Assembly: GCA_000934665.2 (NCBI GenBank)
Contig: KZ538292.1
Coordinates: 1 to 64,000, forward strand
Length of the DNA: 64,000 bases
Origin: Catajapyx aquilonaris
Taxonomy: Eukaryota
Direction of reading: 5' to 3'
In this document: positions 1 to 64,000 of the stretch, piece after piece
How the letters are laid out: each line of letters opens with the position of its first letter
Numbering within the stretch: position 1 is the first letter of the stretch
Translations under genes and position numbers: made by a program
The notes under the pieces: generated by a model
The model's input: the letters and a program-made list of their open reading frames with translations, nothing else
The model's database searches: none
What the model was told of the DNA's origin: nothing

Positions 1-336
1 GGCCTACAGGCGACGGATTTTTCAACAGTTTGACTACAGATGGCAGGGATGCGCCTGCTTGGAGCTGAATAATATATACAGTATATCAATAAAAAAATTG
101 TGATTTCTTTTATTTTATTTTTTTCAGAACTGATCACTATTCGGGGGAGAGATGGACAGATAAATCCGGAGCGACAAGTCGTCTTGCTGGCCTCGCATCG
201 ATCCGTCAAGACATCAGCTCCAGCCCTGGCCGCCATTTATCAATCTAATGATGGGAAACAACCCAGGATAGCACCCGGAACTCAAACCCTTGCCCCCCCA
301 AAATGGACACATTAGGGTTCACTCACTCAGAACTTC

Positions 337-808
337 GTGTGTGTAAACTCACACACTTGTGCATAAATGCCTAATGTGACAAAAGTGCAAAATTATGCAC
401 GAAAGAGTGCAAAATTATTCACACACTTACTGTTAGTGTTAGCGTGGGTAATGTGACACTAATGTTTAAAATACTGCAGTAAACGAAGTATGTAAAATTA
501 TTCACACAATTGGATGGTGTTATGCAATAATGAGTCAACCCACATGAGAACAGTTTTGAGAAAAGGGGCTTTAAATGTCACACATGTGAAATTAATTCAG
601 TGTCCTTTTCAGTCATTTATGGCAGGAGTATGCAGATTTTGCCAGCTTGATTTTACCTTAATGAAGGACGATCCTTTGGGTATGTGTTCCTGGGCTTAAC
701 TCCATTTTGACATATTTGTGGGCTGACACATTCTTGCATAACACCGTCCAACTGGTGAATGCTTGCATGAGAAATGTGACAAGTGTGTAAAATGTGTAGG
801 AATACACG
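337..808. mobile_element. Degenerate foldback/MITE-like element with internal inverted repeats
   Basis: 500-544 (attcacacaattggatggtgttatgcaataatgagtcaacccaca) is an imperfect reverse complement of 717-760 (tgtgggctgacacattcttgcataacaccgtccaactggtgaat). The outer acacacttgt (~351-360) pairs with acaagtgtgt (779-788). The motif (gt)gcaaaattat is also repeated internally. Boundaries are approximate and no TSD was seen. Confidence 0.55.
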
Positions 809-1120
809 TTAAGTTAATGCGCTTTTAAAAATTCTGTAATAAAATTGCAAAAAAGCGGTTTTTGAGGCTCGCTGAAAGTGGAACACACTTGCGGATTTTG
901 AAGGGTGACCATCCTGCGTCAAGTGATTGGTCCACCTTTGACCCCTGATTGTTCCTTCACTAACGGATCTATCCAAGAAACCGTAACTGACCATCATAAA
1001 AATGCCCAAGAGGATTTTTCCTGCCAAATCTGGCCACGATGAACCGTTGATTTTGGGACATTCCCCCAACATTTTTCCACCCCACAATCCTCCAGGGCCC
1101 TTGTTGCAGGTGAGATGAGT

Positions 1121-1121
<1 letters not shown>

Positions 1122-1148
<27 letters not shown>
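1122..1148. repeat. (TG)n microsatellite
   Basis: About 13 perfect TG units. Confidence 0.95.
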
Positions 1149-1151
<3 letters not shown>

Positions 1152-3229
1152 CCCCGCATGCCTAGTCGGAGACGTGATTTATAGACCAAGAATCACCGGA
1201 CACGAACAAGCTTCTAACGAGTTGGGAGCCTCACTTCCCAGGGCTATCCAATCCAGTCATAAACGCCCCCCCTCACCTGCCCTACCAACCACTTTCAAAA
1301 AAAGCAAGCTGTTTCACCTGCACTTGCCCGAGAGGTTATTAACAGCCTGACCCCTGCCCGAATAAAAACTTCCGGTGGTCGCACGTATAAGGATAGCCCC
1401 GTGACGGCCCCGGGTGTATATACACAACACCTTCGCCTTAAAAAAAATATAATGGGGGAGAGGGGGGTAGCCTAAAATTGTGTTGCGGTCACCTTTTGTT
1501 GGTCACACGATCAGGCCGGTTTTTCGAGGAGGGCTAGCTTTTAATTCCAATTACGCTCCCATAAACTGGCGCTAAACATGTTCCTAATTCGACTCCGGAG
1601 AGGATGAGAGTGTGGGTGACAATATCGTCAATTGGTCAAATTTAAATAATTCGGAGGCTGCAAATCCATCTTATGAAAACAACATGGTGGCAACTCCACG
1701 TGGTGGTGTGACAACATGGCGGCCTTGTTCGCGCCACAAAAATCCAAACAAAGAAAAACGGGAGTCAATTGGGTTCCCTCCTTCCCTCATCTGATTTTCT
1801 GGTCAAACTAGCTTCCAACCATCTCGTCCTTCCTGCTCTGTCATTGGCAGCTCTTAAATCACACCCCGTGACGTCACCATCGCGTGCTTCACTCGCCACC
1901 TGGACAACACTCTGACCTGTAACGAGGGCCACGTTACGTGAGGATTTACCACTTCAGAAAACATTCTCAAAGGGCCGTAAAAGACTTCAGCTTCGGACTG
2001 GAAAAAAAATGTATGGGGGGGGGGGGGGANCACTCCAATTATGACGCCTTTTTTCATCCTGTTAACTGTGAGAGGGTTTAAAATGGCCGCGATCGCCATT
2101 TTTTTTACCACGGATAGAGCGGGGTGTAACAAATAAAAACATGGCCTGGTTTGCCGACAAAGGGCTGCGTAATAAAACGCACGCTCAGCTAACCTTTATA
2201 TTACCAAACCCTTTTTGCTGTCCAGGAATCCTCGTTTCCTTTCCACCCCCCCTCGATTGGACTGCCCTGTTTATGGCTCGGTTTTCAAACGAACTCTAGG
2301 CCTTCAACCCTCCCGCACCGATCCCGCGTTAAGATAGGCCTACAGCCGGTTTTTAATATCCAAAGTCACCCTGAAACACGATTTTTAGCCAAATAACCAA
2401 CATATAAACTAATCCGTTGCCAAATTTTAGGCACTGCACCAGCACCGAATTGGTAAAGCTCACGGGGGCATGCATAAGGCTGGGATAGGAGTCTCATCTT
2501 TTAAAGCTAGTTTGAAACTACACTCGAGGAGTTTCCGGTTCTCTCTCTCTCTCTCTCGCTCTAAAAAAAGTAGTCAAATGACTCACGTGGTCAGTTGAAC
2601 ACCCCCCCCCCCCCTCTTTTCCAACATTTGAAACGTCAAATCAATAATTTTTTATATATATATTCGGTCCTCTCAAGTCTCATTTCCAACGGTGGGCAGG
2701 AGTGCAGCGGAAATAGGGCCATCACTGTCGCCCGGATACTTTAACTTCCTCCCCGCCATTTGAATTTCAAATTCTATCCGCGTCTCCCCTCCCCTTTTTC
2801 CCCCTCCACCCCCTACCCATCTCTCACTCCCCGCTCGTTTTTTAAGCCTGCCACCCTCCGTTTCCAACTACCACTCTTCTCTCAACCTCTCTCGTTTTTT
2901 GGGGGTGGCGGTGGTCCACAGGGCAAGGTGATTTTGGTTGGATTTTATCCGCTTCTGTTTAACCGATTTGGAGAATCTGCTGCTGGCAACATTGGGCCCG
3001 TGAGGTGTGCCGCTGTCCGCGGTGAGTCATCAGCTATAGTAGTACCACTTTCCTCCACAAAGTGGCAGGAGTGTGCAAAGAGGGAGGATGTTCCATCTAT
3101 GAGAGCAATATGGCACTACGTGGACAGTCAGAGGACTAGACAATGTTGCCAAATCTTGGACACGAGTTCACTAAATATAGTTAAATACAATATTATACAA
3201 TTCTAGCATTCATTAAAATAAGTCAAAAG

Positions 3230-3412
3230 AAAAAATTTAAATAACAAAATAAATTTAAAAATAAATTTAAACCAATAAATTTAAAAAATAATTTTAAACA
3301 ACAATAAATTTAAAAAATAAATTTAAACAGCAAGAAATTCAAAAAATAAATTCAAACAGCAATAAATTTAAAAAATAAATTAAAATAACAAGATAAATCC
3401 AAAATAAATAAA
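3230..3412. repeat. AT-rich minisatellite, ~26-28 bp unit (aataaatttaaaaaataaatttaaacagc-like)
   Basis: About 6 degenerate tandem copies of aataaatttaaaaaataa..aaac, strongly A-rich on the + strand. Confidence 0.8.
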
Positions 3413-5996
3413 TCTTCAAAATATATACTACTTAAATTTTTTTTTAAAAATAACTCAGCATATCATAGTGCAAAGCAAAAATACAGAATATTTGATAATA
3501 ATTGATTTTAATGCTCCAACCATGATATAGCATTATAGCTGCTGGGATATGATCAAAAAGTGTAATAACCAATCAAACCACTCTGATTCTGCGCGCGCAT
3601 CGTAATGTTGCCACACTTACACAATGGTTGGGCAGTAATTTGTGTGTCTAAAACAACACTAATTCAGCCCTCAGATATTGTTTCTTTTTAAAAAACACAA
3701 AAAAACAGGGGTGTCGAGACAAAAAAAAAATCAGTTCTCCACCTTTCTCACCTAGCAATAACGCCTAACCGCTCCGTCATTACCCAACCGCAAAAAGCCA
3801 GTCTTTTCAAAGAGACCAAAAATTTCCACCATTGTGCTCCGAGTCCTTATTATTTTTCCCTCCGGCCTGGAAAATAGGACCGGATCACGAACACCCCATT
3901 CACATATACGCCCCCCAAAAAATAGACAAGCCACGTGGGAGCACAACTCTCTTTTTTAAAAAACGAAAAAAATGAGGAAACATTCCAATGCGATCATAGA
4001 TCACGATTAGTGCGGGCCTGCACTTCTCTTTTTTTTTCCTCCGGTAAAATAATTAAGCGTGGGCTAATTTCAAGCCGGTGCTAAAGCGAATTTTTCACGG
4101 CTCTCATGCACCGGTTACGGACTTTTTAAGCGAGCCCAAGTGGATGTCTTCTTGCATACTAAATAGCCGAACGTGATGGGTTACGCAAGGTGTATACCGG
4201 GTGCTTGTGAAGTTACTCAACAAGATGTGAATTTGTCTTCTGTTGGATAGAGTCGACATCTGCCGGCCATGTTCTAGACATATTTATACACCCGTTTTTT
4301 AATGCTTTAAAATTTATTTATTTAGTTATTAGGGGGAACCACCGTGTGAATTCAGCTCCAGATAGCACCCTGTAGCTTAGGGCAGACCCAAGATGGCTGG
4401 TTGAGACAACTTCCCCTGCAGTCTATTGGCATTACTCGGAGTGGATGGAAACGAGGAGCACAAGGAGCACCGAACCATCATTAATTCACACGCAGGTTCT
4501 AATTAGCACTCTCTCTCCCCCCCTCTCTCCATGAAAATCTTCCTTCTGCGTGGAACAGCTATTGCGAGAGAATCCACGCATAAAACATTAAGATGAATGT
4601 GGAAAGTCGACGTCATGCATAATTACTCTCCTTCCAGCAAGGCAAGCAGCAGCAGTTCGAGTGCTCTGGCTATTAGCCATGCTGTCAAGATGACAACGCG
4701 CCATCTCATTACCACAATACTACTCTATGTAAGCCTACGCAACCGTAACAGCCAGAGTGGAAATTTTCCCGGGGCTAGAGAGATATGAATTCTACTACCG
4801 TATTAAATTATTCCTCATGCAATGGAACAAGCATTGTCGCAATTACATTACATCAAAAGAGCCACCGCTGCCAAGTATTGTTGCAACAGTAGCCTACCTT
4901 ACGGCTTGGAGCAAGTGTTCGTACAGCCTGAGTAAGCTGCTCGAGAGTTACTTTTGAACATTTTTCTCTCTATAATCTCTAATGATTGCAGCAAGATCGA
5001 GCGTGCGAGAATTGGCTTCTCGCTCACGCTTCCGATTCTCGCCAGCTTGTGTGTTCCTAACCTATAACAAAAGACTGGGCTGAAAATGTTTGCTGTCAAG
5101 GCAGATGGAAATTCCTGGCCGACACGCATCGGGTGAAGGAACGACAACAGAGTTTGACACCTGCTTATAATTTGGGAACCCGTGATTGGTCGACAGCCAT
5201 GAATTTAACGGTGAGAAGAATACAAGGCGCCCTCTGAGCGAAGATGATACCAAGCACACTTTGGGACAGCTGTCTTCTTGTCCGGAAATCTCCCCAATTT
5301 ACAGTGATAAATGAAGAATGCGACGGACACTTGGACAGTAAATAATATTCCAGGCCCAATTTTGAAACAAATGGTTTGTTTTTCAGTGTTTGGCCAGAGG
5401 TCAAGGTAACTTCGTTGTTGTTGTAAACCGTGCTCAGTTTTTGGTACCTCCCTTACCTCAATGCCACCATTTTGGGTGCCAGAAAACTTTTTCCGGGGGC
5501 AGCCTAAACGCCTCATTAATACCCAAGTTGGCCCGGACATTCTTTTACTGGAGTCCTAGATATCCTCTGGCAAAGAAATGTGCAGAGTCGACAAACCAAC
5601 ATCGTAAACACGCTCTTTTTTTTTCGGGTTCTTCTTTCTTACCATCAGCTGACGTAAACTGCTCCTCACTTCCTTGCATACAAGCACAAGCTTTCTGCAT
5701 TTCGCAAATCGACTATACCATCGGTGCCTAAGACAAATCGCTCCCCCACGTCTTGTGTACAAGGCCCATTTCCGGACTCCGGATATCCCCGGAGTTTTTC
5801 GGTGGGGAGGAATTGACCCCCCCCCCCCCCCCCNCCCCCCTCTCCATACACTCCTTTTCCTACAAAGTTCCGGTTCCGTGACGGTCTCAAAGTCCGGGCC
5901 AATGTCACCACTTGTGTGGGCTGAAATATTTGCTTACGTTACCCTCGAAACGGATAGGGTGGGGTCTGTTGACTCCGGTGTTGTCGCAAAGATGGA

Positions 5997-6022
5997 GTAC
6001 TCACCTAGAAAGAGAGAAAATG
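5997..6022 (-). other. Candidate recursive splice site (ratchet point), AG|GT junction at 6005/6004
   Basis: The minus strand reads cattttctctctttctag|gtgagtac, a strong 3' splice site fused to a consensus 5' splice site. Downstream cryptic donors lie at 5942 (gtaacg) and 5937 (gtaagc). Confidence 0.6.
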
Positions 6023-9000
6023 CATGTTGTGATTTTTTTCATACAAATTTTTATTAATATTGTCGTAGTCATATCTTAGCCCTAATTTGATTAACTTGGT
6101 CGTTGCACCAGGTTACAGTAGGCCAAGGTTTTTCTCCCAAGTTATCTTCCCAACCCAAACGATCTCTCGCAGAGTCTCAAGCAGCATCCAATGTTGACCG
6201 AACCGGACGCGCTGGGTCAGAATAACCCCACTTTACGACAATCCCATAAGAAACATCCAACCGCAAAGAATATCCTGGCACAAAACCAAGGCACACACAC
6301 TCCGATAATAATAATAATAAAATAACAAAAAAAAAATATCCGGAGACCTCTAGTGGGTGGTAGCGGAAGCTGTGTCCGAAGGGACATGGTTTCCGTTTGG
6401 TGCCCTGAACCGTCGTGTAAACAACGTCGCGCCTCTCTTTGCAGTACAGAGAGCTGAGGAAATCGTTAACCCTGATCCATTGTGAACCTCGGACCCCAAA
6501 CCGCGCCGTAATGAGCAAATAAATCCTGGGAGCTACGACGCGAGACCATAATACGACTCCTGCATGGGACCACAGAAAACGCTCTGATTTAGGCACGACC
6601 CGGATTTTTTTCTCGGGGTGTATATAAAACCAGACTCGACACACACACACACACCAAAAAATACTATTCAAAACTTACATACACTACATATACTTTAAAG
6701 GGGCTGAATCAGAGCCCCCATATCTGTTATCCAAAGTCTGAAGAGGGCGCTATTTATGAGGGGTGTTTTGAATAAGAGGGTGGAAAGTTAGTTCTGGCAT
6801 CACCAAGTCGTTGTGAAGGGGTTGAAATTAATTTCGGGGTTTTGGGCGCCAAATATTTGTTTGCTTCATGCAGCTGCTGGTGGGGGTGCCAGGGGTTAAC
6901 TACTTATTAAAACAGGATTTAGGGGATTTCAAATCTCTAAAATCCGCCACAGTATGGGACAAAGAGAGTGCAATTTTTGGATGGTCCTCATTCAAATTTA
7001 CCTACACAGCTTTACATAGCCTACTAAGCAAATTAAGAATGATCTTTGATTCACATATACGTGTACGTATGTTCACATGTTATTATAAAATTGAAGGTTT
7101 GGTATTACAACCGGCCCTATACGTCTGCCAGCCTGTCGTTACACAACATTTTATTGTCGGTCAATGTATTGAAAATTATAAAGTACCCTATTAAATATTA
7201 TCGCTGCATTTTTTTTCTCGAAAAAAAATATCTCCACCTGCGACACTTTCAGCAATGCTGGGGTACAGTCAGAATACAGCATTCTTAAATTTAAATGCAG
7301 ACGTTTAATAAAATGTTGAGCAAATTATCTTCATTTGACGGAGTTCATTTTCATGATCCAGAATAGAGAAAACCAAATATTTTTGCCAATTTTTTGCTGC
7401 TTCCCTTTCAAATGTCGATCAAAATTCATCGATATTTCAATAAATCAAAATCACGTATTAAAATTCCACCTTACAATAACCACACGTAAATTATTCGAGT
7501 AACACCACAGACACACCATTATTGGCTGATCTGAATCACGTGACAACCTAACTATGTAGATAATCTCTCACGTCTTGGTAGCATAATAATCTCACCACCA
7601 CCCCCCCTTCCATCTTTTCGCGGGGCAAACTTTTCGGCGAAAACACTTTTAAATCCACGTGCTCAATAAAAAGAGAGGGATCCGAAGCGGATTTATCGGA
7701 CAATTACTCCCCCCGTCTTTCACTTAATAACCGAGATTACCAAACGTGCCAGAAGTGACGGAATCGATTTCGGATTTTTCATCAGTCAGCTCATCCAATT
7801 ACAAGAGCTGGAGAATCTGGCTGGTCCAAAGACCAAAGAGGAGAGGAAGCCCACCCTTCCAAAAAAAGAAGAAAAGAGAAGTTTCATATCTGCTGAGAAT
7901 CAGAAGCGGTCGAGTCCTCTCCAAAAAATCGCCACTTAAGAAGTGAAGATTCTTAAGGAAATGGAAGGGGGGGAGACCAACTCACACATACATGCCACGC
8001 AGCCTCTCCCCTGCTGAGAAAGGTAATGGAGCTAGGTGTTAGGATGTGTTCATTCTAACCCCCTTTAAGAGCACTAAAGGGCCGCGCAATTAAAGCGCCT
8101 GAGATGTTGCCCACGCCCCTCTCAATAATCTGGACATCTTTGCGTGTCATCTGATTGCTTTTTGGTCCTTAACACCCCTCGGAAGGAGGCGGTTTATTCT
8201 ACAAGAATGTGTTCCTGGTTCAATCTCCACATGAGAGTAACATATCATATCAGTTTCTTTACATGACGCTAGATGGCCCCGCCTGATCAGAGGGCAGCAG
8301 CGCATCCTAACGAAAGGTCTTGGAATCACAATTCATACAGACTTAATTTAATCCGCTATAATTCAGTAATCAGCAATAAAATCAAAACTGAACCACAACT
8401 TCCATATGAACTTAACCAACACAACACAACGCGACAAAAATTAAAAATTATCGCTAAATATGACCCCAAGTTACTGATGTAACATCAGATTGCTTTACAA
8501 GCTTGCAAAAAAAATTAGCTCGATTTAACAAAAAAAATTAATCCATTCCTAAGGCCATACCATGCGATAATAGCTAATCAAAACTCTATTTAAACTTTGC
8601 CAATAATTTACCACAATTAGCACGAGCCCATGAATTTGTAATTAGCTTACTACATTAACTTTGCATCCCCCCTCCAAAAAAAAATCAACCTTACCACACC
8701 CAAGGGCCTCGTAGACCCTCCACCCCCCAAAAAGTGGGTGGCCCATACCCCAAACTATAATTGAATTCCCCATAATTTCTAGGGGGGAAAAAAATATTTC
8801 CAGCCATATTCCGCCGTCGGGGCACCCCCATCATTATTTTTATGCCCACCGCTTCCCCCATGACCCTCCCTCATTTTTGCAATATCACAACGTGTCACTC
8901 CCAGATAAACACCCTTCCATCCGAAAAAAAAGCCCATTTAAGAACCGAAAATGTGAGTTTGTAACAGATGGATCTCGGTCGTCATCTGAGCGAAAAATAC

Positions 9001-10574
9001 GTTCCCGTCATCATCCCGTGGGTACACAGTAAATATGTACATGCAAGAAGAGCAGCAGGCTTCTGACTGGAGTAATGAGCCATGGCGTCCCATTCAAAAG
9101 CGACCCTACGCTTTTGTTTCCCGCTGGCCGCACATTGGTCATTCCTCATTCCCCCCCACCCCTTGTACCACACTATTGTGTCCATCATATTTTTTGAGGG
9201 GGGGGGGGGGGGNGGGGGTTGGAACCTAGCTTTACATCCGTGCTATAGAAAGTGTCACGAGCCCCAGTTGCAAAACACGTGACTGAGTAGCAAATGGCAT
9301 AATAAAGTAGCCCAAAATATCGGGAAGCTTCAAAAAAAAACTTAGCTGTGTGGTGAACGGTGGACGAGAGTGACGACAATGAATGATGTCCTGCACTATT
9401 GTTAAGAGTTAGACAAAATTGCGACGATCCCCTTACAATTTTTACATTAGTGGAGAATAAATGAATATAATATAGAATTGGCTCGGCTCTGTGCCTCTGT
9501 TTGCCAGCGGTGAATCATCAGATTTGTGAAAAGGTGAGCATCATCTATGTGAGAAACATTGTACTACGTTCACAGTCTGGGGGGTATAGTACAGGGCAGT
9601 GCTGCCAAATTTTGGCAAGTTACCTCTCGAATATGTAATAAAATAATATACTACAAATGTGATATAAAAATAATATAGGTCTGCATAATGATGTTGTATT
9701 GCAAAATAAAAATGAAGGAAAATTGAAATAATTTTAATCATTCACCCAGATATGCCTAGACTCTAGAGTCCTCCATATACGACACTTGTACAATTGTCAT
9801 ATTTTTATTTATTGGGTGTTAGTTCCTCATTAGCTAAAACTGAAAGAAAATATTCAATTTTTAAGGAAATTCAGGCATATCACACAGTATCTGGCATGTT
9901 CCAAAGTGTAAGCCGATATTAATAATAATATATCAAATATATGCTATGCACTGTGGTATATGACCAAAACAGCTGTCCCCAACCCCAAAAAAATCTGTCA
10001 TCAGTTTTTCTGGCGCAATATGTTTTTATGCCCCCCCCCCACCTCCCCCCCAACCCATTTCCAAAAAATGCTCACCCAGTAGGAAAATTTCCAGACTCCA
10101 TAACCCACACTTGTAAGTTTCCCGCAGAGTCAGGAGGTGCGAGAATCTTATATTTCGACCCAGATTTCTATGCGATCCTAGGTCTGCAGCTCCCCGTACT
10201 TACACACTTCCCTCTCTTCTCCATAATTGCAGGAGGTCCAGCCTATCGCAGCCCTAGATCGACTAGTGTAATGGAATCGCTCCGGAGTTAATTACCGCAA
10301 CTTTTACGGGGGCCAATCCGGGCACCAAATGGGTATGCAAAAGGGCCGTTTTCTTATTTTACAGCACAATATTTGCCGCGATAGGGTGACATCACGGTGC
10401 TTGCAAACGTGACGTAATTACGTGCAAAGGCTATATGCACACGTCAATGCGGAATTTAAGCTTTGTGAAGAATGACAAGTTTTTTTTTTGTGGGACACTA
10501 GGTCTCTTTTAGCTTTTTCTCTGCTTGGCTTGCCTAAGGACAATCGCTGTCAGCAACGCTCAACCTTGTTTGCT

Positions 10575-10610
10575 CCTTACCTGTCACCCTCTGGAAGAGT
10601 CAAGAGCAAG
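10575..10610 (-). other. Candidate 10-nt microexon (10590-10581) with flanking splice signals
   Basis: The minus strand reads cttgctcttgactcttccag|AGGGTGACAG|gtaagg. Confidence 0.35.
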
Positions 10611-13268
10611 CTGGAGTCTCAATTTCCGAGGGTCCCCTGCTTGTTTATTGTGACGTCTGGATCACTTGCCAGGAGATATTGTCTCCAATTTTACATATTA
10701 TTATGCCACGGCCTCTGGTAGGGTTCACCGAAGGAACTAGAGAGGACTCTTCAGCCTGCATTCTCCTCCAGATGAATTTGGTGTCACATAAATGAACGAC
10801 ACATTCTGAGACATATGACAAAAATGGAAAAGCGCCATCTATGTGACCCGATTTGGGTACTACGGAGGTCACAAATCAAAAAAACCACTGGCCTAGTACT
10901 TACACAGCGTTACGTGCCTGCTAGCGTAATCCACCCGTGTTTATTACAGCAATTTTCACTTGAGGCCTTCAAAACAAGCGCACGTTTTTAATGCCCCTCT
11001 CTTTTCCCCGGATTTTCTCACCATTGTAAATCTGCATAGTAGCACTACAGGAAATGAACCGTCCAGAGAGAGAGAGCTTACAAGCCCGCCTAATCCCGCC
11101 ATATCTCAACTTCTGGGGCCAATAAATAAGTGCCCATTCCCCTTGGGCCAAAACTTCCTTTACACAATCCTATATACATCCATAATAATCCGCCCACGAT
11201 GTGCTTTCCAAAAAATCGCGCCCACAATTTTTTTCTTCTTCATATTTTTTTTTAAATATTATACGGAGCAAGCCCTAGGGCCGAACTAATTTCCAAACTG
11301 CTGTATATGGGAGGAGCCTATGTGGTCAAGATTGATGACGTGTCCTGGAATCCTGTGCTCCATATTTATACTGGTCCCCTTCCGCTCTTTTGTATCGTTG
11401 GAGTCTTCCGCCTTCTGCTATATGCACTTTTCGGGAGGGGGTATATGGTATGCCCCCCTCAGCCACGTTATCACCCATCTCGGAAACTGCACATAAAAGC
11501 ACGGAAGAATTGTTTCAGGGGCCCCCCTTTGGATGGCTGGAAATGAATGGGAAGCCGCAATTCGGGCATATCTTTTCATCTTTTCTTTTTATATGGTCGT
11601 GGCCCGGTGCCACTGATTCACATGTGGACCAAATCTGGCCAGACAACCAGGCGTGTATATGGTGCTTCTTCTGCTCTAGTAAGCGGTGGACTAACAATCC
11701 CTAGGTTCTTGAACGAGCTGAGAGATTTTTCGGCCCAAAAATAAACCCCATTAGGAAACATGTGGAGGGAACTAATAACGTCTGGCAGCACAAGTCGATT
11801 TTGACACCTAAAATAAACGTGCGTCGTCAGGTTCGGCATGTTGCTTTTTCTTATGGAGGTTGAAATATCGCCAAAAACATGATGGTATATAGTATACATG
11901 TGCACAGCCAACAATGAACAAGCCACGCTTTATTGGCAAAATATGCGCAACAAAGACAATTTCATGCAGTGCAATGAACTAAATAAGTTAGGAATTATCC
12001 AGCACTTCTCATGTTAGAATTTATTTATAGGCCCTTTTCGATCTAGCCTTAAAATACATGGCTAAGTATGGTACAGTGAGGCTGAATAATTAAATTACCC
12101 AGGAGTGAAAAAAAATTTACAAAATAAAAAATGCAACAAACTAAAACAGCAACATTACTACTATTTAAACAGCTGAAGAGAAAAATATAATGCCATTCAC
12201 ACTTCAAAATGAATAATGAGCGTGATAAACTTTGTAGTTCACTCTACTGAATGTCGCGTATGAATATGTAATATTTTAAGCCTACGTTTATACGTCTGCA
12301 ATAATTGCTGACGTAAGAAAACAAAACATTTTTCTAATTAATAATAATTATTAGTTAGAAAAAATGTTTTGTTTTCTTTCAATCATTGTGCGGTTCACTT
12401 TTCCACGGGAAAAAAACAAATGTGATGAGAGTTCATCTGGCAGCGTTTGCACCGGTACTCTCTTATCTCAAAAGTACCCAGTGGAAGTAATTTGTTAAGA
12501 ATACAACGCCCCTTCAATTGGACTCAAATTGCTCCTGGCTGGAACGGCACAAAATTTGTGACGCGCCATATCCTTTTGGCACACAGTTTCAGGTGGAAAT
12601 CAGGGCACCGTTCTGCCATCTGTTGGCATCTACCCAGCACCAAAATACATTTCCCCCCATCCATTACACCCATATGGAAATGGCAACAACAAATTTACAA
12701 CACGAACCGAAACAACACCTGATTGTTTCTCATCACAAAAAAAATGTTAACTACACCCACATAAAAAACAACGGCTCATTTCATCCAGGACTGGCCCGTA
12801 TGACCTCATGACCATAATTATTTTCTTCCAGTACCTTGAAAGCTCCCCAATTTCCAGCCGGGTACGCGATGACTAATAGTGTCTGACCTTTCCTTCATCA
12901 TTTATTTCGGAAAAGCCCAGGCGGCACAGGCCTGTTTTACAGAAGAAAAAAAACCATCGCCAGCTCCTTGGCATTAGCGATGCGATACTGAATAATCTGA
13001 TGTGGGCGGGGTCAAAGTTGACTGTTTTTCTCGCCCCAGCTTTTGAAGTCCATGTGCCGAATGTTAATTTGTTTACGACTCCAGAGCGGCCCTGCAAAGG
13101 ACTCATGCAAATTCTAGGGGCTTTCATGGCACGCTTCCTAGGAGAACTTCAGGTGTGATTTGAATGCTTGGTTCGCTCTTAAGGGTCATGCATGTGTGTA
13201 AGGAAACTCTCTTCAAGCTGTTTTGCACGTCAACACCAACCCTGTAATGGCTCCAAAAGCTCTAAGAG

Positions 13269-13528
13269 TATGTAAAGAGGAAGATTCCAACGTCAAATTA
13301 AACCCACCAAAAACCTTTCTGTAAAAAAAAGGCCAAGTTCTCCTGACTGCTTGGCCGTCAAAAGTGGTGAGATCTGAAATACGGCCAAGTTCAACGTCGT
13401 TGTCAATTACTGGCATTCTCAAATTCTTCAACCTAAACCACTAACTTTATTTTTCCAGGTCGACCTTAAGTTTAATCATAAAAATATGTAAAGAGGAAGA
13501 TTCCAACGTCTCCAGTCAAATTAAATCC
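13269..13528 (+). repeat. Short local direct duplication
   Basis: tatgtaaagaggaagattccaacgtc (26 bp) is identical at 13269-13294 and 13485-13510. Both copies are followed by (gtc)aaattaaa. Confidence 0.85.
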
Positions 13529-14578
13529 CCTTTTAAAATTAAATATCGCGCAATTAGACGTGCACATTGCAGGCTGTACTTGTCACATGCATTGGACCAA
13601 AGTTATTTGGAAACCCCCCAAGGAGCTGAACCTGGCGGTGGTTGAGGTCTAGGGAGGTGGGAGGACCCCCTAAGGAGAAGCCCCAACTCCGCCATACCAA
13701 GCCCCTTTAATCGCGGCATCGCCAAAAGACTCAAAAGGGATCAAGGAAGAGCTATCTCTCCATCGAGCCTGGGTACACTCCGGACCATAAATTAGGCTGC
13801 AGCTTATCGCCCACACCCAACACAGCTTCCAATTCATTGATACGCGCATTGTTTGGTCCGCATTCTTAAAAAAAAGACCATGGGGCCAACAATTATAATT
13901 TAAACGCTCGTGTTACAACAGTTCATTAACCAGAGAGAATTTATAATGGAGCCAACAATGGGCAAGTTTTCCTAAACTTTCGGTTTTTGGAAGCATCCAT
14001 TAGCAGGATAGGTATATAAGATATGAAAAAAAAAGGAAAAAGAGAGGGCACTTCATAAACGCCAATGTTCATCACGGGGTTGCCCCGCCATACCTGGAGC
14101 AACCTTTTATCTTCCCGGCTAGCGATTAATCTTGTCAGTGCACATCTCCAGAGACACCATGCATCACGGACCTTTAATTCATTAGTCTTCCTTCTGGATC
14201 CGATGTGTCCGGGCACGATCGGAGCCCCCGCCAAAATGGCCCCCCGACACTGTTGCCCCGATGGAGAGGTCAGAAGCCATTGAACCAAGTGGACAAATCT
14301 GGCAAAAAGACCACGACCTGCCATGCAAAAAAGGTCCTATAATAAATAAGACTATATTTTAAATTCGTGCCCGTTGGCATGAGTTGAGGCCATGGCACCA
14401 TCCATCTATCCGTCTCTGATGTGGCGGATCCGATCACGCCGGAGTCTGTTCACACATTTATAATGCCCGCCTGCCTCAAACCCTCATCCATTATCTGCTG
14501 GCAGTTGGACCCGACGGAAGCTGCTGGTACTCTGTACCGTTCCTCGTACTGTAAACTGCACTCTGGTGTGCCCATCAG

Positions 14579-14799
14579 TAGGGCTGTGCGAAATCCGATA
14601 TTACATATCGACTTTCGATACTTAAAAAATAAGTCGATATATCGAAAATCGAAAAACCGACATCGAAAAATATCGAAAACCGACATCGAAAAATCGCGAT
14701 ATTCGATACATCGAACATGCCAAGCGTCGGATATCGCAACTTCGATATTAGGGAAATATCGTATCGACAGTCGATGTATCAAAATATCGCACAGCCCTA
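14579..14799. mobile_element. Non-autonomous hAT-superfamily MITE
   Basis: Perfect 13-bp TIRs: tagggctgtgcga (14579-14591) and tcgcacagcccta (14787-14799). The 8-bp TSD cccatcag (14571-14578) / cccatctg (14800-14807) has one mismatch. The interior is packed with atatcg/cgatat subterminal repeats. An 8-bp TSD with TAGGG ends is typical of hAT elements. Confidence 0.9.
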
Positions 14800-14856
14800 C
14801 CCATCTGATATGGAAAATATCGATACGGCAATATATCGATATATGTAGCTATTCAA

Positions 14857-14868
14857 TGCGCATGCGCA
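14857..14868. promoter_or_regulatory. NRF1/erect-wing-type palindrome TGCGCATGCGCA
   Basis: Perfect 12-bp consensus palindrome, with GTTGCCA about 9 bp downstream. Confidence 0.45.
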
Positions 14869-16406
14869 TATCCCACGTTGCCAGTTTTCGCCCACTTCCA
14901 ATTGTTTAAAACAACCATTCTTTTTTACGACCCCGCCCCCTCCAAAATTGTGAAACATGACACTCGCTCCGGACATAAACCCCGCTTTTATAAACTAGTT
15001 TCCGGAGCCGAAATTAAGTGCCGGACCCGCCTCAGAAACACAAACCGTGCGTAAAAGAATGGTTGACTGCCGCATAAATCCCCTGCATTACTCATGCAAA
15101 CTTGCCACTCCAACCCCTAGATAGCGCTGTCTCTAATTTTTTTTTCTTCCCCCTCCTAGTTTAAAAGCTCCGCCCTCCTGGAGGCCGTGGCATCAGCGCT
15201 ATCTGGCGCTCGTAACCCAGAACTACACTCCCGAGCCTCCCCCCCTCTGAAATGAATTTCTATCGTGGAGGTTTCCTAGAAATGCCTTTGGACACCATTA
15301 TATCCGTGCTCTCATTCCGAGGCGGGGGTCCATTCTTTTGCGACAAATGCGGCCCTTACTGTCGAAAGTGGAAGCCCTTGCTCTCTTCGACGGAGCCTGA
15401 GGACTAGCGGGGGTTGGGGAAAAGACTATGGAGCTGGGGCGTGAGGCTTGGGACAAAGGGAAAAGGGCGGGAAAATGACACCCCCCACCCCCTTCCCACC
15501 CACAAGCCTCAGGCCACCCCCTCTATTCAGCAGAGAGAAACTACTCAAAGGACATGAGCACCAATAACTCTTCGCTTACAGGCTCATTCTTAACAAGCTG
15601 AGAGAGCAAAGTCGGCAATTCCTAACAATCTCTCTAGCGGTTTGCATATGCAGCCATTTTTTCTCTCTCTAAAGACGTACTTTCAAACTGACGGTCTTAA
15701 GTGAAAACCGGCATTAATCATGGACCGGCCTTTATTCGGTTGGATTAATGCGCCAGAGGCAAAAGCGACATGCACTAAATAAACTTGCAATTTGTTCGCA
15801 AAAATATTGTACAGCCTTGTTAGTGTACGCGACCTCCTTGGTTTTTTTGGGGGGAGGGGGAGGGGAGGCGGAGAATATTCGTAGCTCACGCCAACTGGTC
15901 GTCATAATAAAAACATGTTAACAGCAAGATCCTGGCCGGATATACCCGGTAAATATGTTGTAAAAGTCAAGGAACGGACCACGCTATACTGTGACTGCGA
16001 GGTTGTAAATGAATATTGGGGGGGCAGCCGCATTGTTCGTCGCGTGAACCTGAGTCGGTACAGTATTTGTCATGTTACCTTTAGAAACGAGGTGAAAATG
16101 AGGCCATACCTTGTAACATAGGAAATGTAACTTACACCGTATCTTGGGGACGAATGGTGGACAATAATTTTTTTTTTTGGTATTTACATTGTAAATAATT
16201 GCATCGCGTTTTTAGCTGACCTAGTTGCAGAGCATATTTTACCTAGGATATGACGAAGGTAATGATTACCTGCTTCACACAAGGTTTTCCAGTTTTACCT
16301 GAGTTAATCATAAAGCGTTTTTGTAGGAAATCAATAAATTATGTAGTAAGTTACAATTGCTGTGTCAGTTACGGCTGCCCGAAGACAAATAATTGCCATG
16401 GAATGC

Positions 16407-16600
16407 AAATAATTTTTGTAGTAAACGATTTTTTTTTTGTAGAAAATAAATAATTTTTGTAGAAATAATTTTTTTTGTAAAAAATAAATAATTTTTGTAG
16501 AAAATAATTTTTTTTGTAGAAAATATTTTTTTTGTAGAAAGTAAATAATTTTTGTAGAAAGTAAATAATTTTTGTAGAAAATAAATAATTTTTGTAAATA
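16407..16600. repeat. AT-rich minisatellite, ~20 bp unit (aaataaataatttttgtagaa-like)
   Basis: About 9 tandem copies of aataatttttgtagaaa with variable T-run lengths. Confidence 0.9.
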
Positions 16601-17892
16601 ATATAAAATGACTTTTGTCAATAACAAATAAATAATTGTGTAAAAGCAAACAAATTAATAATTCCGTAAAAGTAAACAAATAATGTGTAAAAATACATGA
16701 ATAACTACTCGTATAATAAACGACAAATTAATTATCTTATTCTTTACACGAGGTGAAAAATAATGATTTGCTATTTTGCCATAGAAGTTGCTAAGACAAA
16801 TTCTTCATTCTGTCAGTGTACACACAGGCAGTAAAATATTTACCGGACTCAATTTGCCCACAATACCACACAGCTCCCATTTTAACATGCATGGAAAGGA
16901 AGAACAAATTGGTGGAAAATTGCGACCCAATCATAATTTCACATCCCCGTGAGGCCTCCCAGTGGGCACGTTTTCAATCATTACCGGGCCTACCCATCCA
17001 TAAATTACCCGAAACATTCCTGACACACAATATTACTCTATTCTTTCCAAAAAAAAAATTTTTTTTAACAATCCGGCGCCTTCGCAATATCTGATCACAC
17101 CAGAGGGAAGCAGCGTCGAGAGGCGCCAGATTTAAAATTCAAGCCTGCCATTTTCTGCCAGTCTAAAATTGAATATTGGCAAGTCCTGGCCCTAGGGGAC
17201 CATTCAAAACGCTCTACACCTGCCAAGTTAGGACCGGTAGCAACTATCTGGTTATGAATCCCGCGTCCATACAGGCCTCTCTGGACACGCCACATCACTT
17301 TCCTGCCAAAAAGCTGTCAGTAAGTTGGCAGGGGCAGGTTGGAGGGGGTGTTTTAGTTGCAAGGGACACGAGGCTTCCAACACCGCTTAATTACCTGCTG
17401 GTGTTAGGAAGAGACAGAAGAAGAAAAAAAAACGCGCGTTTTTTCCCCATTATATCCGGAAAAGACAGCGTGAGATTCACACCCTACTGCGAGGATTCGC
17501 AGTTAATTGGACCGGATTGTCGCAAGATGGGAGGATTTTTCTCTGGGAGTTCCAGGGGGTGACATATAGAGTGCGTGACTATCAGCGTTCCTGTGCTTCC
17601 CCCTGGCCTCCAAGACTATAAAGTGGGGCTCTTATGGGCCAGAGCACCCAGCTTTCAAGGGATGCGATCCATACATTGAAGGGGGGGGGGGGGGCTTTTG
17701 TGCCCCCTCAGGCTCTTTAGAGGGGGGCTAAAACCCCCCCTAGCAACCTCTGCGTGCCAATGAGAAAATCGGATTAAAGTCTGGACAATGCGCGGCGACG
17801 ATAAGGTCGAAGGCAATCAAATGTGATCAAGTTTGTCGGGTATAGAGTGAAGGCACGGGGCTGGACATGCGGTGCATCAACCTCCATATCGC

Positions 17893-17912
17893 ACCGGAAG
17901 TAAGCGGAAGTA
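17893..17912 (+). promoter_or_regulatory. Tandem ETS/GABP-type sites
   Basis: accggaagtaagcggaagta contains two CGGAAGT cores 10 bp apart, directly before the AT-rich island at 17920-18220. Confidence 0.4.
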
Positions 17913-20902
17913 ACAGTAATAGGTATTACAAGTTATAGATATAAACATAATATATAATATATCAATTGTTATAAATAGATTCATCGTGACATTCAATTAG
18001 TATGCGGTCATTAAATTATATTGTAGTAATTATTACTTCAGTAATACTATATATTATTTAAATATATGGGTTGTTAATTATTATTGTGGTATTTCATTAT
18101 CACTTTGTTACTTACTTATTATTGTTAATTGCGGTGGTAATTAATATTTTAATATTTCCAGCTGAGAGTCTCTGCTGTACCGAATTTTCATTTTGTAATC
18201 ATATTTTTTATACATAATTTAGCCGTACAGTTGTGCCATGTCCCGTATTTTCCCCAGGAACATGCGCCATCTGTGCTTTAACCGAGGAGTTGAAGATGGA
18301 CACTCGCGGCATCTGTCACCAGGCCGACCAACTCCGACCGCGACAGTCCTTCAGAGAAACCCGCAAATTAAAAAGAAAAAAAGAAAAAAAAACTCCAGCC
18401 CGCTAACAAGCGGGTTGGACCCCATAATGAGTGTTTGCACATTTCTAACAGGCAGTCACCAGTTATGGGAGGCAATAAAAATATAATGATTGTTTGAACT
18501 AGTTCAAACGACCGATTCCGAAAATTTCTGAACGACCTAATGCCATGTCCGGAGAACGTTTTCAAAAGTCACAAATAGGTACGCGAATAGGTACGGTACC
18601 CACTGACCTTGTCTGGGTTGAAAACCCTGGGTTTAAAAAAAATTCCTATCGCGGATTTACGCAGTGGTATCGTCCTTGTTTGAATTGCGCGTTTGCCTGG
18701 CAAAACGCAGGTCTAATCTGGAACGATCGCATTTGGGGGATCCCACCAGCAGATCATAGAGCGTGCAGTTGGGATTTTACAGGGGATCATTTTTTTGGGA
18801 CTTAAAAAAAGAAAACTGGGCCCTTCTAGCCCCGACTGCATTACTGCCAGCTAATGTCATTGTGCGTCCCCCATGATGGGCGCTGTATGAAGCCAGAAGA
18901 TTATCCGCCGGGGAAAAACCTGTGCCTGCTAAAACTGCTCTTCATGTCATGAATTGTGTGTGTCGTCATTTCTACCCACTGTCACGAGTACGGCATGATC
19001 ATGATAACATTACCTATGAGGGACTCTGATTTCGAAATAAGCTGCTCGCAATATCGTGTCGGATTGACAGTAGATGGCAGCAGTCACTGGGAGCAGAGAC
19101 ATCTACCGTCATTCACGTACACTGGTCAGAGCTGGTGTCTCCATCTATGGTTTGATTTTAATTGATTGATGAGTTAGGAATGAAGGTGAAATTAAACCAT
19201 CCTGTAGACAACTAACGCCCGGTTTTTCAGGTAATCAACTTCCAGTCGTAAAACCAGCTCATTCCGCAACCGTTCCTCGGAGAGAGCCAACATTGTTTAT
19301 GGAATGTAAATGCCCGTAAAATAGAATCAGCTTTTCCCCAAAATTATCCATTTCGACTCTACGGGGGCCTCTCGAAAAAACGTAAAAAAATTTCTCCTCC
19401 AAAACTCCAGTCAGCAAACATCTTCGTGACTCGACTCGAAGTAGGTTAAAGAACCGCATTTGGGTGCGAAACACCACCAAAATATGCTAAGCATGCTCAT
19501 AATCCTGGGTGCCCAATTATACTTGGCTGGATATTGAGTTAGAAGAGCTTGGTGGATCAACTTTTTGAATCTTTACAATGTTCTTTTTTTCTGCAAAGCG
19601 GCACCTCCAGTACTATTGCCACCTTTTTACCCTCCCCTATTGTAAAATGGCCCTGCACGATTTCACTATCGCCAAACAATTATTTCCTTCCAAGGTTGCG
19701 CCTCGGCCACTTCTTATATATTTATGGCTCTACACTTTTAGGCAAAAAATCAGCATCTGTTTGTCCGGGGTGAGTCATCAGCTAGGTGTATGAATCTGTA
19801 TCTATAGTTCTAAGAGTGTCTATACCCAACACCCACATAATTATTAACCTCCATATTATCCTGACAGGACGTCATGAACACAGGTGAAAGTGATACAGTT
19901 TAAAGCCCGCGAAAACGTTTCCCTGTCAAAATTTTGATTGAGCGATACACCCTTGCATTACAAGGCCACGTTGCTAAAGAGGACGGTAATGAACTGACGC
20001 AAAAATGTGGAGGTTCACTTTTACCTCCTTCGATCCGAATCAACACACGATTTTTAAAGAAAAGAAAACCAAAGTCACGAAACAATTGCGCAACAATGCA
20101 TATGGACCGGAACCAAATTTCAGATTGAAAAATATAACTCCAATCCCTCCCATATCATCATCACAACTTCTCCCTAGAGAGGAAGAAAACGATTATTATT
20201 CAAGTAATGTTGCCATCAGATTAAATTATTCCAGAACTTTGGGCAAATCTGGGCGGAAAACTTTGGCCCCGCGGCTTCCCTCGAGTTATAGCCCCCCAGG
20301 AAAATTTAACTGTTTTCTTCTCTCTATATATATATTTTTTTGTTCCATGGATCTTCCTTCCCCAGTAGACCTCCAGTTAATGCGCGTGATGGATCAGTTA
20401 GTTCGGAATTACGTCGAGTCCCGGACGACGTTTACAAATTCATTTGCTTAGCGGGACTGACTGGACGCTGACTAACTATTCCTTGGGACTCCCTGGAAGG
20501 AGACGGGCCAGCAGGCCTATCTATCACTAGGCCTGCTAGATGCCATAGTGACAAAATAATTACCCGGGGTACTGGTTTTTAGCCCTGGCTGCGGCTGCTG
20601 GATGGCCAGAAGCGGCCTGATATAAATGCGCTGCTTTCACGTGCTCCATCCGACTTGGGACTTTTATTGCTTTCTTCACGTCCTCAAATCCAGCTCAAGG
20701 GAGGCACACCAAGATGGCCTTCATTTTATATTCGGACTGGTCGGATTCAGATTTTTAACGGGCAGGATTCGAAGAATTATGTACGGTAATTTTGTTAGGA
20801 GAAGGCCTACATATGCACGACATGTAATGATACAATGTGTGCAGGTGTACACGGAAGTGAACTATAGTATATGAGTGCATGTATAGGGCTGTAGGCTACT
20901 AA

Positions 20903-21204
20903 TCTATATAGCTCAATAAAGCCGTTTGTGAGTCTGTCTGTTTGTCTGTCTGTCCGCCTGCCAACCGTCATTTGCCTGGCATGAGTGCCATCTGTGTTCC
21001 ACCCCCAGGCCGGGAGAGGATGGAGATGCTGGGGGTTGATTACAGATGGCAGGCAAATGACGGTTGCCGTCATACAGGCGGGGGAGGCTGAAGGTGTTGG
21101 AGTAGCAGGACCACAGATGGCATTCGTGGGCGGACACACAGAAAGACAGACAGTTGACTGCTGACTACAAGTACGTGTATGGGTAGTACGCACGTGAGGA
21201 CTAG
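20903..21204 (+). mobile_element. Non-autonomous Helitron-like element (copy related to 31707-32072)
   Basis: Begins A|TCTATATA and its first ~70 bp are nearly identical to the 31707 copy. It contains internal inverted copies of its own 5' part (21043-21068, 21111-21152). The probable end is an imperfect hairpin followed by CTAG|T at 21201-21205; the 3' end is less certain. Confidence 0.65.
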
Positions 21205-24200
21205 TAACTAGCAGTCATATTGGTTTGAATAAAAAACAACAACAAAAAACAAGGTGCAGCCCCGTCATTAAATATTGATACTTTCAACTAGCCGGCTCCA
21301 TAGCAACATTCACTAGCTCCATCCATAAACCGGCCGGATCTATGGTTTAGACCTTGCCACCTATTGTTTTTGCTCTGACATAGATGAATGGTGGAAATGG
21401 GAGGGGGGTGAAACAAAAGGGGCTACCAAAATGAGTGAATAGCCGCAGAGACTGGGGGGATATAACGGGGGTTCAAGTGAAAGGGACTCACTTATTGATA
21501 ATAATCGAATTCCTTTGCTAAAAAGGCCTAAGCGTCAGGCCATTGCTTTTCCAGACCATTGGAAGGACCCAGAGAGAAAAAAAACTGTTAATGAATTGCC
21601 GTCAATTAAAAATCGGGTTCAAACGACCTCATTACGGAAGAAGAAATAAATGGTGTCGTAAAATAGATTATGTTTGATCATTAGGGCTCAGTTAAGGTAG
21701 CCAACTTGCCATACGTTTTTACAACTGACTTAATTTCCTCAATTAGAAGCGCCACCATTTTCTCCGAATGACGTCTGGGGGTAATATTGGCTGATTAAGG
21801 ATTAATATGAACCCATCTCGTTATAAAATGGCATAGAGGGGAGAAAACACAGCACCGGGGGGAGGGGGGAAGGATTCTAAAAATTATGTTATTAACCTCC
21901 AACGACACAATCGATGCCTCACATTCATATACGGCCTGTTAATTTGGTAAGAGAATCCCATGTTAATTAGGCTGATGGCCCCGTGACTCACAAAGAACTC
22001 ACAGCTCCTAATAAATCTCCGTTTAGTCATTTACTACTCGGGCTTATCCGGGTTCCCTTGCACGCGGGGTAAATTCGATCAGAGTTTGCCAATATTGGCT
22101 GAAGGCATCAACATCCCACAAGTCATACAAGCTCAAGGTAATACCTTTAAAAGTGAATCACTTCAGATTAATATTTTTGTGTAATTAAAGTAATTAAACC
22201 TGTAGACAAAATACGTCAATACCAGTAGGCTATATGGATATACAAAATAATGAAGAAAATAAATAAATAACGGAAATGAAGTAATAAATATCTAAATTAA
22301 TGCGAGTTAATATTTTCATAGATTCTGACTACTATAACTCTCATACCCAATGTACAGTACTAAAACCTAATTACTCCTTACAACCGACTACAACTGAGCA
22401 AGACTCTCTCACCCGCCATGTCCCCGCCATCTGTTGCAAGAAACTCCAACCGCCAACAGCGATTCCCTTTGACTTTGGGAGCAACAACACGTACCAGAAT
22501 CACGACAAAAACCGGTCGCAAATTTTCAGACGGGGTCGTAACCATTTTCACACCGCTCTTTTTCCACCACCTCCCAAAACTCAGCATATGCCAACTCCAT
22601 ATTTGCATGTGTCGGCTTCCGGTTTTTCGCACTCATTTTCGCTTATGGAGAGTTGGGGCTATTAAAACGTCCGGCCATCACTTCATTCCGGGTAGGGGGC
22701 TCTGATAAAGGGTCGTTTTGTTTACTCTACGATGGGGGAGAGAGGACATATTGAATCCATTTCTCCTTGTTCCGGTACTTTTCCAGGAACAACTCCGGGT
22801 TTCAATTAAAACTAGGCGCGATCAAACTTTTTAATATTCAGGGTGAGACTAGCCATATGTGATTACTCTTACGATCTGCAAAACCTAATTAAAATCATTT
22901 AAAAGCCTCATATTAACATTGACTTAAAGGTGTACTTGAACAAATACACATATTTTTTTCACAAAAATGTAATTCCCAAAAATTCGTTCNCCCCCCCCCC
23001 CCGGGTCGTTTGTCGTAATTACACGGAATTTGGGCAGAAACTTGATTAAGGGACATATGTATTTTTTTTTTAGAAAAAAAAGAGTGGCGCGATCCCTAAC
23101 TTGTGATTCGATTATCCGGGGTTGTTCCCATGGGTACGTGCACTTTTCCGGATGCCAGTGCACACTATTCATGTCAACACCAGCAACACTCGTTAGACTC
23201 TCCTTATCTTTTAAACCGCGGGGACCAGGCTTGGATTTTTGCAAAAAAAAAGTGCTTTTAAGCCATTTTTAGCTCTCGGTACCGGAACTACGGAAAAAGA
23301 GAGTGCGGATCTATTTTTTTTCTCCTTGTGAAATGGTAATGAGTTGGAGACTAAAACGAAAATATTTTCGAGCTCCGTGTTTCGCCATTGGGTGTTTGCT
23401 CCTGTTATTTGCGTTTTCCATTTTTTTCCTATCTCGAAATGATTTCGCCCCCAGGCCATATTTGTGCCGTCGCCTATTTCTCCCAGGGGTCACCTGTCTC
23501 GAGGTGAGCAAACTTTGTTCATTTTATTGGAACATTGGTATACAATTACATTTAGAACAAATACTACCCATAATAAAATTTTACAACAAATATCATATTT
23601 CGTCCCCATGGCCAGGTTGCCAAATTTCTGCCCTTTAAAAAAAATTGCATGTTTAAAAAGGAACGCCTGTGCATGATGGGTGATTGGCAAGACAGAGGCG
23701 GAGATGAAAGTTTAATGGGGCAGCCAACTGTCTCGACGCCGGCGTCTCTAGGTCTGCTACCCCCCACCAACCCACTTCCCCCTTCCTCACAGAAGAAGTA
23801 GGTAAGAAGGCCATCACGCTGCCGCCAAAATTCGGCAGCTCGATACAGAACCCCCGGCTTCAATGGCCACCCCTCATAGATTAATGATAATGGCACCCAT
23901 TCACGAAAACGTTGCACTTACACCAGGTTTTATCTCGTGATAAGCAACACAGCTGTGCTTCCTAGTTTTGATATTGATTCTGAAATCTATTATGTTGTTC
24001 TGTTTGTCCGGAGAATTGGCGGGTTGCACCTGATTGGCTTCTTGAGAGCCAGCTTGTGTAACATAACATGTTTTCTATTATCATTCCAAAAAAAAAAGCA
24101 AGTTCGATGTCCAGACACGTCATAATAGGCTGCCCATTGCAATTCAGTATTGGATTCACGATCGCGCTCTAGCACTCTATTAAATAAATTCCGCACTTGC

Positions 24201-26973
24201 ATCACGTGCGACGTACATGTAATACATACCAAGAAGCGAAGGCCCCTTTGAAGTGCTAAAATTGCAAACTGCGACAAGTTTCGCCAACTCTCGCCACATC
24301 CTCCCGGTGCCATTATTATTTTGGAGAGGCGAATCCACCTCATAAAAATTGTTTTGCTTGCAATAATCAATACCATGCACCTGCGCATTTTTTTTTTGCA
24401 ACTTCCAAAAAAAATGCCTTTCTATCCTTATGAATTCTTCATTACTCCAAAGTAGGCAGCTTTTGCAATGTGAGCATTGAAATATGGGGGATGGTGGGGA
24501 GGCTTGTTGGTATAATTCATATGGCTCTGGCTGGGCTGGAGCATTACGGCAAACAAATCATGTATTTACTGCAGACCCGGAGATGGATCTGCTGAAAATT
24601 CCATTGTAAAACAAGTTCGAGCTTAATGTAGTTGCAGGGTTGGATTAACCCTCGGGGCCATTTTTTTGGGGTGGTGGTGGTGGGCAAAACCAGAGTTTGT
24701 AGTTTGACTCCAGCCGTTTTCCCTGCACTGAGTCAACACAAACAAGGTTGGCTTCTCCCTAGTGTTGCATATGGACATGTTAACCACGCTGTTTATCTCC
24801 ATTTTGATTATCATATGCAACAGTAGGGGCCAACATCGACCGCAAATACAGGAGGCTTCCTAATCACACTAATGGTACCGAAAATGAAAATGTAAGGCAA
24901 TCGCTTTGCACACAGTTTTTTTTTGCAGGAAAAAATTATATTTCGCCAATTCGCTCTAGGGCACGAAACCGGATGATTGCTACCCTTCCATAAGGTCTCA
25001 TGGAAACCTTATTGAACCCTACTAGCTTTGATGTCATTGATTGCGGGGTTTTTTTTTGCAAGAAAAAATAGTGGTCCTCAAAAAAAAAGGTCCTTCGGGA
25101 GCTACCTACTTTTCAACGCACATTTTTTTTACACACAAAAAACAAAAACATCAATCACCGGTTGGTTTTAACGAAATTCGATTTGCAAGATTCATGGCTT
25201 CCATGGGAGAGGGGGGAGGATTTTTTGGGATCGTAAACAACTGGACGGTATCGATGACTATGACTAAGATAGGGGAGGGGCACGTCACAACAAATCAGCC
25301 CCCATTCCACCAACCAGAAAAAAACTTGTTAAGGAGGTTTATACGCCAAACTTTTTGATCAATACTGTTGTAATTAACAGGAAGCGGCTTAGTTCCAACC
25401 CTGCACCGATATGGCGGACCAATCACATGTGTAGAACTCAAGGTCAAAACGCCATTAAGCACCAATCCACTCTCATCACCATTTATGTAGACAAAATTCC
25501 ACCGTCCACTAGCTGCGTCATCATAATTCAAACAGAAACAATAACCCACAAGCGATGTACGCAAACTCTTTTTCTAGCTGGTAACTACCCAAAAAAAAAC
25601 TCTCCCCATCGCACACAACCAGAGTTGAATATGTCCCTGACCATCAGATTAATTTACATCCCAGTGCAGGCCTCGTAAACAATGAGTGTCAGTCCATTGC
25701 ACGTCCGGGCACCACTGGGGCGTAGCCAGACTCACATCGGGCTGGGTAAAAAGCTCCAAATTGGGTAAGAGCTATTGGTCAATAATGGTGGGCAAACTGC
25801 TCTTGTTCATTTTGGAAGCTGGTGCCACGACTCCACGAGCAACAGGAATGGTCCAAAACTGACCTGAAGTTACGAATCCCCCTGTACATTAAGGTATTTT
25901 AAAATTGGCTAATAATTTAAATTAGTGTCAATGGCTCTAAATAATAATATCATAAGTATCAGTTACGACTGCAACGTAGCTTATTCGTGTCCAGACCATT
26001 CCGGCCCGTTCCAACTCGTTCCTACAAAAAACCCCGATTTCCATCCTAGTATCGAACTTGGACCCCCCCTAAGGCAGGGCACCCCCTAGAACCCGTGTAA
26101 AATACTGATTAACCTGTCAGCTTCACATGCCCTGCAACACGGATAGGTGTCAATTGAAAAGTTAACGCCCGCTGCCACGTTGCCAAACCGCCAACGTTCC
26201 CCGTGAGAGCAAAGTTTCGCCGCATTTTCACCCATAAAGTCTGCAAACAATTCCGTCACACAACATAAACAAAGACAGTTTTTTGGGGGGCAATGTTTTT
26301 CCAAGATATTTTTTCCCCCAAAAAATCTTCATCTCCGGGGCATTTTCCCGCCAAAAAAAGGATGACAGCGGAGTAACTGACAGCACCAATTAACCAATGC
26401 CCGCGTTTTGCGCCAGAAACGTGCTAATAAGTTAATCAAGAGGTTCATCGACGTCATATGCGGCAAGGATCCATCTGACGGCGAGTTTTTGCCCTCTGAT
26501 TGGATCCGGTGGCTTATTAACCTCCAACTTCTTAATAAAGCCAACTTTTTTTTTTTTTTTGCTTTCTACCCATTTCCCATGGGTCCTTTGCGAAATTATT
26601 TGATCTTTCGGATCATTTTCGGATCTTCCCATTAGCGGGGACGCGACGCTTTCTTTTCTCTCGCTTTTCTTTTTTTTGGCGGTTCCTATGACGCAATTTC
26701 CGACTCTTTCTCCCGGAAACTCCCCGACAGAGTGGCAGGCTTTAAATTAGCTCGCCCTTTGCCGGGTCATGACCGGAATTAAAAGATATAGAGAGGCGCA
26801 GAGGACCCGAGGAAATGACCATCTAAAGTAACCCAATTCTTGTTGGAAGGACCATGCCATTAAGGACGCTCCCAAAGGTACAAGGACCCCGAGAAAATTG
26901 ACTTCTTTTACAAAGTTTTTCAATCGGGCAACACTGTCTGGTACCAAATATGGCGGAACGCTGCTGATTGGCT

Positions 26974-27121
26974 GCTGAAATCCGAGCTGGCTCCTGATAT
27001 GCTGAGCCATTTGCTTTCGGATGATACGTGGTTGTGTGCATTATTTCTAAATAATGCAGACAATACCGTATCATCCGAATGCAAATGGCTCAGCATATCA
27101 GGAGCCAGCCCGGATTTCAGC
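26974..27121. mobile_element. 148-bp near-perfect palindrome (foldback MITE-like)
   Basis: gctgaaatccgagctggctcctgatatgctgagccatttgc...gcattattt|ct|aaataatgc...gcaaatggctcagcatatcaggagccagcccggatttcagc. A diverged copy of the left arm occurs at ~27347-27384. Confidence 0.75.
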
Positions 27122-29131
27122 CCAAAAATTCTGCATACATCGAAGATATGACAAATTTTTCGCAAATTTCTAACAAAGGAAGAAAATTCGGCTAAGAATA
27201 ATTCTTGGTCGAATTTTTTCCCTGTGTTAGAAACTAGCAAAAATTTTCGACATATTCGATGCAACACGCATTTTAGGTCAATTACTCACCTAAAATTATT
27301 TACCTAGTTTTTCAATAGGGCTCGTCCCTAACATGGAGGAACATTGCTGATTGGCTAAAATCATGGCTGGCTCCTGATAGGCTGCGGGGACCATTCAAAA
27401 TTTTCCCGCCAAACGGCTCAAAAATTCTCTCTAGATGTCGCACATTTTTTTGCAACATACTAACAGACGGAAGGGTAAAAAATGGCGGAGGGTAAGCTGA
27501 CTCGACTCTTTGACGCTGATTCAGCTCGAATTTTCCTTTGACTCGCTTATCGTTTCTTGTCAATCAACTAGGAGGAAAAGTCCTTGCTTGGGTCGGAGGA
27601 TCGATCCCCGCCCAGTACTAAAGGTTTGTCAGAAAGTTAGGCAAATTTATTGAAAATGGGGTAGGGGTGGAAGGAGGGAGTGAGTGAGTGAGTCGCGAGA
27701 TGGTTGGCGCCAGGAAGAAGCAGTATCCTAGGTCATTTCTGTTCGAGCTATCAACCAGATTGAACTGGCGACATCGTCAAGGGAAAAAAAAGATGCTGGG
27801 ACAAAAAATATAAATCGCAGGCAGCTCAAAATACACGTTAATCAATACTGCCAACGAAATCGCACAAATTCGCAAGAAAGGAGGCGGGGGACATCAAGCA
27901 GGATCAGTCATGCTGTGAGAGAAGATGTGATGGACCGTGATGCTCGGGGTTGGGGAATTCGAACGAAATGTGACGCCGAATTCAAAATTTTTTGCAGATA
28001 GCTGCAAATAATAAAAATTGCACATGCATAAAAGCAATTAAAAACTTTCGATTAGAAATTTATAATGACAGTAAATGTATGCAAAGTTCAATTTAACTTT
28101 CAATCAATTTATAGTCATTCAAATCTATAAATAAATTAAATATCATAAATATTAAACCATTAATTACTGTAACATTCTATTACATTATTATACAGAAAAT
28201 TTATAAGATAATTCGCATATTGAAATGATTTAATATAATGAATTAAAACGGATAAATTTCAAATGAAATAGCAAATTTATGTCAATTTTTGAGTTATAAA
28301 ACTGAAAGTGAGGGAAAAGGCATAGCCAGTGTCTGGCTTTTCGTGACAGTGCACGACATGGGGCGAGGAGGTAAAGAACGCCAAATACGAGCAGTCCTGA
28401 CATACTTTTGGAATGAGGGTCAGGCCCCGTGTGACCATACGTGACATAGGGGTATATGTAGGTTTTTAAAATCCGAAAATCAGCTTGATGCACTTTATGG
28501 ACCGAGCCAAGGGCCAGTTACCGTCGACGGCTGTCATGACACCCGCATTGTCATCACTTGTGTACGACGACCCCCATTTTTGCGAGTTTCAGGGCTATAA
28601 AAAGTGGGGGGAGGCCTTTTATCTCGTGTCCAAACCCTCCCCGTCTTAAGAAAGGGTCAGGGTTCAACTCGTAATGCCCGGCAGTCCTGGGCGGTAACTG
28701 CTCCTCCGTTGTCACGTAGCTTCTCAGGAATGGCCGTAACCCGTGATATCCGATCAACTCGAATAATAATTCTGTCCTTAGGGCACTGGGAGGGGGAGAT
28801 GGGTGACCTGCCCCGACCTCCCTCCATCCCCCACACCCAAGAAGAAGACGAAGGAAAAAAGGCAGAAGCGCCGCCCTGAACCAGATAAGCCGTAGGGCTT
28901 CCGAATGATATCCATTCCCAGCAACTCCTTTTGGTCCTTTTCCAATGTACTGCTCCTAAATTACCAGCGGCAAAATCTCCCAAGAACATCAAAGCCAATC
29001 TCATCGGAACCGGAATGTTCCTTCTCAACGGGGGGGGGNTTGGTGGGGGGGTTCTTGCAGGTTTTTTTTGGGGGGGGGAGAGAAAAAAAAACCTTAAGAT
29101 AGCAGAAATGGGTTATGTGGAATAGGAAAAA

Positions 29132-29332
29132 AGCAGATAGCAGTAACGCCTTGGACTGTTATCGAACAGTAGCAGTAAAGCAGAGTGTACGAGAATGAGC
29201 AGATGACAGTAACGCCAAAGAGCAGATATCAGTAACGGTTAGTGTGTGAAGTAGCAGATATATCAGCAACTGCTTTTGCTGAGAATAAGCACGAACGCTT
29301 TGGACATGAAGGAGCAGATAGCAATAACAGCT
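29132..29332 (+). repeat. Repeat module with reiterated AGCAGATAGCAGTAACG motif
   Basis: The motif recurs at 29132, 29198, 29221, 29253 and 29313. Inverted relatives occur at ~31547-31620 and ~32170-32200. Confidence 0.65.
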
Positions 29333-29383
29333 TCTGGTCACGCTGGTCAGAAGTATATTGTTGAAGAGACGAACTTTGGGTAC

Positions 29384-29554
29384 ACTGTAAACCGCAAAAC
29401 ATTAGACGAGCATCACTGGTGAGTCTCCCATAGCGCTATATTGGCTATTCTAATGATCTGGTCATTCTTTTTGTGTTGCTAAAAAGCATCACAGTATCAC
29501 TAGAAGAGCATTAAAAATTGTAGCGCTAAGGGAGACCCATCACCAGTTTACAGT
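29384..29554. mobile_element. Degenerate foldback/MITE-like element
   Basis: Nested inverted pairs: actgtaaac (29384-29392) / gtttacagt (29546-29554); actggtgagtctcccatagcgcta (29415-29438) / tagcgctaagggagacccatcaccagt (29521-29547); and inner ttctaatgat / atcactagaa. Confidence 0.65.
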
Positions 29555-30822
29555 TTACATTGTACTGTACAAATATTTGTTTGTCCAAGTTTAGTGTCCA
29601 TGGCAAACTGTTTCCAACATGAATATCTTGTCTTTCTCTGCAATTGGACAATGCATAACCCTTGATATTACGCAGAGAATGCAGTCCACAACCCTGCTTA
29701 TAAATGAAAAGCAGAATTATGAATAAGGCTAGTCAGAAGGGGGACTACTTTTAAGCGCTATCGGCTAATAACTGCTCACAAAATATAACGAGAACTGTGA
29801 CAGTTTCTAACTCAGATATTCCCCCAGAGCTCATGAGAGTTTAAGCACCACGTCGCTACATAGTTATTTATTACAAACGTAGCCTGAGCTCAATTTTAAC
29901 CCTCTCCCCAGCACTATCTCTGTCTCTCTTCCGACAAGCCCCCGCGTTTCCAGGAAAAAGCTGCTAAATTCTTAAAAGCAAGTTCCAAGTTTTAAACGAC
30001 CGTAACCACATCGCTAGTCGACATTAAAAATCGCTCCGAACCGCGTCGGGGGTTTCGGGCCGAAAGGAATTAAAATCCCAGCCCATCCCAAACCCGAACA
30101 AGGGTCGCAAATTAAGGATTTAATTCCCCGCCACCGATACGGACGAATCACAGCTGTAACTTCGTTACAACGGAAGTGCCTCCATACTTGTTTTCCCCCC
30201 CCACGAAAAAAAAAGTGGCCGTTCTCATGGCCCAAGCCCGTCTCTATTAATAGATTAACCCAATAAATTTCATAGGCACCGTCCACATTAATTTGCGAGA
30301 GCATTCAACTGGACCCTCCCCCCCCCCCTACTCTGGGGAGAATTCAGAAAAGCTCTATCCAAACACACGGAACTTGGGAGCCCCAACTGCATTCGGTTCA
30401 CGTTTCAACCGCCGAAATTCCATCAATTCCACGTCTCCAATCCCATAACTAATTCTGGAGGGTCAGGATCCTCTTCCCTCGCTTCCCTGTGTCCCCACCC
30501 CTACCAAAAGCAGAACCATTTATATTACATTTTCCCCACCACCCTCTGCCGAAAATGCAGCTAACCGATTGTTTACCTTGGCAATATTCGCGCATCAGAC
30601 AAGGGAATAATCATGGAAGCTTCTCAGCACTGCAGGAATGTAGTTGAGATATTCATGAATTTAGCCCGCCCACAAGGGAAGTAAAGCCGTCGGTCCCGTG
30701 TGCTTATGACATTGCGCGAGTGCACGTTAAAGATCCCCAGAGTGGCCAGATTTCCAGGAGGACCCCCTGGCGTCGGTGTTTAGCCTTAGCAGCAGAAATA
30801 GGCCGACGTTAAGCCCCACTGA

Positions 30823-30903
30823 CAGACCTGAAGCTCAAATTAGCCTCCAAGCTAGGTAGAGGTAGGACCTTCTCTATTGGAGGCTATTTGAGCTTCAGGT
30901 CTG
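30823..30903. other. 81-nt hairpin with ~27-bp near-perfect stem (mini-MITE or hairpin RNA)
   Basis: cagacctgaagctcaaattagcctccaa (30823-30850) pairs with ttggaggctatttgagcttcaggtctg (30877-30903), with a single 1-nt bulge. Confidence 0.7.
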
Positions 30904-31706
30904 CTATCTTACTCATTTCTGTGACTGTACTAGCCGAAGAGGCCGTTCTTCGCACAGTCTGTTTCCATAGTCATGTAACCAACAACAATCAGTATTGACA
31001 CCATGGAAACCTTGACAAACAAACAAGCTTTTGCCTAGCTTTTGCCTTTTATAAATACTGGAGATATCCACTTGCTCTTTTGCGGAGATGTCCCCCCGAA
31101 TTCGTGGTGGCTTCCGGATTCTGCCTTTGCTCCCTTAAATATCGACCCCTTTGGACCCACCCGGTACTTGAAGTCAAAATGCCCAGTTTTCCAGCAGAAT
31201 CTGCCCCGACAATCTTGTGTGCTTGCTGGGGGAGGGAGGAGAGAGGGAAGGAAGGAAGGAAGGAGGAGGAGGAGAGTGGCGCCCAGTTGGTTCACAGGAA
31301 TGGGTCCGACTTCATTTGAAAGTAGCGAGATTAACCCCTCAAACCGAATTACCTAGTTCCATCTCCGGAACAAGCAACCGCCGGGATAAATCTCCATAGG
31401 AACCAGCACCCAACAGACCCATTCCTGGTCTGGCTGCCTGCATTTTTTTTAAAGGAAGCGGGAAGGGAAAGACCCGGAAACTGCGTCTTTTTCAATCTCT
31501 CGACTCAACTCGTTGGAATATATGCTCGGAAGCGAAATACTGGGTCTGTTACTCTTTCATGTACAAGCCGTTACAGCTATCTGCTATTTCGAGAATAAGC
31601 AGTTACTGCAACCTGCTACTTCGTGTAATGAAAGAATAACTACTATCGGGCCATATCCGTTGTATAAAAAACGATCCCTGTATATTATACACTATGGTAC
31701 CGTATA

Positions 31707-32072
31707 TCTATATAAATAAAGCCGTTTGTGAGTCTCTCTGTCTGTCTGTCCGCCTGCCAACCGTCATTTGCCTGCCATCTGTGGTCCGGGTGGGAAGGAC
31801 GGGAGTGGTTGCAGCTGAGGTGGGATTAGAGTATATCCAGATTGTGAGCAGGTGGGGGGAGGGAGCGCCGGAGAGATACTATTGTTCTCCAGCGGCTTAA
31901 TAAGGAGCAGATGGACAAGGTGGCACGTGCAAAAGTCGACTTTTTGTCAAGTCCAAAACGGCTGGGAAAACTGTCATGGCGGCTCTCTGTGCGTGAAAAT
32001 TTTGACGGGGCTACTGGCAGGTGTTTTCCCTTCATTCATTTCTTCCCGAGCAACGCCGGGTGCCGCAGCTAG
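31707..32072 (+). mobile_element. Complete non-autonomous Helitron
   Basis: 5' end A|TCTATATAAATAAAGCC with a (tctg)n tract near the 5' end. A 3' GC-rich hairpin cccgagcaacgccggg (32045-32060) lies 8 nt before CTAG|T (32069-32073). It is inserted between A and T with no TSD, matching canonical Helitron termini. Confidence 0.88.
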
Positions 32073-33594
32073 TACAATAAAATATTGAAAAGTGTATTAT
32101 GTAGGGCTATAAGCAATTTCACGAATAAGCCTTTCGTGCACCTAATATCGAGCACATTTCACTAACGTCATGTATGAGCCGTTACTTGTACCTGCTATTT
32201 CCCCCCCNCCCCCCCCCCCCAGCCTAGGAAATCAGGCATGCGGAATTGCAAATCCACGATTCAAGTAGGGCATTGGGTTTTTGTCGCGGTTTTTCCCTGG
32301 TGAATTATTCAGCATTTGACGAGAGAGCTGCTCTGAACGTGGTTTTTCGGTAGCACCTCCGGTTACGGGACGGAAGATACCTTTCGCTCAGGTCCTTTTC
32401 TCCCCCACCAAAACACCCATACAATTTAGGTCAGTGTGGAACAAAACACTCTAGTTTTTTTTACCATGGGTTTTTCCTTCCTTCGTAAAAAAAAGGCTTA
32501 TCGAGAGCAGCAAAAACCTTGGCGCGTCCGTAATCGAATTGCTCGGCAATCTTGTCCACTGAATTAAATTTCCTGGGGCTTCTTTGTAACGTAATTTCCC
32601 AGTAATGATGGGAACCGGAATTATTATTGGCCTGCACAGTGGCCCCAGACCACTTTCTGGGCCCAAGTCGCCACCCTCCCCTTGATTCACATAGAGTGCG
32701 ATGTAACTAATGGAACGTAAGAGGAAGTAAAAGAGGAAGCAACGTAATTGTTAAAAATTCTCTTTGGCAAAATGCTTTCTGACAATCCAGAAACGTGTAC
32801 TGCATGGTCCGGATTCTGCATGGCAACCAGAACAAGGTGGCCGTCGATCCGGGTATTTTGGCTTTCATTTCCCCCTGGAGGGAAGCCCCGTAAGTCAGCT
32901 AGGCTTGGCGGAGCACATCGTAGGAGGCCCCAGTTTGGCACAAGTAAGGAAGGTGAAAATTACCCCAAGATTTTTTCTTCACCACCTTCACACACACACA
33001 CTGACAGAAAGCATGAGGGGGGACTAAAGTGCCGATAGGGCTCCCAACCGCGGGTGAAATACGGGGGACGGGGAAGGGACATAATGCATACAGATAGGCC
33101 TGTTTTCATTGCTAGGGTCGGTTGGTAGAGGGGAGACCACAGCTGTACAGCTCAGGTCCTTCTATTCTCCCCACCGTAGAATGTAAACAAGAGATGCGTT
33201 ATCTCCAGGAGAAAAAGGGATGTGGTGAAGGGGGTGGGGAGGACACAGGCCCCCTCTATACCAGGAGCAGTGAAATCATCGACGCATCATCATTTATCAA
33301 GATTCATGGCAGATCAATAGATCGATCTTGATTCGGTGAGTGGAAAGAGGGGAGAGAGAAAGTAAGGGTTGCCAACTGGCAATGTCTTCGGATTCGAAGT
33401 TGATGCAGGGCCAAAACGGAAGTGACCAATGGGGCACAGGAGGGGTCAAATGTTGGTGAGGCCAAGTTTTTGGAGAGAAATCGAAAAGGGTAATTTGCCT
33501 TTCGAAATGCCAATGTTGTCAGTGCGTATCGCCAGGTCATCACAAATAGTTTTATCACGAAGAGTAATGTGTGAATAGCAATACTGTATGTATA

Positions 33595-33736
33595 CTATCG
33601 GGTTCAAATACTTTTGGCCACTCTATCCTGGTCTTGAAGCAACCCTTCGCACAGACCACACGTTAAGGAGGTGTGTATGTGTGAAGGTTTGCTTCAAGAC
33701 CAGGATAAAGTGGCCAAAAGTATTTGAACCCGATAG
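33595..33736. mobile_element. Palindromic MITE with TA target-site duplication (Tc1/mariner-type)
   Basis: TA|ctatcgggttcaaatacttttggccactctatcctggtcttgaagcaa...ttgcttcaagaccaggataaagtggccaaaagtatttgaacccgatag|TA. The ~60-bp arms are almost perfect. Confidence 0.88.
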
Positions 33737-33770
33737 TACTTTGGACCAAAACATTGCAAATAAAATAACT

Positions 33771-33866
33771 ACTACAGTCCTGTACGGCAAAGAACAACCT
33801 GACGTCACACCAGCCGTATTTTCTGAGCATGCGCAGTAGTATGCTTGCAGAGCGATTCGGGGGCAT
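33771..33866 (+). repeat. Dispersed repeat, copy 1 (copy 2 at 50643-50733)
   Basis: The 45-bp core 33818-33862 matches 50685-50729 at 42/45 positions. The upstream actacagtc...caaagaac...tgacgtca is also shared. Confidence 0.85.
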
Positions 33867-33921
33867 TATGGGAGAGAAGACCCTGGTGGTGGAGGCGGGC
33901 TGAACGGGACGTCAGATCGTT

Positions 33922-34045
33922 CTACCAGCGACTACTGGGCTATAACTACTAGCTACCAGCGACTACTAACTATATAAAATAACTGCTGTTAAATATCGGA
34001 TATTGTCATTCACAGATGGCAGTCGCTGGTGCTACTAGTTATTTT
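33922..34045. repeat. Short direct plus inverted repeat module (ctaccagcgactact)
   Basis: ctaccagcgactact occurs twice 31 bp apart (~33922 and ~33953), with an inverted agtcgctggt at 34021-34030. Confidence 0.6.
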
Positions 34046-37000
34046 TATAACTTTAGTGCTACAGTATTAAATAGCTATCTGGTATGTTCGGTGATAGTTA
34101 CGACACGTGGCCGCATTTTAGTTGTAGTTTCCAGTTGGCCTAATGTAGCTGTACTATTACCAGGCGTTAGAATAACTGCTTAATAAAAAGCAGCTTAACG
34201 TCCAAATAACTCGATCCCTCCAGCTCCGTGTGTAATACCGCACATTGGAAGATTAACTCTATTACTCTCCCCCCGCACCTATATCTAGTTATAGTAGCTT
34301 AGCATCCTGATGCCATTAGTTATTCCCAGCCATCACGGCGCCGTTAAAGCTACGTCCAGCCAAGTGCAAATAGACACTTCTAATCGGAGCTTCAAAACCC
34401 TACAAACATCGACTGCCGTATTAAAAGTTAACAACCTTTTTTCCCCCATCCATTCTCCGCATTTTTTTCGCCACTTCAAAAAAACTGTCCTCCCCACCCC
34501 CCTGCAGATAATGCGCAAATCGAGTTAATCCCCGTTCAATTGCCTTGTTTGCATCAAAAGCACAGGGGTGTGTGTGTGTGTGTGTATCTCCCCCTCCTCA
34601 ATTATCATCAACGATCCCTTTCAAATTCTGGCTCTGTAATGGCGGAAATTAAGGAACTTGTGTGTATATGAACCTGGGGGGGTTTTTAATCTGTCCCGGT
34701 TTCCTTGAAAGACATGTCAAGACGACGGAAGACACATCATCCCCTTTTGAGTCCCTTTCCCCCTTCTAAAGTCTCCCAAGCAAACCCGTCCGACCGTACC
34801 TTACAATTACTCACGCCCAATATCCCATCTGCCTCATTGTGTGTTCGTTTTTCAATTTCGTCAACCTCCATAGGTCTGAATCGGCCTTCTAATGGCTCCC
34901 CGGATACCATAGGGTGCAAGATGGAGGAAGGGGAAAGAGAAGGGACAGAACAAAACAGTATATCACAAGGGTCCCTACTCGCTTATTATTGCGGTGTTTA
35001 CATCCCAGCAAAATTGTTGGGAAATATTGCTTCGGATGAGATGCCACCCGACAGTCTCCCGGGTGCGTCCAATTAATAAACGAGAAGGGTTCTATTGTGT
35101 CTAGATTTTTTTGGGGGGTTCGAAAGGGAGATGGGGAGGCAACAATGGGACGCGTGCCGGCTTGTCCAATCAGAGTCGAGTCATATTACGAACAATGATT
35201 GGTGACTAGGTGCGCATGTTTTGTTAGAACTTTGTTGCATATTAGGCACAACATCGTTTGTACAAAAATAATTACAAAGAGAAATGTGATGTTGGGCATG
35301 CCGTGCGATGAAAACAAGCGTTGATTTGATTACAATTTTAGTGCAATAATTAATGACAAGCCTCAGGCAAAGGACCCGAATACTATGAAAATTTCAAGTG
35401 CACGCACACGTTCCTGAATATTTTACTAATATTTTAAAATTAATAGACCCGATTTTTTACTTTGTTATTAATTGTTGACAAACAGCAATCAATAACTAAC
35501 AAGTGTAATCCGGCCATACTTGTTTTACACAAACCAATTTCGATCTCACTGTCGTCAACAATGAACTTTTCAGGTGCCTAATTGGCTCCAGAAAAGTTGG
35601 CACCCGTCTCCATATGTCGCCCCGTTAAAGAAAAACCGGCTTCCCAACCTCACATAATTAAACGACTGGTAAACTCATTTCGCCCAATTCAACGTGCAAA
35701 ATTTCAGCAAAATTTTTTTTTTGGGAAAAAGGCTGCGGGTGAAGAGCCGGAACTAACTGACCCAAACCGAAATCACTTCCTCTTCAAATCACTTCCTAAC
35801 CCATTCAAAGAGCAGGCACAAATCACCATAACCATAAATCCACCACTTTTTGAATGCACAGAGTGCCTTAATTTGCGAAAAATGGAGGTCCTTTTCATTT
35901 TAATTAGAAGATTTTTTTCTCTCTCGTACACCAACCCTGCATTTCCCCCCTCATGTCACGATTCCTCTTCTGATCTCTTTTTGTGCTAGAAGAGCCTCCC
36001 TCTAAATGGGATGCTGCACTTCTAGCATCCTCTCAACATGCCGAGTTAATCAGGCAAAAGTGCAAGTGCATCCTAGAAAGTAATGGGCGAATTCTGTCAA
36101 GTCCTCCCCCTGAAAATGGTGGTTAAATGTCTCCAAGAAAGTAACAGCATTGTAAAATATACTAATGGAACTTAGAATGGGAGTCATAAACGTAGTCTAT
36201 GCTGAGTGGAGGTGGTTGTTTAACAGTGGGGGCGATTGTTGCGATGAATTTTTTAATGCGGCTATATAGAGAGGCAAAAAAATTTGGCTTGCGGGGACCA
36301 CGATTAATACTTTTATGATGAAGTGACAACTGAAAATGCAGTGGGCTGGTAAACATTTATACTGGTCGCTTTCAGTTTGATTATAAATATTTAACCGGTG
36401 GGTCCCAGGTATACATAGTGCAAAAAAAAATTGGGGGTGTGTTCAACAACCCGCAGGGGGTTTCTCACTCTATGGTATCATGATTTTGTTCCTAAATGCC
36501 AAAACCCCCTGTCCCGATATATATGTCACATCCACATCAACGCAGCAATATTGATCCGCTTCTTAAATTACACCATAATTTCCAGTACACAACATGCAGC
36601 ACACGTCGCTAATCTGTTAATATTAGCTTTAATCAACTGAACTCGGGAGGCGAAAATATCCATTGTTGCACTTGTACAAAATATCCACGAATTTTGTTAT
36701 GGTATGTTTCTCTCCATTGTGTCTAACTGGGTTAATTAATTAATTAAAATGCTATGAAATCCAAAATGTTCAAAAATTTCCAAAATACTTTAATTGCAGT
36801 GAATTGCAATGCACTAATATCATCCTTTTGGTCGCAACAAAACAGTCGGCAAGTATTCCCCGCAAAATAAACCCCACTCTTTCTGACACCCAGTGGCAAC
36901 CGCGCCCTGATTAGTAGCCAACCATAAAAGTCCCCGTTTATCAACCCTGCCTAATTACAGCTCCGTTTATGGCACTACCCCCCTGCTTCCAAATAAATAA

Positions 37001-38128
37001 ACAGCTAAAAAGATATCTCAATCACAAGTTTTGTCCAAGTTTTTTGAAACTGCCGATCAAAAAGTTGACATTTTTTTTTTGTAAACTCAGTGAGTGAAAT
37101 TGAGTTCTACCGCGGTCTACTCATCACGCAGGCAACGATTTTCTTTTCCACTGCATTCCCCTAGCATTTTCCTACCGCATCTGGCTCGCTCAAAAAAAAA
37201 AAAAACCCAGGAGGGTGGCCACCCTGTTGCAAAACAACAACTAAAAAAAAGAAGTCACAAAATCCTACATATCCAACACACTGCAAAAAAGTCGAGCCAA
37301 TTTCCTAGCCTTCCTGGGTTAATTCGATGCAAATCAGGAACCTCATTTGGAGGTGACGCTATGGGAAGCCATCTTAATCTCATCCCGATTGTTGGCAACC
37401 CTGACGGTGGGGGTTCCCCATTTTGATTGCTGTCCAGGTGTTCAAAATTTAACAAATTAAAAAATTTAATATGTTCTTCAGAGTGGTAGTCAATGTCAAT
37501 AATTGCAACAATCGACTTTTTAGAGCAAACACGGTCACGGTGATGGCGATAGAAACAGACACAGTTGCCAACCTGTGGTGGCCATAATAGAGAGAACTCG
37601 TGGAGCTAATGAAAAACCGTTGTGGTGTTAATTCCCCTCGTTTTGGGTGTGGTTGCAACGGACTGGATGTCAACCAAACAAGTTTTTAGCTTGCTAATGT
37701 TTCTCTAACTCTGAGAGTTTAATTTGATTCAATTTGAGCAAAGTGCACTTTTTAGGAGGAGGGTAAAACTGGAGAAAAATAATAACGAGTGGCCTAAATA
37801 TGCCAAACAAACTTGGAAATTGCTGGTGCATGAGGTAAGTCCAATATTCAGATGTCATGAAAGGGCTGTGTGTGACTAATGACATGCTTTTCTCTGTTTT
37901 AAGTATTATATAGCTCAAAAAGATAGATACGAATTTAGCTTCAATGAAAAATTGTCTCAATCTTCTGTAGCATCAAAAATTGTTAAATGTAAAATGGCAA
38001 TAAAATTGTGCACAATTGCAAAAGGTAGACCTGACATCGGATAAAATTGTATAAATATAAAATTTGTAATTTTGTACAAAGAATGGCAAAAGATAGTTAT
38101 CAAATTGCAAAAATTTTGATAAAATGTT

Positions 38129-38329
38129 TTCTTCATAGTAATACGTATACGTATACGTTCTTCATAGTAACACGTATACGTATACGTATACGTATACGGT
38201 CTTCATAGTAACACGTATACGTATACGTATACGTATACGGTCTTCATAGTAACACGTATACGTATACATATACGGTCTTCACAGTAACACGTATACGTAT
38301 ACGTATACGTTCTTCATAGTAATACGTAT
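38129..38329. repeat. Nested minisatellite: tcttcatagtaac + (acgtat)n
   Basis: Six units of 29-41 bp, each with a constant head and a variable number of 6-bp GTATAC/ACGTAT repeats. Confidence 0.92.
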
Positions 38330-41300
38330 CAGGAACAATTACTGCTTGAGTTTTACTTATTTTAAGCTTTAAAAACATCAAAAATTTCTCAAATTTCGGG
38401 ATATTTCAGAGCAATCAGAGACTTGCTAAATCACAACCCAAGTGCTCCAAAAAAATCGCCGTTTTTTGTCGCCATCAAAGTGTTTCCTGGGACAAATGTC
38501 ACGTTTAGAGCTGTATTCAACAGCCCCCGTGGCTTTTCGCCAAAAAAGCTTGCAAAAAATAGGGAGAGTAGAGCGGATCCAATTTGCAATTTGGCCAACG
38601 GCTATGGGGGATGTGGGACGTACGGTTTTTTTAGGGAAGGGAAGGCCTGGTCAATCGTTCATCTAAGAAACCGCGGCCAGTTCGTGCTAGCTTCTCAGAT
38701 AAAAAAGAAAAGGAGGCAAGAAAAGGAGAAAGACGGGAAAGGGGGGGGGGGGGGCAGCAGCTGTCCCTTTTCGTTCCAACCCTAGATAACATCGGCTTTA
38801 CCTCTTTTAATCGGGGATTGCGGACCACTCCAAATGACCTCCCTGGCAGAGAATCCGCAATTTGTCCCCAACCAAAAGCGCTCTATCGCGTAATCTTGCC
38901 AGCGGAGCGACTTCTGCGCAAGTTGTTTACGCGCAGCTACGTCACACCTGGCGCAGTAAATAGCTGTTATTCTGCTGGTGGTATATCAGTTGTTCTTGAG
39001 CGATCTAGCAGAACTGATGAACTGGACTATATTGATGATGCAATACATCCCGCAGACATGAGGTTTAACTCTCCGGCCGATATGTACATTTTTCAACAAA
39101 AAAAAGAGTTACATTCCCTCATGTGGAACCGGGCATGGGGGCAATCAATCATCTCGCTTTTCTGCCACTCGTCCCGATTAATATCAATGCAGTTTAGTCC
39201 TAATCCGGTTAATCCGACCGGTCTTATTCATCATCGCTACGGAGTGAAAATGCAGTTGCAGTTCGGATTGCCATTAGATATGCATTATTCTAGGGATTCC
39301 TGAAAAAAAAAAACCCTCGATTAGTCGATACGTGGATATATTTTTTCGGCCGTTGGGCGCATGGGGGGGGGGGAGGCAGAATTTCGCATATTTTTTCAAC
39401 AAAAGGATGCCAGCCATTTGTTGGGGAGAAATAAAAACTATTCGAAATTCGGACGCTCTTTAGAATTCGGGTCAGCAGGTACATGCCCTTAGGATCAAAA
39501 TGAAATATTTACAGCAGAGAATTCCACATTTACAGAACTGTACTCCACAATGTACTTCCACAATGTGTACTGAACTGCATGAAGGAAAAAAATAAGCGTG
39601 GAAATTCATGCAAGATAAACCATTTTGGGGAGAAAAATTAGCCCACCGTTCATATAATTATTGTCCAGCATGTCTGCGTAAGACATGGTTTAAAAAGTCA
39701 TAAGTCACATTGTTCGTCCAAAGATCAGATAAAAATTCAGCATGCTTTTTAAATCCAAAATATCTACTGTACTTACAGCGTGTTTCATAAAATAGCTCAT
39801 ACCCAAAGCGGTAAAAATTATGTCTGCTAAATGTTTGGTCTATGATGGTATTTGCCAAAAAAAAATCGGTTTATATTCACCTTCGAACAAGGATATTACC
39901 AAACAAACGAACTCACCGAGCATATTCTACCCCAAAAAATCTGCCATTTTCCGCCATTGTGTAAGTTTTTCCGATGCATTCCACCATTACACTACAGCAA
40001 TTCCACCCAAAAAATTACTCAACCAGCACCTGCAATTGAAACCAATTTGCAAGCTGATACCGTGCCAAAAACACCGCTCCTCTCACAGGAAACCTCCCTT
40101 GAATTTTACACTCTTCCAAGGAGCCGGAAAAAAAACAAGGAGCAGCAAACGGTGCACTAGACTCGAGGTAATTGTTTTCCTTCGCATTCCTTATACCCTT
40201 CCTGTGATCGCCAAAGTTTGCTAAAAATCCGGGCATTTGAACCGCACAACTGCTGAGCTGGGACGGCTTCTCCGGAGACAAGAGAAGCCTTACCCCCTTT
40301 TTGCTTTTTCCATAAACCCCCCCACCCTTATCTAGGAGGCAGCAGGGCGCAATTAGAAAGAACCATCGCAGCCTAATAAGACAAGGGGCCTCTGACTCTC
40401 CAAGTTTATTCCTTGTGTCCCTGGGCTCCAGTAACAAGGACGAGAATTACAAATGCAGGAATAAAGGCAGCTCCCCCCCCNCCCCCCCCCCCCCCTCAAC
40501 TACTTCTCCCCCATCGCCATTGAGCTCTCTGAATTAAAGCTTGGGTGGTTGGGATCCAAAATGGAAAAGTTTATCCGAGGGGGTTGTCGCATAGGGTTTG
40601 GTCTGGCCAGATTATTTCCTATGGAAGCTGTTTTTCTGGAATAAATAGTTAAGGAAATTGTCACATTTTTGTGCCAGATTGTACCCAAAAACTTACATGA
40701 ACCTACGCCGATTGATACACCGTTAATGCAACACAACTCCTCTCATACTTAGCTGGCCAAACATGAAATGGGCCGCGGTACATCATCTCGCCAAGCATAC
40801 ATAACGAGTGTTAATTTGCATTAATGTGCCCTAATGGCCCAACCCGTTGTATTTTTTTAACTCTTAAAATTTTTAACAACAGGTCACAAGCATAAGGTCG
40901 CATTATCACTGTTGGCGAATAAAAAATTGCGACCTTTCTCCCCTTAAAAGTTTTACGACACTGCTTGCCAAAGGAACGCAGCTGCACGCAAGACATTGAA
41001 ATGGCTCGAAAATTGGATCGTACAACAAACCCTTCGTAACAGCCCCCCCTTTCCAACCCTCCGGACTATTCAAGCCTAACTCAATCTCGAGGATTTCCAA
41101 ACTATCCTCGTTATCTTCTCTACCTGGGATTGTTTCCCATTCGATCACCCATTTTCCTCCTCCCCCAGTCCCCCACCCTTCTGCTTCTGGTCCACAACTT
41201 TCCAGATGAGGCGTTACGATTCATCTCATGCACTTCATCTAGAACTCGTCACCAGTGTTTAATCGGATTTTATTCCCGCTTCATATCCCTACGATCAATT

Positions 41301-44300
41301 ACGAGATTGGCCATGTCTAGGGACAACCCTTGCCACCCCTTCGCCTCTTTTTTTTTTTAAAAAAAGGGGTGACAGTTACCACCTAGTCAATTTCTATGGG
41401 GTAGTAAAATTGCATTAAATTCATTTTTACGCTACCCCGTGATAGGCCCGTTCAGGGGGGTGGAATACCACCATCTTTCAATTTTTCTGTACGGTAATTT
41501 CTCTTCTGACGTTCTTAATTAATTATTAACATGGGTAATATCTTTGGATGAGCAGTTTCGTTTCCTTTTAAATTAGAGTTCCCCCCCAGATGTTGTTCAA
41601 CAGACAATGGTTTTCATACGGTCGTGTCCTGTCCGAGCCGCGCAATTAGACGCAGGAAACAGCTACCCCCCTTTGCTAGTATGGCCGCGATAACTGTTCC
41701 ATACATTAGGACCGAATGGGCCCCCACTTGCTGCTGGAATTGCAAGGAGAGAAGGTGGGGGGAAAAAGACCTTCAAAGATGTTTCATCCTGACCTGGTAG
41801 CCAACCCAACAGCCTCTTTTGTACGACCAGGTGGCGTGCAAGTCAGGGGTAAAAAGCGGCTGGAAAAACATCCGGAACACCCTGTACAGTACGTTCGCCC
41901 CGACACCACACGCTGCCCGAGGGCCGGTCCTAATAAAACGGACGCCAATATTGGCTGCACCCCACATTCCGGACCCGGTATCCGAATCATCTCGAAAGGT
42001 CTTTTGTGACCATGACAAAGGCCATCTTTTGGGGGGTGGGAAGGAGAAGGTTGGGCAGGATATCAATCAAGAGTTTTTTTCCCCACTCTTTTTTCCTTCA
42101 AGGCAAGTATTGACTTTTTCGGTAGCGGTGTACATGTTATTAATCGTCTGAACCCCCCCCCCCCCTCCGGAAAAAAATTATGTAGGGTAACATTGCACCG
42201 TGTTATTAAAGATCATGGCGCTGTCACGATTTCGAAACGCGATATCGTCATGATAGCCGTTAATGACCGACCAAACCGTAATCCATACACCTGCCCGCAT
42301 TGCAACAACTACACAAAAAAAAAGCTAGGTTCAAACGTTTTTTTTTCTGTCTCTTTCCTGCGGGGAATTCAAAACATACCGTTCGACTACTTTTTGAGCG
42401 CTTTTTGCATTACAGCGATCGAATTACTAGAGTCCTGTCGCTCGGCTATCGTTTCCATTACACGCCTAAAATCACTGCTGATTGCTGATTGCAACTAGCG
42501 GCAGGAAAATTATTTTCACAAAAAATTTATCAGCCGTGATGCTGCTGCCCCCCCCNCCCCCCCCAAAAAAATTGCTAAGTAAAGCCATACAGGCCCGTAT
42601 TGGGCATCAGGTAAATTTTTGACTAGAGCACTATCTGCCCTTTCAGGGTTTCAGATCAAATATTTTCTTCGGTTCTAATTAAAATGCCTCCGAAGCTCCG
42701 TTAATTATTTTAATGAAACTCTAATTAAATTTTGATTACAAATAGTTTCACAGCTCATGCACTGCGCACATTGCACTGCAGCTCAGCTTGCACAGTGAAC
42801 AGTCACATAAATTCAATCCAAAATCTGCTGTTTGTCCACAGTGAGTCATCTGAGAGTGCCATCTATGCGAAGGATCTGGTACTACGTGAACAGTGTTGCC
42901 AGGTTTTGCACTATTTTGCCCATCAGCTTCTGCAAGAGTCAATTTGCATCACCTAGATTATGACCCTGGACAAATCTGGCACAATTTGGACTCCACACAT
43001 CTCTCCCTTGAACTCTATCATCCCCCCCCCCTCTCTATTTTTTCCCCCTACGTTCCAATTTCCATCCCATTTTCCTCCAGCTTCCTTCCACCCCCCCCTC
43101 ACATCCCCTGATGAGATAACCCAATACCCTGAGAGCATGCAGGGGAACGAGAAAGAAGAAGGGGGGGGGGGGGGGGGAAAAGATGGTAGCAGGGGTCTTG
43201 GCGGTCACAGGACACCACCTGACTCCCNACGAATTCGGCTTCTTCTTCCCATCCCCCCCCCCCAACACCTGATCCTTCCTCCCACATCCCCCCCCCCAAA
43301 CCCATGGCTGGAGAACAAGGATAGAACTATAGAGTCCAGGATGACTTTCTAGGGGAGGAAGAGGGGAGAAGGTGACAAGGGACGAACGGTTTCGAGTTGA
43401 TTGCAAAGCTTTACCGAGGTAGAAGGAGACTGAAATCTTGCGCAGACTTGGACCGGGATGAAATCCACTTTGCAATGGCGTTCCCAAGTGAAAATGGAGG
43501 AGCAGGGAAATGCCAGTGTGTCCCTAGAGGCACCTGCGACAGTTTTACAAGAGTGTGGAGCATCTCCCCCCATCACTTCACTTCTCTACCAAAAAGAAGA
43601 AAAAAAAGGAGGATCTTGGGTCTGGCACGTTTAACCAACCGTATATTCCTCCCCCGGTGGGCTGGGAAAAAAGATGCAGTGTGGAGTCACCTCCGATAGA
43701 GCGCGCCCTAGATCCAAAATGAAAATGGCGGAGGTCTGATGGGCAGGGTTGCCATTTTATATTGCCCCTGTTGGTTTCAATTCAAATATTGCCCAGTCGA
43801 GGTAGCATAATTAATTATATACAGTAGAATTGAGTCTGTGCCTCTGTTTTTCCAGGATGAGTCATCAGCTACAGTACCCCCATCATAACTTCTCAAAAAA
43901 GGGGTGAGGCGACCTCTCCCCCTCCATTCCCCACCGGACACCCTAAGCGATCTGATTCGTGGAGCAGATGGTGTGAGGCCTCTGCTCCACCAATCCGATC
44001 GGAGGGTACAGTGGGGTACAAAAGAAATGCTATTTTGAAACCCTACAGCTGAACCACAGAGGACATGCCTTTTTTTGTGAGAAGTTAGGATGTGGGACCT
44101 ATAAATGCAGTAGTGTGCAAAGCAGGAGCGCCATCTATGGGAGATGTACAAACTCCAGAAAATATTTTTCGGATGGAAAAGAGCCGAAAAATGGTATTGT
44201 TTACTCCAATTAGTGGCGAAATGTTTTCTGAAGTTGGAGCAACCGGCCCTATATTGCTGAACTGTTTTCCACACGACACCACACCGCCTGAAAATTAATC

Positions 44301-47300
44301 CCAGTCGGCCATCACAATGCTCAATGGGCGCAGCCATGTTGGTTATTGCTCGCAACGCTCCCACTTCTCTCAAGCTTCCCTCAGTAATTAGTCGAAAAGC
44401 CGTTGTCAACTTAATTATTCCTTCGTTTCCGGTCTCCAAGCCTTGCCTTTGAGCGACATGAGTGACAATGCAACGCTTCTGTGTGCAGCACACACGCGTA
44501 ATTAAATTTTAATCACGTTAAAATCCTACGCCATTGCGCCACTGGAATGTTCCCTTCTTACTCCCTCTTTCTTCTTCTCTTTTCCGTAGAAGGGTGGTAA
44601 GGTATATATAGATAGTGAGAGAGAGAGAGAGAGAGCCCGGAAAAAGCAGTTTGAGAGATGGATTGCCCCTGGGCCAAATCCACACTAGGATTCCTCTTGC
44701 AACGAAATGGTTGTTCGGCCTCCGGATTACAAAACTTTCGGCTTCCGGACAGGGAAAGGCGTTGATCTTGTATCTGCTGTACTGCTCAAGCGTGACGGAG
44801 GACGGACCACTTTTTCTTTCTGCTGATGGAAGGTGAATTTCGGACAAGAAGAGATGTGGAAGAATTTCATGAAACTACAGCCATCTGCGTCTCCACTGCG
44901 ATCAGTATTTGCCCTTTGTTATTTTATGGAAAATATAACGCCCCTGTGTGAAAAGGAAATTACAAATATTCCACGACTTTAAATAAGTGGTGAAAAATTC
45001 AATTTTTCTTAACATTGACCAACCTTAGACGTCCAAAAGATGGCGAAAAACCACGCTAAAAATGGTCCTATTTTTGAAGAGCTCAGACCAAAAAAAGGCG
45101 CAGTGTTTTTAATCTTTTCGACAGGCGGATCATTTTTAATCCGTTTCCCTGGCGACCAATATGGAGTCGGTCGGATTATCAGAGGGATCAGGGGGACAAA
45201 AACCGGTGTCACAAGACATGCCGCTAATTAATAATCCATTAATTTCAGCATGGGCTGGTGAAGGAATCGATCATATTGTTAATACGTTCCCTGCATTATT
45301 GTATAGAAATATTTGGCCATTCATGCAGGCTTTGCAATAGCATTTCATGTATAGCATTTTGGTAGCCAAGTTCAAAATTCACCTCGCCAAAAAATGTCAT
45401 CTGTTTTCTAAACCTGGCCATCTAACCTTTTCTTATTTTTTCCCAGAGAAAATCCTCCTTACCTATCCCATTCCTCTCGGATGAGAATTTGGAGGGGAAA
45501 GGGACAGTCCCTGGACCAACTTAACTTGTGCAACACGAAAACAAGAGCCAGCTGCCCTGTCCTCTCAGGGTCCCCATACATCTTGAGGTGGCCGCAACTT
45601 CCTTGAACCCTATTACGTCCGTACATTTTTTTCTCTCTCTCTCCCTCCCTCCTTCCCCGCCTTCCCCCTTCCTTCCTCCTTGCCTCCGACAGACTTTTAC
45701 AGCCTATTAGGCTTGACCACAGCTGCGGTTTCGAGGTGCTTTCCTCTGCTCCCAAAGGCGCATTTCCTGCTGGCCCTTTTCCGCACGCCGAATGCCATTT
45801 CCTCAACCGGACCTCCCTATATACCTGCCTCCCAGCTAAAACATGGCTCCGGTTTAGACATGCTATCCGGGGTCCGGTTTCCGTGAGTGTCGACTGCAGT
45901 TGCGATTTTACATCTTAAGAAATCTGCACCACTTCAGCATCAACATCAAACATGTTTGATCCCACCTCATGATGTCAAAGCTCTAATTGTTTTTAAAAAG
46001 TGAAAAATTCAACCATTTCAATAGGCCTACTGGTACTATTAACGATCCTAACATCTATGTTGGGGAAACCCCGCCATCGCGTGCCTCATGGTGCGCCATC
46101 TATCTTGAGCGTCCTAAACTCGACCTGACACTATCGCGTCCTCGCCCACAGGCTGTCCCCTTGCATCTTTCATTGCCCTGGCAGCACAATAGGCCGCCTC
46201 CTTTTCATCAGGCCCATCCAAGCACATTGATATTTGACGACTAATAACCGCAATGATTATGGGGAGTATCCAGGCCCTCCTAAAGACCTCACAAAAGGGA
46301 ACCCCGAGACTTGACAGCCAATAAAACCTATGTCGCCCAGTTATGACCGTTTCATTTTATGACCTCCTAGACTCCCAGAAAGCTTCCCCCTTCCCCCCAA
46401 AAAATAAAATAATATAGCCAAGCTTCAACCGTGTCAAGCTCTCTTTTACGGTCTCCATTATTGCTACCCAGGAATATTATTGAACCCCGAGTGTAGCCTA
46501 GGTGTAGAACCGGGTCGGTGTCTCCAAGGAGCGCACAAAGCGACATGCATTTCTCAGGCTAATTGTCGTCCCCAGTGTCCCGGGGTACTTTATGCGGCCT
46601 TAATTATCATGACAATGGTGCGTCAGAGTGTGTGGTATATAAACAGGGCTCTTTCCAGCGGCAGGACCCGGGCAAGTAATTCAGGCGAGCCTTGCCCTGA
46701 AACCAAGTTCCATTAAGGGCAAGCCAGCACGAGCGGAAGGTAAGAAAAGGAGAGGGTAATGCGAGAGGCCCCTGGAGAAGAAGAAGATGGGGGAAAAAAA
46801 GGGTTTCGCCGAAGAACAACAGGAAGCGCGACGGGGATAATTCAACAGAGGACATTGGTTCTCCTAACAGCCGGAGCGCCCTTTTTCTTAAAACTTCAAA
46901 GAGGTTCGGGGTCCTATTTTTTTCAGGGGAAGAGCTGTGTGTTCTTTGAGAGGAGAATAGGAATTGGGGCAGTTGCTTTCACAGAGGATCCTTCCCCGGA
47001 TCTCATGAGACGTTCAATTTCTTTTCTTAAGGTGCATCGAGTAGTTACGTCGTAATGAGATATGTGGGGAGGTATGCCACAAAAGAGCAGCACCGAAAAT
47101 GGGGCTTGCAGTGGCAGGGTTATTCACATGAACTAACGGTAATGGAAGCCAGATGGTGTTCATGGCTCGTGTGAATGATCATGTTCGAGGGTCGAAGAAC
47201 TAGTGGTCATTATCTGCACACACTAGCTGTCTACTTGTGGGTTGACTGGGTACATAAACAACAATCGAGACCCACATTCGACTCTTGTCCTATCCCAAAA

Positions 47301-49065
47301 ATGGGTTGTCTCACTTTTAGTTACATATTTTTTTCATATTTCAACTATGTAGAAGGAAATTATTCAGAGAGCAAAGATCCCATCAATACAGTTAGCACCC
47401 CCTATTGAAGACCCTGTCCGCAATCTCCCCACATTTGTAAAACACCGGTGCCAAAAGACGGATAGGCCCAGGCCCTTTTGATTAAGTTGGGTCCCGGACC
47501 CATCAAAATTAGTTTTCCCTTCACCCACCCACCCACCCTGCAACCTAACAATGAGACTGTGTCTGCCTGAGACCGCGTGGAAGGAACACCAATGCCCCAC
47601 TCTGTATTCCGCAGCCTGCGTTAATTCATTATGAGAAACGTTCAGAAGGGCCCTAAATCATTTTCAACCCAAGGTTTTGAAATAAATGCAAGCCCTTCTC
47701 CCCTCCACCTCCCTACCCCTACCCTCACCCTCCAATTCCTTTAATTTTAAGCAGCGAATGGAAAAGGGATGCTTTTCAACCCCTACAATGACGCCCAACA
47801 CAACCATTTGTCAAAACGTCTCTCAAGAGCCTTCCCCAAATTTCGGGTCCCCCAATTATAAGCATAACGAAGTTTGGATTTGTCAAGTGGGCCTTTCCAA
47901 TCGATTGTTGGGAGGCCGCATTGTGCAAAACCGTGTGCACGCATACCAGACACCAACAGCAATTAACCCGTCGCTACTCAGGTGGCGTCCTTAAGTTTCT
48001 CGACTTCCAATCAAAAAGTTTGGTCAATTAAGCCACATTTGAGATATTAACAAATTTAAACAATATTTCCCCCCAAAAAATGAATAACCATGGGGTCATA
48101 AAGCGGGTTCAACCCAGTTCGCATATGTTCCCAACAAATGACCCACACATTCCGATGCGGAACTTCCGGAGAGCGTGTGTCCGGATGTGCGTGTATCCTA
48201 CCTCAAGGCGCCAGTTTTGAAAAGCGGTCGTTCATCATTCCCTGATCAATACGTGTGAAGCCCAGCTGACCCACTCTCGACTCGACTTTTATGATGTGAC
48301 CAGCCCTTTCCTCTCATAATGGTTCTCTTTTTTTCCTCCCTGAACGTTGTTGGGTGGGGGTATAGGGAGAGACCCTGCTTACTCTTCTACAATATCAGTT
48401 ACTGTTGGCAAGCCCGAGTGGCAGCTGTTGGGAAGGGTGGAGTAAAAAAAATCTGGGCTTGGGTTTCCCGCAAAGAAGGCTTTCCCCTGCTGTTGGCAGT
48501 GAAGAATGGCCTGACATGGGGTGCAACTAACTACTGGCAAAAGTTAACCCCACGCCCCACCATAGAATCTCAGGGAAACAAATGGGAGAAAATTTACACT
48601 CTCACCTTAAAATATTCACTGTATACATGCGTTATGAAACAGCACAACATCCTCTGGTGGCAATCTCCTGATCCTACTGGTGACAGCTTACTCTGGGCCA
48701 TTAAAACCGAATGTGTCCGTCAACCCCCACATTTCTATATTAATCTAACGCTTTAAGAGCCTGGTTTTAAGAATTCACTTGTTGCCGCCTCATCGGAGCG
48801 CGCCTAAAAGTCGAAACGAGCGCATTAATGGCGGCCATTACACCCACCCGGATGAAGCGTCCATCCGGGGTAGTTTGAGCCCACCGTCAGATAGCGCCCC
48901 CATCGAGTAAACAGGGACTCCTTTTCCCTCAGTCCCGGGCATTTATGTTCATGAGGGCGGTGGGGGGGAACATGCAAATGGCGTCCCCCCAATCAGGAAA
49001 GTTGCTGCGCCCACGTCCACACCGTTTTTCATTACGAGCTTCCAGCCATCGCCTGCTAACTCCAG

Positions 49066-49103
49066 GTACTCACCTGGAAAGAGAAAGAGAGGGGGTAATT
49101 AAC
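49066..49103 (-). other. Candidate recursive splice site (ratchet point), AG|GT junction at 49074/49073
   Basis: The minus strand reads tgttaattaccccctctctttctctttccag|gtgagtac: a branch-point-like TTAAT, a 20-nt pyrimidine tract, CAG, then consensus GTGAGT immediately after. Confidence 0.65.
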
Positions 49104-50642
49104 ATCAAGGGACTCACTTCTTTTTTTCACACACTTACGCTCTATACCCCACATTGTCGAGCCGCACTTACCACTCACAATATTTAGACACATAAAGTCT
49201 CCCTTTAAAAACTGACACGATCAATCAATCACCCCGAAAAATCCGGGTCAATCCCCCAACCCATGAGCATCCCCGTGGTTATAAATGCTCGTCAGGACAC
49301 CAATTTTTTTCCCCCATGGCAAATTTGTAATTGCAGTTGACGCTTGTACTATGCATTCTATTGGCATTCCTGGCGAGACAGTTATTGGGCAAACATGGTG
49401 GGTCGTTTTTTATGCCATCCAGCCCAGAGGTTCCCGTCAGTGCGAATTTGATTCCCCGGGACTTGACGCGGCAGTTGTCTTGCAATATCTGCTAATGGCT
49501 CATAAAATATGACCGCCACTACAAATGTTGGGTCGCATTATCGGGGCTATGCTCATCGGACAGATTCGCACTCATGTGGGTGGGTGTGTGTGTGCTAGAG
49601 GGGGGGGGGAGCCTTTTTGAAATGTGGAGGTTTGGTAACTGGACATATACAGTGTGGATAGATTTTTCGGATGGGCATCAATATTTTAAAATTTGTAAAT
49701 GCTTCATGTCCAACAATTTTATACAAATAGAATTTTTCAGGCCTCTCAATTTGGAATGTTGAACAACATATTATTTAATGTTGCGTAATTTCAATTTTCA
49801 AAAATTGATTTATTTTGAAAATAACAAAAGAATGACAAGAGCTATTTTGATATTTGGCTACTTGTATATAATCAGGTTGCATTCAGTGCAAATCAGCCCT
49901 AATGCTGGCTGTTGTTACAGAAAGGTTATGACCTGGTTGTGACCAAAAAAACAGGTACATTTATAGCTCTCTGCGTATGTGCTAAATGTCTGTTTCTACG
50001 CCTATTCTTGTAATTTTTCATAGTAACGGCTCCCAAGCACACTCGGTAACACAGGGTGGTTCACTCCCTATACCTTTGCAGGTCAACATGGGTATGTAGA
50101 ACGCTGCAGACTGTTCGCCCTTGCAATCACAACCCATTGAAAGCAACTTATGCGTCCCTAATCAGGTTGCTGGAGTCAACAATCAGCAATTTCCTCTCCT
50201 TGAACTGTGTAATTGGGTCAGTGCACCACCCTGTACGAGCCACATGAACACGAACCGTTTTCAAAACTGTCTCCTGACATGAACTCTACCCCCCTCCCCC
50301 CTTCTCCTCCCTCCACCTCCCTGTCATTACAAAAATGGGAAACTCTCGCCCGTATTTTCGGCGTTGACAATACACAAAAAAGCAGCATGTCAACCGGTTC
50401 GTGCCTCCAGTCCATTTTCTGACCCACCTCCAGGTCACAACACAATAACCGAGGGGTCATTCACTCTAATTTTACGTCTACAGGGACTATCCCCAGGTAA
50501 GTACACCTGGAGCAATTTCGGGAGAGAAATACTCCGGAGCAAATTGTTCACCTACCACACACCCGATCGAGAGTGGAGATAAATCACTCTGGTAGCTACA
50601 CTCCCATTGTTGAATGTGGCGCCAACAGTGGACGCCAAGAGA

Positions 50643-50733
50643 ACTACAGTCTGTTATACCAAAGAACGATATGACGTCAGCCAAATTTTCTGAGCATGTG
50701 CAGTAGCATGCTTGCAGAGCTATTCGGGGACAT
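50643..50733 (+). repeat. Dispersed repeat, copy 2 (copy 1 at 33771-33866)
   Basis: See copy 1. This copy is followed by tgcgccatctacgtg at ~50750. Confidence 0.85.
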
Positions 50734-53160
50734 GAGAGTGGCAGTAGTGTGCGCCATCTACGTGAGGGATGTAGTACTACGTAGACTTCTGCACCTAACG
50801 TGGGTTAATCCTAGCAAATGCGCTTGGGCTGGGACTAAAACGCGTCTGATGGATATGCTGATGCAATCAGACCCTGCATTGGGGTCCCGGGCAGAAATCC
50901 CACCCAACTAGTAACAAAGTCAATGGGTATACATTCACGATAATGACGTTCCGCTAACCACCGCGTCCAACATTACTCGCTCTATGTGCAATGGGGGAAG
51001 GTATAGGAGGATCTAGGAAGCACTTTTTGGCCTCCCCCAATCCAAAAAGAGCTGGGATTTGCACTAAGAAGATTAATTGTAATTTGTGGGAGTATTTAGC
51101 ACTGGGGGTCATACGCGGTTTATTTTTTTAAAATATCCTCGGAGAGATGGTAGGGCATCTGCACATTTTAGGAGGTATTATTGAAGGTGTGTTATGTTGA
51201 GTGGGCTGGCTTTAAGCAGTCGTAATCATGCGGGTTAATGAGCATGAGGAAGTGCCTGCGAGGCCAGTAATTTACGGCAAGTGGTCAGCGCTAAGGCAGA
51301 ATTATGAATTGCGGTCCTTGTAAACGGAAATGCGCCATGTATACTGAGGACAAAATAATTCATATTGTAATCGCCAGAAAAAATTGGTTCAGTGTGATTG
51401 TTCAGTCGCATTTTTTGCCTGCAATCTGAGTCAATGGCGCGGAATATAACATGTAATTTGGAGAACAATACAAGTCAGCAAAACATGTCATTATACGTAG
51501 GTATTGTTGACGACAATATAAAGCAGCCGGATATTTGCGGTCGTGTACAACCGGATATTGCGACAACAATATATGGTGACACCGCATGAATTATTTGCAG
51601 GATGATTACTACTTTAGAAGAATGAAACATGTAGTTATGAAGACAATTGAAAAAATAGGTCGAAAGGAATGTGAAGACATCAAGAGGTCCATTCGTTTTT
51701 TTGGAGGTTAATTTAATTTTTCACTATTTTTGAGGCCATATAATGCAACCAAATGTTGCAAATAATTTTTTATGATCCTCCACTATGCACTGCAATTTAA
51801 AAAATTGTTTCTTAAGCCCCCCCNCCCCCCCCCCGCCAACCCACCCATCACCCAAACAAGTTCGCTCAACATCAATATATTCCTCGACACCCAGTACACG
51901 GGTTTTTATTTCCAATCCGGCAGAGAGCTCGAGTAATTTTCTTTAGAAAACCTTTGGCACTATCTCATTCGTCGACCCCCTCTCTCGCCAATTGTGAAAA
52001 AGCAAGGAAGCGTAGTCTACAGTATCTGTAAAGCATAGCCCGCTCCATACGATCAGATCTGAAAAGGCAGCACTGGGGTTGGGGGAAGATGAACGTGTCA
52101 ACACGCCATACCTCCTTTTGTCACCAACTCAACTCTTAACACAACAGTCTGGAGAGAAAAAAAAACCCGGGTGGGGAAGCATATACATCCAGAAAATTAT
52201 GGAGATGAAAGTTTTTATCTCCGGGTGCAAACATTACCATCGATTTCCGTTGGTTCTGATTGTTCCCTCGTTTTAGTCCGATTAATCACAAAGTTACTTT
52301 AAAAAAAACACAATATTGATCCCTCCTATATGGTAGGTGTTTGTGTGCATGCTTTTACTGAGGGGAAAAGCTCGGAATTGGTGAAAAGGGTCACGGCGAA
52401 ACGAGTTCTGGCAGGAAGACGAACGTAAGACCCGGGCTTTAATTGCCAGCGACACTTTGTTCCATTTCAAGACCCTGTCGCCGAATTCCCCTGTGCACTA
52501 TCCATTATTTAGCTTTAGAAGTAGCGCCCGGTCACGTATATCCGGAGAAGAAGGAGCAAGGCAAAGGAAGGAAAAGGAAATTAAATCTCGGTACTGTGCT
52601 AGGAAGATCTAAGTATCCAATTGGAATGCACCAGTAATGCGACAATGCAATTAATTTTTCCTGACACATTTGATACCTTGCATCCAGCATATTTTTTTTC
52701 TTCATGTGGATCCCACGCTTCAGGATTTCCTAATTCGCACATGAAAAGCACCGCCATATTCGCCGTCCGACGATTATTAATGCCGCGTTTGCAACTTCTA
52801 ATCATGGCGAATGGAGTACACCACATTGAGTGTCACAAAGGCTGGGGTGGTTACCGGTAGCTGCTGGGTGGTGGAAAAAGAGAGCTCATAATTCATCATA
52901 AGCTGACGACTGCAACTCATGTACTAATCTCCCTGCCGGTACCTCCGATGAGACTGCAAATCCTTTTCACGCCAGACATGCACAAGTCCCGATATTTCCT
53001 GACACGTCATTAACTCCGGGTTTTTCAAAAACCAGGACAAAAAGAGGACGCAGTGCAATTTTACACACCCCTTCCCTGATTAATGGCAAAAAATTGGAAG
53101 GGGAAATGCACCGGACAATGGCCACCATCCGCTCACTTTCTTCTATGTATCTATAGGTAT

Positions 53161-53251
53161 AGGTTATACTCGTATACTCGTATACGAGTATCGTAGGTTA
53201 TACTCGTATACTCGTATACTCGTATCGTAGGCTATACGAGTATACTCGTAA
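53161..53251. repeat. Minisatellite of (tatactcg)n with inverted tatacgag units
   Basis: aggttatactcgtatactcgtatacgagtatcgt is repeated about 2.5 times, with 8-bp internal periodicity. Confidence 0.85.
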
Positions 53252-56200
53252 CAATAGTTCCGCCCTCCAACTGGGAACTGGCTAACTAATATTTTTTTTA
53301 AATAAGTTGCGTTCCAACTCCAGAAATGATTTGACCAAATGGCCCGTAGATGTCGTGGCAGGCGACATGCCATCTAGCGGCAAGTCCCCCCCAAAAAAGG
53401 TGTACGAAACGCCATCAATTTAGGTGGGGCATCCAGCTCCCTAATTCGTCCAGGCCTGTAGCAATCGGACGAAGCTGATTAAGACCCGTTTTAACCTCTA
53501 GGGGCCAGAGCATGCTCTCCCTTCCATCCCCATCCCCAAGTTGGAAAATTGGACTCGCTCCAGATGACAAAGTTGGGATCGGTTCCCATTTTCCAGCATT
53601 GACTCCGCCGATCAACCAGGGGGGTGGGCCCCGAAGACCTGTAGATTTTCAGGCCTGGGGACTATAATTGGGTATAAAGCTGCGGCAACCATATCCATAA
53701 TAGAATCACCGAGCGGCGTCAACGTGTGAATGCATTGACAGTGGTAACCTCTGGATGCTGCTCCTAATAATCCAATGATGAAGGAAAATCTGGTTGCCAT
53801 TTTTGGGAAGGGCAGCTCAGCAGATGGGGGAGGGGGAAAGATTGGCCATCCATTTTCGAGCCAACCCCTCCTCCATAATGTCAGAACCAGAGGTTTTTCC
53901 TTCGGCTGTCTCATCCCATGACATTTGCGTGAGGGCCAATGATGAGTCATTGGGTCAAGATGACATTCAAAGCTGCATGAAACGTCACTCGGATAGATGC
54001 CAGCGGATGAAAAAGAAGTGGAGGTGCAGCATTGCAAAGACCGGACTAATTAATGGGCATTCCTGACGTAACGCGTGTGCGCGTTCAGTCAATCAGAGAC
54101 AGCACGACTGTTGCTTCATCCGACGTTTCGGACAGCGTTTGTCTGCCGCATGTCTACAGTGTAACCTTACAAATGTGATAAATCCGAGGGGTTATTCGCT
54201 GTATATGTTTTCACAGTCAAACATGAACGAAATTTTCAAATTAATTAATGCGCATAAAGTTTTTAGTGATTTCAGAAGTTTAGTTAGAGGCACAACCTGG
54301 GCATGTTCACACAGTCGTAACTATCTGAATAGGTTGTTTGGGCATCTTACACCCAGGCTTAGCACAACAATATAGTTGTTTCCGGAATGCAATTAATTTC
54401 CTTCATTTCTCCCCCTCGATTATCCATTTTCTGTAAACCCATGCAAGTAACAAGGGACATCATTATAGCCCCTAAATGAGGCATTAGCTCTAACAGCCCC
54501 CTCAGTAATTATGAACAACAACTAATTAATAACAGCAGTTAACTACCCGCCATAATAATTATTTGTTGTATAATTTCAGGACCAATAGTATACAGCTCAC
54601 AGTTTCTAAAGCGATTTTTTTTCTCGCCCGTACCTTCGCCTATTTGACAGTCCAATGCCCCCCCTGCCCACATTCATCCTGACAATCACACAGAGCGGGT
54701 TCTTTTGTCCCAACCCCCACCGATATGCGGCTGTCAGACGTGGAATTTGCGTCAAGTCAAGGGGGCCAGCATGTAGCGTCCAGTCTGACAGAACAACCCG
54801 GCGGCATCCGTTTTTAGCCCCCCTACCATTGAACATGTGTTATAATTAACTGTCCTTTTTATGCCAAAGATGGGTAGCCGGCATTTTAGTTCTCGGGATT
54901 TTCGCGTCCCAAAAACTGCCAAGTCAGTCTCAGGGACTGTCCCTAGAGGCGGTTTCTGTTGTTGAGACAGCAGAAAATATGCTCGGTTTTTTTCACTGCA
55001 GTACACAGAAAGTGTATGTAAACAATATCCTGGTAGGTATGCATCCCTTCGTGGAAGGGATCCTTCATGTCACTATGCAATATTTACAAACGGTGTTACC
55101 AGGTGTCCTATCCTATGCATTAATTGTCTAGCACACCCTGTACCCCAATCGCTAAACCGGTTGAGCAGGTAGAGCCGTTTGTGTATAAACACCGACTGAT
55201 TAAATTGATCACAATAGTCTGCGAACAATCTCGGCTCGAAAGTAAACACGTCATGGCTCCCAGACTTCTTTTGCTTTCCAGGAGCTCTAGAAAATAGAGG
55301 AAGAGGAAGGGGAGCCGACAAAAATACCTCGGCTACATCTTATTGGAAAGAGAATAGGAGACTGAGCTCTTACACGTGGCGGGAATGGATGCCCGGATTA
55401 AGATTCGTGGAGAGGAAAAAAAAAGAGGGGGAAGGAGGAGGACCGGAGAAAAGTAATATAATCCGGGTAAAGAAGGGAAAGGCTCAAAATTACAAAGTCG
55501 GCCCTTATTTACTGCAAATTCGAGCAATACTTCACGGCTTAATGACTCCGCCGCACCTGAATATTTGGAGTCTCAATATGTGATCAAAAATTTCGACGAA
55601 TATTATGGCACACACTGAATTGAGTAACGCAACAAACGACCAAATGAGCCTAAAATATACCAACTTTTATTCGACCAAATATTGGCAGCAATATCTTAAT
55701 GCCAAATTCATCCGGAACACCCTGTGCATAGCGAATGAAAGTTGGTGACAAGTGCATAATTGAACCTAGGGAAAAAAGGCCACCAACCAAAATTTCGGGT
55801 TAGCCTACCGGAGTTATATTCTCCGGATCAACTCTATCTAATTGCTATACAGGAAGGGTCGACTTTTCAGAGGGAGGTGTAGGGGAAAACATTCCCTCCA
55901 GAAAGTTTAGCTAATTACAGGCATGAAAGCGGAGGTGAACCATTATATCTTCAGCACTGGCAGCGCCGAATTTTGTATACACGCTTTTTCGAAATAAAAA
56001 AAACCAGGTTGAATTATAAGTTCGGTTCTATGGCTCCAAAAAAAAACCAATCGGGAAGAAGGTGCTAGAACCGCATTAAATTCCTTCCAAGTCTTGCGTC
56101 ACTAAGAATTATAGGCCTAATTTACCTGCAGTGGCATTAAAGGACCGAGAAAGGATTCCAGGGGGGTGCCTTTTGCAATCTTGCGAAAAGTACCCCGGAA

Positions 56201-56989
56201 TCCGCATTATCCCTCCAGGGGAAGGAACAATTGTTTACGAAAAAGACCGCCCTCAAAATTGCCATTTTCCTGATTTGATCTGTTTAATTTACTTACAACT
56301 TTCCTTGGCTATAGAATTACGGATCGAGCAATGCCGAGGATTCCAGAAAAATAAAGAAGTACTGGGTGTTAACCACTTTATGGAATCTGGGGGTTGTAAT
56401 AGTCTGCTTTTAATCAGTCTTTATACGGTCATAAACAGGTCCTCCAGGAATCAGGTCGTAAGATATGTTAATGGGAGACCTCCAGAGAGAAGGAAGAGGT
56501 AATAGGATAGATAATGTTGAAACAAGTCATACTATTCCGGCGCCGTAGATATTACAGCTTCTTCTAAGGGTAAAAGGTTCGCTCATTGTTCAGTGATGAG
56601 CCAATTAGAAATCAGCACGTCCACTAAACAGTTAGGCCATCATTTTCTCGAGCTGTAACGACACATTCAAAAAGCGCGCGGACACACAAAAAAAATTGCA
56701 ACCGGAATAGGAAATATAGCCAAACATTTTGGGGATCAGAAAAAATGGCATTAACCGAGCATAAAAGGTCGTTTATGGTTATTTTATGTGGCTGTCAACC
56801 GTACATCCGGCTACGTTTAAAAAAAAAGATGTGATCATTACCCGCCCCTATATTTTTGGGGAGACCAGTGGTTATGGCCCGTGTTGCCAATTGTGCACTC
56901 AAAAAATGAAAACCAAATTGTGAGTCATTTTCACTTATGCCTTTTCATGACACAAAATGAAATATTACAGATAACATTTTGAGAAAACA

Positions 56990-57320
56990 CATTTCTAAGC
57001 AATAATAATACAAAAATTTTGTTTTACTCTATCGTTATTTTTATGATTCTTGTTTTTTATTTAATTTCTTGTTTGATTTCTTATTTCTATTTTATTATTT
57101 CATTTACTATAGTTTCTTAATTTAAGTAAACTACTGTACTATTTTTTATAGTGTTTACTTATACCATTTTTATTCATAGTTGCGATTTTATTTTCGTTTA
57201 CTATTATTGCCGTTTATATTATTTTCAATTTTTATTTATTACTCGTACGGTATATCACAATGTGTTATTTTAAATTTTAATCACATATATTATTTTTATT
57301 TTTATTAATTAATTTTCATT
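56990..57320. repeat. T-rich low-complexity AT island
   Basis: About 330 bp of very AT-rich sequence, T-biased on the + strand. Confidence 0.8.
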
Positions 57321-60300
57321 GCCGCAATTAGCGACCAAATAGTGGGCCAGTTTCGGAATGGATCCTGTCTCCTGGCTGCTGTGTGAATGACCTTATATAG
57401 CATCAGACATCCTCGAACCGGAGGACACATGATCCGTCCAAGTAACCCCGTTTCCCAAGCAAATTTTCCTTTTCCCCATCTATCCCCACGAGATTTTCTA
57501 AGGGGAGTTTGAGTGTGGGGAAGGGGGAAGTGGGGGGGCAGGGGATGGGAAGGAAGTTTGGCGAAAATGCGGAGGACCGAGTTTCGCACCTCGGATCCAT
57601 TACTCATCTTGTCTTTTCATCTCGCGGGACAAGAGATTCGCCTCCATCGAGGTCGCTCACCTAGAACATTACTTTCGTCCAGGAACAAGGGGGCGGGAGG
57701 AGGCCTATTACACCAACAATGCATCTCTTGAGTAGGCGTACTTCCCCCTCAACTTTGGTCAACAAAAGGACCTGCCTGAGAGCTTTCCCTTTTTTTTCTC
57801 CACATGAGAAGCGTCCCCTAGCGCTATCAGTTGGAGGAGTGATTGATAAGCAGAACTTGAAAGAGCACTGAGATGAATGACACCACAGACTAATGATGGA
57901 GCAGTCGAATATTTCACCGCTGAGACAGATTTGTTTTTCGACCGACCGGTGTATGCATATATACACACACACCGAGAGGTATATTTCCACTCGTCACGTT
58001 TTCCGATCTAAATCATGCCGCAGGTACTACAACGCGTTGAATGGAGGGAGCCGGACTGGTCTCGTAACAAAGGAAACTTTGTTCGAGGCGTTTCAATGGC
58101 CAGGAGTTATTAGCAGGCGTATGCATTGATCTCTGTAATAACTGGATCACGCCCGCAACAATAGAGGAGTAGTCGGCAGGATTTATGCTATTTGAATGCG
58201 CGCGTGACGGATTCATGCGGCAACCCTGCTGGTCATCTCCCGTTAGCTGGCCTCACATTTTAGTTAATAATGTGACCTGTGCTTTCAACAATTGTTACTA
58301 ATATAATTCTGTACTATCTAGTTGCCAAAACTTCCAGGGGCTCAGACTGCCCATCTAGTACCATACCAGTCGTACAGATGGCGTCTTATCCGCGTTGCCA
58401 GATCCAACACACGTCTGAAGCGGTCAGTTCCAAAATGGCGTCACCCACGCTGTCCCCCAGCTACAGCTCGATACATCTGGTGCTGCTCTCCACTGGAATA
58501 GGTTTCGATTCACCCCCCTAGTGTTCTGCGGCTAAGTGGAACATTTTGTGGGGGATCGGGAACCCCCTAACTCTACGGGCATTACACTGCACCAGATTGA
58601 GACCCACACTGTTGCCAGATGGACACACTCATCTTCAACAAACATTTTTGCGACAAAACTGAAGCAGAGTTACCAACTCATCGGCATAATTTCTTGCTTT
58701 TTCCCTCCGAGTTGGCTCGAGTTATTATTTTTTTTTTTTTACATACTTGTACTTCCCCAGTTACTACCGGTTTTATTTCGTATATATATTTTTTTGCGTA
58801 AATGTAAATTTGGCGAGACAGAGCGAGAAGGGAAAAGAAGTTGGCGTTGGGGGAAGTGGAGTGGGGGAGAACCTGGCAACTACAGCTCCCCCGGCAGGCA
58901 GCATGGCCAGGGACGTTTGAATAATTCAAATTACTCGGTCCGATTGCCACAGGAGAGCAAGAAAGAGGACCCGGTATTAACTGTGGTAGGGGGGCCTCCC
59001 TCCTATAGCTATGTTGCTACAGGAACAGCCCAAAATATATATTGTCGCAAAGACGCTCCACACTGCATCTCTATGCAAAACAAAGCTGTAAAAATGTATG
59101 CTAGAACCGGTCAGTCGGATGACATTTTTTGATAGCGAGTTACTGCAGATTGTCGATTCTGTTGGCACAAACATTGCTTGCTCCGTTTATGATGGAGGAA
59201 GCAATATAATCACAGATGCACACGCCTCTTGGCCTGAGCTGGCACCAACTCTTGGACACGATCCATGAGAGCCCCCCACCCCCTCCCCCAAGCCGCTATC
59301 AGCATACTGCTCGCATACACACGACGGAATAATTCAGGTGCCCAATTTTGGGGTATTCGGGCGCAACAAGGTGTGGCCTGTATTGGTGCAACCGGCAGAG
59401 GGGGGGGATTTGAAATACTGGCCGGTTTCAGTGCCAGGCGTGCTGGCTTGAAATATGCTCCTGGGAATTTGGAAACTAGCAAAATGTCGCAAAGTGAGAA
59501 ACGGCGCAAAATCTAAGCGATAGTTGGAGGAAAATATTACACTATTTTTTTCTCTAATAAACTTTGCCCAACCAATCTGATTGTTGATTTTAGGGTTAAT
59601 TTGCGTCATTTTTATCATTAACTTCATGCCTATATGCACAGTTTAGTCGAGTGTTCATTTTTAAAATATTTAAAAATCAAACAAAATTAATTCAGGCATA
59701 TGGACGAGTTGGAATATGCCTGACTCGATTTCACGTATGCAGAGCTTGCTCGGTCCAATTAATTTACCAAAAAATTGCTGCAAATCTGTCGGGGAAACCC
59801 CCATGTTTATAACCCTTCCCCAGTGCAGTCCCCACGACGCTGGTTTAATAAATAACAAGATGCCATCCACCCTTTCCCCCTACCAAAAATGTAGGATGAC
59901 ACAGGAAAACAAAGGCCCTTAGGGGTCGGTTGTGTCCGGGACGTTCCGGACCATCCTCCTAATACTTCACACTCCGAAACTGCTCCCTTGTTCCTAATCA
60001 CAATAGGAGGTTTTCGGGAGGGTGTGCGTATATACACTGTGTGATGGAGGGGAAGAGATTGTGATTAGCATTGGTCCACTCGGTTTTGCCTTTTCAAGAG
60101 TGGTCTAGGGGAAGAGGAGAATTCCTCCCTTTCTTATGGGACACCAAGAATCGGGGACAGACTCGTTTTTCATGTCGTGTTTGGGGGGGTCTCTCGTGGG
60201 GGAGATGAAGCGAGCACAATTTGCCCTGGGGAGAGAAACGATGAGAAGACGGATGATTAATAAGTTTGCTGTACTGGAAGTCTTTTCCATTCTCTGCGCC

Positions 60301-63300
60301 CTCAGTCCCTCCCGCACAAGTTTACCTCCTGGGCGGGGGAGGGTGAAACCACGCCTGGATAAACTTGAGCCCAGTGCTTTCTCCAGGAAAATCGCTTTTG
60401 GGATAGGCGGATTATGCAGTGTATGAAGAAGCAGGCTTCCGCATCAAAAATGCTGAATGGAGCTTGCATTCTATTACTGCATGTAGGATGTCGCCTTCAA
60501 GTGTGCTGCACTGCAGTGAATTCCGATGTACATAAATATAAGTGTGCGAGTAGGTATAGGTGTCGATTTCGGAAATTCAACTATTAATCATTATAATTGC
60601 GTGTCGAAGCAAGCCACATAACTTTTTGGTCTGCCTTGATGCGAATCAAAGAAAAAAAGTGCTGAGACGCCGCTCGAATTCTATCCAAAAAAAAGCGGTA
60701 CATATCGATTTGAAAATCTGCGCTTTCAAAAGCCTTTCCCCTCATACCGGGGAATGTAATTTTGGATTACAACAAAACAGAACTGAAGGGGAGGACTCGG
60801 GCGTGAATATTCCTGTCCCCTATTGTTCCGCCTTCCTTCCAAGTCCCTCCATTTTTATTTCTCATTCCATAGTCCGAAAAGCTCACTAAGGCTTCCATTT
60901 TCCGTTAAATATTCTCCAGCTAATGAAATTCTTTTTTTATCGCTCAGCGTCTCAGGTAGTACCAGTCCTTTCTTCCCCCCCCCTTCCCGACTCTAGCAAC
61001 CGGCTTTATATACGAGCTTCTCTCTGGCAGCAGAAGCGGAGCAAGAAAAGCCGTTATCAATCACCCCCGTGCCAAAGCAATGCTGTGCTGCTGTCAATTT
61101 GGGACTAGGCACCCCCTCCTGCCATTTGCCTTAGACTCAGAGCTGGCAAACACCATCACTTTTACACACGAAAAAAAAATGTATGGGACATATCTGGATG
61201 ATAGAAAGGCGGCGGAAATCCGCAAACACGCCGCTGCATGTTGATGTCCGTTGGAAAAGACAGACATGTCTGTTCACGACCCTCCCTTTTGAGTAGGGGG
61301 AGATAACGCTTTTCTCTAACGTCACTGCCGACTGAAGATAAGCCTCGATACACAAATCAGTCGTGGTCAACACTCCCTCGTTTGTCTCAAGCCTGGCCAT
61401 GAATATTATCACCCCTCTTTCAAGAAGGACGCTATCAAGAGATGGCGTTGCTCTCCCCCTAGCCAATCGCAGCGATACGACTCGCCCATTGGACGGCTGA
61501 CAGTTGCGGCGTGCGGTGTAGCTAAAATGACGGCTGAGCAGTAGCTCATTCCAGCCAAGGTACGACCACAAAACCACGCCGGATTAACCCCCAACACTTA
61601 TTATGGAGTGCACATCGTTTCCCTATGAGCCTGGTGCCCCCAACTTGATGAAAACTACGGGCATAAAGCCACCCCACTCTCCCTGGACCCTGCAGAGAGA
61701 GATTTTCAGGCAAGCGCAAAATCCGCATGGAGAGCGCTTATTTGTACTGAGCCGGTTACACCCAACTATTGCGTTATCCTCTCATAGCCTCCTCATTGGC
61801 AGCAAAAAATTTCTTTCGTAGTGTGGGTGGCAAATACTTCCTAATTGGGTGCATCACAAACTCGCCCAATTTTAGCCCTAGGATTTGGACCTAAGCTGCT
61901 GACTTTTGAGGGCAGCACCTTTCGTTTTTTTCCAGTATCTGCAGGTCAATAGCATCGTTTATATTCCCTTCGAGGAAACAGCTGTAAATGCTCCTTTTAC
62001 AGTGGCAGGAAAGATCTTGCGCCGTGGTTGCCAATGAGGAGGAAACCTAATTTTGCTTCTGGCCTATACAAAAGGCATTCATTTCCGGGTCTTCAGGCAC
62101 TTGTTTTCTATTCTCAAGCCTCCGGGGTCTGTCCCAGGAAAAAAAGAAGTCATGTCCAATAACGAAAAGCGTCTCGCGATGATGATTTATCCCAGCTACA
62201 TATAGAGACAAGGATCAATAACACTTAACGAAAATGCAATGGAATACAGAATTGAGCCTGCGAATTAAGGCAGGGGGGAAATTAATTTTCCATACCCCCC
62301 AGGTAGGCGCAATTCCAAGTATAAGTGAGAAGCTAGAAGGGAGTCCCCGGTTTGGTTCGAAAGGTATTAGCTTAATTTGGTTGCCTCGTGTACTAGGAGA
62401 GGGGGTAGGATTAAGAGAGTTGAATTCCTCTTTTTTTCTTAAGGAGGATCTGGGAGGATCAGCTTTTCCGAGAACAGGATCGTTGTGCAACGTGCCGGAT
62501 GCCCATTTTCAAGACTAGGGCGATTCCACAACAAGCACTAGCAGAGTGCACCCAGCACAGATTGTCGCCATTCAAGGAGCGAAACTTTCGTCCGATACTA
62601 CTACAGTCTTTTTACACACAAAAAAGGCAAACAAGAGAAATCCAGTAAGTCCAAAAACACTATAGTTTCGAGATATTACAGCGCAAAGGTTTGACATTTT
62701 ACTTGTTTACATGCTGGTGAAAAACAGATGATAAAGCAAAAGAATGCTATTTGCTGATGTGCCGTCAAAATTGGGCTAACGATATACAAAAGTTGGTCCG
62801 AAACATTCTCTCGACTGCTTCGATGGCACACACACCACAAAGAGCAATTTGTCAGCATGCACAAAAATTATTATAGGGTCCCCATTAGTGTCCAACATGA
62901 GTTTAAATCAACTGGCCAGCAAATCAAAACCCACCTATAATTATTTATCACCTGTTCATTTTCTCGAACGGTTTACGTGAGGCGGAACCAGTGGCTCAAT
63001 GATGCACCATATCTTCACATGCATGCCGTGAACAGGCGCCATTACTCTCCCGGAAGTGGGGCAGGTAGGTGTGCAGTCAATATGCGTTAGTCATAAAAGG
63101 GGTAGGGTTGCCTGCTTATCCCCCCACCGCAAAGTCGTCGCTTTTGCTCAGGACACTTTCTTTTAAATATGTTTCCTACTCGCACAATGTTGGGAGGGGT
63201 TAGTCGTAGGGTATGTTGCTTCCAATCACGCGAGCCAGCGGTACGATAGAGGCGCCACCTACGCCTGTAAACAATCGCCCAGAACCCGAATAATTGCACT

Positions 63301-64000
63301 CCATCCAAATGAGAAGAATATTTTCGCGCCCATACAACTGCGGTTCCGTTGTTCCTCCGACCGTCCTGCTGATGACCAGAAGGGAGACAAAAGAGGAGTT
63401 AATTCAGCCTGCAGCATCCAGCATTCCATCTCCACAAACAAACCCAGAGACGTCACAAACAAGGGCTTCATTTTCCGGGGGAAAAAAACCATCATCCGTT
63501 TTTATTGCGCCTGTCAAAACCGCACCCGCCACTGCGAATATGAATTCATCGACCACCATACATTCTCATAGCCGGAATGCGATTTATTACAATGGTTTAT
63601 ATCCCAGAGAAAAAGAAGTATGGACGGCAATTTCCTTCTGCAGAGGCGATACATCCCACAGAGGAAAATTCTATTAGCAAAAACCTAGGAGAATCAAGAC
63701 GTAAATGAAGACAAGCCCTTTCCCAAAAAATTCCACACGTCAGTCGTCGGCACTGTCGCATTTCGTTACCCCCCTTTTTATCCTTGGGAATAGGATAGGC
63801 GCATTGCAGAAAATCTGATTTGAGAATCCCCAAAAAAGGACTAGTCAAAGTTAGAGCCCTTTCCACCCTACACTGAAAGTTTCGTGTTCTATAAAACTGG
63901 ATGGCGGGATAAGGAGATTGAGTTTTCCACTTTTATAGGTGCCGTACACACTGTGCATATATGCACCAGGCCGAAAAATCGCAACATGGCGATCAACGGG

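Follow-up and report, generated by a model that had tools for sequence, protein, structure and literature searches.

Candidate recursive splice sites located 43 kb apart on the minus strand of a 64-kb stretch of DNA

The paired sites and the surrounding DNA

The window analyzed here, a stretch of 64,000 nucleotides, carries on one of its strands two short sequences, separated by 43 kb, which are referred to below as site 1 and site 2. On the plus strand, site 1 reads GTACTCACCTAGAAAGAGAGA (positions 5997 to 6017) and site 2 reads GTACTCACCTGGAAAGAGAAA (positions 49066 to 49086), the two being the same at 19 of 21 bases. Read on the minus strand, site 1 consists of ttttctctctttctAG followed directly by GTGAGTAC, with the G of the GT at position 6004, while site 2 consists of ccccctctctttctctttccAG followed directly by GTGAGTAC, with the G of the GT at position 49073. 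Each site, therefore, presents a long pyrimidine tract (17/20 pyrimidines upstream of the junction at site 1 and 20/20 at site 2), a YAG trinucleotide and then GTGAGTAC, placing an AG/GT core together with a GTRAGT donor, and both carry T residues at −6 and −5 and a pyrimidine at −3. The first-pass annotation, which had reported two similar loci 43 kb apart and had read them on the minus strand as a polypyrimidine-YAG tract followed by GTGAGTAC, was correct on both counts, the latter reading also agreeing with the sequence features published for ratchet points of Drosophila, TT at −6/−5 among them.

The likeness between the sites is restricted to the splice-signal core, namely, the intron-side tract and the donor, as opposed to exon-like sequence. 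Across flanks of ±300 nt, the best local alignment is represented by the 19-nt core alone, and identity in register outside this core is mostly 2 to 9 of 20 per 20-nt block, with a single block reaching 12 of 20. As the alignment ends at the core and no repeat family of at least 40 nt in the window takes in site 1 or site 2, the earlier statement that the flanks are dissimilar and that the sites do not form a TE pair is upheld.

It could be argued that the shared 19 to 21 nt represent a DNA-level element, be it a short dispersed repeat, a mobile-element terminal fragment or a protein-binding module, in which a GA-rich run lies beside CACCT(G) on the plus strand. The window indeed harbors several short dispersed repeats of 20 to 56 nt, and site 2 includes CAGGTG, which we take to be an E-box-type hexamer. 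Site 1, however, reads TAGGTG, which is not an E-box, and the similarity ends at 19 to 21 nt and coincides exactly with two splice signals, unlike the true short repeats of the window. Furthermore, only two copies of the 21-mer occur within the 64 kb even when two mismatches are allowed, and the DNA sequencing run shows no surplus of contigs over site 2, the summed contig depth at this position (29) being at the single-copy level. A DNA-level element is, on this evidence, a highly improbable explanation. The same DNA run, one of four from a single sample from which the window may derive, covers all 30 bins of positions 44001 to 64000, and its contigs total 257 Mb. The only other run returned by a search for runs sharing sequence words with the window, which was of unspecified kind and had almost none of these words, touches a short repeat at positions 50645 to 50769 as the sole part of this interval, and RNA runs were absent from those returned. 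Among the metagenome contigs scanned, none contained an exact match to the 19-mer common to both sites.

The window is without detectable coding sequence, a finding compatible with a location in a long intron as well as with a gene desert. No Pfam match at the curated cutoff was obtained for the 88 ORFs of at least 100 amino acids (aa) on both strands, for all 289 minus-strand ORFs of 45 to 99 aa or for all 197 plus-strand ORFs of 55 to 99 aa, out of 324 plus-strand ORFs of 45 to 99 aa. The two matches below the cutoff were CENP-I (15.6 bits) and YMF19 (17.8 bits). The longest stop-free frame in the window spans 243 aa, and neither a tRNA scan of the window nor an Rfam search of it at the gathering score yielded a match; at an E value of ≤1, Rfam returned 25 sub-threshold miRNA-like matches, which fell on palindromes and microsatellites. 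Because the 64-kb window yielded neither an exon or promoter of a host gene nor a flanking splice site, its designation as an intron is an assumption.

Composition skew is ambiguous with respect to the direction of transcription. On the minus strand, T exceeds A by 3.2% and G exceeds C by 5.3%, and the observed/expected CpG ratio of the window is 0.77, a value which does not look vertebrate, as vertebrates are typically strongly CpG depleted. According to the literature, an excess of T over A is the direction generally found on the sense strand of introns, while a sense-strand excess of G over C is reported for vertebrates and runs counter to the direction reported for invertebrates (Drosophila). 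The skew leaves orientation unsettled, since the G excess follows the vertebrate direction, yet the CpG ratio is not vertebrate-looking. No independent orientation signal was obtained from GGTRAG (20 versus 20) or from AATAAA (73 versus 38, or 59 versus 38 once two tandem arrays are set aside; P = 0.41 relative to what base composition would predict).

Occurrence of the composite motif relative to chance

Pairs of 21-mers with at most two mismatches form 31 direct and 29 inverted clusters in the window, mostly consisting of low-complexity sequence or short repeats, compared to 0 to 2 direct and 0 to 3 inverted clusters in five block shuffles. Because some 60 such clusters are present, an identity of 19/21 is unremarkable by itself, and the weight which the first-pass annotation had put on the near-identity of the sites was misplaced, as a shared splice consensus yields such identity. 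This is illustrated by a D. melanogaster recursive site tabulated in Pai et al. 2018 (PMC6110457), which has 19 contiguous bases of site 2.

It is the composite motif, and not the 19/21 identity, that goes beyond chance. A strict version of this motif (at least 15/17 pyrimidines at −20 to −4, followed by YAG/GTRAGT) was observed at two positions of the minus strand and at none of the plus strand, against a mean of 0.002 in 1,000 dinucleotide shuffles, while for a looser version (at least 13/17 pyrimidines) the shuffle mean was 0.047 and the probability of two or more occurrences was 0.003. Such shuffles underrate the frequency of CT-rich tracts in real DNA, which is corrected in part only by an empirical null, in which the 28 strong 3′ splice-site-like sites of both strands, 15 of them minus-strand and 13 plus-strand, multiplied by a GTRAGT frequency of ~4e-4 give an expectation of ~0.011. 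Overall, between 0.002 and 0.05 occurrences of a strong 3′ splice site fused to GTRAGT are expected per window, compared to the two seen on the same strand. Among the 367 AG/GT junctions in the window (185 on the plus strand and 182 on the minus strand), only sites 1 and 2 pass a combined filter of at least 12/17 pyrimidines, TT at −6/−5, a pyrimidine at −3 and a donor match of at least 4/6, and no comparable site is found by this filter on the plus strand of the window.

These counts bear directly on the proposition that the sites are chance or nonfunctional look-alikes, that is, CT-rich tracts followed by AG and GTGAGTAC in DNA which is not transcribed or is otherwise spliced, picked from very many windows. 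The site pair was selected by eye out of a very large scan, and a per-window chance of ~3e-5 for a same-strand pair leaves room for a chance pair somewhere in a scan of that size. The number of 21-mer pair clusters, the frequency of strong 3′ splice-site-like tracts on both strands, the ambiguous or absent orientation signals and the lack of an identified host-gene exon in the window are all compatible with look-alikes, as are two properties of the sites described below, namely, that a canonical branch motif is absent from the usual interval upstream of site 1 and that site 2 has no downstream donor. What speaks against look-alikes is the excess of composite sites over the per-window expectation, their restriction to one strand with no plus-strand counterpart, and the presence in both of TT at −6/−5 and a pyrimidine at −3, features which lay outside the original match criterion and which are near-universal in fly ratchet points. 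Weighing these points, we consider a chance origin to be unlikely, albeit with a probability that is far from negligible.

Structure of the individual sites

Donor halves were scored against the 9-position donor consensus, and branch-point-like sequences were assessed against the YTNAY consensus. The 3′ splice-site half of site 2 (positions 49074 to 49105, minus strand) includes two branch-point-like motifs, TTGAT (A at −32, position 49105) and TTAAT (A at −26, position 49099), after which come a tract of 20/20 pyrimidines, with T residues at −6 and −5, and a terminal CAG. Its putatively regenerated 5′ splice-site half (positions 49066 to 49073, minus strand) is represented by GTGAGTAC, with CAG/GTGAGT agreeing with the donor consensus at 9/9 positions. 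The corresponding 3′ splice-site half of site 1 (positions 6005 to 6024, minus strand) contains 17/20 pyrimidines (15/17 at −20 to −4), TT at −6/−5 and a terminal TAG. AG is absent from the 60 nt upstream of site 1, and the sole YTNAY branch-like motif is located at −50, with no intervening AG, so that no such motif falls within −36 to −21. The donor half of site 1 (positions 5997 to 6004, minus strand), which would likewise be regenerated, again consists of GTGAGTAC, with TAG/GTGAGT agreeing with the donor consensus at 8/9 positions.

The stretches downstream of the two junctions are pertinent to a further alternative, in which expressed exons starting with GTGAGT (microexons, untranslated-region or poison exons; compare the Ubx microexons) would use the sites as their 3′ splice sites, whether ordinary or alternative, with no single recursive segment between them. 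Such exons could be indicated by a frame downstream of site 2 which is free of stops for 40 codons (positions 48952 to 49071, minus strand) and by a donor located 67 nt downstream of site 1. After site 2, however, the two other frames close within 5 codons, and no donor of at least 7/9 is found within the next 200 nt, where donors of 6/9 occur at +51 and +189 (a 7/9 donor follows at +226). A homology search with the 40-aa frame gave 23 word-sharing candidates, none with an E value of ≤0.01, this search being a weak one for a 40-aa query, and two open frames of 46 and 49 aa overlapping the same stretch, which were among 139 ORFs scanned, had no Pfam match. Given the lack of both a homologue and a donor of at least 7/9 within 200 nt, the 40-codon frame is not supported as a coding exon. 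The 46-aa frame, which starts after an in-frame TGA at the junction, has two weak matches to long repetitive proteins (E values of 2.3e-6 and 7e-5), for which no Pfam family scored above the cutoff; these matches are uninformative in this regard, because an exon starting at the acceptor cannot use that frame.

The stretch which follows site 1 (positions 5938 to 6004, minus strand) may represent a 67-nt cryptic RS-exon, ending at the weaker donor AAC/GTAAGC (7/9, with its GT at positions 5937 to 5936). None of its three frames stays open beyond 22 codons, and its length of 67 nt is not divisible by three, both of which argue against an expressed exon, as does the confinement of the inter-site similarity to the intron-side tract and donor. 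Because a donor of this kind would follow a random minus-strand position with a probability of 0.17, its presence at +67 lends weak support to an RS-exon. Taken together, we deem it improbable that the sites are the 3′ splice sites of expressed exons.

A third minus-strand TAG/GTGAGTAA is present at positions 27281 to 27300 (junction 27289), about midway between sites 1 and 2. The pyrimidine tract preceding this AG/GTGAGTA junction is weak (8/20), and the region around the junction is palindromic and MITE-like. The junction was rejected as a further recursive site on these grounds and is probably nonfunctional.

Proposed recursive splicing and comparison with known systems

Sites 1 and 2 are, in our view, strong motif-level candidates for Drosophila-type recursive splice sites acting on minus-strand RNA, a reading which we would put at a little above even odds (a probability of roughly 0.55). 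Under the proposed model, RNA would be transcribed from the minus strand, running from high to low window coordinates, and an upstream exon, located outside the window or undetected within it, would initially be spliced to the acceptor at 49074/49073. GTGAGTAC would then lie directly behind this exon, so that a 5′ splice site would be regenerated at position 49073. The regenerated site would in turn be spliced to the acceptor at 6005/6004, with removal of the 43,069-nt segment between the two, following which the donor regenerated at position 6004 would be used again in splicing to the next acceptor downstream. We infer minus-strand transcription, the use of both sites and the surrounding DNA being one intron, while the claims of an intron of >43 kb and of a new lineage, as made in the first-pass annotation, are unproven.

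More tentative, and in our estimation short of probable, is the broader proposition that fly-type zero-nucleotide ratchet points, characterized by TT at −6/−5 and a long CT tract, work outside drosophilids and here divide an intron of >43 kb within a genome that would not exceed some 250 Mb. If this were true, the specialized ratchet-point signal would be an older shared device rather than a peculiarity of Drosophila, and non-drosophilid ratchet points would enlarge the thin evidence for fly-type ratchet points elsewhere. Should the sites be used, they would mark a recursively spliced giant intron at two precise, testable coordinates. In practice, the sites are of modest value, since the mechanism is well known and the present result is a prediction. 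Zero-nucleotide ratchet points are said to have been reported in Drosophila by Hatton in 1998 and by Burnette in 2005, motif-based prediction of recursive sites was reportedly already made in 2005, and the original vertebrate study of 2015 reportedly dealt with long neuronal genes in which recursive splice sites are accompanied by RS-exons.

In the vertebrate studies concerned (PMC6224609, PMC6110456, and PMC8797253), the recursive sites of long neuronal genes resemble the candidate sites described here in having an AG/GT core by which a donor is restored once the first splicing step is complete. Vertebrate recursive sites are reported in very long introns, whereas in the present case the intron is assumed. 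The excesses of T over A and of G over C on the minus strand of the window are also in line with the sense-strand pattern reported for vertebrates. In contrast, the extended CT tract and TT at −6/−5 are a fly hallmark, and no RS-exon donor is evident at site 2. The CpG ratio of 0.77 likewise differs from the strong depletion of vertebrate DNA.

With respect to fly-type ratchet points elsewhere, the titles and accessible texts returned by a literature search included only a locust prediction, which combined a motif with RNA immunoprecipitation. In that study (PMC8892266), a recursive site was predicted in the 230-kb intron of locust NPF1 with a fly position matrix, and a branch point was put forward along with a polyT/C tract. 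The locust site thus resembles those of the present window as a motif-based call outside Drosophila, yet, according to the same text, it is backed by U2AF65 RNA immunoprecipitation, while the sites described here are called by sequence only. For mosquitoes (Anopheles), no dedicated study of recursive splicing was evident from titles and abstract openings, and one paper mentioning both recursive splicing and Anopheles refers, in its accessible part, to recursive sites for Drosophila only.

The closest parallels are those with Drosophila, in which ratchet points have been defined by RNA evidence together with conservation (Duff et al., 10.1101/006163). Three differences from the fly are apparent: site 2 is without an obvious RS-exon donor, site 1 is without a canonical branch motif at −36 to −21, and the excess of G over C on the putative sense strand runs opposite to that reported for Drosophila introns. 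The resemblances begin with the juxtaposition of acceptor and donor at AG/GT, the unusually strong pyrimidine tract, more prominent than that of ordinary acceptors, TT at −6/−5 and GTGAGT, recognized here from the nucleotide sequence; TT at −6/−5 is carried by 196 of the 197 ratchet points reported in flies, compared to 43.8% of ordinary introns (Duff et al., 10.1101/006163). The core also agrees with published fly recursive sites, for which a motif column in the supplement to Pai et al. 2018 (PMC6110457) lists AGGTGAGT 51 times, AGGTAAGT 37 times, TTCCAGGT 23 times and TTCTAGGT 11 times. Recursive lariats in flies have their branch point, usually an A, at −36 to −21 (Duff et al., 10.1101/006163), an interval which includes the candidate branch A residues at −26 and −32 of site 2. 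The surroundings of the sites are free of ORFs over tens of kilobases, in the manner of Drosophila ratchet points, and the 43-kb spacing falls within the 2.6 to 63.6 kb of fly recursive segments, the host introns of which exceed about 11 kb (Duff et al., 10.1101/006163). Finally, fly RS-exons, as described by Joseph/Lai 2021 (PMC8605326), are cryptic, short (~50 nt) and usually out of frame, with a donor weaker than that of the ratchet point, and site 1 is likewise followed by a short out-of-frame stretch with a weaker donor at its end.

Two composite splice-site motifs on the minus strand

Two minus-strand loci spaced 43 kb apart, each with a 3′ splice-site-like sequence fused to a donor-like sequence, are regarded here as strong candidates, at the motif level, for recursive splice sites of the fly type in a minus-strand transcript, a reading to which we assign a probability of about 0.55. 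By direct sequence reading, the core of site 1 spans positions 5997 to 6017 (+ strand GTACTCACCTAGAAAGAGAGA) and reads ...ttttctctctttctAG|GTGAGTAC on the minus strand, with 6004 directly following the AG; the core of site 2 spans 49066 to 49086 (+ strand GTACTCACCTGGAAAGAGAAA) and reads ...ccccctctctttctctttccAG|GTGAGTAC, with 49073 in that position. Re-reading both loci bore out the coordinates and the 19/21 identity of the cores reported in the first-pass annotation, as well as its remark that the flanks are dissimilar: across ±300 nt the best local alignment comprises the 19-nt core only, and in-register identity elsewhere approximates background. Both sites possess an AG|GT core, a pyrimidine tract, and TT at −6/−5 relative to the junction. 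Site 2 is preceded by two branch-like motifs, TTAAT (A at −26) and TTGAT (A at −32), and site 1 by one only, at −50, with no AG between motif and junction.

Near-identity of two 21-mers within the window is, taken alone, not unusual. Allowing up to two mismatches, pairs of 21-mers form 31 direct and 29 inverted clusters here, mostly microsatellites and homopolymers with a few real short repeats, and the same count in block shuffles returns 0 to 2 direct and 0 to 3 inverted clusters. The unusual part is the content of the shared sequence, an acceptor and donor composite, rather than mere identity. This composite motif, counted as at least 15/17 pyrimidines at −20 to −4 followed by YAG and then GTRAGT, occurs twice in the window, both times on the minus strand, and has a mean of 0.002 across 1,000 dinucleotide-preserving shuffles; at a tract threshold of 13/17, the shuffle mean is 0.047, with two occurrences reached in 0.3% of shuffles. 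A null built from real sequence, in which the strong acceptor-like sites (15 on the minus and 13 on the plus strand) are multiplied by the GTRAGT hexamer frequency of ~4e-4, predicts ~0.011 composite sites. Sites 1 and 2 are also the only 2 among 367 AG|GT pairs to pass a combined filter for tract, TT at −6/−5, Y at −3, and donor. That the two are chance look-alikes is considered unlikely, given two composites against 0.002 to 0.047 expected per window, although the per-window probability of a same-strand pair, roughly 3e-5, does not alone dispose of a chance pair, as this one was chosen by eye from a very large scan.

Repeat content and assembly

The shared sequence might instead represent a DNA-level element, a reading which we consider highly improbable. 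In line with the first-pass annotation, to which the loci did not look like a transposable-element pair, neither site lies within any repeat family of at least 40 nt; only two copies of the 21-mer (up to two mismatches) occur in the window, their similarity stops at the core, and the bin containing site 2 has a summed contig depth of 29, the single-copy level, in the DNA sequencing run covering 44001 to 64000, where depth rises to 160 at a genuine short repeat 1.6 kb from the site.

Several other repeats were observed. The short dispersed repeat at 50645 to 50770, of which 56 nt recur with 89% identity at 33811 to 33866, has a summed depth of ~160 versus ~29 elsewhere, and is the only part of 44001 to 64000 touched by a second, non-source run; a depth of 187 over 44001 to 44667, versus the same baseline of ~29, points to another multicopy segment. 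A small dispersed element with the core GGTGAGTCATCAGCTA occurs at 3013 to 3041, 19761 to 19784, 43814 to 43876, and 9467 to 9521, comprising three close copies and a fourth, weaker one with 71% identity over 55 nt. Near-perfect long hairpins at 26974 to 27121, 27146 to 27255, and 33593 to 33738 (with arms that match at 92% over 73 nt and at 94% over 64 nt) are probably MITE-like palindromes, their matches to Rfam microRNA families being subthreshold (at most 45 bits against gathering scores of at least 79). A third minus-strand AG|GTGAGTA at 27289, near the midpoint of the two sites, was not counted, as it has a poor tract and lies inside a palindromic MITE-like region. Of three tandem arrays (3216 to 3430, 16393 to 16622, and 38137 to 38345), two are A/T-rich minisatellites, one with 13- to 29-nt spacings and the other with a period of ~19 nt, and the third is of ACGTAT type, with a 35- to 41-nt period, and also palindromic. 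Segments of ~80 nt at 20905 to 20987 and 31705 to 31783, 10.8 kb apart in direct orientation, share 83 to 90% identity.

Nineteen C/G runs of at least 10 nt (e.g., 5817 to 5840, 40473 to 40495, and 43161 to 43177) were counted in the window, and at least eight of its ten N, all single bases, fall inside or directly beside such runs, which suggests that homopolymers were miscalled in the assembly. Two alternative contigs of the DNA run (depths 19.8 and 9.4) cover 54483 to 54643, differing by three substitutions and four indel gaps, a pattern suggestive of local heterozygosity or polymorphism. In total, the contigs of one DNA run amount to 257 Mb.

Downstream sequence and genomic surroundings

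The cryptic RS-exon is described by Joseph et al. 2021 (PMC8605326) as short (~50 nt), poorly conserved, and usually out-of-frame, with a terminal donor weaker than that of the ratchet point. Downstream of site 1, AAC|GTAAGC is located at +67, a donor of a quality that 17% of random minus-strand positions precede, and all three frames are stopped within 22 codons. The 200 nt downstream of site 2 hold no donor above 6/9; of the three frames there, one is open for 40 codons and the other two meet a stop within 5. This open frame favors an alternative, in our view improbable, in which the sites are expressed exons starting with donor-like sequence, against which stands the finding that the 40-aa peptide has no relative among longer proteins, itself a weak test. 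A neighboring frame is irrelevant, as it starts past a junction stop, and its two weak matches to long repetitive proteins are meaningless. On the + strand, 50283 to 50497 holds 71 open codons followed by CAG|GTAAGTAC, a perfect donor-like sequence; the translation is proline-rich, of low complexity, and without a Pfam family, so that an exon here is improbable.

The whole window (GC content ~44%) is non-coding in appearance. Its longest stop-free frame (243 aa) resembles random translation, no Pfam family reached the cutoff among 88 long, 289 short minus-strand, and 197 short plus-strand open reading frames, and searches of the window returned no Rfam family at gathering score, no tRNA, and no host-gene exon. 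A long intron, an intergenic desert, and a non-coding transcript fit equally well.

With respect to direction, PMC5786239 presents sense-strand T>A as general, G>C as a vertebrate pattern, and C>G as an invertebrate one. On the minus strand here, T exceeds A by 3.2% and G exceeds C by 5.3%, the skew spanning most of the window (26 of 32 two-kb segments show negative GC skew on the + strand). With homopolymers of at least 6 nt masked, the + strand asymmetry (C>G 5.3%, A>T 3.2%) persists at 4.7% and 2.6%; its cause could be transcription or replication. CpG depletion is only mild (observed/expected 0.77), which we take, against typical values, to be un-vertebrate in look. As T>A is general and G>C is vertebrate-type but the CpG content is not, the skew speaks half for and half against a minus-strand gene. 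Cryptic-donor and poly(A)-signal hexamer counts in the window gave no independent direction signal.

Comparison with described ratchet points

Recursive splicing is a well-known mechanism, whose sites have been predicted from motifs for twenty years. The present pair, if real, would be a further example, of more interest only if the host lies outside the drosophilids. The one non-drosophilid case found in our literature search is the locust, described in PMC8892266 by a motif-plus-RIP approach; among papers that mention recursive splicing together with Anopheles, judged mostly by title and abstract opening, no mosquito study of the process was apparent.

Ratchet points, i.e., zero-nucleotide recursive sites, were defined by Duff et al. 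(preprint 10.1101/006163) from RNA, by way of junction reads, sawtooth density, and lariats. They were reported to be strongly conserved and to have a pyrimidine tract more prominent than that of ordinary acceptors; TT occupies −6/−5 in 196/197 cases (43.8% for ordinary introns), most branch points fall at −36 to −21, host introns measure 11 to 133 kb, and excised segments 2.6 to 63.6 kb. Sites 1 and 2 share the AG|GT core, tract, and TT with these Drosophila sites, and their 43-kb spacing falls inside the segment range. The 19-mer common to both had no match in a metagenome scan. Among the fly recursive sites tabulated in a supplement to Pai et al. 2018 (PMC6110457), the motif column holds AGGTGAGT 51 times, AGGTAAGT 37 times, TTCCAGGT 23 times, and TTCTAGGT 11 times, and one D. 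melanogaster site listed there is identical to site 2 over 19 contiguous bases. A consensus this long and strict can by itself bring two unrelated recursive sites close to identity, and it accounts most economically for the 19/21 match between sites 1 and 2.
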